Source: a virus
Length of the DNA stretch: 64,000 nt
IMG/VR virus record: IMGVR_UViG_3300045988_145100
Coordinates: 64,001-128,000 of that record
Direction: 5' to 3' (one strand)
In this document: positions 1 through 64,000 of the stretch, in pieces
Numbering within the stretch: the first letter of the stretch is position 1
Layout of the letters: every line of letters starts with the position of its first letter
The notes under the pieces: model-generated
The model's database searches: none
Seen by the model: the letters and a program-made list of their open reading frames with translations, nothing else
What the model was told of the DNA's origin: nothing
Program-made: the position numbers and the translations under genes

Positions 1-480
1 ACTGTAGACCATTCAGAAAAACTATTTGAATTATCTACGAGCCATTGTGCTAGACCAATAGAAGAAGCTGTATAATTCTCCGTTCCGCATAATCGAATTT
101 GAATTTTATAAATCCATCCGGCTGTAAAACCTACACGACCAAGAGCTGTTATGCCTGAAGAAGAATCTTTATCATAATTATTATTTTTTAATTCATTTCC
201 AAATAACTCAACATAATATAAATCATTATCTGCGGCATGGACTTCCGCATTAACTATAATACCAGTATTTCTATATCTATTATTTATTCTCGCTCCAGAA
301 TTTGTTTCAACAACACTAAGTCCGCTCGGTTGTTTAACAACTGAAATATGAGCGGACTTAATATCTGCGGCGGTATTAAATTTAGATAGAGAAAAATATA
401 TTCTGCAAGAATTGCTACTTGCAAGAAAAGCTGGCATATAACTACTTAATGTTGGTGCATATAAAGTATTACTTGCCATC
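1..480 (-). CDS. Structural (tail/baseplate-region) protein, N-terminal part only; gene continues beyond the window start
   Basis: ATG at 478-480 on the minus strand preceded by SD aaaaggagg; open frame runs to the window edge (MASNTLYAPTLSSYMPAFLASS...). Lies downstream of the tail fibre in the late operon. Confidence 0.5.
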
Positions 481-495
481 GAAATATGCCTCCTT

Positions 496-948
496 TTATT
501 TCTCTTGTTCTTGACTATTATTCATTTTTCTAATCCCCTCTACAAGATTATGGATGTATGAATTGCCGCCTTCTTTATCATAACACGCATATCTTTTTTC
601 AATACAATCCATTTCAAACGAGTCTAAGCGTTTTCCTTGTTGACACGCATGATGTTGTTGCACAATCCAACTTCTTATATCTTGTACATCAGAATCAATT
701 AAGTTCTCGATTTTCTTATTTTGCTGTTCATTATTTTCTTGAAGTTGTTTAACCATTATTGTTAATTGGTTTATTTTCTCACTTAAACTATTAAGAGTTT
801 CCTGCTTTTTATACTTCTTATCAAAGTTATCAGAAATTCCTTTTGCAAAATATTGATATAATGAGATAGCTTCCTTTACCGCCAAAGCAAGCACAACTAT
901 GAAGATAAAAATTTCTCCAACAGAATAAGATTTCAATAAAGCTAACAT
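496..948 (-). CDS. Small membrane-anchored coiled-coil protein, one N-terminal TM helix; holin-like or tail accessory role is speculative
   Basis: 150-aa ORF; hydrophobic stretch VGEIFIFIVVLALAV followed by heptad-like, charged sequence; sits in the late operon after the fibre gene. Confidence 0.4.
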   Translation of the reverse strand: MLALLKSYSVGEIFIFIVVLALAVKEAISLYQYFAKGISDNFDKKYKKQETLNSLSEKINQLTIMVKQLQENNEQQNKKIENLIDSDVQDIRSWIVQQHHACQQGKRLDSFEMDCIEKRYACYDKEGGNSYIHNLVEGIRKMNNSQEQEK

Positions 949-1004
949 TTAGATAAGCTACCTCCTATCCTATATTACATTTAAAATCTAAAAAATATAA
1001 ATTA

Positions 1005-1045
1005 CATATTTTAGACCAAAAAAATAAGACCACCATTACTGGTGG
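1005..1045 (-). terminator. Rho-independent terminator for the minus strand
   Basis: Stem agaccacca/tggtggtct at about 1019-1043, followed in the minus direction by a T-run (plus-strand aaaaaaa at 1012-1018). Confidence 0.5.
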
Positions 1046-1214
1046 TCTATATCTTCTTTCTTTTCTTCTGTAGTTTGAGTTTGTTGTGCAAGTTGATATT
1101 TTTGATATGTTTCTTGAGCATCTCTATAAACATCTCTAACTACAAAAACAATTGCTTCAAGCGGAAGTCCGCTTGCATTAATATCTTCTATTAATTTTAA
1201 TCTTAATTTTTCCA
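1038..1214 (-). CDS. Small hypothetical protein, 58 aa
   Basis: ATG at 1212-1214 with SD ggagataaaagga; MEKLRLKLIEDINASGLPLEAIV...; its stop lies in the loop of a terminator hairpin. Below the ORF-track length cut-off. Confidence 0.3.
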
Positions 1215-1234
1215 TTATCCTTTTATCTCCTTTT

Positions 1235-4200
1235 TTAATTACCAGTATCAGGTACTGCTGCTAAGAAGTAATGTTGAGTATTACTTTGAATTACATCAAT
1301 TGTAACATCATGAAAAAGATATGTCCCATCAGCCTGTTTTTCATTAACCTGAATTGTTTTTTGCGTAAAACCAGGTATAAAATAGCTATACCATTCAATA
1401 GCCTTCGTATGCTTTGGACTACTTAATCTTTCTACAGAAAGAGTTCCTGTTGTGATATTGTCTGCATTAATAGTTCCAGCATCAATAACACCTTGACAAT
1501 CTATTTGATTTGCAGTAAGAGTTCCTTTAACATTCGCAGCATTACAATATAGTCTATCAGTATCTATTTCATCAGATGTAATAGTATGTGAAGCAATTTC
1601 ATTTGCAGTAATAGCTCCAGTTCTAATATTTATAGTGTCTACTTTTAAGACACCTTCTTCAATCGTACAACCACCAATAGTTCCACTTGAAGCAGTTATA
1701 TCACCAGATATTGTAGCATTAGTTGAATATAAATGACCATCATATGTAACTCTAAAAGGCGCAGTACTCGAATCTGGACTTCCACCATAAAATGCAGATG
1801 AATTAGTGCCTATACCACACTCATTATCTTCATTTACATTTAAAGCTAACCAACCCGAATCAGAAACATATAGATTACCAACTGTTCCTTCTCCATTTTC
1901 TTTAAATTTAAAATGTTTACCAAGACTAAATCCATCTGAACTTAAATAAAATCCGCCAGATGTTGAATCTAAAGTAGTATGACTACCACTATACATAGAA
2001 GCACTCCTACTATCACAAGATAAACTTTTATCTTCAATACTCCAGCCGCCTATGTGACCTAATGTTGCAGTTAGTTCACCTTCGTTATTAACACTGAATT
2101 TTCGACCTAAAGTGATTGCATCTGTTCCTACATAAACAGAACTACTACTTCCTTTTCTACCGTAACTTAAATAGCTATTATCTGCATCATACTTTAATTC
2201 CCAATGTCTACTACCGCTTCTTAAGCTTCCTAATAATAAAGTATCTTGATTTACTCTAAAACAAGAACCTATACTAATACCATCTGGACCTAAGTAGAAT
2301 CCATCAGTAGTATTGTCAAGAGTAGAGTGACCATGACCATAAATCTTAGTATTTTGAGAATCTAATGTAACATTCCCATCAGAACTTTTTAAAGTTGTAT
2401 TTCCAATTTGCCAACCCGCGATTGAGCCTCCACCTTTTGCAGTTACATGCCCCTCAGGAGTAACTATGAAATTACCAGAACCAAACTCAATTTTAGGTGT
2501 TGTTAAATCAATCTGCATACCTTGATTATTCCTATTTTGAGAAGAATAACCAGTTGGCTTTCCATCTTTACCGAATTCTTTATAAAAATTACCACTGTAT
2601 AACAAGGCTTGTGATGTTAATGGGTCAATAATAATTTGTCCTCTTTTATGAAGACCAAATATTGCAGAACCATCTTCCGCATTTAAGAAAAGTGATTGCG
2701 CGCCGCCACTATATCCAAAAAGACCTACTTGGGTATCTTCTGCGGCAGATGTCTTATTCAAATTTCTAAGTCCCATAACCATACCTGTGAATTTATTATT
2801 ACTATCTTTTTTACCTGCGCCTACTTGCGGAGCTAATAAGAAGCTATCTTCATCACCTGTATATATTTTATTACCATCCCAACCATTAATGTTAGACATA
2901 GCATATCTATTATACAACATAATAATTGGTTTAATATGAATAATTCTATTCATTTCAACACCAATTAATACATCATACGCATTAGCATGAGTTATAGCTG
3001 CCATTTTAGAACTATATAATGATTTTAATTGTTCATTATAATCATTTGTAAGATTTTCTTTAATTTCCATATTCTCTTCTGAATCTGATAATTTTCCATA
3101 ATCTAACAGTGTCTTTTTCATATTTTCAAAAATATCGCTGTATTCAGAATAAGAACTTATCTCTGTGAAATGATTTTGTAATGCGACCAAATTATCATAA
3201 GAATTTTTATATGTTGTTTTAATCTTATCAAAAGTAGAAATCATGCGGGAAACAGGATAGATTCCTCCTGTAATTGCACTAGTAGAATCTCCAGAGCAAA
3301 GATTATAGAGTTTTTCTCTTTTACTTTCATACTTTCTAGCACCGCCTTCTTCTGCGATTAATTGATTCTTATATTGAAGAACTACTTCTACTTTATCATT
3401 ATATATATTTACATAATTTATAAATACATTATAAACAGAAATATCAAGTTTTTCTTTTAACCTAGCAAGCTGTCTATCTGTTAAATCAATTTTTCTAGTT
3501 GAAAAAGAAACTGGCAAAGTTTTACCTAACAATGCATTTGTAACATCTCTATTGATATAGTTATTATAAGTAACAAAATCAATAGTTACAATTCCGCCAA
3601 TTTCAGTATGTTGTTGATAATATTTACTAACATCACTTAAAAGACTTTCACTTTCTCTTAAAGTTCTAATCATATCATTATTAAGAGAAATATAATCTTT
3701 TACTTCTGTTAAAACATTTAACCAAGGTTTATATTGGAAATAGCTTAAAACATTTTTTAAAGTTGAATAATTAGTTGTTAAAGTAGTAATTTGATTTTGA
3801 TAATCTTCTGCTTCTTTATCATATTCTGCTTTTGTTTTAGTTAATCCCTCTTTAGTTTTTGAATCAAGAGTAAGTGTTGTCTTTATATAGTTCTTACTAA
3901 TACCACTATCAAATTTTGAAGTAGGCTCAATTACTTTCTGATTTTCTGGTAAGTCTGCACTTCTATATTCTGAAATGTTTAAGTTTTCTGAAGCCTCCCA
4001 TTCATAATCATAAACATTTGAACTATCTATACTATATAGATTATCTACAACAGTAAAGTTAGAACTATTGTCCCACTTTGGATTTGTACCATCTGAAGCA
4101 AATAAGACTTCTGAATATCCGCCATTAAGCACTGGAACTGCGCATTTCTTATTGCCTTTTTCATCTGTATAAATAACATCTGACTCTTTTGCACAATAAG

Positions 4201-6673
4201 TAATTTCAATAGGATAGTAAGCATAAATTATCCAATTCTTATTAGCAACGCTTGTATCTGTAACAGTTACTTCTGCTTGCAAAATATTACAATATACTTC
4301 TGAAGGGTCAAATATCTTTGATGGAATTAACTGATTTTTTGTACTATCAAAAGTAAAGCAAGGATTAGTTGCTTTATTATCAAACATACTCCATGTTACT
4401 GTATATAAAGTATCATCAGTAATAACTTTACCTTGACTAAATACTCTTACATCAAGAGTCCTTAATGTTGTATCATCAATTAATTGATTATTTTGCATAT
4501 CATATAGCATCCATTTTGCACTATCTGCAAAATAAACATAACAAAGTTTATACACTCCGTTAGTAGTAGGATTCTTTTGTCCATATGCATATCCGTCAAT
4601 GATAATTTCTGCACTATAATTTGTACCATTAGTACCATTTCCGCCATCTTTAACAAAAGTAAATGATGTATTATTTAACATCTCAACTCCCGCAAAAGTG
4701 GTATATAAAGTAATCTCATTATTGCTTTTTGAAGGATTGTATGTAGCATCAATGGTATAAGGAAGATTTCTCTCGCCACGAACATAATAATAATTATCGT
4801 CTTCCTCACTAATTAAAACAGGATTAATATTAATCAAAGACTTCTTTGGTATTCTCCAAATAATATTAACAGCTAAATATTCTGTTTCTGTTAATTCATT
4901 TCCATTTGCTTTATATATCTTAAATGTAATTGGTTCAATTTCATTTAAGTTTACTGTATCTTTATCATAATATTCTGTAAAAGGAGAATCTCCATCTGAA
5001 TCATAATTATATAATCTAGTTGCATTATATAAATAAGTTACATATTCATAACTATCCGCTGCGGCGACAGCTAAATCTGCGCTACCAAGGTTAATGCTCT
5101 CTATACTACCATCCGCGCGTTGTTTTTCTTCAAATACTGTACAAGTAATTAAATTACTATCTTGCATTTTAGAAGTCGGATAAGTACCTTTAGTAATATA
5201 ATGTCCGTTCTCTTTAGCATTTATATCACTAAAAGTTAAGAAGTCACTATCTAAGTAAGTTCCATCTTTTGCGTATCTATCCCAGTAATATTTAAAATTA
5301 CTTGTTGAGTTTTCATTATCTGTAATTCCTGGATAATAAAGGTCTGCCGCAAGACTTACTTTACCTATATTTTTTACAAAATTATTACTTCCTGTTGTTG
5401 AATACAAACTAAACTTAATATCTGAATTAAGATTTACAATTTCTAATTCATCAGAAATTCTTTCTGTATCTTTTGTTAATACACATTTATAAATTAATGA
5501 TGTTTTAACATCTTCTATCTTTACTTGATAACTATATACATTTGTAACATATTGATAAGAAGTATCGCCATTGTCATTTGTATTAACTTTAGTTTTCTCA
5601 TTAAGACACTTCCAACCAAGTCCACCTTTTGTACAATAGTCAGGATTATTAGTTGCATTAACTGAAGCATCTTTTACAAACCAATAGCAATCATAACCAT
5701 TAATATTTTTTTCTTGTCCTTTTATCTTTAAAATTGGCTTTAAAGTTTTCGTTGTTTCAAAGTAGTTCTTTAAAAAGTATTCTCCAGTATCGGATTTTAT
5801 TTTTAAATAGTTACCTTGCATTTCTGTTTCTGTTAAAGCTTGAACAACTAAAAATTGAACATCTTTAATAAAAATATCATTTGTATCAATATTTTCATCT
5901 TGATTAAAGTCTCTCACAAAAGCAGAAATAATAGGGCTTCTGCGGCTATCATAAAATTCTTCATCATTTTCTTCTAATGTAAAGTAATAAGTCTGTTGTG
6001 TCCAAACTTGATAATTATATGGATTACCTAACATCTTATGAATATCAAATGTTAAAGTCTTATCATTAATCATCTTATCATTATCTTCACTATATCTAAA
6101 AAATGGAAGTTGTAATATAATACCATAATCTCCGCCAACTCTTTGACTATCTATTAATGCAGTTTTTACTTTCATAGATAAAGCATAAGTTTTATAATGT
6201 TTTAAGTATTTTGGCATTAAAACTTGGTCTGCGGAATCTACATTACTTGAAAAAACATCTTTCGTTTCTGTATGAAAAGAACAAAGGTTTATAACTTCTT
6301 TTGAGTTAATATCTAAAACATTGTCTGCAATTACAAGATATTGGCTAGCTGTAGAATCTTCCTCTGCAGAAGATGCTGATTCATTAGTATTATGCTTTAT
6401 TAATCCTACAATCATTTTCTTTTTTGAAAAATCATTTTCTGGAACTAAAACATAAACAATATCTTTAATAGAGTAGTCAGCGTTATTAGAGTATACATTA
6501 AATATATTGTTTTGATATTTAACTGTATAAATGCCTGCAGCTCTATCTACGATACCAGTAATTGTACATTCAATAGTAGCAGATGCTTTTACTGACGCGG
6601 CAGTACTTTTACTATAAGTTTCAAATGCCGCTAATAAAGCTGAAGAAATATCTTGACTATTCTTATTTGACAT
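1235..6673 (-). CDS. Large tail fibre / receptor-binding / distal tail protein, 1812 aa
   Basis: Directly downstream of the TMP gene. N-terminus resembles the siphophage distal-tail / minor structural protein N-terminal region. The C-terminal half has Gly/Ser/Thr-rich internal repeats (GSHTTLDSTSGGFYLSSDGFSLG..., GHGHSTLDNTTDGFYLGPDGISIG...) typical of fibre shafts. Confidence 0.6.
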   Translation of the reverse strand: MSNKNSQDISSALLAAFETYSKSTAASVKASATIECTITGIVDRAAGIYTVKYQNNIFNVYSNNADYSIKDIVYVLVPENDFSKKKMIVGLIKHNTNESASSAEEDSTASQYLVIADNVLDINSKEVINLCSFHTETKDVFSSNVDSADQVLMPKYLKHYKTYALSMKVKTALIDSQRVGGDYGIILQLPFFRYSEDNDKMINDKTLTFDIHKMLGNPYNYQVWTQQTYYFTLEENDEEFYDSRRSPIISAFVRDFNQDENIDTNDIFIKDVQFLVVQALTETEMQGNYLKIKSDTGEYFLKNYFETTKTLKPILKIKGQEKNINGYDCYWFVKDASVNATNNPDYCTKGGLGWKCLNEKTKVNTNDNGDTSYQYVTNVYSYQVKIEDVKTSLIYKCVLTKDTERISDELEIVNLNSDIKFSLYSTTGSNNFVKNIGKVSLAADLYYPGITDNENSTSNFKYYWDRYAKDGTYLDSDFLTFSDINAKENGHYITKGTYPTSKMQDSNLITCTVFEEKQRADGSIESINLGSADLAVAAADSYEYVTYLYNATRLYNYDSDGDSPFTEYYDKDTVNLNEIEPITFKIYKANGNELTETEYLAVNIIWRIPKKSLININPVLISEEDDNYYYVRGERNLPYTIDATYNPSKSNNEITLYTTFAGVEMLNNTSFTFVKDGGNGTNGTNYSAEIIIDGYAYGQKNPTTNGVYKLCYVYFADSAKWMLYDMQNNQLIDDTTLRTLDVRVFSQGKVITDDTLYTVTWSMFDNKATNPCFTFDSTKNQLIPSKIFDPSEVYCNILQAEVTVTDTSVANKNWIIYAYYPIEITYCAKESDVIYTDEKGNKKCAVPVLNGGYSEVLFASDGTNPKWDNSSNFTVVDNLYSIDSSNVYDYEWEASENLNISEYRSADLPENQKVIEPTSKFDSGISKNYIKTTLTLDSKTKEGLTKTKAEYDKEAEDYQNQITTLTTNYSTLKNVLSYFQYKPWLNVLTEVKDYISLNNDMIRTLRESESLLSDVSKYYQQHTEIGGIVTIDFVTYNNYINRDVTNALLGKTLPVSFSTRKIDLTDRQLARLKEKLDISVYNVFINYVNIYNDKVEVVLQYKNQLIAEEGGARKYESKREKLYNLCSGDSTSAITGGIYPVSRMISTFDKIKTTYKNSYDNLVALQNHFTEISSYSEYSDIFENMKKTLLDYGKLSDSEENMEIKENLTNDYNEQLKSLYSSKMAAITHANAYDVLIGVEMNRIIHIKPIIMLYNRYAMSNINGWDGNKIYTGDEDSFLLAPQVGAGKKDSNNKFTGMVMGLRNLNKTSAAEDTQVGLFGYSGGAQSLFLNAEDGSAIFGLHKRGQIIIDPLTSQALLYSGNFYKEFGKDGKPTGYSSQNRNNQGMQIDLTTPKIEFGSGNFIVTPEGHVTAKGGGSIAGWQIGNTTLKSSDGNVTLDSQNTKIYGHGHSTLDNTTDGFYLGPDGISIGSCFRVNQDTLLLGSLRSGSRHWELKYDADNSYLSYGRKGSSSSVYVGTDAITLGRKFSVNNEGELTATLGHIGGWSIEDKSLSCDSRSASMYSGSHTTLDSTSGGFYLSSDGFSLGKHFKFKENGEGTVGNLYVSDSGWLALNVNEDNECGIGTNSSAFYGGSPDSSTAPFRVTYDGHLYSTNATISGDITASSGTIGGCTIEEGVLKVDTINIRTGAITANEIASHTITSDEIDTDRLYCNAANVKGTLTANQIDCQGVIDAGTINADNITTGTLSVERLSSPKHTKAIEWYSYFIPGFTQKTIQVNEKQADGTYLFHDVTIDVIQSNTQHYFLAAVPDTGN

Positions 6674-6743
6674 TCTGTAAAACCTCCTTTTAATCTCTTA
6701 CAATAATTAATTTTTCTTTGGGCAAAATTATTTAAAACTGACC

Positions 6744-6775
6744 AAAAAAATATTGGGGCAGTTTCCTGCCCCATT
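6744..6775 (-). terminator. Bidirectional rho-independent terminator downstream of the TMP gene
   Basis: Hairpin ggggcag-tttc-ctgcccc at 6755-6772, with atttttt on the plus side and an A-run (T-run on minus) at 6744-6754. Confidence 0.55.
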
Positions 6776-6777
6776 TT

Positions 6778-9700
6778 TTAAATATTTTTTTCATTAACTT
6801 TTTGACTAACTAAATTAGGTAAACTTAATAAAGCTTCTCTAATATCTTGAACACTCTCTGCATTAGGGAACTCTGCAGTAACATTATAGACATTATTATT
6901 AGAAGCATTACTAACATTAGAAGATAAGTAATCTGCACTAACTGGATGAATACTAGAAGTAGCATTTGTCATTCCCGCAAGTTGAGATAATAATGAAGCT
7001 CCTATAGAGCTTGCAATTCCACGAACAAATTCAACTGCATTAAGAATGTTTTCTGTATCATCTTTATTTAAAACTAGCTCTTTTTGATGCAATACTGCAA
7101 GTCTTCCTGAATTATCCCATTCTCCAGTGTATCCGCCAGTATCGAAAGAATATGTATTTACTCTTGCATTATCTAAATAATATTTGTAACCGCTTGTTTG
7201 AACATTTACATTAGGGTCTAACTCTTCATCATATCCATTATCAGATAAAACTTGATTTATATAATCTCTAGCTTCCCAAACAGAACTAATTCTATGGTCT
7301 CTGTAATCTTTTGGCTCTTCTCCATCTCGTCCTATCGCTTTTTCACTATTTCCCGTTCTTTCATATACTGTTACTACTAAACCATCACCATCTGGTGCGC
7401 TATCTACTGAATAGTAATGAACTGTTTCTTCCGGAGGGTTATTATCTGCAATATCAGTAGAATTTCCACCTACACTACCTCCGCTTGATGGAGCTGCAGC
7501 AGCTGGAGTTTTGACAGTAGAAGCACTCTTTGCTGCTAACTCATATTTCTTCATAGTTTCAATATTTTGTTCAACAATAGCCTTAACTTCTTTCCATTGA
7601 GATTCTAATTCTTTTAAACTATTTATGTAATCATCAATTAATTTTTCTGCATTGTCAATATAATCTTCAGTTGTTCCATCTAAATCATCAATAGCACTAG
7701 ATACATCATCTATCGCACTACCCACATCTGTAAAATCTTCACCTGCGGCTGCGCATCCTGCATCAACATCTGCATTATAATCTCCTAATGCAGATGAGCA
7801 ATCCTTTAAAGCTTCATTAACCTGAGATTTAATACTCATTCCATCATCTGCATTCCATGCATCTGCCATTGCTTGTGCAGTTGTATTCCAATAGTCAAGA
7901 CTTTCATCATTAACTCTTTGACCAGCTTCTTGAATATCTTCATAAGATTTAATAGTTCCGTTCTTTAAACCATCTATTAACTCTTGTTCTGCAGCAGTCA
8001 TAGTAGCATACTTCTCTTGGTCTGATTCGTAAATAGCCCATAATTGTTCTGCTGTAACAAGGTTTAAATCTTGTTGTGTTTGTGCAGAGTCTTGATAAGC
8101 TTGAGTAAGAATACCTTCTTTTCCATAATACATATCATAAAGTTGAGCTATTCTACTTTGTCTTTCTTCATCAGATAAGGAAACATCTTTCATAATCTCC
8201 GCGTATTTATTCCAGAAATCTTCTTCATATTGAAGTAAATCATCTAAAGCTTGTTGATTTGCAGATTTTACATATTCATATTTATCATTAATAGCATCTA
8301 ATAAATCTTGTTGCTTTTCCGCAACATTATCTTCATCTGCTACATATTGATAAGACCAATTACCTTCTGCATTTCTAGTAAGCTTCATACTATCTTTTGA
8401 ATTCTGAGCTTGCTCAAGCGCTATTCTAGCTTGTTCTACCGCAAGTGCTTTTTCCGCGAGACCAATGTCATACTCTGTTAAAGTAGCTTTCTTTTCAAGA
8501 TTAGCTAATTGCTCATCCATAATCTTCTTTAACTTTTCTTGATTTTTAGTTCCTGTAGTATCTGCAATTAATTTATTCCATTTAGATTGTAATGAAGTTA
8601 ATTGATATACTCTTTCAACATCATCATAATTACCTTCTGATTTAGTCTTTGTTAAATCATACATGGTTCTAGCCCAATCAGTGTCAACTCCGCCATTAGT
8701 AGCCATTCTAGCTTTTTTAATGATACTATCAATAGTATTATTATATTTACTTTGAATAGTCTTAATGTAAGTCTCTTCTTCTGAACGAAGGTCTTGCATA
8801 GCTTGTTTTTTCTTTTCAAGCCATTTTTCTGCGGATTTACTATCTTCACCATCTAATTGAACAGCTTTCTCATATTGTGCCTGATAAAAATCTGTCTGTT
8901 GTCTTAAAGATTTTAATTGAGCTAAATTATTTTTCTGTTGAGTATCATATAACTTAGCAAGTTTATCATAAGCTGTATCTCCATATAAAAGACTAATTAA
9001 ATTAGCTTGATGTTCAAGCTCTTCATTTAATTCTTCATATTTCTTATTAATATTATCAAGATGCGTTCCTACATCATCAATATATTCTAAATAAGCGTTC
9101 CAACCTTCTTCATATGTTGAGAATAGCTCCTCAGCATCATCTTGAAGTGTCTTGTTAGCTTCTTTTAAAGCATTTTCTGCTTCTGATAAAGAACTAAATA
9201 AATCACTTGTTCCGCCATTCTTCAATTGGTCTATTTCATAGTTGATATTCTCAACTTTCTGAATATCACTTGCAAGAGTTCCATCATTTAAGTTAAATGT
9301 TTGAGCTTTCTTTAAAGCATATTCAATCTCTTGTCCTGCATCACTAAATGTTGATTTAAAGTTTCTGTTAATCTCTTTTAAGAAATCATTCCAGTCTCTT
9401 TCAGCTTGTTTTAAATCTAAGTTAATTTGGATATCTGTTTCCCAAATCTTAAGATTATTTTCAAGTATCTTCTTAGATTCTTCTACAATCTTATCTGTAG
9501 TATCGACCATTTCAGAATAATAAAGAGTATCATATCTTTCAAGATATTTCTTAAATTCTTCATATGTTTCTGAATCATCAACATTACCATACTGTGCAAA
9601 CATAGATGTCGTAATATCTGCATAGTTTGTAAGACGACCTTCCTCATCAAATAATGCACCATAAGCACTTAATGAGCTTCTTAATTCTTCTGCTTCAACC

Positions 9701-12700
9701 TTTTGTGCTTCATATAAAGCTTCATAATTAGCTTTTTGAGTTACTAATAAATCATTTACTTGATTAAGATTATCAATTAATTCTTGTCCGTACAGATTAT
9801 CTTGTTCATCTTCAAGGCGCTCCATTGCATGAGCAACTTCATCAATAGCCTTCTTAAATTCCCAATATCTATCGAACTCATCTTCAAAGTATTTCTTCTT
9901 TGAAGATGAAGCAGCAGAACTACTACCCATAATCTTATCAAAATGCGCATCAATATTATCATAAACATTGCCTATCGCGGCAATCGCATTTTCCTGCGCA
10001 TCAATATACATTGTAACTTGTTGCATTGCTGCAGCATTGTTCTGAAGCTCTGTGTTTGCAGCAGCTAAACCTCTAGCTTCTGCAATTAAAGTCTCTGCAT
10101 AACTCATTGTCGATGTAGTCAACTTTTGAGTCATCTCTAATTCCATAGCTGCATTAACTACATTATCGCTTGATAAAATAGATTCAACTTTAGCTACAGT
10201 AATTCTTGCTTGACTTACTGCCATATCCGCAAGTTTAGCCTTAGTCATCTCTTTTAAGTCAGCAGTATTTAACTTAAACTGACTTCCATCCCACTCTAAT
10301 GCTGAAAGATATTTAGGTTCAAGTTCAAGGATAGCTTGAAGATTATCCATAGTAAAGTAACCATTAGCATTATAATCCTTCATAGCAGATGTTAGAGTCT
10401 TATACCCAGTTTGAATTTCATCAATAACACTACTATTAGCTTCTTGCGCTTTTTCGCCAGCTTTAACAACCTTGTTCCAATCTTCTGAATCAACGGTAAG
10501 GTCTTTAACTAAATCATCAAGTTTCTCTAACTGGTCTGAATATTTTTTATTACTAAGCTTTTTAAAGAAATTTACAACATCACTATCATCACTGCCATAG
10601 CCTTGATTTTTCATAGCATCTTTTAAATCTCTAATAGTGTCACTATTAAGACCACTTAAATCATTGCCATTAAACTTATCAACTAATTTACCAATATCAT
10701 CTTGAGTGAAATTAGCATCTGAATCTTCTGATAATAATTCTAATTCTTTTTGAGCTTCTTTATAGTCATCTATTTGCTCTTTATATTTTTCTTTATATGT
10801 ATCAGCTTCTAATTGAGCTTCTTCTCTTGCCGCATCACCAGTCTCTTCAATTAACTTTAATTTCTCGCCATAGAAAGATGCCATAAGAGTAGCTTGAGAT
10901 GACCAATCCATATTATTTAAAGTTTTTTCATCAACTGATACACCTTCAGATGTAACACCGGAAAAATCAAGAGTATCAAGAATTTGTTTCTTTTGCTTAT
11001 CTGTTAGTTCTGTTTTATCAGTAATTAAACCATCAACTAAAGTTTGTGCATAATCAGCTTCGCCTTTTTCTGCACTTCCTTTAAATACATTAGGAAGCTT
11101 TTCTGCCAATGAAGATAAAGCTTTTTCTGTATTATTACTATTCTTCTCCATTGCTTCACTAAGCAACTGAGAAAAATTATCACTAAAGAAACTTTGTTCA
11201 TAAGTAGAATAGTTATCTAAAGCTTTCGTCATAGATTCATAATATTGTAAACTATTTAATTCAGAAGCTATTTTTTGACTATCTTTCCATTCTTGAACAG
11301 CATTTTGGTCAACTTCTTTAGTATATATATAATTACCGCCTGCGCCAACTTGATTATAAGACTTATTATGGCTATTGTATTCTTCTTCAGTTATTTCACC
11401 TTTTGCAAAAAGACCCGTACCAAATAAACCTTTATCTTGATAGATATATTTAGCATTATCCCCAACAGCATTAAGATAATCTTCAGTAGTCTTCTTATCA
11501 ATTTCATCTTTCTGTTTTTGAATATCTTTAAATACATCTGTAGAAGTATTAGACATAATAGTGTCAGCAACTGTTGCAGTTTGAGCATATTCTTTTATAC
11601 TATCAATAGCAGACATATACGAATTTGCCCATTTTGAAGCATCCTCAATAGAATCATAAACACCTTTACTTAACGCTTCATGGACCATATTTCTCCATGT
11701 TGTAGTATAGTCTTCAATAGAATTAATCGCATCAAAGTTTTGGGCATCTACAATCATAGTCTTTTGGGCTTCATGCGCAGTATCTATAGATTCTGTTAAA
11801 CCATCAATTTGGTCTTTTGCACTTGATAAATACTGTCTTAATTGTTTTGCTGCAGAAGTATCAGAATCATTTAATACAGATTGAACTGCATCCGCATCTG
11901 TCTTAATTGCAGTAGCTAAACTTTGGAGACTAATTTTATCATTTGTAAGGAATTGAACTCCTAATTCTTGAAGTTGACTAGCTAAATTCTTTTCTTTAGA
12001 ATTTCTTGCAACCATACCTTTTAAGTCAATAGTCTCAGTTCCATTAACAAAATCTCTTCTACCTGAATCTTCTTCTGCACTTGCACTTAATTGGTCTTTA
12101 AGAGCTATTTCATAGTTTTTCTGTTCTTGCTTTGCAGAATTAAGTGTTTTCTCTGTTTTTTTACTCTCAATAGACTTCATAGCTTCTTCGAGACTCTTAT
12201 ATTCTCCACTTAATGCTTTTACTGCAAGCTCTTCTTCACCATATTGCATACAAAGGTCATAGCTTTGTTTCTTTAATGCGGAAGCTGATAATTCTCCATC
12301 ATTATACTTATTATATAATTCATCATAAGCTTTCTTTAATTCACTAACTTTATCTGATTCTTCTTTATACTGCTTTGTTCTTTCTGTTGTATTTTGTGCT
12401 ACTCTAAGACTTTCTTCTGCCTCTTTTTGTAAATTAGCTACAACCGCTTTATGAATAAGGTTATACACGGCATACGCTGCTGTTGCAACCTGAACAGCAA
12501 TACCAATTGCGCCCATTGCCTTTGAAACTTTACTTGCGATTTGAATTCCACGACCTTCAACCGCTTGAGTTGTTGCTACAATATCTTGCTCTTCTTGTGC
12601 GGCAGCTTTTCTCTGCTTTAAACTTTCAGTAAAGTTTGCCCATTCATTATCATTTGTAATAAGACCCTTTGTAATTCCTGTAAGTCTAGAATCTCTAGTT

Positions 12701-15700
12701 CTATATTGCGAATCAATTTTTGCTCCACTTACTTTAGAAAGCCAATCTTTTCTTTCATCAGCACTCATTTTAGATAAATTATCTGGCAAGTCTATTGTTT
12801 GACTTTCACCTATCAAACTTGCAAAATCTGATAATTTCTTTTGTTTACCTTTATCTTTTCCAAATACACTTTTCTTTTCAAGATATTCTTTAAATGAAGC
12901 ATCAATACTATCTTTTGTTTCTGCTAAATTGTATTTTCTGTCTTCTAATGCTTTTTGGTCTTTTAAAGTAGCTCTATTACCAATAGTTCCCGAAAGCATG
13001 TTTGAAAATTGATTAAATGATTTCTTTGTTTGAAGAAAACCAGACACACTAAAGCCCAATTGAGTAAAAAGTCCAATTATAGAACCAATACTTAATTTTA
13101 AATCTCCAGAAAATAATTCTTCTATAGATTCAAAAACAGAATAAGCACTATTAGCAGTCATCGCAAAACTACTCATAGCACTCGCGCCATTAGCAAAATT
13201 CTCGCCAATACTACCTACAGAAAATCCCATCTCATTAATAGAATCAACTACTGATTTAGAATGATTTTGAACATCTAATAAAGATTTTACATAATCTGCT
13301 AAAGACTTATCTGAAGCCTTTATCGCTTTATGTTGTTCATCAAGTGCGTCAGATATCTTTGTAACATCTGTAGCTTCAAAACCGTAATTTTGTAAAACAC
13401 CTCTGAGATTGCCACTAAGAGTATCTCGATTTGTAAGATAACTCGTTCTATTGTTTTCAATCATCTGTAGCATATGAGCATAGTCTGTTTTATCTGCACC
13501 TGCTACATTCTGACCAGTAATAAGCTTTTTAATATTACCTTCTTTTTTATATTCATTTAATTTCATAAGGTCATCAATCATTCGCTTATTTTCATTTGAA
13601 GAATTATAAAGAGTAGATAATGTTTCTTGCATATCTTTTAAAGAAAATTTACCTGATTTAACTTTATTCATATCAAATAAATTTAAAACTTTATTACTAG
13701 TAGAAATATTAGTTTCATTTCCAGCATATGCTAATTCTGCAGCATTATAGTCTTCAAAAAATTGATTCTGAAGAGCTTCCTGTGCTTCTTCATCAAAATT
13801 AGGATTAACCATGCCTTCAGCTAACTTTTTAGTATCTCTATATTTTTCAAGGTATGATTTATATACTGTTTTATTAATATTCGCACTATTTGTTGGTCTT
13901 CGTTCTTTTTCTGAGAATCTATAATTACCATTCTCATCTGCAGGGTCAACTTGATGTATCATATCCCAATAGCGGCTATTTCTTGCTCTGGTTTTTTCTA
14001 TACCTTTATAGTTTTGACTAAGATAATATTCACTAGGTAATTCATCTGCTTCACCTAATAATACTTTCTTTGCATAAAGCTCTTGTAAAGTATTTTCAGG
14101 TAAATTTTTTGCATAATAAGCTTTGTTTACTTCTGAAGTAATTTTTTCACGAATTTTTTTACTGTCTACGTTGTCTAAAGATAAATTAGTGCTTTTAAAT
14201 CTCTGACCAATAGATGAAATATCGTCAGATGCAGCGTGTCTAGCTTTATTTTTAGTATCATAAATCTGAGCTGTAACTTCAGCTTCTTCTGTTAATTGTT
14301 TTAATTGAGCTTTTTCATTAGCTATTTGTTCTATTTGAGATTCAGTTAAATTTGCATTTATTTTAGCTAACTCTTTTTTCTTCTCAAAAATAGCATTTTC
14401 AATATCATAATTTGCTTTCATATTAGCTACTTGCGCACGGTCTTCTGGCGTTCTTATATCCATTCCCGCAATCATAGCTTTATATTCTTTTTGAGCCTTC
14501 TCTCGGGTTGCCTCAATTTCTTTGCCCATAATACCAAATTTAATTTTAAAGTTATCAACAACTTTATCAACATATTTGCTTATTTGAGGACCTTGATTAG
14601 AAATTATAGTATTTGCTAATAAAATAAAAGCAGTTCTAACTCCACCAACAGAATCAACAAAATGACCAAATCCTTCAATAGCTTTACTAAGGAATTTCAT
14701 TAAATCAACCATAGTTTTACTATCAATAAGATTTGAATAAATTTCTTCTAATGAAGTTTTTATTTTCTTAGATGCGGCATCCCATGATTCTGCATAAATA
14801 TCAGCTTGCTGTTGTAAAGAACCTTCTGCACCCTTAGCTATATTTAAGTTCTCTTGGAAGACATCCCATTTATCCATTAAGGCAATTAATTGGCTATACT
14901 GACGAGTACCTGCAACTGCTTGCGCAACTGCAATCTGTGTATCCTTAGAAATGGTTTTCCATTTAGAACCCATATCGTCTAAGATATCATCCATATCACG
15001 AACTTCGCCTTTTGAATCTTTAATATTAACACCAATAGATTCAAGAGCCTTAGAATACTGACCTAATGTTGTTCCATCATCTAAAGTATTACCTAACTCT
15101 AAGTCCTGGATACGTGCGAATAATGTCTTAAATGCAGTACCTACAGTATCTGCGGACTGACGAGTTTCTGCAACAACAGTTGCAAGAGCAGAAGTAGCAT
15201 ATTCGTATGATAAACCTACAGTATTACCAATAGAAGCAAACTTCTCAAGACCTGCTGCGATTTCATCTGTACTAGATGCAGTTGCCGCACCTAATGCAGT
15301 AAGAACATCTGCAAAGTATTCTACGCTTTTTGAACCATCATTAAAGTTATTCCAAATAGCTGTCATATAAGAAGAAACATCCGCCGCAGTCTCTCCTGTA
15401 ACACTTGCCATCTTTGTAACTGCATCAGTACGTTCCTTAACTGCGGCAGTATCCAGACCTTGCTGATAGAAGATTAATGCCGCATTTGTATATGCAGTTG
15501 TTGTTGTATTTAAAGCTTTGGCAGATTCATTTGCTTGTTTAGCAAATTTAGCCATATTATCTGAACTTTCTCCAGATACTATTCTAATTTCATTTAATGA
15601 TTTATCAAGCTTTCTACTATATTCAAAAGCTTTACTAAATTCTGTTTGTACTTGATGAACGGCACCTGAAGCTACAGTCCATTTCGCACTATTTGTAAGA

Positions 15701-16110
15701 GTAGTAGAAAAACTCTTTAAAAGTCCTTCAGACTGTCTTAAAGGAACTTCCGCAGACATAATAGATTGCGCTAAAGATGTAAATGCTTTTTGACCTTGAG
15801 GACCTAATGATTCTAAATTCTTACGAACTTGAGAAATAGTAGTACCAGACTTATTTAAGTTTGTAACAAATTTAGATAAATCAAGGTTATCTCCCTTAAA
15901 AGTCATTGATTGTGATAATATACCATTTAATTTACTAGCTTCTATTACAGCTTTGGAAATATCAGAAGATAAGGTATTAGTTGCTGTATTCTGCTTTGCG
16001 GCAACCGATAAATTAACTATCTGTTTTTGTAAATCTTGAATTTGAGCTTTTGCTCTTGAGGTATCGGTATTGAACCCTATATCAATATCAATTCTTTTTC
16101 TTCCTGCCAT
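6778..16110 (-). CDS. Tail tape measure protein, 3110 aa
   Basis: Giant ORF that is coiled-coil-rich throughout. The N-terminal region contains a TP901-family TMP core-like segment (...TAIWNNFNDGSKSVEYFADVLTALGAATASSTDEIAAGLEKFASIGNTVGLSYEYATSALATV...). Position between tail tube/chaperone genes and the fibre gene fits a TMP. Confidence 0.8.
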   Translation of the reverse strand: MAGRKRIDIDIGFNTDTSRAKAQIQDLQKQIVNLSVAAKQNTATNTLSSDISKAVIEASKLNGILSQSMTFKGDNLDLSKFVTNLNKSGTTISQVRKNLESLGPQGQKAFTSLAQSIMSAEVPLRQSEGLLKSFSTTLTNSAKWTVASGAVHQVQTEFSKAFEYSRKLDKSLNEIRIVSGESSDNMAKFAKQANESAKALNTTTTAYTNAALIFYQQGLDTAAVKERTDAVTKMASVTGETAADVSSYMTAIWNNFNDGSKSVEYFADVLTALGAATASSTDEIAAGLEKFASIGNTVGLSYEYATSALATVVAETRQSADTVGTAFKTLFARIQDLELGNTLDDGTTLGQYSKALESIGVNIKDSKGEVRDMDDILDDMGSKWKTISKDTQIAVAQAVAGTRQYSQLIALMDKWDVFQENLNIAKGAEGSLQQQADIYAESWDAASKKIKTSLEEIYSNLIDSKTMVDLMKFLSKAIEGFGHFVDSVGGVRTAFILLANTIISNQGPQISKYVDKVVDNFKIKFGIMGKEIEATREKAQKEYKAMIAGMDIRTPEDRAQVANMKANYDIENAIFEKKKELAKINANLTESQIEQIANEKAQLKQLTEEAEVTAQIYDTKNKARHAASDDISSIGQRFKSTNLSLDNVDSKKIREKITSEVNKAYYAKNLPENTLQELYAKKVLLGEADELPSEYYLSQNYKGIEKTRARNSRYWDMIHQVDPADENGNYRFSEKERRPTNSANINKTVYKSYLEKYRDTKKLAEGMVNPNFDEEAQEALQNQFFEDYNAAELAYAGNETNISTSNKVLNLFDMNKVKSGKFSLKDMQETLSTLYNSSNENKRMIDDLMKLNEYKKEGNIKKLITGQNVAGADKTDYAHMLQMIENNRTSYLTNRDTLSGNLRGVLQNYGFEATDVTKISDALDEQHKAIKASDKSLADYVKSLLDVQNHSKSVVDSINEMGFSVGSIGENFANGASAMSSFAMTANSAYSVFESIEELFSGDLKLSIGSIIGLFTQLGFSVSGFLQTKKSFNQFSNMLSGTIGNRATLKDQKALEDRKYNLAETKDSIDASFKEYLEKKSVFGKDKGKQKKLSDFASLIGESQTIDLPDNLSKMSADERKDWLSKVSGAKIDSQYRTRDSRLTGITKGLITNDNEWANFTESLKQRKAAAQEEQDIVATTQAVEGRGIQIASKVSKAMGAIGIAVQVATAAYAVYNLIHKAVVANLQKEAEESLRVAQNTTERTKQYKEESDKVSELKKAYDELYNKYNDGELSASALKKQSYDLCMQYGEEELAVKALSGEYKSLEEAMKSIESKKTEKTLNSAKQEQKNYEIALKDQLSASAEEDSGRRDFVNGTETIDLKGMVARNSKEKNLASQLQELGVQFLTNDKISLQSLATAIKTDADAVQSVLNDSDTSAAKQLRQYLSSAKDQIDGLTESIDTAHEAQKTMIVDAQNFDAINSIEDYTTTWRNMVHEALSKGVYDSIEDASKWANSYMSAIDSIKEYAQTATVADTIMSNTSTDVFKDIQKQKDEIDKKTTEDYLNAVGDNAKYIYQDKGLFGTGLFAKGEITEEEYNSHNKSYNQVGAGGNYIYTKEVDQNAVQEWKDSQKIASELNSLQYYESMTKALDNYSTYEQSFFSDNFSQLLSEAMEKNSNNTEKALSSLAEKLPNVFKGSAEKGEADYAQTLVDGLITDKTELTDKQKKQILDTLDFSGVTSEGVSVDEKTLNNMDWSSQATLMASFYGEKLKLIEETGDAAREEAQLEADTYKEKYKEQIDDYKEAQKELELLSEDSDANFTQDDIGKLVDKFNGNDLSGLNSDTIRDLKDAMKNQGYGSDDSDVVNFFKKLSNKKYSDQLEKLDDLVKDLTVDSEDWNKVVKAGEKAQEANSSVIDEIQTGYKTLTSAMKDYNANGYFTMDNLQAILELEPKYLSALEWDGSQFKLNTADLKEMTKAKLADMAVSQARITVAKVESILSSDNVVNAAMELEMTQKLTTSTMSYAETLIAEARGLAAANTELQNNAAAMQQVTMYIDAQENAIAAIGNVYDNIDAHFDKIMGSSSAASSSKKKYFEDEFDRYWEFKKAIDEVAHAMERLEDEQDNLYGQELIDNLNQVNDLLVTQKANYEALYEAQKVEAEELRSSLSAYGALFDEEGRLTNYADITTSMFAQYGNVDDSETYEEFKKYLERYDTLYYSEMVDTTDKIVEESKKILENNLKIWETDIQINLDLKQAERDWNDFLKEINRNFKSTFSDAGQEIEYALKKAQTFNLNDGTLASDIQKVENINYEIDQLKNGGTSDLFSSLSEAENALKEANKTLQDDAEELFSTYEEGWNAYLEYIDDVGTHLDNINKKYEELNEELEHQANLISLLYGDTAYDKLAKLYDTQQKNNLAQLKSLRQQTDFYQAQYEKAVQLDGEDSKSAEKWLEKKKQAMQDLRSEEETYIKTIQSKYNNTIDSIIKKARMATNGGVDTDWARTMYDLTKTKSEGNYDDVERVYQLTSLQSKWNKLIADTTGTKNQEKLKKIMDEQLANLEKKATLTEYDIGLAEKALAVEQARIALEQAQNSKDSMKLTRNAEGNWSYQYVADEDNVAEKQQDLLDAINDKYEYVKSANQQALDDLLQYEEDFWNKYAEIMKDVSLSDEERQSRIAQLYDMYYGKEGILTQAYQDSAQTQQDLNLVTAEQLWAIYESDQEKYATMTAAEQELIDGLKNGTIKSYEDIQEAGQRVNDESLDYWNTTAQAMADAWNADDGMSIKSQVNEALKDCSSALGDYNADVDAGCAAAGEDFTDVGSAIDDVSSAIDDLDGTTEDYIDNAEKLIDDYINSLKELESQWKEVKAIVEQNIETMKKYELAAKSASTVKTPAAAAPSSGGSVGGNSTDIADNNPPEETVHYYSVDSAPDGDGLVVTVYERTGNSEKAIGRDGEEPKDYRDHRISSVWEARDYINQVLSDNGYDEELDPNVNVQTSGYKYYLDNARVNTYSFDTGGYTGEWDNSGRLAVLHQKELVLNKDDTENILNAVEFVRGIASSIGASLLSQLAGMTNATSSIHPVSADYLSSNVSNASNNNVYNVTAEFPNAESVQDIREALLSLPNLVSQKVNEKNI

Positions 16111-16133
16111 TCATTTTTCTCCTTTTTCTCTAT

Positions 16134-16173
16134 ACTAAAAAATGGGAATGCGATATGAATATCACATTCCCAT
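16134..16173 (-). terminator. Rho-independent terminator/attenuator just upstream of the TMP gene
   Basis: Stem tgggaatg/cattccca at 16143-16172, with an A-run at 16136-16142 on plus (T-run in the minus-strand transcript). Confidence 0.45.
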
Positions 16174-16227
16174 TATAATTTTCTTTTTCTAAAATATTTC
16201 GAGAAACCTATGAACCGATAGAACATT

Positions 16228-16755
16228 TTAGCCCAATTTTGTCATAATTTCTTTTAATAATCCTAATGAATTAGGGTCTTCTACTTCCTTAATAATATTG
16301 TCTAAATCTGCCTGTGTAACAGCATAATCTTCATTAACAGCTTCTAAAATACCTAACACAGAATTACGATAAGCATAAAAATTCTTAATTAATTCATCTG
16401 TAGTTGATTTTAAATAATCATATTCATCTTTTGGTATTAATGAAATAACCGCACTTATAACATCATTACTTTCAAGAATGTTATATAAGTTAGTAGGGTC
16501 TTCTTTTTCTTCATCTGTAAAGAAAATATCTGTATAATGATATATAACCTCTAAAGCAAAATAAACAGATACTTTAAAAGGATTGGCAAAACTATTCTTT
16601 TCATCAAAAGAATTTTTTAATACATTTGTCGCAATCTCTATTTTTTCTTCAATAGGGATATATTGCTTTACTTTTATAGGGTGATTATTTATAGTTGCTC
16701 CCTCATAATATAAATCAGAATTTACTGATATATCTAACTCTTTAAAACTTGGCAT
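16228..16755 (-). CDS. Hypothetical protein in the tail-assembly-chaperone position
   Basis: 175-aa acidic ORF immediately upstream of the TMP gene; call is by position only. Confidence 0.35.
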   Translation of the reverse strand: MPSFKELDISVNSDLYYEGATINNHPIKVKQYIPIEEKIEIATNVLKNSFDEKNSFANPFKVSVYFALEVIYHYTDIFFTDEEKEDPTNLYNILESNDVISAVISLIPKDEYDYLKSTTDELIKNFYAYRNSVLGILEAVNEDYAVTQADLDNIIKEVEDPNSLGLLKEIMTKLG

Positions 16756-16816
16756 TATTAGCCCTCCTTTTATTTCTTAATTATAGTATATCATATTTTT
16801 TTTAAATTGTCAATTT

Positions 16817-17992
16817 CTAAGTCTTCTTATTAAAATCATTTAGAACGATATCTAAAGCTTTATCTATCTGAGAATTCATTAATTCTGCACCATTTTTTAA
16901 ATCTTCATATTTTTTTTCTTTAAAATACAACTCTTTTAGAACTTCTCTTTTCTTTAGTTCTTCAGTGTTTGTATTTAGTAATTTGATTAATCTATCTAAA
17001 TTTAACATTATAGTTGAAGTAAGCTGAAGAGAAGCTCCACTATCTTTCATATTCGCTTTAACAGAATAATGATGAAACATATATGTAGAATTATCTCCAC
17101 CTTGAGCTGCTTTAACATTATCTCGTTCAATTTTAATAGCAAAATCGTTTAATGTGAATAATTTTTCGTCTCTTTGTGCCTCACTAAAAGCTGTATCAAA
17201 ACCTTCCGCTACATGTCCAAAATTGAAACTTACTTCTTCCTTTTCTTTCCCTTTTCCTTTTTGGTACTTTGGAAATGGTAATTTTACATAATAAGTTGAA
17301 TTTCCTTCTTTTTTAAGATGCCCACTTTGTAATGCTAAATTGTAATATTTAGAAAGTTGTGCGCCTTGTGAATCTGAAATATTTTGACTATCTATTATTC
17401 TTTGCTTCTCTTCATTAGAAAGTATTCCTTCTTTTTGAACTAACTGTTTTCCTTCCAATCTTTCTTGTCTAATTTGTTCTAATAGCTTACTAGTCACTAT
17501 TTTAATTTCGTTTACTGAGCCAGTTAAAACTCTTAATAGCTCATAATCATTCAAATCTAATAATTTAATATTATTTGTATCATCACCAAAATATATATGA
17601 TAATCAATTATTTGGTCTGTTAAAAATTCTCTAGTTTTCATAATCCATAAATAAACTTCAGCATATAACTGTGTTAAATGATGGTTATATATTTTTATCA
17701 TTTGATTTTTCGTCTGTATATCTTTTGGTTTTAATTCAGTATATCTCTTTGTTATAAAATCTCGCATTTGTTTTACAGTATTTCTTTTATTAGATTCATT
17801 TATAAGGTCTTCTTTTAAGCTTTTTAATTTTGTTAAAATATTGAATAATTTTTCTCTAATATTATCTACTTCTGTAGAATTAAATATTCCTTCTACATTA
17901 GTAATTATCTCTTCAATTTCATTAGCAGTAAATAATGCTGTATCAGTATTTTTATTACTTTTTCTTGACACTGTCTCACCTCCTATAAACAA
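16817..17992 (-). CDS. Hypothetical tail-module protein, 391 aa
   Basis: ORF between the major tail protein terminator and the chaperone-position gene; no recognisable motif. Confidence 0.4.
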   Translation of the reverse strand: MFIGGETVSRKSNKNTDTALFTANEIEEIITNVEGIFNSTEVDNIREKLFNILTKLKSLKEDLINESNKRNTVKQMRDFITKRYTELKPKDIQTKNQMIKIYNHHLTQLYAEVYLWIMKTREFLTDQIIDYHIYFGDDTNNIKLLDLNDYELLRVLTGSVNEIKIVTSKLLEQIRQERLEGKQLVQKEGILSNEEKQRIIDSQNISDSQGAQLSKYYNLALQSGHLKKEGNSTYYVKLPFPKYQKGKGKEKEEVSFNFGHVAEGFDTAFSEAQRDEKLFTLNDFAIKIERDNVKAAQGGDNSTYMFHHYSVKANMKDSGASLQLTSTIMLNLDRLIKLLNTNTEELKKREVLKELYFKEKKYEDLKNGAELMNSQIDKALDIVLNDFNKKT

Positions 17993-18030
17993 AAAAAATG
18001 CGGGGTCGAGTATAATAACCCGACCCCGCT
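17990..18030 (-). terminator. Rho-independent terminator after the major tail protein gene and its extension ORF
   Basis: Stem gcggggtcg (18000-18008) / cgaccccgc (18021-18029); plus-strand A8 at 17991-17998 gives a U8 tract in the minus-strand transcript. Confidence 0.7.
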
Positions 18031-18057
18031 AAAGAAATCCTTGACCGGGATTCCCGC

Positions 18058-18361
18058 TTACGCGATTGTATAAGTTCCAGTAGCTGTCTTAGTATTGTCT
18101 TCTACACACTTAACGACAATCTTAACTTCTTCATCAGTAGTTCCTCCTGCTGCTGTATAGTCAACTGTTACTTTATTTCCTACTACTGTTGTGTTCTCTG
18201 TTGCATCAAGAGCGTTTACAGTAGAGCTTACTAATGCACAAGTTCCTTCTGTTTTTCCGTCTTTCTGAACTGTAACATCCCACGATACTTTTCCTACAAC
18301 ACTACTATCAGGCTCTCCTAATGAAATAGTGTATACCGGCTCTGCCGGCTCTTCTTTAGGG
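18058..18361 (-). other. C-terminal Ig-like (Big_2-type) extension ORF in the +1 frame, candidate product of +1 recoding at CCC_UAA
   Basis: The overlapping ORF (...VYTISLGEPDSSVVGKVSWDVTVQKDGKTEG...VTVDYTAAGGTTDEEVKIVVKCVEDNTKTATGTYTIA) lies in the +1 frame relative to the tail protein ORF. The overlap is GCT ACA CCC TAA A; Pro-tRNA re-pairing CCC to CCU at a stop codon is the classic +1 mechanism. Confidence 0.5.
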
Positions 18362-19321
18362 TGTAGCTTTGTGAGTATCTGCTGGAACATTTTTATGGTA
18401 TGTTTCATCCTCTGTTGTTCCATCTGTACCTACAACCTGGATAGTACACATAACTTTCTTTGTTCTATCAAAGTAAGTATATCCAGGGAATGCATCCATT
18501 GTGAATGTGAATGTACTTGGGTCTCCACTAGAAGCCATTGTAAATGTCATTGCTGACTGTACTTTAGCTTTAGGAATTGTAATTGTAGCTGCCATATCTT
18601 TACCAGTAGCTTCACTTCTGAATAAAGTATCAGCTTCAACATAGTAATATCCACCGAAATCTTCTGGAGCAATAGTAATTTCAGATACACCTTTCTTCAT
18701 TGCTACATAGAAGTCTAACTTAACAACAGTACCCTTAGTAACAGCTAAAGATGCATCATCCTTAATTGTAAATTCAGCATTATCGCTAACTTTTACAAGA
18801 TAATCATTTTCTGTTCCTGTTGCACCTGTAAGTGTAACATCTGAATAATAATCAATACCTGCACCTGAACCATCAAGCTTTGTAGCATATACTGGAATAT
18901 CTCCGCAGATAGTAAGCTCTTCTTCATTTGTACCTAATTCATCATTAAGTTCTGCTAAGCTTATTTCTACCTTACCTTCATCACCAACTGTTGCATCAAT
19001 AGTAACATGAACATGCTGAATTGCGTTTTCACCAGCTTCAAGTAATCCTGCACCTGAAAGTACAGCAAGACCCTGTGGAGAAATTAAAGCATCTTCAACT
19101 GTAAATGTCATAGTCTTTTCACCTTCCCAAGCAATAAGACGAGAGTTACCTTTACCACCTTGAGCATATACTGTTGTTGTAGCCTGCTCTAAAGTAGATG
19201 TTTTTGCACTATCAATGAAAAACGCTGGCTGTCCAGCTTTGAAAGTTTTCTTTCCGATTTTTTGGTTATTTGAAGTAGCTTTAAAAGTTACATCGCATAT
19301 TTCGCGGACACCAAACTTCAT
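18356..19321 (-). CDS. Putative major tail (tube) protein, short form, 321 aa
   Basis: Position between connector genes and the tail chaperone/TMP genes; beta-rich composition; ends CCC-TAA exactly where an overlapping +1-frame Ig-like ORF continues. Confidence 0.5.
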   Translation of the reverse strand: MKFGVREICDVTFKATSNNQKIGKKTFKAGQPAFFIDSAKTSTLEQATTTVYAQGGKGNSRLIAWEGEKTMTFTVEDALISPQGLAVLSGAGLLEAGENAIQHVHVTIDATVGDEGKVEISLAELNDELGTNEEELTICGDIPVYATKLDGSGAGIDYYSDVTLTGATGTENDYLVKVSDNAEFTIKDDASLAVTKGTVVKLDFYVAMKKGVSEITIAPEDFGGYYYVEADTLFRSEATGKDMAATITIPKAKVQSAMTFTMASSGDPSTFTFTMDAFPGYTYFDRTKKVMCTIQVVGTDGTTEDETYHKNVPADTHKATP

Positions 19322-19351
19322 TATATTTTTCCTCCTTAAATAAATAATTTG

Positions 19352-20140
19352 CTATGAATGGATGTCTCCCATCCAATTTTCAACTTCTTCTAAGTCTTTA
19401 GCCCCTGCAATTTTAGCTTGAACATAAGCATCAAAGCTTTGTTTCTTTTGAAAACGAGTAAACTCATCTAATAATTGATAAACTGTATAATTCATAAGCT
19501 CATTAATATCTTTATGATTACCAATAGAAAGAATAGAAATATATCGAACAAAAATTGAAACTTTTTGATTCTCATTTTCTTCCCCATTTTTCTTTTTATC
19601 AAGAGTCTCATGTCTCTTTTTCAATTTCTCAGCTATCTTGCGGGCTTGCTTATCTGCTGGGTCATAGACCGCCGCAGTAGTTGCAACTTTTTTAAGACAA
19701 AATAAATCACTTATTTTATCTCTAAAAGAAATAAAATTATCATTATTTATTTCCATAAAGATTTCTCCATTTTGGTCTTTTAAAATAAGTTTATCTTTAT
19801 CTATCTTTAATTGACAGTTTGGAAATAATAATGCTAATACTAGCATTGCATCAGTTCTATATTCATAGCGCTCATGACTATTCATTACTGACATAAATAT
19901 ATCAAAATCGCTTTTATCCTCTAAATCATTTTTGTCCTTAGAAGATAAAAGTTCTTTAGAAAAATTTAAAAATTGTGTGCCAATATTAAAAGCTCGCTCT
20001 CCTATAAGAGCAATCTCGTTCATTGTTGGATTATGAATAACTGCATGTCCTTCAATAAAAGGAATGTCATTTTTTGATAGTAATAATAACTCATTAATCA
20101 TTATCTTCATCTTCTTCAGGAATTGAATCATCACTTCCAT
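19352..20140 (-). CDS. Hypothetical head-tail joining / structural protein
   Basis: 262-aa ORF in the late operon between connectors and the tail tube gene; true start may be an internal Met near 20101. Confidence 0.35.
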   Translation of the reverse strand: MEVMIQFLKKMKIMINELLLLSKNDIPFIEGHAVIHNPTMNEIALIGERAFNIGTQFLNFSKELLSSKDKNDLEDKSDFDIFMSVMNSHERYEYRTDAMLVLALLFPNCQLKIDKDKLILKDQNGEIFMEINNDNFISFRDKISDLFCLKKVATTAAVYDPADKQARKIAEKLKKRHETLDKKKNGEENENQKVSIFVRYISILSIGNHKDINELMNYTVYQLLDEFTRFQKKQSFDAYVQAKIAGAKDLEEVENWMGDIHS

Positions 20141-20702
20141 GTGTTGCTTGATACATTAAACAATAACCTGATAAATCATTACTTAAAGTTACTTCAGTAC
20201 AACCAAAAAAGTTTAATGTTCCTATTCCCGAAAGTTTTGCTTTATTTAAAATGGCGTCTATATATCCAACAATTTTTATTGGTCTTAATTGATAGTTTTC
20301 CAATTCCCAGTAATCAGTATGACATAAAACATCTATTTCTACTATACAGTCTCTATATTCTGGATTACTAGATTCAGTAAAATTATCAAAATTAATTCTA
20401 ATATATGATTTTACTTCTTCATTTTCTTTTCTTTCAATCTTTGGACTTATTCTGATATATCCATCATCTAATAATTTCTTTATAGATAACTTATTTACTT
20501 TATCTGTGTAAGCAGGATTTGTTTTGTCAATTAAACAATCTGAAGTATTTACTGCAAGTAATCTTTTTAAATAATTACTTACAGTTTTATCTTCTATAAA
20601 AAGCTTACGAATAATTGATTCCAAATCTTTTTCACATGAAAGAAAAGAGGATTTTGGCTCTCCTTGAAGAGTTGAGTTCATTTTCTGACTTCTAACTCCC
20701 AT
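20094..20702 (-). CDS. Hypothetical structural protein (connector region)
   Basis: 202-aa ORF, tightly packed in the late operon. Confidence 0.35.
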   Translation of the reverse strand: MGVRSQKMNSTLQGEPKSSFLSCEKDLESIIRKLFIEDKTVSNYLKRLLAVNTSDCLIDKTNPAYTDKVNKLSIKKLLDDGYIRISPKIERKENEEVKSYIRINFDNFTESSNPEYRDCIVEIDVLCHTDYWELENYQLRPIKIVGYIDAILNKAKLSGIGTLNFFGCTEVTLSNDLSGYCLMYQATHGSDDSIPEEDEDND

Positions 20703-20720
20703 TCTATTCTCCTTTTATCT

Positions 20721-21671
20721 CTATAATGATTTAATTGTTACATTAAGAACAACATCATCTTCTTCTGGCTTCCGATATATAATATCAAATTTTGCAGATT
20801 TTCCTGTTAAAACATTTAATGTTAATGAATTGTCATTCGATTCAACAATTTTAACTTTATTAGAATTAACTATAAATCTTCCACAAACACTATTTTTAAT
20901 AGTATAGACAATATTTTCATCGTAAGGATTTATAAACTGCGGACCATCGATATAAGCTTCTTCAGGAGAGAATTTTTTCTCTTCTTGCTTGACTTTATCT
21001 TCTTCAATTGGGTTATCCGCATATTCATTCAAATACACTTCAATAATATTGTTATTAGAATATTTATCAGTTGCCGCGACTTGCCATCTATGCCATTCTT
21101 CTTGTTTTTCACCATTCTCATCTATATAAGAGAAACTTACCTTAACTACATTAAATCGTGAAAAATAATCTAAAGTCTTCTTATTTTTTGTTATATGCAT
21201 TAACATAGAGTAATTCAAATTATTAAAATATATTCCATGTTTTTGACTCCAAGATATATCTGTTTCTATTGGACCACGAAGATAAACCCAATAATGCTCT
21301 CCATCAATATCAACTTGATAATCACATCTTGTAATATCTCCTCTAAAATAAGCTTCTTCAGTATGTTGCTGTAAATTTACAATCCAATATTTCTCTGTTC
21401 TATCCCAATAGAACACAGTTCCTTCAGTTATACCTTTGTCAAAATCAACAGAAATAACCTTTTTATCAAACTCTTCTGTTAATCTACTAGGATTTATAAG
21501 GCAATGAACTTTTTGTTCATTTTCTTTTCCTTTATTTACTGTTATCCACTCTGACTGATAGGAGTTATTAAGTGCGGCATGAAAAGAATTCAATTTTCCT
21601 TTTACATTACGACCATTAAGAAAACCACCGCGACTATCAAGTCTTTGTTTCATATTGTCTAAGCCAGACAT
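20721..21671 (-). CDS. Hypothetical structural protein (connector region)
   Basis: 316-aa ORF. Confidence 0.35.
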   Translation of the reverse strand: MSGLDNMKQRLDSRGGFLNGRNVKGKLNSFHAALNNSYQSEWITVNKGKENEQKVHCLINPSRLTEEFDKKVISVDFDKGITEGTVFYWDRTEKYWIVNLQQHTEEAYFRGDITRCDYQVDIDGEHYWVYLRGPIETDISWSQKHGIYFNNLNYSMLMHITKNKKTLDYFSRFNVVKVSFSYIDENGEKQEEWHRWQVAATDKYSNNNIIEVYLNEYADNPIEEDKVKQEEKKFSPEEAYIDGPQFINPYDENIVYTIKNSVCGRFIVNSNKVKIVESNDNSLTLNVLTGKSAKFDIIYRKPEEDDVVLNVTIKSL

Positions 21672-21970
21672 TGTTTTATTTTATTTATTAGTCCTAAGCA
21701 TTCAAAAATAGTTGCTCTAAATACTAAAAAATCATTATCTTCAGTTAAGACTAATAATCCTTCTAACTTACATAATAAATGTAATAAATCTGTTTGGTCG
21801 TATAACAGACTTGACATTCCGCCAATTTCTACAATTAAATTTTTTAAAGGAGTTTTCCAATCATCTCCTTCTTCTCTTGAAGGAAGTAGCTTAAAAATAC
21901 GATTTGTAATTCTATCCAGATTCTTTTCAACTGCTTTAATACTAATATCAATGTCGTATTTCATAACCAT
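21659..21970 (-). CDS. Hypothetical small structural protein
   Basis: 103-aa ORF overlapping its neighbours by 13 and 23 nt, consistent with translational coupling. Confidence 0.35.
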   Translation of the reverse strand: MVMKYDIDISIKAVEKNLDRITNRIFKLLPSREEGDDWKTPLKNLIVEIGGMSSLLYDQTDLLHLLCKLEGLLVLTEDNDFLVFRATIFECLGLINKIKQCLA

Positions 21971-22550
21971 TAAAAAACACTCCTTTCATTCGTTCTTCTT
22001 CCGGAGAAGAGAAAGGCATCATTAATGTAGGAATAGTAGTTTTTATAGAACCATCTTTATCAACAATTCTTCTTTTATATAACTTTTGAAGATGATTAGA
22101 CTCCTGTTCATATTTTTCAAGTAAATTTTTAATTTTTGCCATATGATTTGCTTGTGATGTAAATTTAAAATCACTTCCGCTATATTTCATAACAGTATTA
22201 TCTGTTGTTGATAACTGCTGTCCTAACCATTCTATAACCATATCTAATGCAATAATATTAATCTCTTCAAGAGTTAAGTCATTATGAAAAGTGCCTCCGA
22301 CCCATCCAGCCGCAGGCACTTCAATATTATTACTTTCTACTCCTTTATATGTACCTAAACTATCATAATATCCTTCTTCATAATCAAAAATATTAAAGCG
22401 CGGAAACTCAAATCTTGGAATTGATACTGTCAATAAATCTTGTAAATGACTATAAGTATCTAATTCAGTCCATTCCATGTACATATCAGAAGTTACTCTT
22501 GTTAAAAAATTATCATATATGGTAGAGAATGAGGTGTATATTTTGCTCAT
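21948..22550 (-). CDS. Hypothetical structural protein (head completion/adaptor position)
   Basis: 200-aa ORF. Confidence 0.35.
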   Translation of the reverse strand: MSKIYTSFSTIYDNFLTRVTSDMYMEWTELDTYSHLQDLLTVSIPRFEFPRFNIFDYEEGYYDSLGTYKGVESNNIEVPAAGWVGGTFHNDLTLEEINIIALDMVIEWLGQQLSTTDNTVMKYSGSDFKFTSQANHMAKIKNLLEKYEQESNHLQKLYKRRIVDKDGSIKTTIPTLMMPFSSPEEERMKGVFFNGYEIRH

Positions 22551-22578
22551 TGTAAATAAAGCACCTCTCTTTCCTATA

Positions 22579-23172
22579 TTATTTTCCCATTGATGTTACA
22601 ACATACTTAGGTGTTGTTTTTCTCACTGGCGCAGCACTCTTCTTTTCCTCTCCTAATGGAGTTGTTTTTCTTTTTGGAGCTGCAGCTTTTTCTTCTTCAC
22701 TATCATCATCATTCATCATATGATTAATCATAATAGCGTTATCTATATTTAATCCTGTTTTTTCAGAAATCATCTTTCTCTTTCTTGTATCTGGAATTTC
22801 TAACTCAACTGCTAATTTTTGAGCTAAATCAATTCCGCCTGCAGGACTGAAGTTTAAGAAATCTTCAAGTCTATCTAGGCTATCATTATCTACAGATAAA
22901 AGAATATTCTTAATATCTTCTTCTGTATATTTATATTCTGGCTCAACATGCATATTTAATGCATTTAAAGCTTCATCATCTTCAACAATTAAAAGATTCT
23001 CAAGGATATATTCTCCGCCAGGAACATATTGTAAACTCTGTAATTCCGCAAAAGGAATATTTTTTGTTTCTCCTGGTACATTCCAAAGTCTAGTAATGTT
23101 TCTATCTGGAATAGAATATCCTGTAGAACCATTGTTTCTATTTCTAACTGAAATTAACTTATTTCCATCCAT
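22579..23172 (-). CDS. Hypothetical structural protein downstream of the capsid gene
   Basis: 197-aa ORF with a basic Lys/Pro-rich C-terminus (AAPKRKTTP...AAPVRKTTPKY). Confidence 0.35.
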   Translation of the reverse strand: MDGNKLISVRNRNNGSTGYSIPDRNITRLWNVPGETKNIPFAELQSLQYVPGGEYILENLLIVEDDEALNALNMHVEPEYKYTEEDIKNILLSVDNDSLDRLEDFLNFSPAGGIDLAQKLAVELEIPDTRKRKMISEKTGLNIDNAIMINHMMNDDDSEEEKAAAPKRKTTPLGEEKKSAAPVRKTTPKYVVTSMGK

Positions 23173-23244
23173 TATCTTTTTTCTCCTTTTATCTCTAAAA
23201 AAAATGGGGAGATAAAATTAATTATCTCCCCTATTAAATTTTAC

Positions 23245-24279
23245 TTAGGCTGCTGTTCTCTTAAGAGTTGTGTTCTGATATACACAAATTGCATTAGAGA
23301 ATATAGCTCTTACACCGACCTTCTTATAGATATGAATTTCTTCTGAGTTATCATATCCTGTGAAGCTCTTAGCAATTGTACCACCTTCAAATGCAATCTT
23401 AACTGGCTTTTCAGCACCAGTAGGAATAATGAATGCATATGATGGGTCAATAACCTTTGTTGTATTTGTTTCATCTTCAAAAGATTGTGGTAATACAATT
23501 ACTGTATGTCCTTTATAGTTACCAAGGTAACCATTATTCCACTTCTGATTTCTCATTTCATCTGAAATCCAACCTTCTGAAGGAATCATTGTTGCCGCAA
23601 ATTCAAAAGTACAATAAATTGTTGACTTTCCATAAGAATCAGCAATAGAAAGTAATCTATCCATCTGTGATTCATTGAATTTACTATCTGAATGCTTATT
23701 TGCTGCCTGAACATTCTTAGCAGCTCCAATTAACTGCTTCTCAATCTCAACATAGATGCACTCATCAAGACCTTCAAGAACGATATCAAGGACATCTGCC
23801 ATATTTACACGACCATCAAGGAATTCTTCAAAGCCGATTCTAGCAGCGCCACCAATAGCGTTAGTTGTTACTTCGTAAGCACGACCATCAAGTCTGAATG
23901 CCTCGTACATACCATTTAAGCCAACCTTACCAATGAACTGCTTTGCTCTTCTACGAGAAGCTGTTGTAATTCTCTGTAAGAAAATAGGCTTATCTCCTTG
24001 CGCGAATGTCTTAATTTCAGCAAACTGAGAATATTGCTGCATAACTCTCTCTGGTAAAACATCATCGAAAGTTTCTTCTAATAATCTGAATATTGTATTC
24101 TGATTTTCTATATAAGTTCTGTAATCTGGAGCTAAAGCCTGAAACTCTGAACGAAGTGTTTCATGCATATCTTCATAACCAAACTTTTTATCTCCGAAGC
24201 TATAAGCAACAGGAGAAGCTGGATTAGCTTTAGCAACTGTCTTACATAATGCTAACATATCACTATACTGTAATGCCAT
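23245..24279 (-). CDS. Putative major capsid protein
   Basis: 344-aa ORF following the portal and protease/scaffold genes, with a terminator-like hairpin after it. Size and position fit an HK97-fold capsid protein. Confidence 0.5.
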   Translation of the reverse strand: MALQYSDMLALCKTVAKANPASPVAYSFGDKKFGYEDMHETLRSEFQALAPDYRTYIENQNTIFRLLEETFDDVLPERVMQQYSQFAEIKTFAQGDKPIFLQRITTASRRRAKQFIGKVGLNGMYEAFRLDGRAYEVTTNAIGGAARIGFEEFLDGRVNMADVLDIVLEGLDECIYVEIEKQLIGAAKNVQAANKHSDSKFNESQMDRLLSIADSYGKSTIYCTFEFAATMIPSEGWISDEMRNQKWNNGYLGNYKGHTVIVLPQSFEDETNTTKVIDPSYAFIIPTGAEKPVKIAFEGGTIAKSFTGYDNSEEIHIYKKVGVRAIFSNAICVYQNTTLKRTAA

Positions 24280-24297
24280 TATTATCTTTTCCTCCTA

Positions 24298-25005
24298 TTA
24301 CTGTACTCTTTGTAACTTTAATCCAGGCTGTCCGTCTGGCATTGTGTAAACCTTAACAACTGCCCAAGCCATACCCTTAGTAGGTACTGCAGTCTCACCA
24401 TCAGCGTTCTTTGTAAGAACTAAAGTTTTCTGTGTTGTTGTTCCACCATTAGTTAAATCATTAACTGTTGTTTCTGTTACTGTTGGAACTAAAATATTAC
24501 CAACTGCATAATCTACACCTGTAGCTACCATGTTTGTTGTATAAATATCTCCAATATTAGTCTTTACAACTCTTGGAGCTATACCATTCATTCTATAACC
24601 ATACTCTGTATGAGCTGGGTCGATTGTTGCGCTTACAGTTTTTGAACCGCCACCATAAGGATTAGCTGCCCCACCTGTTGCTGGGTCAATAACTACAGAA
24701 GTAATTCTACCGATTGCCGCAGGATTAGTAACATAGTTCTCTCCTACTCTCATCATAGCAAAATCTTTATTTGCAAGGTAATCTTCATAAACCTTAATTT
24801 CATTTAATACTAACATAGGTTCTACGCCCTCAACTTTAGGCTCTGCTGTTACCTTTCCACTTGCGTAATCATAGTACATGAATTCACCATTCTGAAGTAA
24901 CTGTACCGATGTATCAAGAGGTAAACTAGCAAACATCTGACCTGTATGGTAGTAAGACATCTGGTTTTCTTCAACCTGACCAAAACCAATTCTAGTAAAT
25001 GCCAT
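24298..25005 (-). CDS. Putative head decoration / auxiliary capsid protein
   Basis: 235-aa Gly/Thr/Val-rich beta-type protein between the scaffold and capsid genes. Confidence 0.3.
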   Translation of the reverse strand: MAFTRIGFGQVEENQMSYYHTGQMFASLPLDTSVQLLQNGEFMYYDYASGKVTAEPKVEGVEPMLVLNEIKVYEDYLANKDFAMMRVGENYVTNPAAIGRITSVVIDPATGGAANPYGGGSKTVSATIDPAHTEYGYRMNGIAPRVVKTNIGDIYTTNMVATGVDYAVGNILVPTVTETTVNDLTNGGTTTQKTLVLTKNADGETAVPTKGMAWAVVKVYTMPDGQPGLKLQRVQ

Positions 25006-25027
25006 TTTTATGTTCCTCCTATTTTAA

Positions 25028-26377
25028 TTAATGCTTTTTAGCTGTAGACTCTACCGCTTTTAACCAAGCTGGTAAATCACTATCTGATTCTAAAGAATCT
25101 AAATTAAATGTTGTTGAAACATCTTTAGAATCTTCTTTGTCATCATCTAAATTGAAATTAACTTTCTTTCTTACACAGATAACTGAAAGTTCCTTTTCAA
25201 TATCATCTAAACTATAATTAGATTTGTTTTCAATGACATCTTTCTTATCTTCATCGCTAAGCATATAAAAAGACTGAATTAATTCATCTTTTTGCTTATC
25301 TTCGATGCTTTTCTTGAAAGCTACGAGTTCATTATAAGACTCTTCTAATGAAGTATATTTAGCCTGAAGGGCATCAAACTCTGACTGAAGTAATTCAAAA
25401 TTTTCATTTTTCTTTTTATCTTCATCTTCGTTCTTATCTTCACTGTCTTTTTCGTCTTTATTATCAGAAGATTTTTCTTCCTTATTGTCCTTAGATTCAT
25501 CTTCTTTATTGTCAGAAGGTTTCTCTTCTTCATCCTGTTTCTTGAACTCTTCTATTGTATTTTCATTTTTCTTTTGAACAGTTTCATCAGTTTTGTCCTG
25601 TTCTTTTGAAAAATTTTCAACAGAAGTTTCATCAAGCTTAGTCTCTTCGACCATACTCATTGAACTTTGTCCTCCTTCTTTTTGAGTAGTTAATAATTCT
25701 TTTAATTGCTCCATCATAGTAAATAAAGTAGTAACTTTATCTTCTTTACTAAAATTAGCACTTATGTCTGGTTCAGATATATCTGCGCCTTCAAAGCAAG
25801 GCTCAATATCATTTCCTAAAATACATAAGTTCTGAATTATTGCGTCATTTATTATGAAAAATTCAACATTAGAATTTTCCGTTTTTGCCCAATTTCCTTT
25901 TAAACTGTCTTTTTCTAATTTCATAGATTGCGGATTATTATTGTCTAAAGCTTGTTCACATTCTGGATAAGAGCCAGTCCATAAAAAAGCTGTAGTCATT
26001 AAGTATTCTCTTTCCGTTTCTACTCCATTTTCATCAGTATCAATAAATTTCTGAAACCAAATTTTTGCATTTGGAGCTACAAAACCATAAGGTCTTGTTG
26101 CATCACTAAATTTTATCCCATCTCCATCAATAGTAAGAATATCGCCATGGTCAAAAAAATCTTCTTTATCTGCTCTATAATATCCAACAATAGGACAGCC
26201 TGGAAGTGTTTCTGCCATATTTCTAGCAACTTCTTTTGTGATTAAAGATTTATTGCGGTTTTCACCTACATATAAAACCTTTACTTCACATTCGGAGATA
26301 AGAGGATTAATTGAAGTGACATTTATAAATTCTGGCTTATCAATAGTAGCAACACTACGATTAAAAGCTCTTTTCAT
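25028..26377 (-). CDS. Putative prohead protease and/or scaffolding protein
   Basis: 449 aa. Globular N-terminal half, then a very acidic Lys/Glu/Asp-rich low-complexity coiled-coil C-terminal half (...KDNKEDESKDNKEEKSSDNKDEKDSEDKNEDEDKKK...) typical of scaffolds; located right after the portal gene. Confidence 0.45.
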   Translation of the reverse strand: MKRAFNRSVATIDKPEFINVTSINPLISECEVKVLYVGENRNKSLITKEVARNMAETLPGCPIVGYYRADKEDFFDHGDILTIDGDGIKFSDATRPYGFVAPNAKIWFQKFIDTDENGVETEREYLMTTAFLWTGSYPECEQALDNNNPQSMKLEKDSLKGNWAKTENSNVEFFIINDAIIQNLCILGNDIEPCFEGADISEPDISANFSKEDKVTTLFTMMEQLKELLTTQKEGGQSSMSMVEETKLDETSVENFSKEQDKTDETVQKKNENTIEEFKKQDEEEKPSDNKEDESKDNKEEKSSDNKDEKDSEDKNEDEDKKKNENFELLQSEFDALQAKYTSLEESYNELVAFKKSIEDKQKDELIQSFYMLSDEDKKDVIENKSNYSLDDIEKELSVICVRKKVNFNLDDDKEDSKDVSTTFNLDSLESDSDLPAWLKAVESTAKKH

Positions 26378-26389
26378 TATTTAATCCTC

Positions 26390-27994
26390 CTAGCTCATAC
26401 TTTCTTTATTCTGTAAAGTTTTAGTTGATTTTTGGTCATCTTCTTTTTCAGGTCTTCCCGCTTCTTTTTCATCTCCATTTGCAATTTTCTTAGATGTTCT
26501 ATCTAACATATCTGCGTTCATTACGCTACTTTGCATAGGTGGGATGAATAAGCTAACTAAATCAAGAACTTCATTCTCAAAATAAGCAGTAGCTAAAATA
26601 CTACTTTGAGTTTGACCTAAAGCTATCTGCGGCAACATCTTAGAATAACCTAATTGAGTTTGCTCTTTATACGCTTTTGAAAGTTCTTTATAATTATAAA
26701 TAGTTGTAGTTAATAACTGTACTTTATACTGAACTTTCTTAGGGCTTTTATTATATGGCTCTAACAGCTCATTTAAAAAATCTTCAAATTGTAAAAGCAT
26801 ATTATACATTGTAGCTTCATCATTTAAAATAGATTTCTCTAATGCAATATTACCATCTGTATTAAACTGCATTTGAGACACACCTGCTTCATTATATAAT
26901 TGACGCTCAACTCTTTGTAAATCATCTGTTTGCGCAGAAGCATTACTATCAGTCATATCTTCTACACTAACATCCGCGAGTGTTGTTAAAACTTCTAATC
27001 CTAAAGCGTTCTTTAACATCGTAACCGCATTATTATGAAAGGCTCTCATTTCATCAATGTCAAAAATCATTTCCCCATTCTTATCTAAAGGCATTTTTTG
27101 AACAACAAGTTTTAATAATCTTTGTAAAGTTTTCTTTCTATCAAGACCTTGCGCTTCATCTAAGTCTAGTATTAGAGGAATTACAGAAATAAAAGCAGGA
27201 TATTCTTCTCCATTTGCAGTAAATCTAACTGTTTGCTTTGGGTCTAATAAATACCAACCATTTGTGTCACCCGAAAATTGAGGTGGCAGTAAACCTTTTT
27301 TATATTTTACATATCCTTTAGAAAACTCTTTAGGAAATATGTTTAATACCTGTAATCTTTGCTGGATATCTCTAAAATTATCATCAAAAAATTTCATATT
27401 AAATTCAACTGCGGGTTTGCCATTAGCTGAGAATCTACTTCTACAATAATTTGGCGGTAATTCTTGTAATACCGCTCCGCCGTTTTGTTCAACTTTATAT
27501 CCATAATAACATCCATGCCTTAATACTTTTAATGCTATTTCACCTAATGTTTTCTTAACTTTAAAATTATCTAAAGTTGACATTGAATTATAAAAACCTT
27601 TTAAAAGTTTCTCTTTATTCATATTTGAGTCATTAACATAAGGCGTGATAAAATAATCATATCTATACATAAATGCCATATATCGTAATATTCTGGAATA
27701 AATTCCGCTTGTCCGATAAAAGAAATCAGAAATTTCTCTCATTTGTTTTAAATCATATCTATCTATTGCTTGTAAAATAGTATTTTTATCAGCTAATCTT
27801 GGATTTGCTTTCTTTAAATCACTAAGCGTTAAAGTTGCATCATCCAGTTTCTTTTGACCTACTTTTACACTACTAAAATAGATATCTGATTTATCTTCAG
27901 AAAACATATCTTTGTAAAAGGTTGTTGGAGCTGAAGGTTCTTTATTAAACATATCGAAACCTTTTTCTTTAATCTCCTTGGTTTTTTCAGTCAC
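26390..27994 (-). CDS. Putative portal protein
   Basis: 534-aa ORF immediately downstream of the large terminase gene (separated by an inserted endonuclease gene); size and order fit a portal. Confidence 0.55.
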   Translation of the reverse strand: MTEKTKEIKEKGFDMFNKEPSAPTTFYKDMFSEDKSDIYFSSVKVGQKKLDDATLTLSDLKKANPRLADKNTILQAIDRYDLKQMREISDFFYRTSGIYSRILRYMAFMYRYDYFITPYVNDSNMNKEKLLKGFYNSMSTLDNFKVKKTLGEIALKVLRHGCYYGYKVEQNGGAVLQELPPNYCRSRFSANGKPAVEFNMKFFDDNFRDIQQRLQVLNIFPKEFSKGYVKYKKGLLPPQFSGDTNGWYLLDPKQTVRFTANGEEYPAFISVIPLILDLDEAQGLDRKKTLQRLLKLVVQKMPLDKNGEMIFDIDEMRAFHNNAVTMLKNALGLEVLTTLADVSVEDMTDSNASAQTDDLQRVERQLYNEAGVSQMQFNTDGNIALEKSILNDEATMYNMLLQFEDFLNELLEPYNKSPKKVQYKVQLLTTTIYNYKELSKAYKEQTQLGYSKMLPQIALGQTQSSILATAYFENEVLDLVSLFIPPMQSSVMNADMLDRTSKKIANGDEKEAGRPEKEDDQKSTKTLQNKESMS

Positions 27995-28045
27995 TAATCT
28001 TTCGCCCCCTTTACTTTCTTATTATATCAAATTTTTCGTTAAAAG

Positions 28046-28417
28046 TCAATAACCTGCGGCTTTTAATAAATAATCATAATCTACTAATCCCTCTTCCCAA
28101 TAAGGAATAATAACTAAAGTATAATTATGTTGCTGACAATAAATTCTTTTCATCTTATCATTATATTGCTGGCGATATAACCCTTTAGTACCTCCAAATT
28201 TCGACTTGGCCTCGTAGTGTTGAATACCTTGATACTCGATTAAGAAATCTATATCTCCATTGTCATCAAATACACAGAAGTCAAAACGTAATGGTCTTCC
28301 ACTTGAACTTACTAAATCTGGAAAGCTATATTCTTCCTGAAAAGGTAAATTTGCCATTGTTAAAATTTCTTCAATTTTTATTTCTCCGCGAGAACTTCTC
28401 AAATTACTCACCTCCAC
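28046..28417 (-). CDS. PD-(D/E)xK-type (DUF559/Vsr-like) endonuclease, free-standing insertion between terminase and portal genes
   Basis: 123 aa; motif ...PLRFDFCVFDDNGDIDFLIEYQGIQHY... matches the D...(D/E)xK / very-short-patch-repair-like fold. Placement between conserved packaging genes is typical of homing-type endonuclease morons. Confidence 0.5.
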   Translation of the reverse strand: MEVSNLRSSRGEIKIEEILTMANLPFQEEYSFPDLVSSSGRPLRFDFCVFDDNGDIDFLIEYQGIQHYEAKSKFGGTKGLYRQQYNDKMKRIYCQQHNYTLVIIPYWEEGLVDYDYLLKAAGY

Positions 28418-28495
28418 AATGTGTACAATGATGTAATCCTTACTATATTAATTAAAAATAAGTACGGGCAAATTATATAAATCTGCCCGCATTTT

Positions 28496-30238
28496 TTAAC
28501 TGAAAAACATCATTTTTGAAACATCTCTACTATGTCTATCTTTTTTCCTATCTTCTTGCTGCTTTATATAATATAATCCATACTCGAAAGCAGAAAACTT
28601 ATCTTTCTTAATTCCTCTATTAGCTTGCTTAAGAATAATATTTACGCCCTCATTCTCTTCCACTAGATTTAACATCTGTTCCTTCAATATCGTGGTTAAA
28701 GTGAATGGTATCAGCCTTTCCGCACGTTGTTCTGGAGTCATTTCTTGACCAACTTTTGTAGACATTAACTTTATTTTTGCATCTCTTTCATCAATTAAAA
28801 ATTTAATTTTCCCACTAGATATTTGAGTTTGACAATAGCTATGTGCTTCAGTATTAATTGGTGCATTCGCTTTAATTAAATACATTGCATCTCTAACCAT
28901 ATCATCAGTTTTAAATTTCTTATATTGGTCATACCAATCATCAAAAGTTCCGCCTTCAACTCCAAAAGGTGGATAATATTCTCCTGTTTTCGGGTCTTCT
29001 TGACCTATTATCATAAAATCCACAAGTCCAGCACCTAAACCATTAGCATCTATAACCACGGTTCTTGCACGATACTTGTAATAAAGTTTCTTTATATTTA
29101 TAGCTTGAACTCCGAAATGTTCTTCATCATAACTGTAAATATTAACAAGAGTCTTCAATGCTGTTCCTTGCACTTGCGGCGTTACCTTTATAACCATAAC
29201 CTCAGTTGTACAACCAAAACGACCTACATCGACTGATAGTATATAATATGCGTTTTTTGAACTTCTTGAACTAAATTCATATTCTGGCTGAAGTAACTGA
29301 CGATATTTATCAAATAATTCATTTGAGAAGAATGCATTTTCCGCGTCTCCTGACCAAATACTTCGATATTCTCTATCAAATGAAGCATCGTTGAATGTAC
29401 CTTGTAATTTTAACTGGTCTACAAAATCTTCACTCAACAGACCAGCTTCAACTGGAACTTCATATGTTCCACCTAATATCATTACTTCACCAGGGTCTAA
29501 AATTGAATCAATCAACATCTCAATAAGGTGTTCATATGCAAATGAATTCTTCCATCCTGCAGTTGTAATATATACTTGACTTTTATTTACTGTTTCTTTA
29601 GGGTCTCTACTACCATCCGCAAGTCGTCTATCGACATTTGTAGTTGGAATAATGATTTCATTTAAAGCAGTTCCGTCAATAAGTACACACTCTTCCATTG
29701 CTCCACCTGTACGACGCTGACCTCTGGATGATTCCCTTGCCGCAAGAATATCAATAGTAGAACCGTTTTTAAAGATATATTTTACATTATCTTTTGATTT
29801 TTTTGAGGCTCCTCTGTCCCAATTGATTTCTTTGTTTAATGCGGGAATAAGTCGACAAATTTCTTCAATCTTTGCGATTGTAATACTTGCAGCTTGCTCT
29901 TTTCCACCTGTAGTTACAAATAATGCTGCACCTGGATAAAGAATTGCACGCAACATTAAAGCCATCATAGTTAAAAATGATTTACTGTAAGCACGAGGAA
30001 ATACTGCATAGACTCGACGATGCCGCATAACTGACCTTAAAAAGACTCTCTGATAAAAATAAAATTGGAAATTACAATCTGGTCCTTTAATATCATCAAC
30101 AAAAATATCTGGATATTCACGATAAAAAGCAATAGCTTTTCTTAATTCAGGAAGACATTCTCTTAGTCTTTCTTCTGAACAGCCTACCTTTTTATTATCT
30201 CTTTCCGCGGAAAGGTCTAATATACTTTGTAAACTCAT
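28496..30238 (-). CDS. terL: Terminase large subunit
   Basis: 580 aa. N-terminal ATPase-like segment (FYFYQRVFLRS...VFPRAYSKSFLTMM, Walker-A-like), C-terminal acidic nuclease-like segment (VVIDANGLGAGLVDF); sits upstream of the portal gene. Confidence 0.65.
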   Translation of the reverse strand: MSLQSILDLSAERDNKKVGCSEERLRECLPELRKAIAFYREYPDIFVDDIKGPDCNFQFYFYQRVFLRSVMRHRRVYAVFPRAYSKSFLTMMALMLRAILYPGAALFVTTGGKEQAASITIAKIEEICRLIPALNKEINWDRGASKKSKDNVKYIFKNGSTIDILAARESSRGQRRTGGAMEECVLIDGTALNEIIIPTTNVDRRLADGSRDPKETVNKSQVYITTAGWKNSFAYEHLIEMLIDSILDPGEVMILGGTYEVPVEAGLLSEDFVDQLKLQGTFNDASFDREYRSIWSGDAENAFFSNELFDKYRQLLQPEYEFSSRSSKNAYYILSVDVGRFGCTTEVMVIKVTPQVQGTALKTLVNIYSYDEEHFGVQAINIKKLYYKYRARTVVIDANGLGAGLVDFMIIGQEDPKTGEYYPPFGVEGGTFDDWYDQYKKFKTDDMVRDAMYLIKANAPINTEAHSYCQTQISSGKIKFLIDERDAKIKLMSTKVGQEMTPEQRAERLIPFTLTTILKEQMLNLVEENEGVNIILKQANRGIKKDKFSAFEYGLYYIKQQEDRKKDRHSRDVSKMMFFS

Positions 30239-31530
30239 TACTCAACCTCCACACTAAAGAGGCTTCCAAAATTATCTTCATTATCATCTTCCGCAATAAT
30301 ATCTTTTTCTTTTTCTCTTTGTTGATGTTCCATATATTCTTGGATATCTTTATCTGTTAATTCAATTTGTTCTTTGCCTTCTAATTTTGCTTTTTCTTTA
30401 TTTCTCTTCTGTTCTTCAAGGATTTCACGCTTTTTAAGATACTGTTCTATCTGTTGTGCTAATCCAGAATCGCCATCAACAAGAGATTTAACATAAGATT
30501 TCTCATCCGCAATAACAACATCAACTTTATCTTGCGGAGTTTCTGTATAAAATCTTGGAATAAATCCTCCCTCTTTTTCACAGAATTCTACTATGCAACC
30601 AATAGCATCAAAATCATTACTTTTATCTTCTTTGTTCTGTGCTTCTGTAAACTTCGCAGCTTTCATCTGTGCATCATAAACTCTTGATAATTTTTGATAA
30701 GACTCAATATCTCCACTATCAAGAGCCTGATTCATTTTTAATGAAGTCTTACAGATAAAAATTAAAGTATCTATTGTCGCCGCAGAGTGTATATCAAAGG
30801 AATTTGTAAAATCATTATATTTCTTTTCCAAAGTTACCCATTCTTCTGCGGAATAAAATCTACCCCATTTTGTGGCTAAATAAATCTTATCTTCTTGTGT
30901 TAAATCATTTCCTACATCTGGTAAATCAATTTCTTCAAATGGATTATTATTTACAGGATAAACTGATGCTCGCGCAGCAGCTCGATATGCCGGATTAGCT
31001 TGTCCATTTTCATATGGGTTGGGTAAACTCTCTGACTTAGGTATAGGTTTCTCAATCTGCGTTTCCGCATAAGTTTGATATTGAGATTCACTAATTGCGC
31101 CCTCATCCGCGAGTTTCCGCATATTTTCAAGTTTCTCATCTTCTTCTTTTGCCGCTGCCGCTCTATTAGCAAGTTCATCTGCTTCCCGCACCAGCCGCTC
31201 AGTATCAGACCAATGATATTTATTCCATTGATTTAATTTCATTTTTGCGAGATAACGACCAAAAACACTATTTCCAGTCATTTTATAAGGGTCTTTCGCG
31301 TATTGTTTATCTCTAATTTTATCCCATTCCCAAGGAAGGTATGGAACATCAAATTTCTCCAATAGCCATTTGAATGTTTCTGGCTCCCAATTATTAATAT
31401 GCATAGTTAAGCATTGTTTGCATAATTCACTTTTACTACCATCTTTATAGGTAAAGAATTGTACTGCGCCCATTGTCTTACGACATTTCTCACAGTAATA
31501 CTTCCCTGGTTCTACTTCTTGTGCGCCCAT
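30238..31530 (-). CDS. Hypothetical protein with N-terminal zinc ribbon, upstream of terL
   Basis: 430 aa; CEKCRK...CKQC motif, then an acidic coiled-coil C-terminus; ATGA start/stop overlap with terL. Confidence 0.4.
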   Translation of the reverse strand: MGAQEVEPGKYYCEKCRKTMGAVQFFTYKDGSKSELCKQCLTMHINNWEPETFKWLLEKFDVPYLPWEWDKIRDKQYAKDPYKMTGNSVFGRYLAKMKLNQWNKYHWSDTERLVREADELANRAAAAKEEDEKLENMRKLADEGAISESQYQTYAETQIEKPIPKSESLPNPYENGQANPAYRAAARASVYPVNNNPFEEIDLPDVGNDLTQEDKIYLATKWGRFYSAEEWVTLEKKYNDFTNSFDIHSAATIDTLIFICKTSLKMNQALDSGDIESYQKLSRVYDAQMKAAKFTEAQNKEDKSNDFDAIGCIVEFCEKEGGFIPRFYTETPQDKVDVVIADEKSYVKSLVDGDSGLAQQIEQYLKKREILEEQKRNKEKAKLEGKEQIELTDKDIQEYMEHQQREKEKDIIAEDDNEDNFGSLFSVEVE

Positions 31531-31548
31531 TTTGTCAGCTCCTTTATA

Positions 31549-32697
31549 TTATTTTCTTTTATTTCTGCAACATTTACATATACTGTAAAAATGGTCTTTG
31601 CTTGTATTATTTTTTGAAAAGAATCTATTACTAGCTAACTTAATTTGCCCACATCTTGAACATTTTTTCCATTTTCCTTCTGCTTTGTTAGTATAATACC
31701 AAACTAACCATTTCTCTTGTGCCTTTTCCGCAAGTAATTTTGGTATTTTATTTCTCCAAAGAGAAGAAATATATTCAACAGAGTGATTTACATTATATTT
31801 TATTTCTAAATACTCTTGAATTTCTGTATTCTGGTAGCCGCGAATTTTCAAGAGAGTGATATCATAATATATTGGATAATCATATTTTAAAGTTTCATCT
31901 ATAAGATTATCTAAGTCTACAAGAAACCATTTAACATCACTATTTAACTTATCCCAAGTTTGAATTCTTAATTTTTCATAATTACATAATACCGCGCAAA
32001 TATGTCGCGGCACGAGTAAACTTAAAATACCATCAGTATGAATTTCATCATTTTCATCAACAGTTACATGTTCATCTAAATCTAATTTTGCTACACTTTT
32101 AAGGGGATTTATACAATAGATAGGTTTTTTATAAGAATTTTTTATTACATACTGGTCTTGACTTGCTTCTATGATATGTTTTTTTATTTGATATGCTTTT
32201 TTGCCTCTTGCTGTTTTTAACTGTTCTTTTAATTCTTCTATGCCCTTGCGGAGTTCTCTTAGCTCAGGCATTTCCGCGATATCCGCGTCTGTAATTTCAA
32301 ATTTTGGTTTAAATATAATATTTTTGTCATTCGCAATCATATTATATATACCATCTTCACCATTTTCTAATCTACCTACAAGTCCTTCAAAAGATGTCTC
32401 TCTTACATTTACTGTTTGCATATGGTTATCTGTTAAGATTTTGTTTTGTTTTCTTTCTTCTTTATCCATAGCAAAAATTATGTAATTACTTAATTTCTCT
32501 AAGTAAGAATGAGTTAATCTTTCAGGAGGAGTGTTGGCAATAATTTCTTTTACTTTCTCTACTCTTTCCGCAGGTGATTCAATATTAAAATCCATTTTAA
32601 TATAATCACTATTTTCTTTTTGTTGCTCCATTAGTCTTTCCTTATTTCTTATTCTTATAATAATTATACCAAAAAAATTTTCACAAGTCAAGGACAA
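31549..32697 (-). CDS. Hypothetical protein, possible small terminase / DNA-binding protein; true start likely near 32636
   Basis: First gene of the leftward module. Internal Met (MEQQKENSDY...) with a better SD; C-terminal Cys cluster CSRCGQ...CKCCRNKRK. Confidence 0.35.
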   Translation of the reverse strand: MSLTCENFFGIIIIRIRNKERLMEQQKENSDYIKMDFNIESPAERVEKVKEIIANTPPERLTHSYLEKLSNYIIFAMDKEERKQNKILTDNHMQTVNVRETSFEGLVGRLENGEDGIYNMIANDKNIIFKPKFEITDADIAEMPELRELRKGIEELKEQLKTARGKKAYQIKKHIIEASQDQYVIKNSYKKPIYCINPLKSVAKLDLDEHVTVDENDEIHTDGILSLLVPRHICAVLCNYEKLRIQTWDKLNSDVKWFLVDLDNLIDETLKYDYPIYYDITLLKIRGYQNTEIQEYLEIKYNVNHSVEYISSLWRNKIPKLLAEKAQEKWLVWYYTNKAEGKWKKCSRCGQIKLASNRFFSKNNTSKDHFYSICKCCRNKRK

Positions 32698-32714
32698 AAG
32701 TAGATAATTTGAAA

Positions 32715-32745
32715 AGAAAAAAAATTTTTGATATAATTATTATAA
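32715..32745 (+). promoter_or_regulatory. Promoter for the first rightward gene, in a divergent switch region
   Basis: ttgaaa ... tttttgatataat gives TGnTATAAT, with an SD and ATG at 32760 downstream. Confidence 0.45.
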
Positions 32746-32759
32746 AGGAGTGAATAAAA

Positions 32760-33065
32760 ATGATAGTCGCGGCGATTGGTTTTAATAAAATTGAAGATAT
32801 TGATGCGGAAATGCAGAAGTTAATTGCGGAAAGTCAATGCTATTTATTTTATATGCTAGTAACAAATAAAGATAGCATTGCCGCAAAATGGGCTGATTCG
32901 GTTGGCGCGCCGACCCGCTATATAAAAAATGCGGAAACTTCAGATATTATAAAAAATTGTGATTTCCTATTAATTAACTTAGGGGATGGAAATAATACTA
33001 AATTAAATAATCTGTTTATGGCATATAAGCAAACAGGGAAACATGGAAGAGTTGTTCGGAATTAA
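32760..33065 (+). CDS. Hypothetical protein, 101 aa
   Basis: First plus-strand ORF after the strand switch; good SD (aaaggagtgaataaaaATG). Confidence 0.45.
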   Translation: MIVAAIGFNKIEDIDAEMQKLIAESQCYLFYMLVTNKDSIAAKWADSVGAPTRYIKNAETSDIIKNCDFLLINLGDGNNTKLNNLFMAYKQTGKHGRVVRN

Positions 33066-33669
33066 TCTCGTATTTTAAAAAACGAAAAAATTTTTGGTGT
33101 GTGAATCGTTTTTTAAATTTCAAAAAATTTGGGGTGTGTGAATGTACCAGCTAAATATGATTTCATCGAATTAATTTTTCATTTTCCCATAATATATCCC
33201 CGGGTAAAAAGAGAAAATTTTTTTATTTTAAACTGATGACCACCTTTTATGTATGGTCTGTAGTTTTATCAAAAAATAATCAGCATACACTGAGACTGTA
33301 GTCCCGTACATTTTCAAATCATCGGCGCGCTTCCTCCCATAAAGCGCTCCGCATTTTACTATATTTCTAGTCATTTAAACATTTCAAATTCTAAAAGTCT
33401 AATCAAGTAGTCAAATAAAAATTCCCACAACTCATGCGTCTAAAAAACTAAACTATTCTCGGAGCTGACTAAAGCGGTGAACAAATGTTCGGTACTTCCA
33501 TCTTGGTGCATTCTCTTTTGTACAAATTGCACAAAAACATCTGTCAAACTTTGTGCATTTTGCATATTGCAATGAGTGCGCGGTGGGTGTACTATAATGG
33601 TGTCGCAAGGCAATGGCGGCAAAATAAATTAGATAGCCCTTGAGAAGCAAGGGCGGAAAGAGGTATATT

Positions 33670-34155
33670 ATGATAAAAGGAAACAAGCTGATTGCAACAA
33701 TGAGGTCAATAATAGGTAAAGAAGTTAAAGAGGGCAACTGGCTCTGTGTTGATACAGTAGCAGATAATGCTCTTATGATAATCAATACAATCCACAGTGT
33801 AGTTAATGCTGTAGATTGCAAGATAATCCTCAAGGGGTTTATTTATGAGGATTCAGCAGAGTGTTGGGCAAAGTTAGAGATGGAACTTGACTGTCTCACT
33901 CAAGGCAATCAGCTTCAGGAGCTTTTCGGTGGAGCATTACTTAAGGAAATGCAGAATCAAGTAAACTCCGCAATCGCGGAGTTTGAACTCCAGGAAGTAA
34001 CCTACGGAGTTTATAATGGCAACACTCCAATCTTTACAGGGATTGAAAGTTATGGCACAGCATTATCAGTATTCTATAATACAGCTAAAGCTTGCAAAAT
34101 ACTAGGTCTTAGATGTAGCTTAGTAAATGAAAAAACTGGGGAGGTGGTAGAATGA
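33670..34155 (+). CDS. Hypothetical protein
   Basis: ORF-track frame 33640-34155. Preferred start is ATG 33670, which has SD gaaagaggt. Confidence 0.45.
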   Translation: MIKGNKLIATMRSIIGKEVKEGNWLCVDTVADNALMIINTIHSVVNAVDCKIILKGFIYEDSAECWAKLEMELDCLTQGNQLQELFGGALLKEMQNQVNSAIAEFELQEVTYGVYNGNTPIFTGIESYGTALSVFYNTAKACKILGLRCSLVNEKTGEVVE

Positions 34156-34329
34156 GTTTTTTAGAAGCTATAGTGATGGTGGAGCAATGCTCCACTGTCA
34201 CAGAAGTCAATCAGAAAGTTGACTTTGTGCTTACGCACATAGTCATATCTGATGACGAACTTCTTAGTCTTATGGAGTTCATCATCGGCTTCATGTCTAG
34301 TCTATTAGATGAGTGCGGAAACCGCTAAT
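34153..34329 (+). CDS. Small hypothetical ORF, 58 aa
   Basis: ATGA overlap with the upstream gene; stop lies in the loop of a 13-bp hairpin at 34300-34334. Confidence 0.25.
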
Positions 34330-34480
34330 CCGCACTCATCTAGTTTAGGAAAGACTAACTTGAGTTAGTCAAGCTTAATGCTTGTTAATTCAAACTAACT
34401 CTAGTTAGTCTTCCCGAAATCTAATTAGTTTAGTCTAACTATTGTTAGGCTTGACTAACTTTGGTTAGTTATTTTGAACG
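34330..34480. repeat. Cluster of palindromic iterons (A)CTAACT-N2-3-AGTTAG(T), locus 1
   Basis: At least four copies, e.g. actaacttgagttagt, actaactctagttagt, ctaactattgttag, actaactttggttagt. Confidence 0.55.
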
Positions 34481-34837
34481 GCACGCTTCCTCCCATAAAG
34501 CGTGTCGCATTTTGCCTATTTGACTAGTTATTTAAACTTTTCAAATCGACATTGAGTGTGACTACAAGACTAATCATATCCCATAATTGATGACTATTTG
34601 ACTACAAAAGTAAACACATCGTCACTATTGCTGACTAAAAAAGTAGTCACATCATCGTCTGGTGCATGTGTTTGGGTGCGTGAAAAGCCTTGAAAATAGG
34701 GCATAAAAAAATTTTTAAAAATTTTTGAAAAAAGTGTTGACATTGAAAACGGGGTATGATATTATAATGGTGCGGTGAACGAAAACCGTAAAATAAAATT
34801 GATAGTCTTTCAAGAGAGAGACAGAAAAGAGGTTACT

Positions 34838-35104
34838 ATGAAGAAATTAAATATGTATACAAAAGAGAAGTTCTCAATGAGATTTGCAAACTATGAGGAC
34901 ACAACTTATATATACGAAGATGTGAACATCTTCCATGCAGTCAATGCAATTAAAGCGTGTCCGCAGGTGTACATCATAAAGGTTGAGGGTGTAGAACTTC
35001 CGCCTATCGACTTTACACTTGAGAGGTTTAGAAAGATGACAAACAAGCAGTTTGTAGCAGTTCTGAACTCTTACATAGACAAGTTAATAAGTCTCGGCTA
35101 CTAA
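34838..35104 (+). CDS. Hypothetical protein
   Basis: Start ATG 34838 with SD aaaagaggt (the track ORF begins at 34775). Confidence 0.45.
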   Translation: MKKLNMYTKEKFSMRFANYEDTTYIYEDVNIFHAVNAIKACPQVYIIKVEGVELPPIDFTLERFRKMTNKQFVAVLNSYIDKLISLGY

Positions 35105-35146
35105 GCCGGGACTATCCAAGAGAAAAGAAAGTGAGGTATTATAAGT

Positions 35147-35455
35147 ATGATAAACATTAGGACAATAAGAAAGATTGAGGAGTGTGGCGGTTTAACACTC
35201 AAGAATGGTAAGATAATCACATACAAGAGTGGTTATCAAGTAGCCACCGAGGGAGTAATGGTTACAACTCCCGAGGAAGCAATTAAAGCCGTTAGAGCAT
35301 ACGGTGGTAATTGCGGACTTTGGCTTGAGAATGGCGTTTATTTTGTAGACAAGAGCCACAGAGTGTCTACAAAAAGAGACGCTTTGGCACTTGGTAGACA
35401 ATGCGCACAGATATCTATTCTCAAGTGGGCAGACATGAGTTTGATATATTGTTAA
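35147..35455 (+). CDS. Hypothetical protein
   Basis: 102-aa ORF. Confidence 0.4.
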   Translation: MINIRTIRKIEECGGLTLKNGKIITYKSGYQVATEGVMVTTPEEAIKAVRAYGGNCGLWLENGVYFVDKSHRVSTKRDALALGRQCAQISILKWADMSLIYC

Positions 35456-35516
35456 TGATTAGGGCTTGGGAAGCCAAGCCCACATATAAAAATAAAAATG
35501 AAATGAGGTATTTAAA

Positions 35517-35801
35517 ATGAGAAAAAACAATAGTAAAGCAATAGTTAAAAGAATAGCCCTGGGTTTAGTTTTAGGAATATTATTCTTAGGCGCGATATAC
35601 CTTGAGGGTCACTGTACAAGAGAGGGTAAGGTAATCAGCAATGATAATGGATTTGTGCGGATTGCTGATAGGGCAGGCGATATCTGGGAATATGATGGCT
35701 GTGATATCGCGGAGGGTCAAAATGTCAAGATGTTATTTGACATTAATGACCAGTCGTCTAAATATGACGACATAATATTAAAGGTTTGGGTTGCCAAGTA
35801 G
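35517..35801 (+). CDS. Small membrane-anchored or secreted protein
   Basis: N-terminal hydrophobic segment IALGLVLGILFLGAIYL; SD aaatgaggt. Confidence 0.45.
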   Translation: MRKNNSKAIVKRIALGLVLGILFLGAIYLEGHCTREGKVISNDNGFVRIADRAGDIWEYDGCDIAEGQNVKMLFDINDQSSKYDDIILKVWVAK

Positions 35802-35889
35802 CGGCAACCCTCCAAAATTCGATTTGCGTTCTCTAATTTTAATTAGCTACAAATATCTGTAATTAGCTGTATAAAATTAAAGTTAGAGA

Positions 35890-36062
35890 AGACGAATTGA
35901 AGTTCGTTTTATAAAAGTAAAGTTAGCAATTTTTAACAGTTGTTAATTCAAACTAACTCTAGTTAGATTAAGCTAATCCTTGTTAATTCAAACTAACTGT
36001 AGTTAGATTAAGCTAACTTAAGTTAGACTTATAAAACACTTGTTAGTTCAAACTAATTTAAG
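35890..36062. repeat. Cluster of palindromic iterons plus 35-bp direct repeats ttgttaattcaaactaactNtagttagattaagctaa, locus 2
   Basis: Two near-perfect 40-bp tandem copies and a third degenerate copy; the agttag/ctaact half-sites recur throughout. Confidence 0.55.
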
Positions 36063-36113
36063 TTAGAATAATCGCACCGGGCGGAGCACGTCCGGCCCCG
36101 CCGGAATTTGCCT

Positions 36114-36142
36114 ATTATACCACCTTTTAGGATTTTTGTCAA
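36114..36142 (-). promoter_or_regulatory. Leftward sigma70 consensus promoter (TTGACA-N17-TATAAT on the minus strand) abutting a GC hairpin terminator, module A
   Basis: Plus strand: attata at 36114-36119 and tgtcaa at 36137-36142, 17-nt spacer. Confidence 0.5.
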
Positions 36143-36347
36143 GGGAAAAAAGTTGACATATTGCACAAACATTATCCCAAAATCTTGTGCAGTTTTGACT
36201 ATTGCAATTTTGGGGCAATCTGCTATAATGATACTTGTAAGGGAGATAACAAATGAGATTGCTAAACAACCCGAACAAAAAAAAAGAAGTGCTTGACAAA
36301 TAGATACCTAAGTGATATAATAAGGGTATAGAAAGGAAGTAATGGTT

Positions 36348-36632
36348 ATGGGAACAGAGACTAAGCATGTACCAAGAAAAACAGAGACTAAGTATGTCTT
36401 AAAAGTAATGAGATACTTAGATTGCATGGGAACGCAAGTTGCTTATGTTATAGATGGTGTATTTGAAGATTGTCAGAGTGCAGTCCATGCCGCAGAGAGA
36501 CTACCACGCCGCCATGAACACAACAAGTTTGAAACTGGCTGTTGGAAGATAGTCAGAGCCACTATTCATTTAGATACTTTAGAAGTGGTAGAAAAGGAAA
36601 TAGCCGGAATGACATTATTTATGCTTGACTAG
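36348..36632 (+). CDS. Hypothetical protein
   Basis: Start ATG 36348, spaced 8 nt from SD gaaaggaag. Confidence 0.45.
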   Translation: MGTETKHVPRKTETKYVLKVMRYLDCMGTQVAYVIDGVFEDCQSAVHAAERLPRRHEHNKFETGCWKIVRATIHLDTLEVVEKEIAGMTLFMLD

Positions 36633-36744
36633 CGCAATAAAATGTGCTATCATATATATGTGGAAAGGAAAGGGAGCCATCAATCGACCACATTAAAAAA
36701 TAAAAATCAGCTTCAAATATTATATAAAAGCGAGGTATTGCATT

Positions 36745-37122
36745 ATGGAAAAGAAGATTACAAAGTTACAGGTTATCGAGGCTATGCTTGGAGAAGAGTT
36801 CGTACAGGACAATGAGATGTATAAGACTTATCTTATGCACGAAAAGGAACTCCTTGAGAAGAAGAAAGCTAAGGCTAAGGCTGGTTCTGATAAGAAAGCT
36901 AAGGCTAATGAAGCACTGGTTGAGAAGCTCAAGGTTGTCCTTGACGGTTTCAAGGGTACTTCTACTCAGATTATGCTCAAGGCTATGAAAGACTTCCCTG
37001 CTGATGAAGCGGTTCAGGCGCTTTCTAATCAGAAAGTAGTTGCACTTCTCAAGATTATGGTTGCCAATGGCACAGCAAAGAGAGAAGAGGAAAAGGACAA
37101 GGCAATCTTCTCACTTGTCTAA
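36745..37122 (+). CDS. Putative winged-helix DNA-binding protein, paralog A1
   Basis: 125 aa; N-terminus MEKKITKLQVIEAML is identical to the paralog at 41656. C-terminus ...QKVVALLKIMVANGTAKREEEKDKAIFSL has a wing-like pattern. Confidence 0.45.
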   Translation: MEKKITKLQVIEAMLGEEFVQDNEMYKTYLMHEKELLEKKKAKAKAGSDKKAKANEALVEKLKVVLDGFKGTSTQIMLKAMKDFPADEAVQALSNQKVVALLKIMVANGTAKREEEKDKAIFSLV

Positions 37123-37178
37123 TCTGCGGACGGGCGGTTGAAATACACCGCCCAATTTAAAAGAAAGAGGTATAGGGC

Positions 37179-37544
37179 ATGGATAGTAAAAAAGAAGCCT
37201 TAGAGAAGTTAGCTTTAAAGATTTTCAAGGAATGTGAAGCAGACGGAGAACCAGTCACAAAAGAAGAAGCTATGGAAATGGCGGAAATGGAAATCAAAGC
37301 TAAGGGAATAAAAAACTATGTTAAGGGTGCGGAAGCTGAAAAGAAACCGCGGAAGCCACGAGAAGTAAAACTCGATGATGAAAAGGTTGATTTTATCGGG
37401 TGTTTAAAAACTCTACTTGGAGGAATGGTACTTAATGGCAAGATTAGTAATGTTCAGATAGCCAATCCGCAGAAAGAGTTGACCTTTAACATCGGCGAGA
37501 ATGAATACTCACTGTCGCTGATAAAGCATAGAAAGAAAAAGTAG
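37179..37544 (+). CDS. Hypothetical Lys/Glu-rich protein, paralog B1
   Basis: 121 aa; C-terminal segment resembles the gene at 42081. Confidence 0.4.
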   Translation: MDSKKEALEKLALKIFKECEADGEPVTKEEAMEMAEMEIKAKGIKNYVKGAEAEKKPRKPREVKLDDEKVDFIGCLKTLLGGMVLNGKISNVQIANPQKELTFNIGENEYSLSLIKHRKKK

Positions 37545-37550
37545 CTGTAA

Positions 37551-37584
37551 GCTGATGACTAAACTAATAGTCATCAGCTTTTTA
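37551..37584 (+). terminator. Rho-independent terminator
   Basis: 11-bp stem gctgatgacta/tagtcatcagc followed by ttttt. Confidence 0.65.
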
Positions 37585-37588
37585 TGCT

Positions 37589-37632
37589 CAAAAAAGACCG
37601 CCCTGTGGGCGTCCGGCTTCGCCGGTATTTTG
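37589..37632. terminator. Bidirectional double-hairpin terminator, module B
   Basis: cgccc-tgt-gggcg and ccggc-ttc-gccgg, flanked by aaaaaag on the left and tatttt on the right. Confidence 0.6.
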
Positions 37633-37634
37633 AT

Positions 37635-37663
37635 ATTATATCACATTTTGGCATTTTTGTCAA
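37635..37663 (-). promoter_or_regulatory. Leftward sigma70 consensus promoter, module B
   Basis: Minus strand reads TTGACA-N17-TGa-TATAAT (plus strand attata 37635-37640, tgtcaa 37658-37663). Confidence 0.5.
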
Positions 37664-37742
37664 GAGAAAAATCAAAATAAAAAATTTTTTTATTTTCCCA
37701 AAACTGCTTGACATTTGCTTATAATCTGTTATAATTATAATT

Positions 37743-37780
37743 GTTCAAGGGAACAGATAACAAATAAGATTGAAAACAAG
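37743..37780 (+). promoter_or_regulatory. Conserved roughly 40-nt leader element GTTCAAGGGAACAGATAACAAATAAGATTGAAAACAAG, one of four copies
   Basis: Near-identical copies at about 36233-36270, 37743-37780, 39080-39128 and 40921-40966, each between an upstream TTGACA..TATAAT promoter and a downstream cTTGACAaa promoter. Confidence 0.4.
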
Positions 37781-37822
37781 TATCCTTGACAAAAACATAG
37801 AATAGAAATGAGGTATTCAATT

Positions 37823-38029
37823 ATGAAAGATGAATATGATGTAAGTATTAAGAAATTAGACCTTGAGGGCAATTATGATGATGAAGATAATCTGCCAACA
37901 TATTTACACATAACAGGAGAACAGTTAGTTCTTTTGAGATGGCTTGAGCGACATTGTTGGTTAGACCTTACAGAAGCAGATGTACCACCTGAACCAGTTG
38001 ATTTAGTAAGAGAAGTAAAAGAATATTAA
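37823..38029 (+). CDS. Small hypothetical protein
   Basis: Start ATG 37823 after SD tgaggt. Confidence 0.4.
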   Translation: MKDEYDVSIKKLDLEGNYDDEDNLPTYLHITGEQLVLLRWLERHCWLDLTEADVPPEPVDLVREVKEY

Positions 38030-38046
38030 GAAAAGAGGTATTAATT

Positions 38047-38517
38047 ATGAATTTATTAGTTTTATTTATTATTCTTAACATTGTAAATGTTATTATTCAG
38101 ACAGCAAAATCTTTAGTAACTGTCAAGTGTGGAAAAGGAGCTGCCGCCGCAATCAACGCATTAGCCTATGGTTTGTATACTATTGTAGTAATATACATGA
38201 TGTGCGACCTTCCGCTTCTCTTAAAGGCTTTCATAATAGCTATGTGTAATCTTATCGGAGTTTACATTGTAAAGCTGATTGAAGAAAAGAGTACAAGAGA
38301 TAAACTATGGAAAGTGGAAATGACAGTGAAGCCACATTATGCTAAAGAGTTAATGGAAACTTTAGACACTTTAAGGATTCCATATAGCTACATAGATATT
38401 GAGAAGTATATGTTATTCAATGTCTATTGTGAGACACAAAAGCAAAGCACTGTTGTAAAGGCTATTGTAGAAAAATATCATGCGAAGTATTTCGTCGCAG
38501 AGTGTAAAACATTATAA
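38047..38517 (+). CDS. Membrane protein with a soluble C-terminal domain
   Basis: Two or three predicted TM helices at the N-terminus, then a soluble C-terminal domain. Confidence 0.4.
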   Translation: MNLLVLFIILNIVNVIIQTAKSLVTVKCGKGAAAAINALAYGLYTIVVIYMMCDLPLLLKAFIIAMCNLIGVYIVKLIEEKSTRDKLWKVEMTVKPHYAKELMETLDTLRIPYSYIDIEKYMLFNVYCETQKQSTVVKAIVEKYHAKYFVAECKTL

Positions 38518-38555
38518 AGGATTGGGGCTATACAGCCCCAAGAAAGGGGTAAAAT

Positions 38556-38900
38556 ATGTTTAGAAATATCGTTATGTTTTGTTTAATGTTTCTTATTTGT
38601 TCATTCTTCGGTATAATAATAATTAGTAATATGAATACTAAAAAGAAATGGTTAAAAATATTAGTATTTATTATAACTACAAGTATAATTGCGGGTTTAT
38701 TCTCTTTTGGTCTTATACAAGAGGCAGATAGCGATATAAAAACATGGAATAATGGAATTTGTACAGAATGCGAAAATGGACATTATGAATTTGTTAGTGC
38801 TTCCAGTCGCGGAAGAGGTGTAGGAGGTACTAACTATTATTATTATAAATGTGATAGTTGCGGAAATGTAATAGAAGTAAAAAATTTGTATCAGAATTAG
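38556..38900 (+). CDS. Membrane protein with a C-terminal zinc ribbon
   Basis: Two TM segments; CTEC...(20)...CDSC. Confidence 0.4.
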   Translation: MFRNIVMFCLMFLICSFFGIIIISNMNTKKKWLKILVFIITTSIIAGLFSFGLIQEADSDIKTWNNGICTECENGHYEFVSASSRGRGVGGTNYYYYKCDSCGNVIEVKNLYQN

Positions 38901-38922
38901 TGCGGAAATCCGCACTTTTTCT
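38900..38922 (+). terminator. Rho-independent terminator
   Basis: gtgcgga-aa-tccgcac followed by ttttt. Confidence 0.6.
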
Positions 38923-38969
38923 TTACATTTTCACCGCGCTCTGCGCGACCGGCTTTGCCGGAATTTTGC

Positions 38970-38998
38970 ATTGTAGCATACTTTCGGTAATTTGTCAA
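38970..38998 (-). promoter_or_regulatory. Leftward sigma70 promoter, module C
   Basis: Minus strand TTGACA-N17-TACAAT. Confidence 0.45.
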
Positions 38999-39214
38999 GC
39001 GATTTTATGTACTAAAATAAAAACAATTTTTTCCTAAAAAATGCTTGACATTCTCTTGTAGTAGGTCTATAATTATAATTGTTCAAGGGGAACAGAGAAA
39101 AACAGATAACAACCGAGATTGAAAACAAGTTTTTTAAAAAACCACTTGACAAAATAATAAAAAGGGTGTTATAATAAACACATAGAAATCAAAGAAAAGA
39201 GGTATCATTTAGAA

Positions 39215-40186
39215 ATGAAAAAGAAGTATTATTTAACATTGGACACGGAGACTGCTACACTACCTTTTGCAAATGAGATTGCAAAGAATCCGAAACAGAA
39301 ACAGAAGATTGCTATTGCCAAGCCACTTGTTTATGATATAGGCTGGGTAATAACAGACAGATTGGGCAATAGAGTAAAGAGAGTTAATTATCTTATTCAG
39401 GAAACTTTCTTTGTACCGGCTATCTTTAATACAGCCTATTACCGCAATAAGCGCCCTATTTATGAACAGCTTCTCGCAGAGGGTAAGATAGGTGTTCGCA
39501 ACTGGAATGATATGGTTGCAGAATTGCTTGAAGATTTGGAAATGTGTACTTGCACATGTGCATACAATGCCGCATTTGATTACAAGAAAGCAATTCCTTT
39601 TACAGAACAGTACATCGCACACCTTTACGCACCAGGCTATCAGTACTGGGAAGATAAGCAGAGAATGAGTTGTGAGAAGATTGTTAGGGGATATAAAGAT
39701 GATAGAGAGAGTAATCCAGAGTATCTTAAACCAGTATTTAAGTTAAGAGATTTTGAGTTTCCTATCGTGGACTTATGGGCAGTAGCTTGTGAGAGATTAA
39801 TAAATATTGATAAGTACAGAAACTTCTGTCTTGACAATAGCTTAATCACTAACAGCGGAGAGTTCTTTAAATCTTCAGCAGAAACTAGCTTCCAGTATCT
39901 TAATAAGAGATACGATTTTACTGAGGACCATACCGCATTAAGTGATAGTGAGATAGAAGCTGATATTCTCACAAAGGCATTAAAGAAAGGCAAGATTGAA
40001 CCAATACTCAAGGCTTTTCCTTTCAGAGAACTGGGTACAACTTACGATTATGCTATTAACAAGAGACCGAAAGCCATTCCAGTAGTTATTGAAGCATTTA
40101 ACAACTATCTTAGCCAGCAGACAACGCATAATTCTTATGTAAGTAAGATTGAGGGCTTAATGTTAATGCTTGAGGGATATTGCTAA
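39215..40186 (+). CDS. DEDDh-family (DnaQ/RNase T-like) 3'-5' exonuclease
   Basis: Motif I TLDTETAT, motif II AYNAAFDY, motif III HTALSDSEIEADIL; 323 aa. Confidence 0.6.
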   Translation: MKKKYYLTLDTETATLPFANEIAKNPKQKQKIAIAKPLVYDIGWVITDRLGNRVKRVNYLIQETFFVPAIFNTAYYRNKRPIYEQLLAEGKIGVRNWNDMVAELLEDLEMCTCTCAYNAAFDYKKAIPFTEQYIAHLYAPGYQYWEDKQRMSCEKIVRGYKDDRESNPEYLKPVFKLRDFEFPIVDLWAVACERLINIDKYRNFCLDNSLITNSGEFFKSSAETSFQYLNKRYDFTEDHTALSDSEIEADILTKALKKGKIEPILKAFPFRELGTTYDYAINKRPKAIPVVIEAFNNYLSQQTTHNSYVSKIEGLMLMLEGYC

Positions 40187-40242
40187 TAATAAGTTGGGGC
40201 TGAAAAGCCCCGACAATCTAAAAAAGAAAAGAGGTATATAAT

Positions 40243-40692
40243 ATGAATAAAATTTTAGTTTTTGATATGGACGGAACAATAGCAGATTTCTATGGAGTTG
40301 AGGGTTGGCTTGAAGATTTAAAGAATTGTAGCACTCGCCCTTATGAGATAGCACAGCCAGTTTATGAGCCTACAATGTTAAACGATTTGATTAATACACT
40401 CAAGATTAATGGTTGGAAGATTGTTATTGTAAGTTGGTTAAGCAAGGAAAGCAATAAAAAATATGACGCGGCTGTTCGCAGTGCTAAGAGAGCATGGCTT
40501 GAGCAGATAGGTTTCCCTTATGATGAAGTACATCTTGTCAAGTATGGCACAACGAAAGCCAATTGTACTAGACATTTAGGCGGATTTCAGATATTAGTTG
40601 ATGATAATGAAAAGGTAAGACGCGGTTGGTCGCAGGGTTGCACGATAGACGCGAGACAGGACATTATTGAAAGACTTAAAGATTTAATATAA
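40243..40692 (+). CDS. HAD-superfamily 5'(3')-deoxyribonucleotidase-like phosphatase
   Basis: N-terminal motif VFDMDGTIADF (DxDGT), with a later K and DD motifs; 149 aa. Resembles the NT5C/YjjG class and T5 dmp-type dNMPases. Confidence 0.55.
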   Translation: MNKILVFDMDGTIADFYGVEGWLEDLKNCSTRPYEIAQPVYEPTMLNDLINTLKINGWKIVIVSWLSKESNKKYDAAVRSAKRAWLEQIGFPYDEVHLVKYGTTKANCTRHLGGFQILVDDNEKVRRGWSQGCTIDARQDIIERLKDLI

Positions 40693-40796
40693 TAGTCAGT
40701 TGCGGGTAGGCAGAAATGCCTACCTTTTTAGTTATGACTAAAATTTTCGTCAGAAAATCATCGCCTGGAAGGCGTCCGGCTTCGCCGGTATTTACC

Positions 40797-40825
40797 ATTA
40801 TACCATACTTTTGATATTTTGTCAA
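40797..40825 (-). promoter_or_regulatory. Leftward sigma70 consensus promoter, module D
   Basis: Minus strand TTGACA-N17-TATAAT, 10 bp from the ccggc-ttc-gccgg hairpin. Confidence 0.5.
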
Positions 40826-41158
40826 GCGAAATCCGCACATAAAACTGCACAAATATTTTCCCATAACTTTGTGCATATTGTCTATTGCAATATCTGCCTC
40901 AAAGTATTATACTATTCAATGTAAGGAACAGAGAAAAGCAGATAACAAATGAGATTGAAAACAAAGTTTTTCAGAAAGTTCTTGACAAATAAGTTACAAA
41001 ATGTTATAATAACAATGTAGAAAGGAGTTGACAATTATAAAAAAATATGTTATCATATAAATATAGAAAGGGGTTGAGTTTTATGATTGTTACAATTGTT
41101 TTGGTAATTATTTGTTTCGGCGCATGTTCGCCAAGAGTTTAGAAAGTGAGGTAGCTGT

Positions 41159-41299
41159 ATGATTAAAGTTTATACAAGAGTAAAAGGATTAATGTATGCG
41201 GAAACGCTTGAAGAAGCAAATAAGTTGATTGTAAAGTATGGCGGATTTAAGGTTCTTCCTAGCTTGGTACAGACAGTTTGGGGAAAGAAAGTGAGGTAA
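41159..41299 (+). CDS. Small ORF, 46 aa
   Basis: SD aaagtgaggt; MIKVYTRVKGLMYAETLEEANKLIVKYGGFKVL... Confidence 0.25.
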   Translation: MIKVYTRVKGLMYAETLEEANKLIVKYGGFKVLPSLVQTVWGKKVR

Positions 41300-41350
41300 T
41301 AATATGATAGTAGATGTAAATACAACAATTGCCGCAAGAGGTATGATAAT

Positions 41351-41512
41351 ATGAAAGTAAATAAATCAAAAGAACATGCAACAGTAAGTATTAGAAATCT
41401 TTTTGTAGGACAGACTTTTACTGCTCCAAGAAAAGAATATGGATATCTAAAAACTGGTGGTGAGATTGGATACTATATGAAAGTAGACCAGTCAAGCGGA
41501 TGGATTAACTAA
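41351..41512 (+). CDS. Small ORF, 53 aa
   Basis: SD gcaagaggt; MKVNKSKEHATVSIRNLFVGQTF... Confidence 0.25.
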   Translation: MKVNKSKEHATVSIRNLFVGQTFTAPRKEYGYLKTGGEIGYYMKVDQSSGWIN

Positions 41513-41655
41513 TAGCTTAAAACAGAGTGAAGATTTAGCTGTTAATCTTGAGACCGGACAGCTCCGCAAGTTTGATAAGGATTATCGAGTTACAGAAGTA
41601 TCAACAGAGTGCAATGTTGTAGATGATTAATTAAGAAAGAAAGAGGTAAAAAATT

Positions 41656-42036
41656 ATGGAAAAGAAGATTACTAAATTACAGGTTATTGAAGCAATGTTA
41701 AATGAGGAATTTATTCAGGATAATGAGATGTATAAGACATATCTCACACATGAGAAAGAGTTGCTCCTTAACAAGAGGAATAAGAACAGCAAGGATAATG
41801 AGAAGAAGTCTGCTGCGAATAAGGCTCTGACAGAGAAGCTGTTGGAAGTAATGAAAGATGTAAGCGGAACTGCTACCCAGTTGACTTTCACACTGATGAA
41901 AGTTTACCCAGATGACGCAGATGTTATGGCATTAACTAATCAGAAAGTTACTTATCTCTTAAAGGAACTCGCGCAGGCTGGTACTATCAAGAGAGAAGAA
42001 ATTAAGGGTAAGCCTATCTACTCTTTAATTGAATAA
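41656..42036 (+). CDS. Putative winged-helix DNA-binding protein, paralog A2
   Basis: Shares its N-terminus and overall architecture with the gene at 36745. Confidence 0.45.
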   Translation: MEKKITKLQVIEAMLNEEFIQDNEMYKTYLTHEKELLLNKRNKNSKDNEKKSAANKALTEKLLEVMKDVSGTATQLTFTLMKVYPDDADVMALTNQKVTYLLKELAQAGTIKREEIKGKPIYSLIE

Positions 42037-42080
42037 TTGCGGGCGGGGTAATGCTCCGCTCCCTTAAAAGGGGTGTTTAA

Positions 42081-42419
42081 ATGAAAAATGAATTTTGCGA
42101 GGATTGCGCAGATAAAAATATTTGTAATGGAGATTGTCCATATTTTGAAGAAGAACAGAAAGAACTTGAGGAAAAAGCTAAGAAAATTAAGATAGACCAC
42201 GGCGCAAAGGCAGAAAAGTCTGAGAAAAAAGAGAAAAAACCTAAAACTGTTAAGGTTTCTGATGAAAAAAAGGAACTTTTTGATATGATTTATGGCGGTT
42301 TGATTGATAATTATGGCGAAAATGTGGAAATTCTAAAAGAAAATAAGCTAATCCAGGTTAAAATTAATGAAAAAATCTTCAAAGTGGATTTAATTGAACA
42401 GAGAATGAAGAAGTCCTAG
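42081..42419 (+). CDS. Hypothetical Lys/Glu-rich protein with an N-terminal Cys cluster, paralog B2
   Basis: CEDCADKNICNGDCPYF; C-terminus similar to the gene at 37179. Confidence 0.4.
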   Translation: MKNEFCEDCADKNICNGDCPYFEEEQKELEEKAKKIKIDHGAKAEKSEKKEKKPKTVKVSDEKKELFDMIYGGLIDNYGENVEILKENKLIQVKINEKIFKVDLIEQRMKKS

Positions 42420-42464
42420 TGGCTTCTTCTTTTGTGATGTCATGTGACTATTAAATTAGATATG

Positions 42465-42525
42465 TAAAAGAACGGGCTGTGCCCGACCGACAAAGTCGGA
42501 ATTTTACCACCTTCTACCCTTAGGG
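42465..42525. terminator. Bidirectional terminator between convergent genes
   Basis: Hairpins cgggctgtgcccg and ccgac-aaa-gtcgg, with T-runs on both sides. Confidence 0.5.
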
Positions 42526-42629
42526 CAATTTTCCGAGGGAAAAAGTCATTATCTCACTTTTTCCCATGTTCCCGAAACCCGCATATACTCTTTAGGGCTT
42601 GATTGTGAAGGAAAAAGCGACCTTGCCGC

Positions 42630-43283
42630 TTAATCCTTGTTAGCTCTCCACTCTTTTACTAATATAGGCATTGTATTATATTTCGCTTTAAATCTCTCAA
42701 GTGCGCACTTATAGAAGCTTTTTTCTTGAGAAATATCTTCTCCCTGTTGTTCACGATAGAATGCTTTGGCAGCAGCCGCTTCATCTATTCTTTCTTCTTT
42801 CAGTATATTGCGCCAATCAGTGAGGACTTCCGCAGATAATGGTTTATATGTTTTATAATCTACCCATACCTGGTGATTATTAGTTACGCCATATTTATCA
42901 AACGGTTCCTTTACATATCTCTCTGTTACAGAGCGCTGAGAATAATGACCATATCTCTCTCTACCGAAAGAAGAAATAGCTTCGCGCGCAATTTTAGATT
43001 TACTATTAGGTTTAAATTCTGTACCTAAAGCTTTAATAGTAAAATCTTCATAATCTTTCTTCTTTTGTTCTAAGTTACACTTGCGAGGTAATTTTGGAAT
43101 AGATTCGGGCATCTCTCCTTTTATCTCATAAGTGTAACGACCTCTTTCAGATTTTATTTCTTTAATATCCATAAAATCTTGGAGATGATTTAATAAATCA
43201 TCATGTCTTCTTTTCCAAAGCTCTAAGGTTATAGAAGGATATTTTTCTTCTAATTCCCTTCTTGTAAAATAACGAATTTCCAT
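42630..43283 (-). CDS. Hypothetical regulator-like protein on the opposite strand to its neighbours
   Basis: Start ATG 43281-43283 with SD aaggag (the track ORF extends to 43397). Its upstream region carries large inverted and direct repeats. Confidence 0.45.
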   Translation of the reverse strand: MEIRYFTRRELEEKYPSITLELWKRRHDDLLNHLQDFMDIKEIKSERGRYTYEIKGEMPESIPKLPRKCNLEQKKKDYEDFTIKALGTEFKPNSKSKIAREAISSFGRERYGHYSQRSVTERYVKEPFDKYGVTNNHQVWVDYKTYKPLSAEVLTDWRNILKEERIDEAAAAKAFYREQQGEDISQEKSFYKCALERFKAKYNTMPILVKEWRANKD

Positions 43284-43379
43284 TTTTATTTTCTCCTTTC
43301 TTTTATATCCGTCAATATTATTCCTTTTTTGTAAAAGAGACCTTATCTTCTTTTGCCCAAAAAATTTTGTTTTTAGGTA

Positions 43380-43560
43380 AAAGTGGTTTTGGGGCAATTT
43401 TTGTGTATATCTATATAATTAACCACCTACACAAAAATTGCCCCAAAAATGCGAGTGAGAGAACTACAAGATACCTGTATTTTCCCGAATTTTTGTCCTA
43501 GTCCTTAATTAACCACCTACACAGAAATCAGGGAAAATACAGGCCTCCCAAGAGAGAAAA
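43380..43560. repeat. Two large inverted repeats (17-bp and 13-bp perfect arms), each enclosing the direct repeat TTAATTAACCACCTACACA
   Basis: ggggcaatttttgtgta/tacacaaaaattgcccc and cctgtattttccc/gggaaaatacagg; the direct repeat sits at 43418-43436 and 43503-43521. Confidence 0.55.
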
Positions 43561-43693
43561 ACAAGTATATAACTTTTTAAACATAGCTTGACAAAAATAA
43601 CATAACTTTTTATATCTCACAAAAGCAATCGTATTGCGGGGATATGAAGGACCCTCCGCATCTATTAAATTTTATATCGCGCGATTGCCGCGT

Positions 43694-43722
43694 TTGATAT
43701 TTATAAAAATTTATGTTATAAT
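43694..43722 (+). promoter_or_regulatory. Consensus sigma70 extended -10 promoter
   Basis: ttgata-N17-TGt-tataat. Confidence 0.6.
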
Positions 43723-43752
43723 ATATATATAAAAGAAAAGGAGATAAAAAGT

Positions 43753-44082
43753 ATGAGTAGTAAAACTATTGAAGAGATGTTAGATGCAGGTATGAGTATT
43801 TCAGACATTATGAGAAAGGCTACAGAGATTAAGAAGAAGAAGGATGCGGAGATTGACAGGTTTAAGACAGAAAGAGATAATCTTATCAATTCTATCGTTG
43901 CATACTTTGAGGTTGTTACAGGTAAGAAGGATATGGTTAGTTCTGCTAATATCGTTGAGTTAAGAAATACATTAATTGAAGGTGAGAAGCTTCTTGCTTC
44001 ATTAGACAGCGTTAAGGCAGTAAAGAAATCTTCAGATTTAGATGATGATGCAATTAGAAATTTTCTTAGGGGAGTTATGTAA
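43753..44082 (+). CDS. Hypothetical protein, 109 aa
   Basis: SD aaaggagat. Confidence 0.45.
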   Translation: MSSKTIEEMLDAGMSISDIMRKATEIKKKKDAEIDRFKTERDNLINSIVAYFEVVTGKKDMVSSANIVELRNTLIEGEKLLASLDSVKAVKKSSDLDDDAIRNFLRGVM

Positions 44083-44159
44083 TATACCCTCCCCGGGATA
44101 GACGATATTCGTCTTCTTAGAATTTCAATCGAATAATAAAAAGTTATATGGGAGATAGG

Positions 44160-44335
44160 GGTTGCACACTACACAACCTCTATTTTTATTGTATTTTAAT
44201 ATATTTTTATTATTACACAACCTCTATTTTTGTTATTTTTATTGTATTTTAATATATTTTTATTATTGCACAACCCCTATTTTATTACATTTTAATTAAA
44301 AAAATATAAACAAATACAATCCCTATTTTTTTAAA
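44160..44335. repeat. Three tandem copies of an AT-rich repeat of about 53 bp
   Basis: (t)tgcacaacctctatttttattgtattttaatatatttttattat repeated with minor variation. Confidence 0.6.
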
Positions 44336-44384
44336 ATGTGTAACACTTTAAAAATATCACATTTATCTAAAATCCCAACAGATT

Positions 44385-44478
44385 CATTCATTTTTTATAT
44401 TTTAACTTACCAATATATATATACTTATATATAGGTAAGTTAAAATTCATTTTCTAGGTAAATCTGTTGGGATTTCAT
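44385..44478. repeat. Imperfect palindrome of about 95 bp centred on (AT)n
   Basis: cccaacagatt...ttttaacttacc-aatatatatatacttatatata-ggtaagttaaaa...aatctgttggg, with outer 11-bp and inner 12-bp perfect arms. Confidence 0.55.
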
Positions 44479-45198
44479 TCAAATAACCGTTAGGTTATTT
44501 GATACTAACTTAAATTCATTTCTTGTAACAAGAGTTCCCTTAACAATTTGACAACCTAATTTCTCTTGTAGCTCTCCTAAAAATAACATAAAATTATTAC
44601 CTTTCATATTAGTTAATTCACTTAATACTTCCCATGCATCTTCTTTTCTAATCTCTCCAGATTCAACCATTCCCGCAACTAAAATCTGTTTTTCATCAGC
44701 ATTTCCAAAATATTTCTTAATCAAATTCTTTTTAATATTCTCTTCTTCTTCTGACAATAGCTCATACTTTCCATCATCTCTTTTTTTACACCAAACATAA
44801 ACGCAACTGCCGATTTCCCCTTCTCCACAGAAAGGTCTTCCATATAATTCATTTCTTCCTTTAGTTGTATAAACATATGCGGTTGATGGTTTTACTGGAA
44901 GTTCTTCTCCATAAAAACTAACTATTTGATTACTAACATTCTTACAAGAGTCCAATCCATTTTTACTCCAAAAGTCATTAATCTTTTCTTTAATCATATC
45001 GTAAGGTCTAACTCCTTTCTTATATATAGGATTAATTATTTCATCTATAAAAACTCTTTTTCCTTCTAAATGATATTTAAAATAATTATTATCTAATTCT
45101 TTTAAATATTCTTTCTTTCTAGTATTAAAACCTCTTTCAGACATTCCCATCCATGCGGCAATCTCTTTATTTGTCATTTTACCTAATTTTAATTCCAT
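44479..45198 (-). CDS. HTH-containing protein, candidate regulator or iteron-binding protein
   Basis: N-terminus MTNKEIAAWMGMSERGF is HTH-like; 239 aa; adjacent to AT-rich tandem repeats and a palindrome. Confidence 0.4.
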   Translation of the reverse strand: MELKLGKMTNKEIAAWMGMSERGFNTRKKEYLKELDNNYFKYHLEGKRVFIDEIINPIYKKGVRPYDMIKEKINDFWSKNGLDSCKNVSNQIVSFYGEELPVKPSTAYVYTTKGRNELYGRPFCGEGEIGSCVYVWCKKRDDGKYELLSEEEENIKKNLIKKYFGNADEKQILVAGMVESGEIRKEDAWEVLSELTNMKGNNFMLFLGELQEKLGCQIVKGTLVTRNEFKLVSNNLTVI

Positions 45199-45545
45199 TT
45201 TACAAGAACCTCCGTATTCTAATATAAATTTTTATAAAAAGAGTCACAAACTTTTAAACTATTATATATCTAGAAAGTTAAAAATTTGTGACTCTTTTTA
45301 TACTTTTCTACTTTTACATTTATATTAGAATATTCTTATATATAAATATGACACTTTTGCCCAAATTTATAAAAAGAGTCACAATTTTATTTTAATAAAG
45401 TCTTATTTTAATAAAGTCGATGCGAACAAGTTCGCATCTCTAAGTTTTGAATTTTAAAATGAGAATTCGGGATTAAAAGATTTCCGCTTCGCTCCAATCT
45501 TATTAATCCTCTCATTCTCTTTAAAAATTCAAAGTAATATCTTCT

Positions 45546-45788
45546 TTAATTAGGTAAAAACTTAATATAAGTTCCTCTCATTCCCGCGCTTTTAACTTCA
45601 AAAACTCCAATCAAATCTAATTTTTTTAACATACTACTAATACTTGTGCGGGAAAGGTGTATTTCATCTGCAAAATGTGAAACATTTACACAAGTTTGTT
45701 CTCCTTGAACAAGTTTCTTTAAAATTGCTTCATATGCCATATATTCATTAGGAGTTAATATCTCCTTTACTGTTCTTTTGTTACTCAT
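45546..45788 (-). CDS. Winged-helix transcriptional regulator
   Basis: 80 aa; ...IHLSRTSISSMLKKLDLIGVFEVKSAGMRGTYIKF, a MarR/Crp-like recognition helix and wing. Confidence 0.5.
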   Translation of the reverse strand: MSNKRTVKEILTPNEYMAYEAILKKLVQGEQTCVNVSHFADEIHLSRTSISSMLKKLDLIGVFEVKSAGMRGTYIKFLPN

Positions 45789-45802
45789 TTATTTTTCTCC
45801 TT

Positions 45803-46006
45803 TTATTCAAAATCATCTGGGTCAAGATGTTCATATCTAATTTCACTATCATACCATGTTTTTATACCATATTCCGCGGAAGCTGCTCTTCCTACTTTTT
45901 CAATAATTATACCTATCTTTTCTCTATTCTTTTTAACATCTTGAAATCTTTTTTTTAAATAATTAGGTTTCACACCTAATTCTTCTGCTAATTCTTCTAA
46001 TGTCAC
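45803..46006 (-). CDS. Small HTH DNA-binding protein
   Basis: 67 aa; MTLEELAEELGVKPNYLKKR. Confidence 0.45.
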   Translation of the reverse strand: MTLEELAEELGVKPNYLKKRFQDVKKNREKIGIIIEKVGRAASAEYGIKTWYDSEIRYEHLDPDDFE

Positions 46007-46405
46007 GCGGAAACCCTCCTTTAAGTTTCTTCAGTCAAGATTAAAGTTTCGCCAATCTGCGGTTTCCGCTCAATCTTCTCTGTTGGTTTATACATTTCAT
46101 TACAAATGCATCTATTATCTATATGAACAATGTCTTTTGTACAAAAGCCATTGGAACTTCTATATTTACAATTTATATCACAAGCAATTATCATTCTTTA
46201 TTTCCTCCTTATAATAATATTATATCAAATTTTTTCTTTTTTTTCAAGTGGATTTCTACATTTTCACTTGCAGATAATCGTCTTTGTCCGAAATTAAAAA
46301 ATCCTTCGTTTTCCCTAATTAACCTTTATTTTTCTTGCTGCGGCTGTTGGGTCTATAAAATTCATGATAGACCCCTATAAGTTTCTTTAAAGAGCGCTTC
46401 TCCGC

Positions 46406-46434
46406 TTGATTTTTATAAAAAAATATGATATAAT
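46406..46434 (+). promoter_or_regulatory. Consensus sigma70 extended -10 promoter
   Basis: ttgatt-N17-TGa-tataat. Confidence 0.6.
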
Positions 46435-46465
46435 TTATGTAGAAAAGTAAAAGGAGGACATATTT

Positions 46466-47011
46466 ATGCAGGCAAATGAAAAAGAAATGTGTAAAAAGGC
46501 TAAAGAATTATTCACAAAGAAACATAAGCCAACTATTGATGAAGCATTTAACAATGCCGCAGAAAGTTTTGATGTACTCAAAGATAAAATCACAGAAATG
46601 CGCGATTCTTTGAAAAATTTAGATGAAGAACTTTATAAAAATAAAGAAGTAAAAAAGTTAAAAGAAGACCTCCTTCAGACACAGGCGGAATTAGCAGAGT
46701 ATAAAGAGCGTTATTACAATAGCTTCTCCATTACAACATATGAAAATTATGGTTTAGAAGAATGGTGGCAGCATCATAGAGCGGAAGCACATATACAGGA
46801 ACGTGGAGAATCAACTTTAAAACCAAAAGATAGATTCTTTGTATTTAAACCAGGTATTAATGGAACCGTAGCTACTTGCTATTGTGCTAAATGCGCAAAG
46901 ATATTATATTATAACCATAGAGATTTAAACTATGATGAACTTTTAGAATTAATGCGACAAAAGGGTGTTTCATACAGAATAACTAAATATCCTTGGGAAG
47001 GAGAAAATTAA
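46466..47011 (+). CDS. Coiled-coil / zinc-binding protein, tandem paralog 1
   Basis: 181 aa; C-terminal CYCAKCAK cluster. Confidence 0.45.
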   Translation: MQANEKEMCKKAKELFTKKHKPTIDEAFNNAAESFDVLKDKITEMRDSLKNLDEELYKNKEVKKLKEDLLQTQAELAEYKERYYNSFSITTYENYGLEEWWQHHRAEAHIQERGESTLKPKDRFFVFKPGINGTVATCYCAKCAKILYYNHRDLNYDELLELMRQKGVSYRITKYPWEGEN

Positions 47012-47508
47012 TGTCAGGAACCTGTTTTATTAATAATAACCCCACTAAAGTTATATATACAGAAAAAGAAGTAGATGAATCTCTTTTTCAGCTTGAGTGG
47101 AATATGAAGAGACTTTTAAAAGAAAATAATGAACTAAATGCAGAAAATGAGTCTCTTAAAAGTGAGCAATATAAAGACGCGGAACTCTCTAAATTGAAAA
47201 GTGAAATAGATAGATTGAGAAGAATCTTAAATCAGTCTTTTCCAGTAAATGAAAGAGAAAAAGAATCAATAAAAGAATGGTATAAGGAACATAGCGATAA
47301 GATGCATAATGGAAGAGATTTTAATTATGTATATGAATTTACTCCAACAGCAATAGCTACTTTTGGAGATTGTATTTGTACCACTTGCCGCGGAAAAGCT
47401 AGACAGAAAGCTATTATAAACGATAAAAATGGTTTAAGGATAGAACCAAATATAATAAAAGATTATCTTGATAGAAGTGGCGGAGACTTTCAATTTAAGA
47501 TAGAATAA
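46993..47508 (+). CDS. Coiled-coil / zinc-binding protein, tandem paralog 2
   Basis: 171 aa; C-terminal CICTTCRGK cluster; overlaps paralog 1 by 19 nt. Confidence 0.45.
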   Translation: MGRRKLMSGTCFINNNPTKVIYTEKEVDESLFQLEWNMKRLLKENNELNAENESLKSEQYKDAELSKLKSEIDRLRRILNQSFPVNEREKESIKEWYKEHSDKMHNGRDFNYVYEFTPTAIATFGDCICTTCRGKARQKAIINDKNGLRIEPNIIKDYLDRSGGDFQFKIE

Positions 47509-47536
47509 GCGGGGTCTTATACTCCGCTTTATTTTT
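47509..47536 (+). terminator. Rho-independent terminator
   Basis: gcgggg-tcttata-ctccgc followed by tttattttt. Confidence 0.55.
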
Positions 47537-47590
47537 GTAAAAATTTATGTTATAATATTTATATAAGAAAAGGAAAAGAGGTATATAAAT

Positions 47591-48294
47591 ATGACAACAT
47601 TATTAGTAGAGGATAAATTAACAAAAGTATTTAATGAAATTGTAAAAAAGTTCCTGAGAAATTTGGTTGGGATGAGTATAACACAGAAGAAGAGAATACA
47701 GCAGTAATTTCAGAAGCTTTAAGAGATGCTAAAGTTGCGGGAGGCGCATATCGTGGTGCAACTAAAGCTGTTGCTGTTGTTTCAGGTTGTAGTTCTGTTC
47801 TTAAAGTTCCTTATTCTGGTAAATGGGACTATGATGAATCAGTAGACTGTGATTATTTTACAAGATTTGAAGGTGCAGATAATTCTGAAGACCATAACTG
47901 GGACTATTGTTTAACAGAATATGAAGTTTATGAAGCTGCAAAGGAAAATGGATTAGATATATTTTTCCCAAAGACAGAAATCATGGGAGAATGTGAATCT
48001 GGCACGATTATTAAGCAGGAAAGGGTATTAGACTTTTATGAATACTGCCCTATTTCAGAAGATGAAACAATAGAATTTGTTAATTCAGATATAAAATATT
48101 ATGGTTTTGCAGATTCTCAGTGGGTTGCCGTAGCTATTGAAAGATATGGAAAAGCTATGGTTGATAAACTCATTGACTTTTTAGAAAATAATTTTCCTAT
48201 TGTAGTTAAAGATTTACATAATGGAAATATTGGTTTTAGAAAGAATGGTGAGCCAATTATCCTTGATTTTTCGGGCTGGAATGAAGACTGTTAA
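47591..48294 (+). CDS. Hypothetical protein that needs a -1 frameshift at A_AAA_AAG (47644-47650) to be made full length; the zero-frame product ends at 47707
   Basis: ATG 47591 has a good SD. The zero frame stops after 38 codons. The -1 frame is open and coding-like from 47649 to 48294, and has no start with an SD of its own before ATG 47983. Confidence 0.45.
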
Positions 48295-48333
48295 TTTTAA
48301 AAATTATGATATAGGAGGCTATAAAGATATATA

Positions 48334-48507
48334 TGGTCAATACAGTATTAGGTATAGGTATAATAGTTAGTGCTATTATGTTATTAATCTGTTATATTAT
48401 AAGCTGTATAACAACAAATGAAATTATATATAAAGTTTCAACTGGTTTAGCTGTAGCTTCATTAATGTTTATAATGGGCTTTAGTTTAAGTTACGCTGGA
48501 AATTAAA
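48334..48507 (+). CDS. Small membrane protein, 57 aa
   Basis: SD ataggaggc; two hydrophobic helices. Confidence 0.35.
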
Positions 48508-48535
48508 ATTAAAAAGGAGTAGTGTATAAAAATAT

Positions 48536-48910
48536 ATGAATGATAGTACTTTATTAGCGATAATAATTTTGATTACTATGATTATAATAGTAACAATTTT
48601 AAAGTCTGAAGGAAGAAGAATATTTGATTTCTTATGGGCTGTTTGGATTATTTTTGTAGGATTCTTAATTTCATTGGACTTTGTAAAAGGAGAATATTCA
48701 TTAATATTAGAAGTTATTTTCTGGATTGCTGCAATCTTAATCTTATGTTTTGTATTAGCGGCTATTATTTTTTTAATATTATCTTTTATTTATGGTAAAA
48801 AGAAAGATGAGAAAAAGGAACATAAAAGCATAAAGATATTTTATCTATCTTTAATTATTGCTGTTTTATTAAATATCATACTACAGATATTAGGAATATT
48901 TATTAAATAA
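48536..48910 (+). CDS. Multi-pass small membrane protein
   Basis: 124 aa with four hydrophobic segments. Confidence 0.45.
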   Translation: MNDSTLLAIIILITMIIIVTILKSEGRRIFDFLWAVWIIFVGFLISLDFVKGEYSLILEVIFWIAAILILCFVLAAIIFLILSFIYGKKKDEKKEHKSIKIFYLSLIIAVLLNIILQILGIFIK

Positions 48911-48922
48911 AGTGTGCGGAAA

Positions 48923-48950
48923 GGAGGCTCTTATGCCTCCTTTATTTTTA
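48923..48950 (+). terminator. Rho-independent terminator
   Basis: ggaggc-tcttat-gcctcc followed by tttattttta. Confidence 0.6.
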
Positions 48951-48996
48951 TAAAAAAATATGATATAATATTTATATAGAAAAGAGAAAGAGGTGA

Positions 48997-49446
48997 ATGA
49001 ATATGATATCATTACATACTGCACAAAGATTATCTCGAGAGAGTAGTGAGATAACTCTTACAAGAGCAGATAAGCATTTCTTAAAGAAATGTGAAAAAGA
49101 AATAGATAGTGAAATTCTTGCAGCTTGTGATATCAATGAACAAAGATTGTTTATTAAAAGTCTTCTGGTAATTGATAAAGGCTGCTCAGATAGTACAACT
49201 ACAAGTTCTAAAAAGTATTTAAAATACAAAAAACGATTTGAATTATTTCTAACTTTATTAGATAAATATAAAATACAAGGATATAAGATATCTTATACAG
49301 GAGCAACTTATGAGAAATATTATGATTATGATTTTCTATGGGATTCATATCGTTTAAAAGGAATAATTACTAATTTTGAGATTAAATGGGATAAAGACTA
49401 TAATCCTATATTATCTGATAATTTGATAGAAAAATATGAAAAGTGA
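48997..49446 (+). CDS. Hypothetical protein
   Basis: 149-aa ORF downstream of a consensus promoter. Confidence 0.45.
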   Translation: MNMISLHTAQRLSRESSEITLTRADKHFLKKCEKEIDSEILAACDINEQRLFIKSLLVIDKGCSDSTTTSSKKYLKYKKRFELFLTLLDKYKIQGYKISYTGATYEKYYDYDFLWDSYRLKGIITNFEIKWDKDYNPILSDNLIEKYEK

Positions 49447-49456
49447 GGTAGTTAAA

Positions 49457-49654
49457 ATGGCAAGAGATAGAGAGATAGTATGTCAGTATTATATCTGTGA
49501 AGGTCAATGCTCAAAAGGTAGAGAAGGAACATTTAGAAAAGCTTGTCAACATTGCGGCAAGTATTTACCTAAGCGTGGAACTGCACCTGCAAGGGTAGAC
49601 AATCGCCGCAGAAAACTTGAAAAATATTCTAAACACGAAAGGAATGATTATTAA
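49457..49654 (+). CDS. Small Cys-rich protein
   Basis: Start ATG 49457 with SD gtgaggt; CQYYICEGQC...CQHCGK. Confidence 0.4.
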   Translation: MARDREIVCQYYICEGQCSKGREGTFRKACQHCGKYLPKRGTAPARVDNRRRKLEKYSKHERNDY

Positions 49655-49902
49655 TGGAAGAAAATAAAGTAATTACATTATCTTCTCTTGTGGAGTATAT
49701 TATGTCCACAGTACAAGTTTCAGATATGCACATTTGTTTTGTATCAATTAAAACAGATAGAATGTGTAGTCTTGGTTCAGTTAAGAAAGAAGGGTCCAAG
49801 ATTAAATATACATTGCCGCAGTATATAGAAAATGAAAATGCATTTTTGGTTGCTGCATGGTCGTATAATGCATCAACTAACATTCTTACTGTGCGCTATT
49901 GA
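49654..49902 (+). CDS. Hypothetical protein
   Basis: 82-aa ORF with an ATGA overlap. Confidence 0.4.
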   Translation: MEENKVITLSSLVEYIMSTVQVSDMHICFVSIKTDRMCSLGSVKKEGSKIKYTLPQYIENENAFLVAAWSYNASTNILTVRY

Positions 49903-49961
49903 TATTTTTTAAATTTTTTGATATAATATATATAGAAAATAAGAAAAGAGAGGTAACGCAT

Positions 49962-50159
49962 ATGGTATTTGAATACACTTTAGTAAATGGTAATGGAGCA
50001 AGACATACTTTAATTACAGATAAGTTTTTTGAACCAGGTCAGTATGTAAGTCATTTGGGCGAAGTTTGCTATGTTGAAGACTTAGCTGTTGGAACTTCTG
50101 TATCATGTGCAGAAATTCATGAGCAGTCAGCTCTTGATTCAATGATGATTATGTGTTAG
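49962..50159 (+). CDS. Small hypothetical protein
   Basis: Start ATG 49962 after SD aagagaggt. Confidence 0.4.
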   Translation: MVFEYTLVNGNGARHTLITDKFFEPGQYVSHLGEVCYVEDLAVGTSVSCAEIHEQSALDSMMIMC

Positions 50160-50170
50160 GAGGTATAACT

Positions 50171-50392
50171 ATGGAAGACATAGAAGCAAAAAGAATTAGT
50201 GAATATCCTAAGAGACCACCTGAAGATATAGAACAAGGTAAAACTTGTGCAGAACAGACTAACTGTTTAAATTGTCCATGGATATCTGAATGCTATTATG
50301 AAGATTATGATGATGAGGATTATATGGTTTATGGATATTATGATGAAGATGGATTCTATGATGAGGATTATTATGATGGATTTGATGATTAA
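50171..50392 (+). CDS. Small protein with a CxxC pair and an extremely acidic Asp/Glu/Tyr-rich tail; possible DNA mimic
   Basis: SD ttaggaggt; ...CLNCPWISECYYEDYDDEDYMVYGYYDEDGFYDEDYYDGFDD. Confidence 0.4.
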   Translation: MEDIEAKRISEYPKRPPEDIEQGKTCAEQTNCLNCPWISECYYEDYDDEDYMVYGYYDEDGFYDEDYYDGFDD

Positions 50393-50477
50393 AGCTGGGT
50401 AATTTAGCTCAGCTTTATTTCTTTTAAAAAATTTGATATAATATATATATAGAAAATAAGAAAAGAGGTATAGTTTT

Positions 50478-50837
50478 ATGAAAGTATTTATTTATGCAAC
50501 TGAAGGAATGTATCAGGGCTTACATGGCATTGAGGACATGTGCGTAACTGAAATCAATTCTATTGATGAAGGTAATGCTATGGGTAAAGAAATGGCATAT
50601 GACCTTATTACTAATTACGGTCTCGAAGATGAATATGCAATGTCTCAGTCAGATTATGATGAAGAGTCAGGAGAATTTCCAGAGTGGAATGGAGAAGCTG
50701 AAGAGCTATATTGGAATATCTATGAAATTAAAGATGAGTATAAGGATATGGAAACTCGTGAATTAGACAGTATTGTTTGCAATCTTGGACATGAGAGCTT
50801 CATTAAAGAGTATTGCGGAAAGGAGCTTGGTGTATGA
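50478..50837 (+). CDS. Acidic hypothetical protein
   Basis: 119 aa with a high Asp/Glu content. Confidence 0.4.
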   Translation: MKVFIYATEGMYQGLHGIEDMCVTEINSIDEGNAMGKEMAYDLITNYGLEDEYAMSQSDYDEESGEFPEWNGEAEELYWNIYEIKDEYKDMETRELDSIVCNLGHESFIKEYCGKELGV

Positions 50838-51046
50838 GTATGTTCGGAATGGGAGATGCCTTTGATTATATGATTATGCAGAGTGATGATGATGCAAATG
50901 AAATAATGCGTCAATGTAAGCAAGCACTGGAAGCAGGACGAGACCCGCAGCTTTTAATTGAAGAAATAGTAGATAATCAGGCTTATATTAATTTAATGGA
51001 AAATGATAAGGTTAGAATTGTTAATTTGATAAGGAGCTATATGTAG
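50834..51046 (+). CDS. Small hypothetical protein
   Basis: Start ATG 50834 (ATGA overlap) with SD ggaaaggag. Confidence 0.4.
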   Translation: MSMFGMGDAFDYMIMQSDDDANEIMRQCKQALEAGRDPQLLIEEIVDNQAYINLMENDKVRIVNLIRSYM

Positions 51047-51047
51047 T

Positions 51048-53018
51048 ATGGAAAGAATAGATTTATATGAAAAATTAGGTGAGGAAGATATTAAGAAGAT
51101 TTCGGATTATTACCATAGATGGGGTATTCTTGGCATTAATCAGTGGTCAGATGAAATAAATGACTACATTGCCGCGCCAGTAAAAGAAGATATGTATATA
51201 CCTGTAAAAGATTTTCTTGAGAAATGGAGTATTTGTAAAAATACTTTATATAAGTTACTTGGAAATCAGATGATTTATAAAGCTCCATTTACTTATGAAA
51301 AGCCAGAGGATAATGTCTGGAATGAATGTAAAGATTATTTAAGCTCAGTAGATGCTTTACAAATTTTAAAAGGGTGTATCATGGATGGAGGATATTATAT
51401 TCCATCATTTCTTAATTACATCTTTTCAAGAGACGCAATAATTAATAATTTAACTTCATATACTATACTTTTAAGTCCACACCCTGGTAATGTTGATACC
51501 TTAAAGGAAAGAAAGATACCTTCAGGAACGAAAGTGTTCAGAGCTATTGGTAAAATATTAAAATATTGTAATGCGGATAAGTCAACAATTGATTTTTTTG
51601 AGAAGGTCCGTATTAAGATTTCTCTTATCTTAAATGATAAGAATATTACAGGCAATCTTTGTTTCTCAATTCACCCATTAGATTTCATGACTATGAGTGA
51701 TAATAATAGTGATTGGTCCTCTTGTATGTCATGGAAGCGTAGTGGCTGTTATAGAGTAGGTTCATATGAAATGATGAACTCTAATAATGTAATTTGTTGC
51801 TATATTGAAAGTAGCAATAGAATGATGGGATTAAGCTATAATAATGTAGATGCTAAAGAGCATCCATTTTGGAATGATAAAAAATGGAGAAGTTTACTTT
51901 TTGTTAATAAAGATATCATTGTATCAGGTAAATCTTATCCTTATAAGAATGATGATTTTAGTAAAAAGTTACTTGAAGTTGTTCGTGAACTAGCAGAAAA
52001 GAATCTCGGCTGGACTTATAAATTTGGTATTGAACCATATAAAGATATGCTTAATATTAATTCTCTTGATGATTATGCAATTGATAGAGATTTGGAAAAT
52101 AGCAAGGATAGGGATAACTTTATCCCAAAAAAGATTTATTTTACCAATAATGCCATGTATAATGATATGTGTAATGACAATTATTATGGATATTGGTGTC
52201 TCCGTAATCCAATTCATCACACTAGAAAGATTAATATATCTGGACCTGTTGTTTGTATTAGTTGCGGCAAGCCTTTACTTCAGCCTAATGATGATTGTAG
52301 TTATGATGAACCAGAGTGGAATGATAGGTATGAAGATACAGAGAATTTAATCTGTAAAGAATGTGCCAGCACTAAGAAATGTGAACAATGTGGTGATTTT
52401 GTAGGTTCTAAGAATTTATTCACTTTTGATATATCTACCTATGATTCTTGGAATGAAGATTATGACAACGATATGACTATTACTAGATGTAAGAATTGTA
52501 TTAAAGGATACTATATTTGTCCTTGTTGCGGAAAACCTTTTGTTTTAGGTGAGAAGCCTTTTGATATAGAATCAAATATTCTTGCCTTTTATTTAAAAGA
52601 TGATGATGCTAAGAAGTATAAACTTACACAGGAAGAAGCTGAACAGCGAGCATATAATACTAGTTTTTGGAGAGATGAAAAAAAAGTTTCTTATGAATAT
52701 GAAAATCGTTTTAAAGATTTAAAGTATTGTTATGAGAACTTAAAGCCAGAGCATATTAAGGATAATCCAAGAGCTTATGATGTTACAATACCAAAAGGTG
52801 GCAATGCAGAACCTTTATTTATGTGTTCTGCATGTTATCGCTATCTTAAAGCTCATGAGGAAAGAATGTTTATCAAAGGTTATGTATATAGCTATGTTTA
52901 CATGAGCGATATGTTCAATAGTTCTAGAATTACACAGCTTACTTTTGTTAATGATGAGGTAAATGAAAAAGAAGTTGAAAAATATTTCTTTAAGAACTTA
53001 AAAAAATTTGAAGTTTAA
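51048..53018 (+). CDS. Large protein with multiple zinc ribbons, 656 aa, function unknown
   Basis: At least five CxxC pairs (CISCGK...CKECAS...CEQCGD...CKNCIK...CPCCGK...CSACYR). Confidence 0.45.
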   Translation: MERIDLYEKLGEEDIKKISDYYHRWGILGINQWSDEINDYIAAPVKEDMYIPVKDFLEKWSICKNTLYKLLGNQMIYKAPFTYEKPEDNVWNECKDYLSSVDALQILKGCIMDGGYYIPSFLNYIFSRDAIINNLTSYTILLSPHPGNVDTLKERKIPSGTKVFRAIGKILKYCNADKSTIDFFEKVRIKISLILNDKNITGNLCFSIHPLDFMTMSDNNSDWSSCMSWKRSGCYRVGSYEMMNSNNVICCYIESSNRMMGLSYNNVDAKEHPFWNDKKWRSLLFVNKDIIVSGKSYPYKNDDFSKKLLEVVRELAEKNLGWTYKFGIEPYKDMLNINSLDDYAIDRDLENSKDRDNFIPKKIYFTNNAMYNDMCNDNYYGYWCLRNPIHHTRKINISGPVVCISCGKPLLQPNDDCSYDEPEWNDRYEDTENLICKECASTKKCEQCGDFVGSKNLFTFDISTYDSWNEDYDNDMTITRCKNCIKGYYICPCCGKPFVLGEKPFDIESNILAFYLKDDDAKKYKLTQEEAEQRAYNTSFWRDEKKVSYEYENRFKDLKYCYENLKPEHIKDNPRAYDVTIPKGGNAEPLFMCSACYRYLKAHEERMFIKGYVYSYVYMSDMFNSSRITQLTFVNDEVNEKEVEKYFFKNLKKFEV

Positions 53019-53163
53019 AAAAATTTATGGTATAATATATATGTAAGAAAGATAGAAAGCTTCTTTCTTACATATATAGAACTTTTAAGAATAATTGATT
53101 TCTTAAAAATTTTATGATATAATATATATGTAATAAAGATAAAGATAAGAAAAAAAGGAGATA

Positions 53164-53595
53164 ATGATTATGGCAGAGACAGTTAAGATTACAAAGACAA
53201 TGGTTCTTGAGACAATTAAGGCTAATATTGGAAATATGATTTTTGATGGTGATGTTCAGGATTCTGATGTGATTGGATATGTTGACAGCGCAATTGCTCA
53301 GCTTGAAGCTAAGAAGGAAAGAGCTAGAGAGAAGGCAGCAGAAAAGGCGGCTGAGGGAGATGCCCTTAGAGAAGTTGTAAAGAATATTTTAACAGAGAAG
53401 CTTCAGACAAGAGATGAAATTTTTGAACAGATTCCAGATTCAACAGGTGAACTTACAGTAGCTAAGGTTGGTGCTAGACTTTCACAGCTTGTTCAGATAG
53501 GTGAAGCTCGTAAAGAGCAGGTAAAGCGTGATACTCGTAGAGTTATGGGATATGCACTTGCAGCTGAAGCGTCTGAAGAGACTGACGCAGAGTAA
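53164..53595 (+). CDS. Hypothetical acidic coiled-coil protein
   Basis: 143-aa ORF downstream of two tandem consensus promoters. Confidence 0.4.
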   Translation: MIMAETVKITKTMVLETIKANIGNMIFDGDVQDSDVIGYVDSAIAQLEAKKERAREKAAEKAAEGDALREVVKNILTEKLQTRDEIFEQIPDSTGELTVAKVGARLSQLVQIGEARKEQVKRDTRRVMGYALAAEASEETDAE

Positions 53596-53669
53596 TATAA
53601 TATTTTAGTTCTGAGGGAAGGAAGCAGAAATGTTTTCTTCCCTATTTTAGCTTAAAGGAGATGTAATAG

Positions 53670-54545
53670 ATGAATTATGCTATAAATTGGTTTAAAGGTT
53701 TTGCATATGAAGATGAAGTGCAAGAAGTTATTATTAGATATGACCCTTATGAATATGACGCCCTTGTAAGTTCTCCTTCTATACTTATAGATTTTGTAAA
53801 AAGTAAAAGAGAGGATTTAAGAATTGTTGTAGATATAGCGAATATAAGTATTTCAAGTTTTAATACAACAGTGGATATCTTTAAAACATGCTATAAGATA
53901 CACTCTAATATAGCTTTTATGATATCAAGAATAACTAATGGTATTCATCCGGATATGAGAATAATGAAGAAAAATAAACTTCCTTTCTTTTATCACGAAA
54001 AAGTAAATACAATAGATACACTAAATCAGTACATATCTGAAGGCGTTACAGATGTATATATAACTGATGAACTTGCTTTTTCTCTATCTGATATTAGATA
54101 TAATATATGCAAGAATAAAGTTAAAATTAGAGTATTCCCTAATGTTGCACAGAGTAGTGTTAACCGCGCGGATAGTATTAAATCAATTACTAAATTTTTC
54201 ATTAGACCAGAGGATGTTAAGTATTATGAAGATTGTGTTGATGTTATGGAGTTTTTTGGTCCCGTGGATAAACAGAATACTTTATATAAGATATATAAAG
54301 AACAGAAATGGAAAGGTCCTCTAAATTTAATTATCAGTGGCTACAATCCTGAGGACAATATAGAAATAAACTCTTCAATCATACCTACTTTTGGACAGGT
54401 TAGAAAAAATTGCCATAAAAAATGTGGATATACTTCTTCAGGATGTCAGATATGCATTGCCGCAGAACATGTTGCAAGGTCACTTGCGGAAAAGGGATTA
54501 GAATATAAAGAAAAAAGAAAAGAGGATATAGATGACAAAAAATAG
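53670..54545 (+). CDS. Hypothetical protein
   Basis: 291-aa ORF with SD aaaggagat. Confidence 0.45.
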   Translation: MNYAINWFKGFAYEDEVQEVIIRYDPYEYDALVSSPSILIDFVKSKREDLRIVVDIANISISSFNTTVDIFKTCYKIHSNIAFMISRITNGIHPDMRIMKKNKLPFFYHEKVNTIDTLNQYISEGVTDVYITDELAFSLSDIRYNICKNKVKIRVFPNVAQSSVNRADSIKSITKFFIRPEDVKYYEDCVDVMEFFGPVDKQNTLYKIYKEQKWKGPLNLIISGYNPEDNIEINSSIIPTFGQVRKNCHKKCGYTSSGCQICIAAEHVARSLAEKGLEYKEKRKEDIDDKK

Positions 54546-55530
54546 GCTAGAATGGGCATATAACAAATATATAGAAATAGAAAAGAATAAAGATGATTTT
54601 AAAATTAAGACTTTTGTAGACTTACTCTGCTTAAAAGAATATGAATTGCATGATTTACTTGTTGTTTTTTTAAAAGGGTATAAATATAAGGTGGTAGAAA
54701 CAGAGAATTATATATATGCTAAAACTAATAATCCTAAGAGAAGTCATATTGGATTATTAGCACATTTAGATACTGTTTTTGAATTGCCGCCAACAAGAGA
54801 AAGTATGTTTTATGATAGAAGTAAGTCAACAATTATAGGAACTTGCGGTTTAGGTGCAGATGATAGAGCAGGTGTTTATAGTATCATCAGTATCTTGCAG
54901 GCAGGTCTTTTACCTGCAGTTATTATCTTTACACATGATGAAGAGTATGGCGGAAGTGGGGCATCTGCATTTATAGAAGATTATCCAAAAGCAGATAAAG
55001 ATTGTGATTATCTTATTCAATTAGATAGAAGAGGAGAAAAAGATTCCGTCTTTTACAGCTGTGATAATAAATTATTTGAAGAGTATGTTAATTCATTTGG
55101 TTGGGAGACTGATACAGGAACCTTTTCAGATATAAGTACAATAGCTCCAGTATGGGGCATTGCCGCAGTTAATCTTTCTGTTGGGTATTTTGATGAACAT
55201 ATGGACATGGAAAGAATTAATCTAAATTTTTTATCGGACTCTATTGAAAGAGTTAAGACTATGCTGGAAGATAATCAGAGGCTTCGCAGACATGAAGCTT
55301 ATGAATATATTCCAAAGGAATATGAAAAGTTTAATCCAAACAATTATAAAAGTAATTCATATGTTCCAAAACCATTAAAAATGGAAGATGTAACAGAATG
55401 TTACTATTGTGGTCGTATCTTTAAAGCGGGTGATAATAGATATTGGATTGAAGGAATGAATCATGTCTATATGCTTTGCGGAAATTGTAAAATCAAACAT
55501 CATCCGAAATCAACACGCTCATATTTGTAA
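54532..55530 (+). CDS. M20/M42-family metallopeptidase-like protein with a C-terminal zinc ribbon
   Basis: Metal-ligand motifs LLAHLDTV and GLGADDRAGV are characteristic of the M20/M28/M42 clan; C-terminus CYYCGR...CGNCK. Confidence 0.45.
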   Translation: MTKNRLEWAYNKYIEIEKNKDDFKIKTFVDLLCLKEYELHDLLVVFLKGYKYKVVETENYIYAKTNNPKRSHIGLLAHLDTVFELPPTRESMFYDRSKSTIIGTCGLGADDRAGVYSIISILQAGLLPAVIIFTHDEEYGGSGASAFIEDYPKADKDCDYLIQLDRRGEKDSVFYSCDNKLFEEYVNSFGWETDTGTFSDISTIAPVWGIAAVNLSVGYFDEHMDMERINLNFLSDSIERVKTMLEDNQRLRRHEAYEYIPKEYEKFNPNNYKSNSYVPKPLKMEDVTECYYCGRIFKAGDNRYWIEGMNHVYMLCGNCKIKHHPKSTRSYL

Positions 55531-55593
55531 TTGATTTTTATAAAATTTTATGATATAATATATATGTAATAAAGATAAGGAGATAAAAAAGAT

Positions 55594-55911
55594 ATGGCTA
55601 AAGGTGCAAGTAGCAAGGCATATATTGAAGAGAAGTTGTTATCAACTTTCGATAATTCTTTTAGATATGGCAAGGAGATAAGAATTCCTTTAATTGAAGA
55701 TGGTTCTGAAGTACAGATTAAAGTAACTTTAACTTGTGCAAAGACTAATGTTGAGCCAGGAGAAGATACTGCTATTCCAGGCGCAGCAGTTAATATCTCA
55801 GGAGTTCAGACTTCAGCTTTTCCAACAGTAGGAGAACAGAAAATTGAAGCAACAGAAGCGGAAAAAGAAGCAGTTAAAAAGCTCGCTGCAGAGTTACATT
55901 TAGATTTTTAA
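55594..55911 (+). CDS. Hypothetical protein
   Basis: 105-aa ORF with SD aaggagat and its own promoter copy. Confidence 0.45.
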   Translation: MAKGASSKAYIEEKLLSTFDNSFRYGKEIRIPLIEDGSEVQIKVTLTCAKTNVEPGEDTAIPGAAVNISGVQTSAFPTVGEQKIEATEAEKEAVKKLAAELHLDF

Positions 55912-55928
55912 TTTAAGGAGGTGCGGGA

Positions 55929-56213
55929 ATGTTATATCGTTTAGAAGAATGGCAAGGTGCGAGTGGTGTTTGGTACTGTGAGCATACTAGTAGTTTCCCT
56001 GCTAATGTAGAAAAATGGGTGATTCCCGCACGAGTACTTAATATGTCAGTAGATGATTTTCTAAGAATGTTAATAAAAGATTTTAAACCAGATATTGTAA
56101 CTATTAAGAATGATGGTTCTTTTGTTTCATGGGGTTGGAAATCTTTAACCGCAATGAGAAAATATAAGAACTGGATGAATGCGAAATCAAGAGCAGTAAA
56201 TTTTCAGATATGA
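55929..56213 (+). CDS. Hypothetical protein
   Basis: 94-aa ORF with SD aaggaggtg. Confidence 0.4.
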   Translation: MLYRLEEWQGASGVWYCEHTSSFPANVEKWVIPARVLNMSVDDFLRMLIKDFKPDIVTIKNDGSFVSWGWKSLTAMRKYKNWMNAKSRAVNFQI

Positions 56214-56881
56214 AGAGGTGTTACTTAATGTATAGTGGTATGCGTTTGCATGAATATAATATAATGAGATATATAACAAGTCTTGGTTATACTGTTATAT
56301 CTCGAGAGAAAGTAGATTTAGACAGAAGGAAAGTAATTCTTGCATTAGACCAGAATGATTTTGGTCAAAAGAATGATTGTACTCTTGTTAGTGCAACAGC
56401 TTTAATTAAAGAGGTTGCGCAAATAAGGCATCTTTCTACAGAAGGACTTTACTCAATAATCGAGGAAATTGCGGAAAAGTACTATAATTATGATGGAAAG
56501 TTAAAAGGTACTAATCCTCTTGTGATATCTGCATTATTACAGAGGTCTTTAGAAAAGTTTACGCCAAATACGCAGTATAAAGCTAAAAGTAAATTTTTAA
56601 AAAGTGTTCCAATTATAGGTTTTAATTTTGAAAAGATTAAAAGTTATATCAAGAATATGCAGTATCCAATGATTTTAAATCTTCTTACAGATGGTCGAAA
56701 TTATTATAAAGACCATTCTGTTTTAATAGTAGGCGTAGAGACTTTTAAAGTTAAGAATAATAAAACTGGGAAGAAGAAAGATTTAAAATTTTTAAGAGTT
56801 TATGATAATTGGAATACTTCTGTTTCATATATTAATTATGAACTTTTGGGTGTTTCATCAATTAACTATTTTGATATTTAA
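56210..56881 (+). CDS. Hypothetical protein
   Basis: 223-aa ORF with an ATGA overlap. Confidence 0.45.
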   Translation: MKRCYLMYSGMRLHEYNIMRYITSLGYTVISREKVDLDRRKVILALDQNDFGQKNDCTLVSATALIKEVAQIRHLSTEGLYSIIEEIAEKYYNYDGKLKGTNPLVISALLQRSLEKFTPNTQYKAKSKFLKSVPIIGFNFEKIKSYIKNMQYPMILNLLTDGRNYYKDHSVLIVGVETFKVKNNKTGKKKDLKFLRVYDNWNTSVSYINYELLGVSSINYFDI

Positions 56882-56999
56882 TTGATATTTATAAAAATTT
56901 ATGTTATAATATTTATATAATAAATAAGACACAAACAGCAATTTTTTAGCTTATAAGAAAGCACTACTCTGTTAAAGTAGATAACTGTGTCTTGTGTTT

Positions 57000-57073
57000 G
57001 GTCCTTTAGCTCAGCTGGTTAGAGCGCTCGTCTCATAAGCGAATGGTCCTGGGTTCGAGTCCCAGAAGGTCCA
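57000..57073 (+). tRNA. tRNA with anticodon CAT (Met / fMet / Ile-lysidine class)
   Basis: Hand-folded cloverleaf: acceptor ggtcctt/aaggtcc (one T-T mismatch), D-arm gctc-agctggtta-gagc, anticodon loop ctCATaa, T-arm ctggg-ttcgagt-cccag. Confidence 0.6.
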
Positions 57074-57582
57074 TTTAAGAATTTATCAGTTCTTAATGCG
57101 TGCATACAGTATTAGATATGTTGACTTGCTTATCAAATAGTTATAAGTCGTGAGTTACTGCGTTAAAGATGACAAGTTGTATGATAATAGTTTTCTTAAA
57201 GCTTTTATTAGGGCGGCAACCTGCCGATAACAAATAGCCATTTTTTAAAAATTTTTGGACAAAGTAATTTAAGTATTATAAAATATTTTTTATATAAAAT
57301 ACAAACTTGAAAAATATAAAAAAATATGATATAATATTTATATAAAGAAAAGAGGTAAGTTACTACCCATGCTTCTCCTCTATAAAAAAGAAGGTATGCA
57401 GGGTGAGGTTGACGGAGAGCGACTAAGGCTGCGGTTTACCCAAGAGAATAAAATCTCCTACTAGCGAAATCTAGTTAAAACTACCAAATTACTCATAGTC
57501 GTATAACAGTAATTTGATTTTTATAAAAATTTATGTTATAATATTTATATAAGATAAAGAAAAAAATATTTTTCCTCTCTCA

Positions 57583-57653
57583 TTCAAAGGTAGGATGCAC
57601 GCCTGTTAAGCGTAGAATCTGGGTTCGAATCCCAGGGGAGGAGCTTCCAGTTG
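57583..57653 (+). tRNA. tRNA-Asn (GTT)
   Basis: Acceptor tcctctc/gggagga, anticodon stem (c)acgc/gcgt(a) with loop ctGTTaa, T-arm ctggg-ttcgaat-cccag. Confidence 0.55.
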
Positions 57654-57915
57654 CGGAACTGGTTAAATAAAACCGAGTAGTCAGTTGTCAGTAACCTTGT
57701 TAAAACTGTCAATGTTCATATCCGAAGAGATTTCAGTGTTCGGTAGAGGTTATGAATGAAGAATGTAGTGAGTTCGATTCTTGCTTGTCCGCCGTAGTTG
57801 GACACATGGTGGCATTTGAAGTATTCCTTGTTGGTTGATTAAATGAAACATGTTGCCGCATGTGGATTAAAATACCAAAATACCTTGACTATAATGACGG
57901 CAATCATTATAGAAA

Positions 57916-57989
57916 TGCTTGTTAGTTTAAATTAATTGGAAAAACACTCCGGGAAGGGGAGATGTTGGGTTCGAATCCCACACAAGTGA
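57916..57989 (+). pseudogene. Degenerate tRNA-like element: canonical T-arm but aberrant D and anticodon arms
   Basis: ttggg-ttcgaat-cccac T-arm and a pairable acceptor, but a 13-nt D-loop, a 4-bp anticodon stem and loop gggaagg with purines at positions 32/33. Confidence 0.25.
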
Positions 57990-58264
57990 TTTTGTCAAAG
58001 CAAAGACATTAAAACTCGCTGATTATTAGGTGTGAATAATAGTCGTTGGCTACATGCGTAAGAAAAATAGTTCGAGAGAGCTATCGGAGCCGTAGAGGAG
58101 AAAGATATCGGCATATGGATAACACACTCCTAGATGCGAGAAATCAAATTAAAGGAAGATGGTATATGCAGCTAATAGAGAGAGTAAAGAGCGCTAGCTT
58201 GTAGCGAAACAACCTGCCAAAAGTAAGTTTATTGGTTTATCTTACATTGGTGAAAAACCTTTTA

Positions 58265-58335
58265 ATTTTATAATCTGGTTTAGTTTAATGGTAGAACCCT
58301 GGCTTTGTAACCCAGTAACGAGAGTTCGACTCTCT
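58265..58335 (+). tRNA. tRNA-Thr (TGT)
   Basis: Acceptor tctggtt/aaccaga, D-arm gttt-aatggta-gaac, anticodon stem ctggc/cccag (C31-C39 mismatch) with loop ttTGTaa, T-arm gagag-ttcgact-ctctc. Confidence 0.55.
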
Positions 58336-58373
58336 CAACCAGAATTAGTACTTTAGTACTAGAAAGGAATGTT

Positions 58374-58652
58374 ATGAAAATATGGCTTGATGATTTAAGA
58401 AAAGCACCTTGCGGATATGTGTGGTGTCATTCAGTTAATGAGACTATATTATTTATTGAGAAGAATAAAAGTGATATAGAATTAATTGATTTAGACCATG
58501 ATTTAGGTGATTTCGCTAAAGATGGCGGCGATGCTATTTATTTAATGGATTATTTAATAGAAAAGAAGTTATTCTATAAGCTAAATTTTCATACTGCAAA
58601 TCCAGTAGGCTTAGCAAATATGTTAAGATTGTATGATAGATACTGGGTATAA
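58374..58652 (+). CDS. Small hypothetical protein embedded in the tRNA array
   Basis: 92-aa ORF (MKIWLDDLRKAPCGYVWCH...) with SD aaaggaatgtt, lying between tRNA-Thr and tRNA-Ala. Confidence 0.4.
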   Translation: MKIWLDDLRKAPCGYVWCHSVNETILFIEKNKSDIELIDLDHDLGDFAKDGGDAIYLMDYLIEKKLFYKLNFHTANPVGLANMLRLYDRYWV

Positions 58653-58725
58653 GGGGCTGTAGCTCAGTTGGGAGAGCATTCGTTTTGCAAGCGAAAGGTC
58701 GTGGGTTCGAACCCCACTAGCTCCA
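58653..58725 (+). tRNA. tRNA-Ala (TGC)
   Basis: Acceptor ggggctg/tagctcc (two G-U pairs), D-arm gctc-agttggga-gagc, anticodon stem ttcgt/gcgaa with loop ttTGCaa, T-arm gtggg-ttcgaac-cccac. Confidence 0.6.
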
Positions 58726-58735
58726 TTAATCATAT

Positions 58736-58764
58736 TTGATTTTTATAAAAAAATATGATATAAT
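58736..58764 (+). promoter_or_regulatory. Consensus promoter copy inside the tRNA array
   Basis: ttgatt-N17-TGa-tataat. Confidence 0.6.
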
Positions 58765-58929
58765 ATTTATATAAGATATGAAAAAAGAAAAAATGTGAAA
58801 AAGATTTTGTAGTAGCATTAAAAATGACAATATACTAATCAGAAAATCTTTATGCGGAAACGCTCTGTAATTAGTATTTCAAGTTTAAATTAGATTGTTT
58901 GGCGTTAACAATAAAATAAAACGCCACTT

Positions 58930-59010
58930 GCGGGATTGGTGAAATTGGCAAACACATACGATTTAAGCTCGTACGCTTTAAGCTTGTGAGTTCGAGTCTC
59001 ACATCCCGCA
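58930..59010 (+). tRNA. tRNA-Leu (TAA), type II
   Basis: Acceptor gcgggat/atcccgc, TG-gtg-aaattggcaaa-cac D-arm as in bacterial tRNA-Leu, anticodon stem tacga/tcgta with loop ttTAAgc, 12-nt variable arm, T-arm gtgag-ttcgagt-ctcac. Confidence 0.65.
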
Positions 59011-59135
59011 CTAACCTAAGAAATTAAATTGTGGTATAAAGACATGATAACTAAGTCTTGTAAGAGATTATTTTATCTTTTATAAAAGTTTTCTTCTCTA
59101 CTAGTGAGTAACAAGCTTTTGAAGTTATCTTATAT

Positions 59136-59205
59136 GTATCATTCGTATAATGGTTTGTACGCTGGGTATTCCCTAGAAGAGTGAGTTCGAATCTTACATG
59201 ATACT
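59136..59205 (+). pseudogene. tRNA-like pseudogene with a 5-nt anticodon loop
   Basis: Perfect acceptor gtatcat/atgatac, normal D-arm and T-arm (gtgag-ttcgaat-cttac), but an anticodon arm ctggg-tattc-cctag. Total length 70 nt. Confidence 0.35.
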
Positions 59206-59313
59206 TTTTAGGCACTAACAGCGAATTTGATGATTCTAACAAACAAAAATATTTGTATGTAAAATGCTAAAGGCTTTATATCCTTTAATTAATCAATAGT
59301 GTCTAGTTTTTCT

Positions 59314-59385
59314 TGAGAGATAATATAATGGTTAGTATGCCTCTCTGATACGGAGGTCATCCGAGTTCAACTCTCGGTCTCTCAA
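59314..59385 (+). tRNA. tRNA-Ile (GAT)
   Basis: Acceptor tgagaga/tctctca, anticodon stem cctct/ggagg with loop ctGATac, T-arm ccgag-ttcaact-ctcgg. Confidence 0.6.
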
Positions 59386-59586
59386 TTTAACACTAGTCTG
59401 AATGGCGTGTCGCGGCGATAGGTCAGACGAAGATTATAGGAAAGTCTCCTGGCACATAATGAGATACTGCCTATATCAGACAGAAGCGAACTGTCTTTAA
59501 ATCAAATGATTAACTCTTACAGCAAAATATGTAGACAACACTATTTTTAAATAGTTTTCATAATACATACCCGAGTTTAGAAATAT

Positions 59587-59615
59587 TTGATTTTTATAAA
59601 AAAATATGTTATAAT
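59587..59615 (+). promoter_or_regulatory. Consensus promoter copy inside the tRNA array
   Basis: ttgatt-N17-TGt-tataat. Confidence 0.6.
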
Positions 59616-59765
59616 ATTTATATAAGATATGGGTTTATAAGTGGCTAGTAACTTCCGTCTAACTTACCCAGACATAGAGTTACCTTTTATCAAGAAAGTA
59701 AATCTTGGTCGTGCGACTACGAGAAGTTACTCTTTGCCAACTAGAGTATAATATAAGTTGGATTT

Positions 59766-59839
59766 GGCTTCTTCTTCTAATCGGTTTAGGAATCTAGGTT
59801 CTCATCCTAGGAATGTCAGTTCGAATCTGGCAGAAGTCA
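59766..59839 (+). tRNA. tRNA with anticodon CTC (Glu by the genetic code); identity is tentative
   Basis: Acceptor ggcttct/agaagtc, anticodon stem ctagg/cctag (perfect) with loop ttCTCat, T-arm gtcag-ttcgaat-ctggc. Confidence 0.45.
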
Positions 59840-59903
59840 TTCAGATGCGAAGTTTTGATAAGTTACCTCTTTTCTATATGCTAGGATTTTCTCCTAGCAG
59901 CTT

Positions 59904-59975
59904 GGCTCTTTCGTCTAGCGGTTAGGACAGCGCCCTTTCACGGCGCAGACCCGAGTTCGAATCTCGGAAGAGTCA
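59904..59975 (+). tRNA. tRNA-Glu (TTC)
   Basis: Acceptor ggctctt/aagagtc, D-arm gtct-agcggtta-ggac, anticodon stem gcgcc/ggcgc with loop ctTTCac, T-arm ccgag-ttcgaat-ctcgg. Matches the classic bacterial tRNA-Glu pattern. Confidence 0.65.
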
Positions 59976-60031
59976 TTTAATCAAAAATTTTTAAATTTTT
60001 GATATAAAGGTTTTGGTGGATAATTACCACC

Positions 60032-60066
60032 CTCCTTTACTTAAAGATATACTATAAAGTAAGGAG
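60032..60066 (+). promoter_or_regulatory. RNA hairpin that sequesters the ribosome-binding site of the GIY-YIG endonuclease gene
   Basis: 5' arm c032-t042 (ctcctttactt) pairs with 3' arm a057-g066 (aagtaaggag). The SD aaggag at 60061-60066 lies entirely inside the 3' arm, 6 nt before ATG 60073. Confidence 0.5.
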
Positions 60067-60072
60067 TATTTA

Positions 60073-60699
60073 ATGAGTTATATTTATAAAATTGTTAATT
60101 CTATTAACAATAAAATGTATATTGGTAAAACATCATTTCCAATAGAAAAAAGATTTCAAGAACATATTTCAGCTAGTAAAAAAGAAAGATGTGAAAAGCG
60201 TCCTTTATATGATGCAATGAATAAATATGGAATAGAAAATTTTTTCATAGAACAAATTGAAGAAGTTGAAAATGATGATATTGCTTGTCAAAGAGAACAA
60301 TACTGGATAAAGAAATTAAGAACATATGTAGGCTATGAAGATTGCGTAGGTTATAATGCTACTTTAGGTGGTGACTCAAGAAGATTATATGATTATGAAG
60401 AAATTTCTAAAAAGTATATTGAGTTACAATCAGTTAAAGAAACTTGTAAATTCTTCAATTGCGATAAGTTAGTTGTTAATTTAGCTTGTAAAGAAAATAA
60501 TGTAACAATTCTTGATGGTAGGCAAAGAAAACAAGTTAGGAGATACAATATAGATAAGACTGAATATAAAGATTATCCTTCAATAACAGAAGCTGCTAAA
60601 GATATCCCTAATAAACCAATAGAAACAGCAAGAAAAAATATCTCAAGAGCAATAAATAAAGGTTTAGTTGCTTATGGATATTATTGGAAAAGAATTTAG
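60073..60699 (+). CDS. GIY-YIG homing endonuclease (SegB-like, free-standing, inside the tRNA array)
   Basis: N-terminal YIYKIVNSINNKMYIGKT...R...EH...N GIY-YIG catalytic motifs; C-terminal basic DNA-binding region (AYGYYWKRI, NUMOD-like); 208 aa. Confidence 0.75.
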   Translation: MSYIYKIVNSINNKMYIGKTSFPIEKRFQEHISASKKERCEKRPLYDAMNKYGIENFFIEQIEEVENDDIACQREQYWIKKLRTYVGYEDCVGYNATLGGDSRRLYDYEEISKKYIELQSVKETCKFFNCDKLVVNLACKENNVTILDGRQRKQVRRYNIDKTEYKDYPSITEAAKDIPNKPIETARKNISRAINKGLVAYGYYWKRI

Positions 60700-60702
60700 T
60701 GC

Positions 60703-60776
60703 CGCGGGTTGGAGAAGTCAGAATCTCGTCGGACTCATTATCCGAAGAACGCTGGGGCAGAGCCAGCACCCGCTAC
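60703..60776 (+). pseudogene. Possible degenerate tRNA-like remnant (CAT-type anticodon loop) immediately after the endonuclease gene
   Basis: gcgggt...acccgc acceptor-like helix, anticodon-like arm tcgga-ctCATta-tccga, atypical T-loop ggcagag. Confidence 0.2.
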
Positions 60777-60901
60777 TTGGTTTTTCTGAATTTCTTCCTT
60801 TAAAAATTCAGTTCATATAAATTTCCTTTCTGTTAGCGGATTGGTTGACAATAATGTCAACCTTACCCGCTTGATATAAACAAAAGGAAATAAAAATCTA
60901 T

Positions 60902-60930
60902 TTGATATTATATAAAATTTATGATATAAT
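60902..60930 (+). promoter_or_regulatory. Consensus promoter copy
   Basis: ttgata-N17-TGa-tataat. Confidence 0.6.
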
Positions 60931-60973
60931 ATATATGTAACAAAGAAAAGGAAAAGAAAAGGAGATTTATATT

Positions 60974-61294
60974 ATGGCAGGACAGAATAAGAGAGTATCA
61001 AGAGTATCAAATGGTGGTAGAACAAAGGCTCATAAAGCTCAGGAAGCTAAGCGTCAGGCAAAGTTTGCTGCAAAGCGTGAAGCTGGAAAAGCTTATGTAT
61101 ATAAGGCAAATCCTTACAAGCCTTACACAAAGAAGTGGTGGATTGAAAAGGACAAGAGGGCGGAGAAAGCTAAGTCATCAAGAGTTCCTTATGCAATCGT
61201 AACATCAATCTTTGCTAAGCTTGATAATAAGATTGCTAAAGAGAAAGAAGCTGCAGCTAAGGCAAAAGCTAAGAAGGCTGCGGCAACCGCTTAA
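60974..61294 (+). CDS. Highly basic Lys/Ala-rich protein (histone H1-like / nucleic-acid-binding) inside the tRNA array
   Basis: 106 aa: ...AKRQAKFAAKREAGKAYVYKANPYKPYTKKWW...AKEKEAAAKAKAKKAAATA; SD aaaaggagat. Confidence 0.45.
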   Translation: MAGQNKRVSRVSNGGRTKAHKAQEAKRQAKFAAKREAGKAYVYKANPYKPYTKKWWIEKDKRAEKAKSSRVPYAIVTSIFAKLDNKIAKEKEAAAKAKAKKAAATA

Positions 61295-61306
61295 TAAAAT
61301 AAGCGT

Positions 61307-61380
61307 GCTAGAATAGCTCAAATGGTTAGAGCAGGCGTTTCATAAGCGTCAGGTTGCTAGTTCGATTCTAGCTTCTAGTA
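61307..61380 (+). tRNA. tRNA with anticodon CAT, second copy (Met / fMet / Ile-lysidine class)
   Basis: Acceptor gctagaa/ttctagt (G1-U72), D-arm gctc-aaatggtta-gagc, anticodon stem ggcgt/gcgtc with loop ttCATaa, T-arm gctag-ttcgatt-ctagc. Confidence 0.55.
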
Positions 61381-61385
61381 TTTAT

Positions 61386-61469
61386 AGGGGAGCGCCGAAG
61401 TTGGAGAGTCGGGGCGGTCTGTAAAACCGTTGCCTTCGGGCTGAGTGAGTTCGAATCTCACCTCCCCTA
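61386..61469 (+). tRNA. tRNA-Tyr (GTA), type II
   Basis: Acceptor aggggag/ctcccct, anticodon stem gcggt/accgt with loop ctGTAaa, long variable arm tgccttcgggc, T-arm gtgag-ttcgaat-ctcac. Confidence 0.6.
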
Positions 61470-61908
61470 CTAGGTTGGAGATTACCTAAAAATCTTCTGT
61501 TAAGCTTTTCTTAATTTTTTATATAAGGATTTTATAATACCTAATATAAAAGATTATTGTTTTCCATAAAAGTTAATACTGAAAACAAAGATGTTTTGTA
61601 CAAACACCATATGTAAGTAGAGCTTCCGAGCTGCGATACTTCATTAAAGCCCATACCGCAATATTACTTTTAATAGATAGAAAATAATGCTCAAATGTAT
61701 TTTTTTGGTTTTAAAAGAGTTTATTAATGCGGGCTTTGTAATTAAACATTAGTAAACAAAATATAGTCCATACAGCAAATGTTCAAGAATATCAGATGAT
61801 TTTATTACTTATTAATTCTTACAGCTGTAAATTACACTGATGACTTATTAAATACTAAAACTTAGGACTTAGAAAATAATAGTTTTAATATAATGATAAG
61901 TCATTTTT

Positions 61909-61980
61909 GCTTCTATCGTTCATCGGTTAGGACAATGTCCTGTCACGGCATAGAGGTGGGTCCGACTCCCACTAGAAGCG
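61909..61980 (+). tRNA. tRNA-Asp (GTC)
   Basis: Acceptor gcttcta/tagaagc, D-arm gttc-atcggtta-ggac, anticodon stem atgtc/ggcat with loop ctGTCac, T-arm gtggg-tccgact-cccac (atypical C55). Confidence 0.55.
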
Positions 61981-62435
61981 TTCACCATAGTTTAAGTATA
62001 ATGAGTTTTAATTAGTAAGTACATGACGATGTTACTGAAGATTAATACATAGTTATACATCAAATTAATTCTTGACTATAGCAGGGGTGATTTGTAGAAC
62101 AGTCTGCCAGTAGCAGAAAGATTCAGTAGAAGTCTGAGGGTGACTTTAATGTTTTTGTGCTAAGCACAGTATTCTAATTTTACTAAACAAAATTTTAAGT
62201 ACAAGAATTGGTTTAGTGCTGCAGTATTTATCAGTATTGTAGCTATGCTGTTGATGATACAGCCGAGGTTAAAGAGCGTTAGTGACCAGTGGTGGTGTTA
62301 TGCTTTGTAATGAAGCATGTTAAGCTAATGACACACGGTTAGGTTTGAGATGTAGAGAGCAAGTCTCAGAAGGCAAGACCTATCAGAATAACAAGCATCT
62401 TAGGGTTGCAACCTCATGATAGGAAATAGCTAAAT

Positions 62436-62507
62436 GCAGGTGTAGTACATCGGCTAGTGCGCCAGACTTCCAATCTGGATAGACGGGTTCGATTCCCGTT
62501 ACCTGCT
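62436..62507 (+). tRNA. tRNA-Gly (TCC)
   Basis: Acceptor gcaggtg/tacctgc, anticodon stem ccaga/tctgg with loop ctTCCaa, T-arm acggg-ttcgatt-cccgt. Confidence 0.6.
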
Positions 62508-62622
62508 TTATCGTAGGGGTTTGGAATCCCCTAAATGAGGCAACCGCCGCGATAATACAAAATTCTTGCAAGAAACAAAATATTATACAATAGAATTCTT
62601 ATTGGTTGTAGGTTCTATTGTT

Positions 62623-62696
62623 TGTGGTGTAGCTCAATCAGGTAGAGCGTTAGCGGCTGGAGCTAAAGGTTAGAGGTTCAAATCCTTTCACCACAA
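62623..62696 (+). tRNA. tRNA-like gene with a non-canonical anticodon loop ggCTGga (G at position 33); possibly Gln-CTG, or a pseudo-tRNA
   Basis: Perfect acceptor tgtggtg/caccaca, D-arm gctc-aatcaggta-gagc, perfect 5-bp anticodon stem ttagc/gctaa, T-arm agagg-ttcaaat-ccttt. Confidence 0.35.
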
Positions 62697-62809
62697 TTCT
62701 GTAGTCGGCATTGGTAAACATAGGAAACTAGATGTCGATGGTTATGAATAAGGATAAAAGTTGCAACAAAACTTGTTCAGATTATGCGGAATTGCAACAC
62801 CGCATTTTC

Positions 62810-62883
62810 GGGGAATTAGCTCATATGTGGCAGAGCACTCGGTTGAAGCCCGAGGCGGAGAGGCTCGATACCTCTACTCCCCA
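62810..62883 (+). tRNA. tRNA-Phe (GAA)
   Basis: Acceptor ggggaat/actcccc (one A-C mismatch), D-arm gctc-atatgtggca-gagc, perfect anticodon stem ctcgg/ccgag with loop ttGAAgc, T-arm agagg-ctcgata-cctct (atypical T-loop). Confidence 0.5.
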
Positions 62884-63029
62884 TTTTATTAAAGGCTTAA
62901 ACAGCAATTCAGTGTAAGTACTGGTTGAGAAAAACAAATATTAAAATATTAAAGTTATTAAATAACGAGCCTAGCATAATAGATTATTTCTTAATTTTAA
63001 TATAAAGTAGCTTTATAGTTACTCTTATT

Positions 63030-63103
63030 GCGCCTATAGCTCAGTTGGCTAGAGCATCAAACTTTTAATTTGAGGGTCCCGAGTTCGAGTCTCGGTGGGC
63101 GTA
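63030..63103 (+). tRNA. tRNA-Lys (TTT)
   Basis: Acceptor gcgccta/tgggcgt, D-arm gctc-agttggcta-gagc, anticodon stem tcaaa/tttga with loop ctTTTaa, T-arm ccgag-ttcgagt-ctcgg. Confidence 0.6.
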
Positions 63104-63408
63104 TTAAAATATTAGTGCCTTAACTGAGAGTCAGGATTCAAAGGTTAAATGAGGTAATCAGTCCATAAATCAGCTAATACTTTTAATGTAAGATAAAAGA
63201 AGAAAAAGGGTTTAGGACTTCTTTTGTAACGATACACAAACCAGCAACCCTGAGCTTTATATTAGCAACAGTCCACGAAGTAATTTTCTAGGAGTGCTGT
63301 TTAGGTGGTTATCTCTTACAAAAATAAACAGTAGAAAGGAGATAAATATGAGAAAGGATATTCATACAGCTTTTCACCTATAAGTTCTTTTTAAAGGAGG
63401 AATTATAA

Positions 63409-63684
63409 GTGAGTAGAAGTTATAAAAAACATAATTGGTATTGTGACCACAAAGGAAAAGAGAAAAAAAGAACTGCTAATTCAGTAGTCCGTATGTGGTT
63501 AAAAGACCATCCAGATGAAGTTATCAAAAGGAGTAGTTATAAAAAAATTTATGAAAAGTATGATATTTGTGACTGCAAAATTTTTGCTTCTTGGGAAGCT
63601 TATTATTTAAGCTGTTTAAGATGGGGCGATACTGATTATAAGAGAATTTATCGAACATGGCTTCAGGTTTATAGAAATAAATAA
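63409..63684 (+). CDS. Small basic hypothetical protein (GTG start) inside the tRNA array
   Basis: SD aaaggagg 8 nt upstream of GTG 63409; 91 aa rich in Lys, Arg, Tyr and Cys. Confidence 0.4.
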   Translation: MSRSYKKHNWYCDHKGKEKKRTANSVVRMWLKDHPDEVIKRSSYKKIYEKYDICDCKIFASWEAYYLSCLRWGDTDYKRIYRTWLQVYRNK

Positions 63685-63686
63685 TT

Positions 63687-63771
63687 GCGGGTATGGCGTA
63701 AAGGTATCGCAGAGCATTGCTAATGCTTCCACCTCATGCGGGGTGTCTAAGTTCGAATCTTAGTGCCCGCG
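63687..63771 (+). tRNA. tRNA-Ser (GCT), type II
   Basis: Acceptor gcgggta/tgcccgc, TG-gcg...cgc D-arm, anticodon stem gagca/tgctt with loop ttGCTaa, long variable arm, T-arm ctaag-ttcgaat-cttag. Confidence 0.6.
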
Positions 63772-63774
63772 TTT

Positions 63775-63846
63775 GCGGGAATACGCTAATGGATAGACGA
63801 AGTGGCTACGAACCACTCAGTTGGAGTTCGAGTCTCCATTTCCGCA
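63775..63846 (+). tRNA. tRNA-Arg (ACG)
   Basis: Acceptor gcgggaa/tttccgc (one G-U), perfect anticodon stem agtgg/ccact with loop ctACGaa, T-arm tggag-ttcgagt-ctcca. Confidence 0.6.
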
Positions 63847-63852
63847 CTTATT

Positions 63853-63938
63853 GCCGCGTTGGCTCAACTGGTACAGCACGGGTCTTGAAAACCCGCATCT
63901 TCGTAAGGGGTATCTGAGTTCGAATCTCAGGCGCGGCG
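63853..63938 (+). tRNA. tRNA-Ser (TGA), type II
   Basis: Acceptor gccgcgt/gcgcggc, anticodon stem cgggt/acccg with loop ctTGAaa, long variable arm, T-arm ctgag-ttcgaat-ctcag. Confidence 0.6.
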
Positions 63939-64000
63939 CTGTAGATGATGACGACATCTACACGGCAGGATTCGTCACCTGCCGTGGATACACGCCTGTC

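Follow-up and report, generated by a model that had tools for sequence, protein, structure and literature searches.

Repeated early-transcription modules of a large uncultured phage carry a conserved leader stem-loop

The window, the whole 64,000-nucleotide stretch analysed here, contains in the early region of a large uncultured phage four repeated control cassettes (modules A to D, at 36.07, 37.6, 38.93 and 40.76 kb). Each combines GC-rich hairpins, a minus-strand (reverse) promoter, a forward promoter (P1), a conserved element and usually a second forward promoter (P2). A sequence-only reading had described this recurring architecture, and all of the elements it named were found where it had placed them. 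Transcription start sites were throughout predicted from sequence, as the position 7 nt past the -10. The features are as follows.

Module A
36073..36104, plus strand: GC-rich hairpin, one long imperfect stem including CCGGCCCCGCCGG, then AATTTG
36114..36142, minus strand: reverse promoter, TTGACA-17-TGgTATAAT, 12/12 consensus
36162..36191, no strand assigned: palindrome just upstream of the P1 -35 (TTGCAA, 36202), then TATTGCAAT
36202..36229, plus strand: P1, TTGCAA-16-TATAAT, 10/12, weaker TTGCAA type
36229..36280, plus strand: leader stem-loop, diverged, GGG/CCC stem, loop AGAUAACAAAUGAGAUUGCUAAACAA
36293..36321, plus strand: P2, consensus, before the gene starting at 36342
Module B
37549..37580, plus strand: own terminator of the upstream gene, 13-bp stem and T-run
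37599..37625, no strand assigned: double hairpin, CGCCCTGTGGGCG-T-CCGGCTTCGCCGG, plus side TATTTT, minus side GTCTTTTTT
37635..37663, minus strand: reverse promoter, 12/12 consensus
37708..37735, plus strand: P1, consensus, TTGACA-16-TATAAT
37740..37791, plus strand: leader stem-loop, UCAAGGGA/UCCUUGA stem
Module C
38899..38916, plus strand: own terminator of the upstream gene
38935..38961, plus strand: double hairpin, CGCGCTCTGCGCG-A-CCGGCTTTGCCGG, then AATTTT, no minus-side T-run
38970..38998, minus strand: reverse promoter, TTGACA-17-TGcTACAAT, 11/12 consensus
39045..39073, plus strand: P1, consensus
39089..39140, plus strand: leader stem-loop, GAAAAAC/GUUUUUU stem and outer helix
39146..39175, plus strand: P2, consensus, 18-nt spacer, before the gene starting at 39215
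Module D
40704..40725, plus strand: own terminator of the upstream gene
40762..40788, plus strand: double hairpin, CGCCTGGAAGGCG-T-CCGGCTTCGCCGG, then TATTTA, marginal minus-side T-run (AUGAUUUUCU)
40797..40825, minus strand: reverse promoter, 12/12 consensus
40846..40875, no strand assigned: operator-like palindrome, TGCACAA-N16-TTGTGCA
40885..40913, plus strand: P1, TTGCAA-17-TATACT, 9/12, weaker TTGCAA type
40925..40976, plus strand: leader stem-loop, GAAAAGC/GUUUUUC stem and outer helix
40982..41010, plus strand: P2, consensus
41028..41056, plus strand: third promoter (P3), TATCAT
Outside the modules
33528..33557, no strand assigned: third palindrome, before the TTGCAA-type promoter of the gene at 33670

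The sequence CCGGC-NNN-GCCGG occurs once in each module (at 36092, 37613, 38949 and 40776; chance expectation 0.04). To its left, at a distance of 1 nt, modules B, C and D have a second hairpin (CGNNN-NNN-NNNCG), which varies in sequence among the copies while keeping its complementarity; the module A hairpin folds as a single longer one. A fifth CCGGC-NNN-GCCGG copy, at 18336, is unrelated. The plus-side T-run is present in 4/4 modules (weak in A), and a good minus-side T-run was found in module B only (GGUCUUUUUU). The hairpins had been read as bidirectional terminators; this holds for module B, by its sequence the sole clearly bidirectional terminator among the four, but not for A and C, which have no minus-side T-run, and D is marginal. 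The module A hairpin is a predicted weak plus-strand terminator and the 5' hairpin of the predicted reverse RNA.

The reverse promoters are of the type TTGACA-17-TGnTATAAT/TACAAT, with the extended -10 TG in 4/4. The proposed leftward consensus promoters were present in all four modules and are conserved in divergent relatives, but the -10 and the hairpin are 8-9 nt apart, not the 10-30 bp suggested. In 11 distinct modules from divergent contigs, TTGACA-17/18-TGnTATAAT and a GC hairpin are separated by 6-11 nt; neither the hairpins nor the spacers are related in sequence from one module to another, and the T-run is plus-sided in 10/11. In this comparison, what is conserved in divergent relatives is the pairing of reverse promoter and hairpin, not the hairpin sequence.

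The first interpretation was that reverse promoter and double hairpin form a gene for a functional, terminator-embedded sRNA or decoy of 40-60 nt. The consensus promoters kept in divergent phages agree with this, and so do the predicted module B reverse RNA (about 40 nt, ending at the U-tract) and one L016/L019 module with a proper minus-side terminator (RNA of about 40-50 nt). However, the minus-side U-tract is missing or poor in A, C, D and most relatives, where the plus side is the conserved one. As a good minus-side terminator was found only in B, "bidirectional" and "tiny sRNA" apply to that module alone, and only B would yield a discrete RNA of about 40 nt. Hairpin sequences and loops differ between lineages, so that no sequence-specific target is apparent and a sequence-specific family of tiny sRNAs is unlikely; we give the sRNA-gene interpretation a low probability. 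The lambda oop RNA, a short constitutive antisense RNA starting beyond the cII 3' end, is similar in that a constitutive promoter past a gene end fires back toward the gene and makes a short hairpin-containing RNA. By contrast, the predicted module B RNA would stop short of the upstream gene, the reverse RNAs of the other modules have no defined end, and the reverse promoter here is fused to the sense-transcript terminator, in four copies.

The palindrome TGCACAA-N16-TTGTGCA is present in three copies (36162, 40846 and 33528; 0 expected by chance) and overlies the weak P1 promoters. At 33528..33557 it is accompanied by no hairpin, reverse promoter or leader element. The recurring operator-like palindrome was therefore real, but the spacing first given for it produced no match, the true spacer being N16. 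It may be a repressor operator, and P1 would then be under regulation in modules A and D as well as at 33.5 kb. Module B has a decayed P2, whose TTGACA is the 3' arm of the leader stem.

The conserved element consists of three near-identical copies (0 expected by chance) and the diverged copy of module A, and a covariance model run on the 64 kb returned exactly these four. It is a stem-loop in which a variable, covarying stem closes a conserved loop of 19-24 nt, GAUAACAA-NNG-AGAUUG-NWAAC. The apical loop has two GAWAACAA-like heptads around NNGAGAUU, forming a direct repeat (GATAACAA ... GAWAACAA), and the bases after its UUG vary. The loop is nearly invariant across divergent phages, although this partly reflects retrieval, because the loci were fetched by patterns derived from the loop; only the secondarily found copies are unbiased (GAGAAC and GATAAC variants, weak L028 matches and a GAAACC variant in L006).

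Folding with the loop held unpaired gave a mean of -3.67 kcal/mol for cognate flanks vs. -1.7 for swapped flanks (0/2000 permutations reached the observed value), and -6.69 vs. -3.13 (sd 0.57; 0/5000) in 15 non-redundant representatives. In a covariance-model alignment of 77 copies (45 distinct), which is itself fitted to the structure, 72.4% of cells pair compared to 50.0% after shuffling, and the covariation score is 0.501 vs. 0.181 shuffled (0/500), with slid controls at or below 0.219. Changes on both sides were observed in 7/7 stem pairs, and at least 10 unrelated stem sequences occur. The conserved leader of about 40 nt described earlier is consequently conserved, but as a hairpin whose apical loop is conserved and not as a linear element, and it precedes ORF-free regions as well. 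Covariation and conservation outside this phage, proposed as the test of the leader, were both found.

These data bear on two explanations that we consider very improbable. In one, the modules are merely recent duplicates of promoter cassettes whose shared sequence does nothing beyond promoters and terminators. The four copies are clearly paralogous, and close relatives gain and lose cassettes, so that related genomes differ by cassettes with module copies at their bounds: L001 has a 1.25-kb insert flanked by module copies (window 36076-36209 duplicated), and L074 has a replacement. Nevertheless, loop and reverse promoter are conserved where the flanks of the lineages cannot be aligned, the stem changes are compensatory, and the differing stems argue against recent horizontal transfer of one cassette. 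The other explanation, to which we attach as little weight, is that the leader works as a double-stranded DNA site, bound by a phage protein as an operator, activator site or iteron, as the direct repeat in the loop and the position between two promoters could suggest. However, the leader lies at a variable distance from the -10 of P1 and also from the -35 of P2 (8-41 nt), which favours action at the RNA level, and flanks that change sequence but keep complementarity are nothing that a duplex DNA site needs.

The leader recurs in at least 10 divergent lineages of uncultured phage contigs, each time right after a strong promoter. It is located upstream of mRNAs and also of long ORF-free regions, it is carried by tandem [promoter-element]n-promoter-gene arrays, and in two lineages (groups X and Y) it comes after the promoter that fires rightwards in a divergent cI/cro-like region. 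Rfam has no family matching the stem-loop, and none of the isolate phages and plasmids searched has the motif. By these comparisons, the conserved hairpin is a previously undescribed, new leader RNA motif common to many related phages, and it probably binds a conserved factor. A search for a binding partner identified none; a host factor is likelier than a phage factor because no phage protein co-occurs in the sampled loci.

One possible role is in processive antitermination, as with nut or put: by loading a factor onto RNA polymerase, or by altering the enzyme itself, the leader would let P1 transcripts extend past the many downstream terminators and through long untranslated regions. The leader is at the 5' end of the predicted strongest early transcripts, like lambda nut (boxA/boxB) and HK022 put it is structured RNA that closely follows early promoters, and in groups X and Y it adjoins the cI/cro-like switch, at the place of nutR and putR in lambdoid phages. 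Long ORF-free regions follow it, and the near-invariant loop suggests a conserved host target, which its conserved single-stranded bases could contact. Two heptads, UAACAA and UUGAAAAC, presumably resemble boxA of E. coli and Firmicutes in its 3' half, a likeness drawn in part from GTTCTTTGAAAACT, a conserved primer site in the 16S-23S spacer. The core of that site, TTCTTTGAAAAC, appears in mycoplasma-detection papers (PMC3019172, PMC4312986). A Firmicutes precedent for a leader hairpin exists in LoaP (PMC12691694), but that hairpin has a UNCG tetraloop, unlike the leader loop. Moreover, the U-rich boxA core is missing, the bases after UUG vary, and a single large-loop hairpin differs from the 15-nt boxB or the two-stem put. 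The leader is followed by P2, the last promoter ahead of the gene and normally itself without the element, and does not lie downstream of all promoters; tandem arrays would be redundant for a nut site, each cassette has its own promoters and terminator stack, and 45 early ORFs yielded no NusG/KOW-like or N-like protein. Antitermination is, in our judgement, unlikely but deserves some weight.

We are more doubtful that the leader mimics a host immune or regulatory RNA and titrates its partner, as a solitary CRISPR-repeat-like unit (RNA anti-CRISPR), a type III toxin-antitoxin pseudo-antitoxin or a sponge for an A-rich-binding protein such as Hfq. It would suit a mimic to be the predicted earliest and strongest RNA, multi-copy, in tandem promoter-element units and independent of translation, and the loop presumably recalls the ...AUGAG..AUUGAAAC 3' halves of some type I-B/III repeats. 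However, a scan of 185,579 species, each represented by one genome, gave single occurrences only, and neither these nor the metagenomes, phages and plasmids had a CRISPR-like array carrying the motif. The "handle" bases after UUG vary, CRISPR repeats have no flanking covarying stem, and the arrangement of the units is not that of head-to-tail repeats ahead of a toxin gene.

In the window and four divergent lineages, the hairpin base is 1-3 nt from the predicted P1 start. Stabilising stem-loops at the 5' terminus exist in Firmicutes and in phage SP82 early mRNAs, and a stem-loop 1-3 nt from the 5' end has the geometry that blocks 5'-end-dependent decay in Bacillus. Both divergent transcripts of a module are likewise predicted to begin with a stem-loop within 1-3 nt, but a stabiliser does not need the conserved 20-nt loop, and the leader element also precedes ORF-free regions.

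The explanation towards which we lean, with modest confidence, is that a large tailed phage of Firmicutes type has in these modules insulated cassettes for early transcription. They would be functional analogues of the PeSL (promoter-early stem-loop) cassettes known from T4-like phages (Arbiol et al. 2010, PMC2839356; Comeau et al. 2014, PMC4122927), with the new leader RNA motif in addition. Both consist of a repeated intergenic stem-loop terminator and a strong early promoter of host sigma-70 type, are clustered among small genes of unknown function and bound indels between close relatives. PeSLs were, however, defined in T4-like myoviruses of Gram-negative hosts, whereas this phage has a Firmicutes-type host and head-gene affinities of large siphoviruses; the reverse promoter abutting the terminator and the structured leader RNA are found only in the present modules, which add tandem forward promoters and, in some copies, an operator.

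In such a cassette, the GC hairpins and plus-side T-run would stop the preceding rightward unit, and a back-to-back pair of host sigma-A promoters would follow. The leftward promoter adjoins the terminator, and therefore its RNA would begin with a hairpin; judging from this geometry, it may reinforce insulation by head-on RNA polymerase occupancy at the terminator and may also make an RNA that is capped by a hairpin and antisense to upstream transcripts at their 3' ends, but it would encode no sequence-specific sRNA. The rightward P1 RNA would start with the conserved stem-loop, whose loop is a putative binding site for a conserved trans-acting factor, and P2, where present, would drive the gene without the leader element. 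Behind the leader hairpin there is neither a terminator nor a processing site that would delimit a discrete decoy RNA. P1 may exist largely to make an abundant and very early 5' hairpin RNA, which would be either a decoy or sponge for the factor or a tag that brings it to P1 transcripts.

The window has a G+C content of 32%. Up to 32.6 kb its minus strand carries head, portal and terminase genes together with two giant ORFs; small plus-strand genes follow from 32.7 kb onward, and 17 tRNA genes lie in 57-64 kb. The nearest portal proteins were found in an uncultured human-gut phage (62% identity) and in large Enterococcus, Bacillus and Clostridioides phages (25-38%), and from the latter affinity we conclude that the genome is not T4-like. 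A Firmicutes host is suggested by the ribosome-binding sites and by sigma-70-type promoters with a TG extension. At the DNA level, megablast of the region found no counterpart among isolate phages. Four repeated intergenic modules sit 3.5-8.5 kb into the rightward early region. Each contains a GC hairpin built on CCGGC-NNN-GCCGG, a minus-strand promoter facing it (reverse promoter), plus-strand promoters (numbered P1 to P3 in order, P3 in module D only) and a conserved stem-loop after P1 (the element, or leader hairpin):

36.07 kb, module A: one longer hairpin, weak plus-side T-run, no minus-side U-tract; minus-strand reverse promoter; plus-strand P1 of the weaker TTGCAA type preceded by a palindrome, element, consensus P2
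37.6 kb, module B: double hairpin, plus-side T-run, good minus-side U-tract (GGUCUUUUUU); minus-strand reverse promoter; plus-strand consensus P1, element, decayed P2
38.93 kb, module C: double hairpin, plus-side T-run, no minus-side U-tract; minus-strand reverse promoter (TACAAT form); plus-strand consensus P1, element, consensus P2
40.76 kb, module D: double hairpin, plus-side T-run, marginal minus-side U-tract; minus-strand reverse promoter; plus-strand P1 of the weaker TTGCAA type preceded by a palindrome, element, consensus P2 and an extra third promoter

All of the elements listed in the sequence-only reading were present, including the leftward consensus promoter next to each GC hairpin. 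CCGGC-NNN-GCCGG occurred four times in the region (0.04 expected by chance). The second hairpin of modules B, C and D lies 1 nt to the left of the first and varies in sequence between copies, with complementarity kept. In these three modules the upstream gene's own terminator precedes the double hairpin by 20-40 nt, and each boundary is therefore a terminator stack. The hairpins had been described as bidirectional terminators; a GC stem with a U-tract on each side was found in module B alone, so that the description holds there, is marginal in D and fails in A and C. Eight promoters in 36-41 kb matched the consensus 12/12, and sites with one mismatch or fewer numbered 21 window-wide (1.6 expected). 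The element was present in four copies in the 64 kb, with no others, and P2 (and P3) lay downstream of it in modules A, C and D and in most relatives. The operator-like palindrome also exists, as TGCACAA-N16-TTGTGCA, while the spacing first proposed for it returned no match. The third of its three copies, at 33528, stands ahead of another TTGCAA promoter, and the palindrome probably serves the weak P1 promoters as a repressor operator. A distinct operator family was seen in L066, one of the element-bearing contigs of uncultured phages (L numbers) and a member of group Y; groups X and Y are lineages with a cI/cro-like switch. There, two promoters in tandem precede the element, with AAACGA-N3-TCGTTT palindromes located in their spacers (reverse-complement strand, ~285-420 of the printed segment).

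The genes flanked by the modules had no Pfam match, and Pfam and PHROGs scans of the early proteins gave no RNA-binding, NusG-like or N-like candidate. Paralogous lysine-rich genes (125-126 aa; 36745-37122 and 41656-42036; 72% nucleotide identity over 147 nt) each form the second unit after a module and have homologues in the L006 and L012 lineages. Short CTAACT-NN-AGTTAG palindromes, in ~20-40-nt units, form arrays at 34340-34470 and 35860-36070; the second extends up to the hairpin of module A and is therefore in the path of that module's reverse promoter. The arrays may represent an origin, a partition site or iterons. A repeated segment, CTTCCTCCCATAAAGCG...GCATTTT...CTAGT.ATTTAAAC, occupies two long intergenic gaps (33320-33380 and 34470-34540), and its minus-strand reading resembles a ribosome-binding site with a very short ORF. 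Promoters of the form TTGATA-17-TATAAT are interspersed with the 17 tRNA genes (57000-63940). A scan without ORF assignment detected a cyclic-phosphate-processing receiver domain and a PNKP-type phosphatase domain among the early ORFs (32.7-61.3 kb); together with the tRNA genes, these domains suggest a tRNA repair or replacement toolkit.

In the window, the reverse promoter reads TTGACA-17-TGnTATAAT on the minus strand, 8-9 nt after each CCGGC-NNN-GCCGG copy. The same arrangement, TTGACA-17/18-TGnTATAAT at 6-11 nt from a GC hairpin, was found in 11 distinct modules of divergent contigs (the window type plus L006, L014, L023, L033, L012, L016 and L019). The T-run was on the plus side in 10 of the 11 and on the minus side in one L016/L019 module. 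Hairpin and spacer sequences were unrelated among them, indicating that the conserved unit is a strong leftward promoter into a GC hairpin and not a particular RNA sequence. In position, the reverse promoter corresponds to the leftward promoter of the group X and Y switch regions. Most plausibly, polymerase from this promoter would occupy the terminator, whose U-tract is short, head-on and so strengthen insulation; a further product may be a hairpin-capped RNA antisense to upstream 3' ends. The tiny hairpin sRNA proposed for all four modules is retained as a prediction for module B only, which should give a discrete ~40-nt RNA; modules A and C lack the minus-side U-tract.

The conserved leader was confirmed, and its distribution was wider than had been recognised. 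Its core was present in the close relatives L001, L002 and L004 (86-96% identical), and pattern scans with loop-derived patterns also fetched it from many contigs whose flanks cannot be aligned to the window. Genuine copies always lay 10-30 nt 3' of a strong promoter. The flanks of the loop differed in sequence and kept their complementarity (GGG/CCC, AAGGGA/UCCUU, GAAAAGC/GUUUUUC, GGAAU/AUUCC, AGAGG/CCUCU, GAUAAG/CUUAUC, GUCAAGA/UCUUGAC, AAAACAG/CUGUUUU); in groups X and Y the stems were imperfect and longer, at ~20 bp. Folded with the loop unpaired, cognate flanks had a mean energy of -3.67 kcal/mol vs. -1.7 for swapped flanks (0/2000 permutations); 15 non-redundant representatives gave -6.69 vs. 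-3.13 (sd 0.57; 0/5000). A covariance model recovered 77 copies in 49 sources. In its alignment 72.4% of cells paired (50.0% when shuffled), the covariation score was 0.501 (0.181 shuffled, 0/500; slid registers at most 0.219) and double changes occurred in 7/7 stem pairs. This alignment was fitted to the model; the energy tests are independent of it. The leader is a single extended hairpin; if transcription starts 7 nt past the -10, its base lies 1-3 nt from the 5' end in B, C, D, L006, L033, L016 and L012. Its apical loop has the form (A)GAUAACAA-NNG-AGAUUG-NWAAC(AA), two GAWAACAA-like heptads around a short spacer. Since the loci were fetched by loop-derived patterns, loop invariance is partly an ascertainment effect; secondary copies of the same loci tolerate GAGAAC, GAUAAC, GCAAAC and GUAAAC.

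At the Rfam gathering score only tRNAs matched in the window, and at E values up to 5 nothing exceeded noise in 35.8-41.2 kb. A 32-nt element query against isolate phages and plasmids gave chance or coding matches only, two intergenic plasmid matches being rejected on inspection. All-against-all ORF clustering of 42 element-bearing sources (41 loci and the window) revealed no protein common to all lineages. A loop mini-ORF (AUG AGA UUG AAA AC.) was rejected: its "start" is the most variable position (AUG, GUG, ACG, CCG, AUA) and every nucleotide of its "codons" is invariant. Mimicry of the tRNA-Phe anticodon loop (UUGAAAA) or of a CRISPR handle (AUUGAAAC) was rejected or weakened, the bases after UUG being variable. 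A LoaP-type hairpin was rejected, since that one has a UNCG tetraloop. An RNA anti-CRISPR, or solitary repeat unit, is another candidate, which would closely resemble a CRISPR repeat arrayed in host genomes; strict patterns placed the element in no CRISPR-like array of the genome, metagenome, phage and plasmid collections. Type III antitoxins (ToxI-like) consist of head-to-tail 34-45-nt repeats followed by an endoribonuclease toxin gene, whereas the element is single per promoter, or in copies 99-118 nt apart with promoters between, and no toxin gene was found downstream. A 323-aa gene, presumably for a DEDD exonuclease given its LDTETA and YNAAFD motifs, has in its 5' coding region a 44-nt stretch (39270-39313) with 73% identity to the leader of module A (36250-36293; CAAATGAGATTGC...). 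This match recurs in relatives and may be a recombination scar or chance.

The genomic attachments of the element differ. Protein genes follow it in the window. In groups X and Y a single copy directly follows the rightward promoter of a divergent HTH gene pair (cI-like and cro-like), and is itself followed by a ~200-nt leader. In L026, L086, L006 and L014 it stands ahead of long ORF-free regions with T-arm-like pieces, not accounted for by ARAGORN or Rfam. These regions (L086, ~1680-2300, and the other three) extend for >600 nt downstream of P1-element-P2 and contain GGTTCGA/GGTTCAATTCC pieces and repeated GAGGGCTACC, with no tRNA call; they may be an undescribed large non-coding RNA, ROOL and GOLLD being rejected for want of an Rfam match. 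A skipping-rope RNA (RF02924, 76.6 bits) was detected in the group X phage L056 (2866-2946), 2.5 kb 3' of the element. Tandem promoter-element units were also found: L046 has three and L007 at least two, the latter at the contig end (118-nt period), and L016 has two, 99 nt apart. These arrays end with a final promoter without an element. Spacing to both promoters varies (8-41 nt to P2), which argues against a duplex-DNA site.

The loop would bind a conserved trans-acting factor. Since transcripts from P2 would normally lack the element and tandem units raise its copy number, we prefer the view that it forms an abundant early 5' hairpin RNA serving as decoy or recruitment tag. The main rival is antitermination of the nut/put type by the leader hairpin, on account of the switch-region position of the element and the long untranslated regions downstream of it. 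However, a nut/put-type site should follow the last promoter, and P2/P3 lie 3' of the element. The boxA consensus has a U-rich core (GCUCUUUAACAA, or GUUCUUUGAAAAC in Firmicutes); the comparison also drew on a conserved primer site, GTTCTTTGAAAACT, in the 16S-23S spacer. The core TTCTTTGAAAAC of that primer site is documented in work on mycoplasma detection (PMC3019172, PMC4312986). The element resembles boxA only in the 3' half (UAACAA, UUGAAAAC); it has GAGAUU in place of the U-rich core, and after UUG its bases are variable. The HK022 put RNA comprises two stem-loops with one unpaired base between them, ~70 nt in all, whereas the leader is one hairpin; the two-hairpin, 1-nt layout appears only in the predicted reverse RNA, where sequence is not conserved. 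Among the early proteins, no NusG/N-like candidate was found either.

For the modules as a whole, we favour insulated early cassettes, which would agree with their mosaicism. In L001 module copies lie on either side of a 1.25-kb insert and window 36076-36209 is duplicated, and in L074 a cassette is replaced; some other breakpoints in relatives lie at ribosome-binding sites instead of modules. A second recombination hot spot, at 41336-41340, was observed in L004, L011, L015 and L020, where inserts or replacements start in a conserved ribosome-binding-site region, not in a module. The closest known systems are the promoter-early stem-loop (PeSL) cassettes of T4-like phages. These couple a terminator stem-loop to a sigma-70 early promoter, border ORFans and drive shuffling (PMC2839356, PMC4122927). 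The modules share the strong sigma-70-type early promoter within a repeated intergenic motif and the adjacent GC hairpin with a plus-side T-run (weak in A), a predicted terminator of upstream transcription; they likewise flank small genes of unknown function and bound the indels of L001 and L074. PeSLs differ in belonging to T4-like myovirus genomes, which the window genome is not; they are also associated with mini-circle formation.

The modules are real and more general than the sequence-only reading knew; the sequences show how they are built, that the leader covaries as an RNA would, and that hairpin motif and reverse promoter are each conserved. They are best described as a new version of the promoter-terminator cassette, one that carries a structured RNA motif which is itself new. 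A bolder reading, which we consider rather unlikely, is a new class of phage non-coding RNA, the first to be made and produced in bulk from the consensus promoters, whose near-invariant loop captures a conserved host protein, with the reverse promoter and terminator as a new polymerase-roadblock insulator. If the captured protein were a defence or RNA-decay factor, the RNA would be a decoy; if RNA polymerase or a Nus-type factor, it would be a new factor-independent antiterminator.

Almost nothing is annotated in the early regions of large uncultured phages of gut and rumen type, and the combination of terminator, divergent promoter pair and leader hairpin provides a reusable landmark for immediate-early units and cassette boundaries. 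The structured RNA motif is new, well supported and accompanied by a covariance model. Should its loop bind a host factor, the hairpin would serve Firmicutes phages either as an RNA tool for takeover or anti-defence or as a new signal for antitermination; to our knowledge, few such RNAs are known in this group. The reverse promoter, conserved and pointed at a terminator, also offers a simple and testable design for an insulator.

Follow-up and report, generated by a model that had tools for sequence, protein, structure and literature searches.

Fifteen co-oriented copies of a probable housekeeping-sigma-type promoter block ahead of small genes and tRNA genes in a putative gut siphovirus

Layout of the array

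The window analyzed here is the 64,000-nucleotide stretch at positions 64,001 to 128,000 of the IMG/VR record IMGVR_UViG_3300045988_145100, and the phage appears to be a roughly 150-kb siphovirus of a putative low-GC Gram-positive gut host. From 43694 to 60946 of the window, the plus strand carries 15 copies of a block of about 45 nt, named class A in the following, all of them intergenic and co-oriented with their downstream genes. A preliminary description of the region had placed the family at 46406-60930, an interval which leaves out the first copy at 43694. All 15 coordinates listed there contain the block, and 13 of them represent the exact start of the −35 element, while 55541 and 57522 have to be corrected to 55531 and 57514, respectively.

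All features described below are on the plus strand, and the bit scores refer to a 45-nt position weight matrix (PWM) built from the copies themselves. Copy 1 (43694..43738; TTGATA-17-TATAAT with a TATG extended −10; 55.8 bits) adjoins a weak hairpin at 43679-43693 and is predicted to drive an ORF of 109 aa (43753-44082), and copy 2 (46406..46450; 45.4 bits) precedes the ORFs 46466-47011 and 47011-47508. The copies 3, 4 and 6 share the −35 sequence TTTATT, and each is connected to an intrinsic terminator. The U-tract of the first terminator (47507..47529; −13.9 kcal/mol, z −4.5) represents the −35 and spacer of copy 3 (47528..47572; 52.6 bits; ORFs 47591-47707, 47983-48294 and 48536-48910), the second (48920..48943; −15.7 kcal/mol, z −3.7) is fused to copy 4 (48941..48985; 53.5 bits; 48997-49446, 49457-49654 and 49654-49902), and the third (50390..50417; −14.6 kcal/mol, z −3.8) is fused to copy 6 (50414..50458; 45.0 bits; 50478-50837, 50834-51046 and the 656-aa ORF 51048-53018). 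Copy 5 (49899..49943; 46.8 bits) heads 49962-50159 and 50171-50392. The copies 7 (53008..53052; 51.6 bits) and 8 (53095..53139; 51.3 bits) stand in tandem, and the initial transcribed region (ITR) of copy 7 forms the 5' arm of a perfect hairpin (53036-53078; −19.7 kcal/mol, z −6.7), which is kept in relatives. Copy 8 would drive 53164-53595 and, beyond a further hairpin at 53614-53643, 53670-54545 and 54532-55530, coding for an M28/M20-like peptidase. Copy 9 (55531..55575; 55.9 bits) precedes 55594-55911, 55929-56213 and 56228-56881, and in other lineages, homologues of the first of these genes (105 aa) also follow this promoter.

The remaining copies lie among tRNA genes. Copy 10 (56882..56926; 55.0 bits) precedes tRNA-Met (56999-57074), copy 11 (57307..57351; 45.1 bits) an ORF of only 31 aa (57369-57464), copy 12 (57514..57558; 56.9 bits) tRNA-Asn, tRNA-Thr, ORF 58374-58652 and tRNA-Ala, and copy 13 (58736..58780; 55.8 bits) tRNA-Leu, a doubtful tRNA (att) and tRNA-Ile. 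The chimeric copy 14 (59587..59631; 54.9 bits) is followed by two tRNA-Glu genes and a gene for a GIY-YIG endonuclease, and the last copy, 15 (60902..60946; 48.3 bits), by 60974-61294 and a promoter-less run of 10 tRNAs reaching to 63939. No further class-A copy was found after copy 15 in the next 3.7 kb of the related contig relative A (L010 1-3741). A degenerate 16th copy with TATCAT as −10 (41028..41072; 29.7 bits) is located in tandem behind a promoter of a second class, B, at about 40982.

The copies had been described as driving single genes, which is inaccurate: single-product units are headed only by those at 43694, 53008, 56882 and 57307, whereas most copies head 2–4 ORFs or 2–10 tRNAs. 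They were also said to follow a hairpin terminator in many cases, and this holds for three good adjacent terminators (at 47507, 48920 and 50390, with −14 to −16 kcal/mol and z about −4) and two weak ones (at 43679 and 46392), but not for the rest of the 15. A PHROG family is absent for 18 of 20 proteins encoded downstream of the copies, and the driven genes, mostly ORFans and tRNAs, resemble phage early or host-takeover regions.

Anatomy of the class-A block

The family is well separated from its background. Scanning 128 kb, counting both strands, with the PWM gave 45–57 bits for the members (36–55 bits in leave-one-out scoring), while the best non-member was the degenerate copy at 41028, followed by sites of 20, 17.3 and 16.7 bits, and the maximum over 100 Markov shuffles was 8.7 bits. 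This check confirmed the 15 promoter-like copies claimed initially. A scan of the region for the generic sigma-70 consensus yielded 105 sites against 103 expected, which is not above chance; the significance belongs to the repeat family and not to loose consensus matches. Calling the copies near-identical was an overstatement, as their pairwise identity ranges from 30 to 44 of 45 positions (67–98%) with a mean of 79%. Their similarity ends at the block edges, and copies do not resemble each other more when they are neighbors, which fits functional selection better than recent duplication.

Judged by its sequence, the block is a complete core promoter of the housekeeping-sigma (sigma-A/sigma-70) type. 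The −10 is TATAAT and is preceded by the TG of an extended −10 in all 15 copies (TRTG in 13), and the −35 is TTGATW, never TTGACA, with only three of six matches in the three TTTATT copies. The spacer measures 17 nt in every copy, including the TGn, and contains a T-tract beside the −35 followed by an A-tract. The elements TTGATW, TGn and TATAAT had been recognized correctly before, but 17 nt had been placed in front of the TGn; since the real layout is TTGATW-N14-TGn-TATAAT, the literal formula TTGAW-N17-TGnTATAAT matches none of the 15 copies. Another element had been misplaced: the supposedly UP-like TTTATAAAAA lies within the spacer, downstream of the −35. Upstream of the −35 no conservation was detected among the 15 copies, so there is no conserved UP element.

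The discriminator consists of A and T only (ATWTAT) in 14 copies, and 13 show a Y-R-Y start triplet (TAT or TGT) centered 7 nt after the −10, so that transcription is expected to start at its A or G. The leader is unstructured, consists of 82% purines and ends in a strong Shine-Dalgarno (SD) sequence; SD and start codon follow 28–44 nt past the −10 at 10 copies, and tRNAs begin 31–166 nt past it at four. The TRTG motif is known from Firmicutes and other bacteria, according to the passages of PMC6570832 and PMC3113569 which cite Voskuil & Chambliss, and a four-region spacer, a YRY start element and an AG-rich ITR have been described as core-promoter elements (PMC12641261). The elements of the block agree with those described in these three papers. 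The earlier assignment to sigma70-type promoters is therefore upheld by textbook elements in the right spacing and orientation ahead of SD and ATG or tRNAs.

These features also bear on two other readings. As dispersed direct repeats confined to one genome segment, the copies might represent another cis element, such as replication iterons, packaging or partition sites or a selfish miniature repeat. We give this hardly any credence, because every copy is intergenic and co-oriented with its downstream gene at a fixed short distance to SD and ATG or a tRNA, the similarity is restricted to promoter elements, and terminal inverted repeats and target duplications are absent. It is also very improbable that a phage-encoded sigma factor or RNA polymerase of a middle or late class recognizes the promoters instead of the unmodified host enzyme. 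SPbeta-like phages, which are distant relatives of this phage group, do encode their own polymerase, and ORF 31549-32697 on the minus strand matches PHROG 5767, labelled 'sigma factor' (E 1e-49). However, this ORF lacks Pfam, NCBIfam or PDB-sequence support and opens the structural operon, downstream of a class-B promoter. The block itself shows a canonical housekeeping consensus including TRTG, and the driven genes are of an early type (ORFans and tRNAs).

The window also contains class-B promoters, which combine TTGACA with TGnTATAAT and lie ahead of the portal gene and of the terminase operon. Their −35 matches the consensus better than that of class A. Because equally consensus-like promoters are found before portal and terminase genes, the housekeeping consensus alone is no evidence of early timing or higher strength of class A. 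A distant relative of 43% GC (L009) has both classes side by side, as does the window; what sets the classes apart is mainly the spacer, the discriminator and the start region. This coexistence would suit housekeeping-sigma promoters which additionally carry a class-specific regulatory signal in the spacer, the ATWTAT discriminator or both: a phage or host protein binding to RNA polymerase or DNA would read the T-tract/A-tract spacer with its partly palindromic TTTTTATAAAAA and turn class A off or class B on, so that the timing would require no new sigma factor, as has been suggested for T5. There, all temporal classes use sigma-70, a common discriminator (ATATT) is found in the early promoters, and the balance of the classes is altered by a phage protein that binds RNA polymerase (PMC7472727), which provides a precedent. 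Moreover, spacer and ITR are conserved in other lineages at sites anchored only on TGnTATAAT, with pattern-forced sites excluded. Yet the dyad of the spacer is lost in the variants at 47528 (TTTTTGTAAAAA), 49899, 50414, 53008, 57307 and 60902, so a dimeric operator is not indicated, and each conserved sub-segment is already explained as a generic core-promoter element. No candidate for the regulating protein was found, and we consider such an added signal unlikely.

Conservation, recurrence and recombination

All 15 copies keep their positions in two related contigs of 147–150 kb. Compared to the more distant relative, the blocks are 97.3% identical versus about 93.5% for the flanks, and compared to the closest one 97.8% versus 95–97.5%, a modest excess. 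At least 27 lineages of uncultured gut phages which are otherwise dissimilar, with GC contents of 28–45%, also carry the exact block; they have an exact 30-nt core in common without any other nucleotide similarity. Viral contigs yielded 39 matching stretches against none for a reversed control pattern, while 596 Gb of bacterial genomes contained only 13, all on gut or rumen MAG contigs; the block essentially never occurs in bacterial chromosomes. At every multi-copy locus in other lineages, the copies are co-oriented with the downstream genes.

The repeats had also been proposed to mediate recombination, and one clean case was found. Both relatives contain promoter A, a module of about 200 nt and promoter B where the window has the single chimeric promoter at 59587, and the crossover point maps within 25 nt over which A and B do not differ; the copy is a clean product of promoter-to-promoter recombination. 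In relative A, a 240-nt insertion starts exactly at the 3' edge of the copy 10 block (56882). The window and the relatives are set apart by about nine indels of 100 nt or more, and only two of these touch a promoter block, which indicates that the promoters are occasional but not the main recombination substrates.

Such events raise the question of whether the cassettes are primarily mobile regulatory modules resembling the promoter-early stem-loop (PeSL) linkers of other phages, with a uniformity stemming from recombination, gene conversion and exchange among co-infecting phages rather than from selection for promoter strength alone. Besides the recombinant and the insertion, the shared core in dissimilar lineages would fit this scenario, as would the variable module content of the tRNA/early region among close relatives and the lack of a homologous upstream neighbor for about half of the cross-lineage homologues directly behind class-A promoters. 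But the other half of these gene pairs is syntenic, as expected if they were inherited vertically from a remote common ancestor, several 'other' lineages (L009, L025 and L039) encode proteins weakly similar to those of the window, and most indels end away from promoters. Adjacent copies resemble each other no more than remote ones do, and the mean identity is only 79%, which argues against strong ongoing gene conversion. We consider primary mobility rather unlikely.

Proposed function and known systems

We consider it probable that the 15 copies are promoters for the host RNA polymerase with its housekeeping sigma factor (sigma-A) which tile a gene and tRNA array. Recognition by the host enzyme, strength, early timing and start site, and with them the massive early expression proposed initially, are all predicted from the DNA. 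The array extends over 17 kb in one direction and comprises small genes without assigned function and tRNA genes. Nearly all sub-segments of the 45-nt block would represent described core-promoter elements in a favorable state, the −35 TTGATW being deliberately sub-consensus, and each copy would let transcription start rapidly, at a high level and without additional factors on naked injected DNA. The output of class A would be the early or host-takeover transcripts together with tRNA transcripts. Where a gene group needs insulation, a GC hairpin would lie directly upstream, its U-tract doubling as −35 and spacer of the next promoter in a compact terminator-promoter cassette. Secondarily, the repeats of 45 nt may act as short patches of homology by which recombination deletes, inserts or swaps promoter-bounded modules, as with the PeSL of T4-type phages.

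A cultured relative at the portal level (33% aa identity), Enterococcus phage EF1 (MF001358.1), contains at least 10 co-oriented copies of TTGAww-17-TGATATAAT in an ORFan/tRNA region, followed by a conserved ITR and SD. A few share the class-A ITR (TATAATATTTATATAAGATAAAG), some of them ahead of tRNAs, but spacer and ITR of the EF1 family follow a separate consensus (TAATTATAAAGTTAAATAAGGAGG), and the window PWM found no site above 35 bits in a 49-kb stretch of EF1 (record positions 20000-69000). These sites are unannotated in the record, and no paper describing them was found in the literature.

The resemblance to T5 noted initially stands for architecture and function but not for relatedness: the portal relatives are phages of Firmicutes only, and none of 68 portal matches is a T5-like phage. 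T5 promoters have an upstream A-rich region without counterpart in the class-A block. Like the phage described here, T5 is a large siphovirus with a tRNA cluster, all of its promoter classes are read as host housekeeping-sigma promoters, and an AT-only discriminator marks the early class, ATATT in T5 and ATWTAT here (Gentz & Bujard; Klimuk et al. 2020, PMC7472727). The TRTG and T/A-tract spacer set class A apart from the T5 motif.

The host-takeover module of the Bacillus subtilis phage SPO1, as summarized from Stewart et al. 1998 in PMC6873191, likewise clusters mostly small early genes of a Firmicute phage. These are split into a number of short operons, all of which have a strong sigma-A promoter and a strong ribosome-binding site of their own. 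No homology with SPO1 was detected for the genes of our array (no PHROG matches for the downstream proteins), tRNA genes belong to the array only in our phage, and SPO1 is a myovirus switching to its own sigma factors, unlike the siphovirus studied here.

The PeSL of T4-type myoviruses (Arbiol et al. 2010, PMC2839356; Comeau et al. 2014, PMC4122927) also provide many strong housekeeping-sigma promoters per genome, some of them joined to a terminator stem-loop, concentrated in a plastic region ahead of ORFans and ending in SD and ATG. RB49 ORF192 is a module flanked by two cassettes where phi1 has a single chimeric one, the same topology as at 59587. The PeSL differ in belonging to Gram-negative T4-like myoviruses rather than a Firmicute siphovirus, and their stem-loop is usually placed over the −10 or between it and the −35, whereas it is located upstream here, with the U-tract as −35/spacer, in 3–5 of the 15 copies. 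A conserved AT-rich UP region is absent upstream of class A, and most indels here are not bounded by cassettes. Repeated strong promoters are a familiar phage strategy and not a new kind of element.

A family of fifteen putative promoter blocks

All 15 promoter sites proposed in the preliminary description exist, two of them at positions that were wrong by 8–10 nt. The accompanying motif, which placed N17 before TGn, did not match a single site, because it was off by three: the 17 nt between the two hexamers already include the TGn. Aligning the copies, referred to here as class A and named by the start of their -35 elements, yielded a conserved block of about 45 nt extending from the -35 to about +12 (TTGATtTTTaTAAAAAttTATGaTATAATAT.TATaTAA.AaA). 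A position weight matrix built from the copies confirmed the family when scanned over the window. The members scored 45–57 bits (36–55 in leave-one-out scoring), the best non-member on both strands reached 29.7 bits at 41028, representing a degenerate copy with the -10 TATCAT, and the top score across 100 Markov shuffles was 8.7. All 15 copies are located on the + strand within some 17 kb (43694–60946), at a mean spacing of one per 1.15 kb. The matrix was used instead of a loose sigma-70 consensus scan, which performed at chance level in the same region (105 vs. 103 expected), and the significance therefore belongs to the family rather than to consensus matching. Pairwise identities among the copies range from 30 to 44 of 45 positions (mean 79%). 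The likeness stops at the block edges, and neighboring copies are no more alike than distant ones; an origin of the similarity by recent duplication or gene conversion was therefore rejected.

Inspection of the single elements showed a -35 of the sequence TTGATW in 10 copies (5/6 matches to TTGACA), TTGAAR in two (4–5/6) and TTTATT in three (3/6), with the full TTGACA present in none. The spacer is 17 nt long in all 15 copies, and its first 11 nt are 98% A/T, consisting of a T-tract followed by an A-tract. The TG of the extended -10 and the -10 hexamer TATAAT are both invariant (15/15), and a TRTG motif is present in 13 copies in its Firmicute form TATG. Further downstream follow an A/T-only discriminator (ATATAT or ATTTAT; 14/15), a YRY start triplet (TAT or TGT) centered 7 nt past the -10 (13/15) and 20 nt composed of 82% purines. 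From this element-by-element layout, the sequence TTTATAAAAA, previously taken for an UP-like element, is recognized as part of the spacer, and nothing is conserved upstream of the -35.

The -16 TRTG motif of Gram-positive promoters stabilizes open complexes, according to the work of Voskuil & Chambliss as quoted in PMC6570832 and PMC3113569, and stable open complexes accompany a 17-nt spacer, an extended -10 and an AT-rich discriminator (PMC3113569). A four-region spacer with a T-rich tract, a low-signal region, a second A/T tract and the Ex region has been described, as has a YRY "start" element 7–8 nt past the -10 together with an AG-rich initial transcribed region in Firmicutes (PMC12641261). 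Because each element of the block is in a state described as favorable, its extended conservation requires no exotic explanation. Judged from its sequence, the block corresponds to a housekeeping promoter in which almost all elements are optimized, apart from a slightly sub-consensus -35. Such a -35 aids promoter escape. An extra regulatory signal carried by the block would come in addition to this promoter function and not in its place; a palindromic operator in the spacer was ruled out, as variant copies lose the symmetry. In their -35, spacer, -10 and TRTG elements, as well as in their orientation and position before genes with a plausible start, the copies agree with core promoters of a housekeeping sigma factor. 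That these dispersed blocks represent a repeat without promoter function is unlikely.

Predicted transcription units of the array and a second promoter class

The window has a GC content of 31%, and its left half (1–32.7 kb, - strand) is occupied by a structural module coding for a tape-measure protein of 3110 aa (Pfam PhageMin_Tail), the portal, the large terminase and several virion PHROGs. The portal is 59.6% identical to that of an unannotated human-faecal phage contig, 38% to that of gut phage Phass-1, 33% to those of the ~140-kb Enterococcus phages EF1/EF5/VRE9 and about 25% to those of SPbeta-like and large Bacillus phages, and its relatives infect Enterococcus, Bacillus, Clostridioides and Staphylococcus. 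Because of this structural module and the portal relatives, the window is assigned to a large uncultured phage of the siphovirus type, infecting a low-GC Gram-positive (Firmicute) bacterium of the gut. The region of 43.7–64 kb (+ strand) shows positive GC skew and contains small ORFs and 19 tRNA genes.

Ten class-A copies are followed by a Shine-Dalgarno sequence and a start codon 28–44 nt past the -10, four by tRNAs 31–166 nt downstream of the -10, and one (53008) by a hairpin. The promoters were previously assumed to drive single genes, but the units mostly comprise 2–4 ORFs or 2–10 tRNAs. The last copy (60902) precedes an ORF of 106 aa and a promoter-less run of ten tRNAs, and one of two closely related contigs (relative A) contains no further class-A block in the 3.7 kb beyond it. 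Apart from an M28/M20-like peptidase and a member of a PHROG of unknown function, the encoded proteins (18 of 20) belong to no PHROG family. The suggestion that many copies follow a hairpin terminator holds convincingly for three of the 15, with two further hairpins (at 43679 and 46392) being weak cases. Copies 47528, 48941 and 50414 adjoin intrinsic terminators of -14 to -16 kcal/mol (z about -4), whose U-tract at the same time forms the -35 (TTTATT) and the spacer of the promoter that follows. Promoter and preceding terminator may thus be packaged in places as a compact cassette. Structured non-coding RNAs in the long pre-tRNA leaders were rejected, as these showed folding z values of about 0 and contained neither an Rfam family nor a tRNA.

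The hairpin behind copy 53008 (53036–53078) is a perfect one of 17 bp (-19.7 kcal/mol, z -6.7), and the predicted transcript of this promoter starts inside it. The initial transcribed region of this promoter recurs in inverted form as the 3' arm, and 17 nt separate the hairpin from the next promoter. The arrangement is kept in relative A as well as in the second close relative (relative B). The hairpin is a candidate attenuator, processing site or inversion relic.

Several further genes were recorded within the array. An ORFan of 105 aa (55594–55911, + strand) directly follows promoter 55531, and because homologues (45–54% aa) are also found directly behind class-A promoters in two other lineages (L025, L039), its product is a putative conserved early protein. 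A class-A operon codes for a 656-aa protein (51048–53018, + strand) without Pfam or PHROG family, part of whose gene (51569–52022) is 44–53% similar to a locus of the 43%-GC lineage (L034). The array also contains an opposite-strand island (44100–46260, - strand) with the ORFs 44479–45198, 45546–45788, 45803–46006 and 46021–46194 and its own putative promoter at 46247(-); both relatives carry unrelated sequence in place of the segment 44486–45407. A GIY-YIG homing-endonuclease gene with a NUMOD1 domain (60073–60699, + strand) is located inside the tRNA cluster; relative B carries a tRNA-Cys and an extra tRNA-Met instead of this segment, and relative A a different, longer segment. Two tRNAs called by ARAGORN (59136–59205, anticodon ATT, "Asn", and 61386–61470, tRNA-Tyr) are below the Rfam tRNA gathering score. 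The ATT call may represent a degraded or altered tRNA, since relative B contains a tRNA-Gly(tcc) in the same slot between tRNA-Leu and tRNA-Ile.

A second promoter type, class B, is represented by about 10 sites in the window and shows CTTGACAaa, a variable spacer of 16–18 nt often containing G/C, TGnTATAAT and variable discriminators, with TRTG in 2/11 and an AT-only discriminator in 4/11. These promoters occur on both strands between 28 and 41 kb, often divergently (28029(-), 32671(-), 36122(-), 36313(+), 37643(-), 37727(+), 39167(+), 40805(-) and 41002(+)), and precede the portal gene, the "sigma-like"/terminase operon and the + strand genes of 32.7–42.4 kb. Both classes are also found side by side in L009, a distantly related lineage of 43% GC. 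Because class B coexists ahead of portal and terminase genes, a housekeeping consensus alone is no evidence of early timing; the class-A-specific features could distinguish temporal classes, by analogy with T5.

Recognition of class A by a phage sigma factor is unlikely. The candidate for such a factor, encoded by ORF 31549–32697 (- strand), matches PHROG 5767, labeled "sigma factor" (E 1e-49), but no Pfam, NCBIfam or PDB-sequence entry. Its true start is probably an ATG near 32592, downstream of class-B promoter 32671.

Three - strand class-B promoters (36040–36122, 37570–37643 and 40730–40805) are each followed by a conserved hairpin of the type AAT(T/A)CCGGCGRRGCCGGACG and a second GC hairpin, and the 37643 copy additionally carries a T-run. 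These units, which have no Rfam match and resemble elements in L009, look like short RNAs (~45–60 nt) running antisense to the + strand genes. About five palindromic units of the CTAACTnnAGTTAG type with a 20-nt period (35934–36093) lie immediately downstream of the promoter/hairpin at 36122(-). They represent candidate iterons of a replication origin or a regulator-binding array.

Conservation, recombination and recurrence in other lineages

The two close relatives share 90–98% (147-kb contig, IMGVR_UViG_3300045988_154566) and about 86–94% identity (150-kb contig, 3300014039_000016) with the window, and each carries the full set of 15 promoters in orthologous places. Identity to the more distant relative amounts to 97.3% within the block, compared with about 93.5% over its 90-nt flanks; the corresponding values for the closer one are 97.8% vs. 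95.2–97.5%. Of the roughly nine indels of 100 nt or more that separate the window from the relatives, two involve promoters. At 59587, the window contains a single promoter, whereas both relatives contain an upstream promoter, a module of ~200 nt and a downstream promoter. The window copy combines the upstream flank and spacer variant of the former with the downstream flank of the latter, and the crossover falls into a stretch of 25 nt identical between the two. Upstream of the junction, the window is 96% identical to relative A and 89% to relative B; the piece downstream does not discriminate (89% vs. 92%). Because the segment is closer to relative A and both relatives carry the module, parsimony favors a module deletion in the lineage of the window. 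The module has its own class-A promoter (4861–5047 (-) in locus L008, 8470–8658 (-) in locus L010). It yielded no ORF, no tRNA and no Rfam match, and its folding, with z about 0, is not significant. The second case is a 240-nt insertion in relative A, which starts exactly at the 3' edge of block 56882 and whose other end is a partial repeat of the initial transcribed region. About seven other indels, including the replacement of the GIY-YIG gene, do not end at promoters. The proposal that the repeats can serve as recombination substrates is thus borne out by one clean promoter-to-promoter recombinant, and class-A copies may occasionally act as homology for modular recombination.

In IMG/VR, 31 contigs were found to contain the 30-nt core of the block (TATAAAAAWWTATGWTATAATATWTATATA), in a total of 39 stretches. 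The reversed control pattern, matched in composition, had 0 matches, ruling out a low-complexity artifact. By megablast clustering, the remaining promoter-bearing loci represent about 25 further lineages, which share no nucleotide similarity with the window outside the ~45-nt block. Many of them contain their own co-oriented multi-copy arrays, such as 8 copies within 13 kb of a 402-kb contig of 45% GC or 6–7 copies per locus in L006, L025 and L039, and in at least 10 lineages three or more copies scored above 40 bits. Because the loci had been chosen with the core pattern, we repeated the analysis with sites anchored only on TGnTATAAT, excluding those matching the pattern. TTGA was found at the -35 with a 17-nt spacer in 90 of 129 such sites, which also retain the T-tract/A-tract spacer, TATG and an ATAt.TAtatAA start region. 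Since some of the lineages (L009, L025, L039) are distant relatives of the window at the protein level, "unrelated" would be too strong a term for all of them.

Among species-representative bacterial genomes (596 Gb, 185,579 species), the 30-nt core was present in only 13 stretches, all on contigs of gut or rumen MAGs, several of them evidently phage (multi-copy contigs of 158 and 176 kb, and one of 139 kb binned as Methanobrevibacter). Because the core is nearly absent from bacterial genomes except for such contigs, the block is phage-borne and not a copied host chromosomal promoter; mimicry of, e.g., rRNA promoters is likewise ruled out. No cultured phage contained a near-exact block, and no relevant paper on the exact block sequence was found.

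The genes directly behind class-A promoters form 22 homologous cross-lineage pairs, and their upstream neighbors are homologous in about half of the cases and not in the other half. This leaves the choice between vertical descent and cassette mobility ambiguous, and mobility would probably be an additional property of class A rather than its primary role. It appears rather improbable that the block is a pan-lineage early-expression cassette of gut Firmicute phages, kept near-constant over its whole sequence in at least 27 lineages of 28–45% GC as a shared recombination linker for the exchange of promoter-gene modules between unrelated phages, and/or as the target of a dedicated factor that tells it from class B and provides a sigma-independent early-to-middle switch. 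If this were the case, the block would be a sequence tag for genes of early expression, host takeover and anti-defence in the genomes of uncultured phages.

Interpretation and comparison with known systems

The class-A family is real and robust, and the preliminary description was right in its essentials. In the best-supported reading, these blocks would be host sigma-A promoters for strong, factor-independent transcription of early (host-takeover-type) genes and tRNAs. This is an ordinary phage strategy; because families of near-identical strong host-type promoters before early genes are well known from T4, T5, SPO1 and Kayvirus phages, no new category is opened. Modestly new aspects are the recombinant-bearing occurrence in a Firmicute siphovirus, the fusion of terminator U-tract and -35, the coexistence of two housekeeping-type classes and the recurrence of the full-length block in many uncultured gut-phage lineages. 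The array delimits the probable early/host-takeover region (43.7–61 kb) of an uncultured ~150-kb gut phage and thereby points to about 30 ORFans that may act in host shutoff or anti-defence. Moreover, the block provides a compact, fully specified candidate for a "maximal" promoter and leader for expression in gut Firmicutes, and a searchable early-region tag for metagenomic phage contigs.

The likeness to T5 noted previously applies to architecture but not to relatedness, as no T5-like phage was among the 68 records matched by the portal and megablast of 46–61 kb against phage records gave no nucleotide match. Every temporal class of T5 uses sigma-70, and its early promoters share an ATATT discriminator (PMC7472727); those of class A are similar in being AT-only, but differ from this pentamer. 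In SPO1, the host-takeover module groups small early genes into short operons, each equipped with a strong sigma-A promoter and a strong ribosome-binding site (PMC6873191). Judged by sequence, the class-A array agrees with this description, but homology to SPO1 genes 37–60, which lie in the terminal redundancy of SPO1, was not found, 18 of the 20 array proteins falling into no PHROG family. The SPO1 module and the T5 early promoters may thus be regarded as functional parallels of class A. Enterococcus phage EF1 (49 kb examined) has its own analogous family of at least 10 copies with a different spacer and initial transcribed region consensus, although a few sites share the latter with class A.

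The closest described system is represented by the PeSL cassettes of T4-type phages (PMC2839356, PMC4122927). Both share a repeated strong sigma-70-like early promoter before ORFans in a hyperplastic region (tens of copies in PeSL, 15 copies in 17 kb here) and a cassette-bounded indel leaving a chimeric cassette, for which 59587 is the one clean case. However, the stem-loop of PeSL is integral to the cassette, whereas the hairpins found here (three convincing and two weak among 15) lie upstream of the promoter rather than within it. PeSL occur in T4-like myoviruses of Gram-negative hosts, unlike the siphovirus-type phage of this study with its Firmicute portal relatives. Because of these differences in virus and host group and in stem-loop placement, class A is an analogue and not a member of PeSL, and its recurrence together with the promoter-to-promoter recombinant extends the idea of PeSL-type recombination linkers past the T4-like phages.

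Follow-up and report, generated by a model that had tools for sequence, protein, structure and literature searches.

A kinase-like gene of a human-gut phage probably broken by the loss of one A from a lysine-codon tract

The window analysed here is a 64,000-nt stretch of viral DNA (positions 64,001 to 128,000 of IMG/VR record IMGVR_UViG_3300045988_145100) from an uncultured ~145-kb human-gut Firmicute phage. Within it, positions 47591-48294 probably constitute one ordinary gene, encoding a predicted kinase-like protein, that was broken by the loss of a single A (A7 to A6), and not an instance of programmed recoding. In the sub-lineage of the window, two adjacent lysine codons, AAA AAA, following an A-ending codon would have created an A7 tract, and replication slippage is the most likely cause of its shortening to A6. 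Translation from ATG 47591 would then run out of frame past residue 20 and end at 47705, yielding a 38-aa peptide that lacks the kinase domain. The slippery heptamer A_AAA_AAG found at the break would be a by-product of the one-A loss and no evolved recoding signal, and full-length protein identical to wild type would be made only through unprogrammed -1 slippage or rare RNA-polymerase slippage. The allele is most likely real and recent, the latter since the frame 3' of the break is still intact, and it is most likely a loss-of-function or strongly hypomorphic one. Homopolymer frameshift mutation is an already known and ordinary phenomenon. The features of the locus are collected in Table 1.

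Table 1. Features of the interrupted kinase-like gene and its flanks, in window coordinates
Feature	Position	Strand	Description
Intrinsic terminator of upstream unit	47507..47538	+	9-bp stem (5 GC pairs) and T-run; hairpin 47507-47529
Putative extended -10 promoter-like element TGTTATAAT	47549..47557	+	5' of the gene; read from the sequence; kept in relatives L001 and L002
Shine-Dalgarno sequence AGAGG	47577-47581	+	9 nt 5' of ATG 47591
0-frame ORF as it stands	47591..47707	+	38 codons; stop TAA 47705-47707
0-frame codons 1-20			True N-terminal part of the kinase-like protein; all homologues align with residues 1-20
0-frame codons 21-38 (FLRNLVGMSITQKKRIQQ)			Out-of-frame read-through up to the TAA; no alignment to homologues
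Six A followed by G	47644..47650	+	Site of 1-nt deletion in the former A7 tract; forms A_AAA_AAG in 0-frame register
-1-frame part of the kinase-like gene	47650..48294	+	214 codons and stop; carries invariant G56, K72, D208, N213 and D226
103-aa ORF	47983..48294	+	Reported by gene callers on frameshifted contigs; C-terminal piece of the kinase-like gene
Small hydrophobic ORFs (57 and 124 aa)	48333..48910	+	3' of the kinase-like gene; terminator 48920-48943 beyond

An earlier note on this DNA had described a 38-codon ORF, opened by a Shine-Dalgarno sequence and ATG 47591, that gives way to a long -1 frame exactly at the heptamer. The start signals and the stop are present, and the heptamer does coincide with the frame switch, lying in register within the frame overlap. 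Translation of the 0 frame gives MTTLLVEDKLTKVFNEIVKKFLRNLVGMSITQKKRIQQ before the stop. The -1 frame stays open between 47638 and 48294 (preceding stop 47635-47637, terminal stop 48292-48294) and is long, as had been claimed, with the correction that it adds 214 codons and a stop rather than 215 codons. The shift must happen within the 70-nt overlap 47638-47707, where the heptamer is found 6 nt past the opening of the -1 frame; the run at 47644-47649 comprises exactly six A followed by G, read as GTA AAA AAG in the 0 frame. A -1 shift at this point yields a 234-aa product. The only in-frame starts of the -1 frame are ATG 47983 and ATG 48157, in agreement with the claim that none precedes 47983. 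A functional 103-aa protein produced by re-initiation at ATG 47983 was considered and rejected, as this ORF has no Shine-Dalgarno sequence, no N-lobe and no K72.

The gene is flanked by putative signals of its own. The sequence of the upstream terminator is kept in the same two relatives as the promoter-like element, which the consensus promoter scan missed because there is no good -35 hexamer at that place. The 57-aa and 124-aa hydrophobic ORFs adjoin the kinase-like gene in all relatives, suggesting a three-gene unit bounded by the terminators at 47507 and 48920. A 5-bp terminator-like hairpin inside the gene (47758-47774) and an Rfam L20-leader match overlapping the upstream terminator (E 0.67, 19 bits against a gathering threshold of 58.7) were both taken as chance. 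Terminase and portal lie on the minus strand, and the kinase-like gene lies on the plus strand among small ORFs that have their own promoters and terminators, a setting consistent with early expression. Early expression is plausible given the putative extended -10 promoter that follows a terminator, the small-ORF surroundings and the resemblance of the product to early kinases of the T7 group.

Several other properties of the phage were recorded. Its portal shares 33-38% identity with the portals of large myoviruses of Enterococcus and Bacillus, and 59.6% with the one from a human-faecal 'Bacteriophage sp.' Two giant minus-strand ORFs, 1235-6673 (1812 aa) and 6778-16110 (3110 aa), adjoin the structural module. 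Two adjacent ORFs upstream of the kinase-like gene, at 46466-47011 (181 aa) and 47011-47508 (165 aa), show weak paralogy (E 1e-6, with 25% identity over 95 aa), each with a coiled-coil-like N-terminal part and a Cys-rich C-x-C-x2-C tail, and neither matches a PHROG. An array of 19 tRNA genes (56999-63939) includes tRNA-Lys(UUU) at 63029-63104, two tRNA-Met and, at 59136-59205, a tRNA-Asn-like gene whose anticodon, ATT, is unusual. Among the 30 ORFs of at least 150 aa in the window, the Lys-Lys dicodons are AAG AAA (53), AAA AAA (26), AAA AAG (21) and AAG AAG (18). AAA makes up 69% of lysine codons in these ORFs, yet AAG AAA outnumbers AAA AAA, suggesting general selection against long A-runs in the coding sequence of this phage.

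DNA covering the site was gathered from 26 loci, the window included. In 15 of them (L014, L015, L016, L017, L021-L029 and L032-L033), drawn from many different runs and studies, the site reads GTA AAA AAA GTT, an A7 tract that is in frame. Six further loci, representing four distinct contigs and including two IMG/VR genomes of 147-150 kb, read GTA AAG AAA GTT in frame, and a 48%-identical relative reads GTA AAA AAT, again in frame. The out-of-frame states are A6, found among the 26 loci in the window, L010 and L012 only, and A8, found in L011 only. Across 1436 nt, the only differences between the window and the nearest A7 contig (L014) are the substitution 48273 G>A and one additional A in L014; the L014 product, P0033, is letter for letter the conceptual fused 234-aa protein. 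Relatives one base longer with an unbroken ORF are at hand (A7 in L014, L015, L016 and L017), along with the A8 of L011, and conceptual repair of the window's gene recreates a natural protein that is predicted to fold as one domain across the junction.

The near-identical A8 contig (L011, Logan ERR11570316, ~92-121) reads GTA AAA AAA AGT TCC TGA; it is out of frame in the opposite direction. It has the SNP 48273A in common with the A7 contig L014, indicating that A6 and A8 are independent events, and because they arose independently the tract appears to mark a mutational hot spot. The pattern corresponds to slipped-strand mispairing in a mononucleotide run, with the same single-base loss and with relatives that differ by tract length only (A6, A7 and A8). 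There is no substantive difference from an ordinary homopolymer indel or pseudogenisation; the case is special only in leaving a slippery heptamer in register.

Of the two explanations offered in the earlier note, the indel is borne out by the in-frame A7 of 15 of the 26 loci and by L014, which equals the window plus one A and one SNP. Programmed -1 frameshifting is not, as the ORFs of homologues are unbroken with one more A. The heptamer together with both frames is absent from homologous phages outside six assemblies of two runs, and the short 38-aa product has no conserved counterpart among the homologues. DNA and protein searches of INPHARED with the gene returned no matches. Only chance matches came up when JGI metagenome contigs and GTDB genomes were scanned by pattern (L013, L019 and L020, none resembling the window), and a scan of IMG/VR likewise gave only chance matches beyond two loci already known.

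At the protein level, a search of 5.8 billion proteins with the fused product brought up about 25 clusters at 80-94% identity and two more at 45-48%. All are single proteins, 231-241 aa long, with 98-100% coverage of the query, and the alignment is unbroken across junction residues 18-23, V-K-K-V-P-E. An exhaustive profile search recovered 1518 cluster representatives at E<=1e-3 and 783 at E<=1e-10; the best 150 of the 1518 are 194-272 aa long, many of them aligned from profile position 1-4 to 231-232. The family consists of single ORFs of about 210-270 aa from phages or metagenomes (P0047-P0193; clusters at 50% identity). No model for the protein was found among Pfam, NCBIfam, PHROGs (function) or PADLOC. 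This large family of minimal kinase-like phage proteins, having no family model, could merit its own description. In one member, P0028 (194 aa, from a 953-nt ENA contig), an HTH N-terminus (PF13384) precedes the last two-thirds of the kinase-like sequence; it seems to be a further copy of the gene that was disrupted or made chimeric in nature, perhaps by a mobile element.

The predicted structure is that of a bilobal kinase. AlphaFold run on an alignment of 142 sequences (A2) gave a pLDDT of 95.6 and a pTM of 0.91, solving what an earlier model from a 31-sequence alignment (pLDDT 52, unusable) had not. Residues 11-30 score pLDDT 97-98, so in this model one domain spans the junction and includes, as an integral element, the helix formed by residues 6-20, coded 5' of the break. 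Nearly all of the top 50 Foldseek matches were kinase-like folds; in BFVD, uncharacterised phage proteins of the same size came first (TM 0.64-0.70), followed by T7-group entries annotated 'protein kinase'. The part of the protein encoded in the -1 frame includes the catalytic-loop and DFG-like motifs. K72 (VLKVP), D208 and N213 (DLHNGN) and D226 (ILDFSG) are invariant among the 142 sequences and correspond to the beta3 Lys, the catalytic-loop D-x4-N and the metal-binding Asp of the DFG motif of the protein-kinase-like (PKL) superfamily. In a PDB profile search the catalytic loop aligned to that of ribulosamine-3-kinase 6oid (E 0.005-0.01). The 234-aa product is predicted to be a kinase-like enzyme of the PKL superfamily. 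The 38-aa product would be inert as a kinase, since all catalytic residues sit 3' of the break.

Similarities with the T7-group gp0.7 and other phage protein kinases include the general fold type, with the Lys, the catalytic-loop Asp/Asn and the DFG-like Asp all present in the window's product, as well as a phage-encoded, promoter-proximal position in a unit among small ORFs and the 'protein kinase' annotation of BFVD neighbours. In contrast, the product shows no detectable sequence homology to these kinases by Pfam or NCBIfam, is much smaller (234 aa) and reaches only a modest TM of 0.4-0.5.

The A6 allele is identical in six contigs of ~145 kb, the output of three assembly pipelines applied to each of two human-gut runs of project PRJEB7369 (ERR636395/SAMEA2784494 and ERR636396/SAMEA2784495). 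In that project, students were sampled before and after travel, with sequencing on an Illumina HiSeq 2000 (PMC5725903). The consecutive accessions suggest that the two runs may stem from one person at two time points, and A6 may for that reason represent a single event. A true genome with A7 and an intact gene, in which A6 is a homopolymer error of sequencing or assembly, is an unlikely alternative. Either a systematic miscall or mixed tract lengths within a sample may lie behind such a call. The artefact reading would account for the position of the break in a homopolymer, for a nearest relative that differs by the extra A and one SNP only and for a downstream frame free of visible secondary degeneration. 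Against this, the same A6 was recovered in two separately sequenced HiSeq 2000 libraries by three assembly pipelines, and that platform does not typically produce errors in the consensus at A6/A7.

The window itself also speaks against a general homopolymer problem, since all ten other A7-A8 runs inside its long ORFs are in frame. No other gene in the window was found broken at a homopolymer; the scan flagged gene junctions only, and its best other candidate, at 54537, was set aside as an ordinary 14-nt overlap of two genes. With two Illumina libraries, three assemblers and intact A-runs elsewhere, a genuine deletion is the more likely of the two, and A6 is probably a real, recent deletion that makes a null or leaky allele. 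Both samples yielded a full-length assembly of the A6 phage in spite of the break, which is compatible with a dispensable gene and equally with leaky expression sufficient to matter. As natural null alleles exist, the gene would be non-essential for persistence in the gut.

A second alternative accepts the indel as genuine and assigns it a role. The A7 tract would be a contingency (phase-variable) locus that toggles the kinase ON and OFF through A6, A7 and A8. Some hosts, such as those in which the kinase sets off a defence, would favour OFF, and leaky slippage would supply a trickle of enzyme. Two independent out-of-frame alleles on different backgrounds (A6 in the window, A8 in L011), the persistence of the A6 phage in two samples and a further gene copy disrupted in a different way (the HTH-kinase chimera P0028) are in keeping with this possibility. 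However, 15 loci from many runs keep a stable, in-frame A7 tract, which is short for a contingency locus, and A8 is known from one short Logan contig. The genome also disfavours AAA AAA (26 against 53 AAG AAA), suggesting that such tracts act as liabilities instead of being maintained. A contingency locus is thus improbable, though not negligibly so.

A precedent is provided by the G7 run of the herpes simplex virus (HSV) thymidine-kinase gene, where a 'saviour indel' goes together with compensatory frameshifting at a low level (Atkins et al. 2016, PMC5009743). There too a viral gene of kinase type is inactivated by +/-1 changes in a 7-base homopolymer, and the mutated run could allow traces of full-length enzyme. 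In contrast with HSV, the present host is bacterial, the case is known here from sequence alone and there is no known selective agent; the comparison is an analogy only. That the A7 Lys-Lys tract serves as an ON/OFF switch of an early phage kinase in gut phage populations, with A6 or A8 selected whenever the kinase carries a cost or the host detects it, is a doubtful proposition. If true, an ON/OFF switch combined with a low useful enzyme dose from slippage on A_AAA_AAG would be the phage counterpart of the herpesvirus 'saviour indel'.

A site of the dnaX or IS (IS3) kind, at which -1 ribosomal frameshifting is programmed to yield the 38-aa peptide and a set ratio of the 234-aa trans-frame kinase, has far less in its favour. 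A_AAA_AAG is the most slippery bacterial heptamer, and it stands here as a canonical X_XXY_YYZ site with the right register. A product made across the two frames would equal the functional protein, and the A6 phage was abundant in two samples. The phage itself encodes a tRNA-Lys(UUU), a tRNA type linked to high slippage on A_AAA_AAG in E. coli. The register, however, follows automatically from the removal of one A from A-AAA-AAA-G (GTA AAA AAA GTT), as does the identity of the trans-frame product with the wild-type protein. Since a one-A deletion from A7 necessarily creates the heptamer, its presence is not independent evidence of recoding. The meeting of heptamer and frame switch is a real coincidence, trivially explained by the loss of one base from the A7 tract. 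Nor is AAAAAAG enriched in the window, where 41 copies occur at 31% GC compared with 52.8 +/- 6.5 expected from shuffles.

Stimulators of frameshifting, which would be a stem-loop or pseudoknot 5-9 nt 3' of the heptamer and/or a Shine-Dalgarno-like sequence 5' of it, were sought on both sides. The earlier note had seen no strong stem-loop 3' of it, and folding gave the same picture, with -9.6 kcal/mol for the 80 nt at 47651-47730 (z = +0.56) and -3.8 kcal/mol for the 50 nt at 47651-47700 (z = +0.71), both less stable than shuffles. The 20 nt on the 5' side are A/T-rich and hold no G-rich Shine-Dalgarno-like element, and Rfam gave no relevant match at the locus. Synonymous variation is not reduced beside the site, with GAG/GAA, GGT/GGC, GAT/GAC and again GAG/GAA differences among relatives 10-30 nt 3' of it. 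The E. coli dnaX site (tau/gamma) has the identical heptamer and register, but it also has a 5' Shine-Dalgarno-like element and a 3' stem-loop; the window's site has neither and is unconserved. In dnaX, moreover, the 0 frame gives the long product and the shift the short one, whereas in the window the shift would be needed for the sole functional product.

The comparative data weigh most heavily. Relatives are uninterrupted (A7, AAG AAA or AAA AAT), the heptamer is limited to six assemblies from two runs, the tail of the 0 frame is out-of-frame sequence with no conservation, and the A8 of the sister contig is beyond rescue by a -1 shift. On these grounds programmed frameshifting appears largely refuted and is very improbable. 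Under the preferred reading of a one-A loss, some rescue by unprogrammed slippage on the bare heptamer may still occur. In E. coli reporters, stimulator-free heptamers reached 2.1-10 times a background of 0.055% (PMC4066793), and the expected rescue would on that basis be at most a few tenths of a percent, a figure taken from E. coli and applied to a Firmicute host. Restoration of the frame in some of the mRNA by RNA-polymerase slippage is likewise very improbable. The run is homopolymeric, and bacteria and IS elements provide documented cases of slippage on A/T runs (PMC5009743), but the productive ones cited there have runs of ~9 or more, A6 is far shorter and the tract is not conserved.

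These results bear on annotation as well as on the interpretation of slippery sites. The region 47591-48294 should be annotated as one disrupted gene and not, as in public gene calls, as separate genes of 38 aa and 103 aa. Because a deletion can mimic the heptamer, a canonical slippery site at a frame break does not amount to evidence of recoding unless it has comparative support. Caution is warranted in AT-rich phage genomes in particular, where the loss of one base in a Lys-Lys A-run automatically mimics the dnaX heptamer in register.
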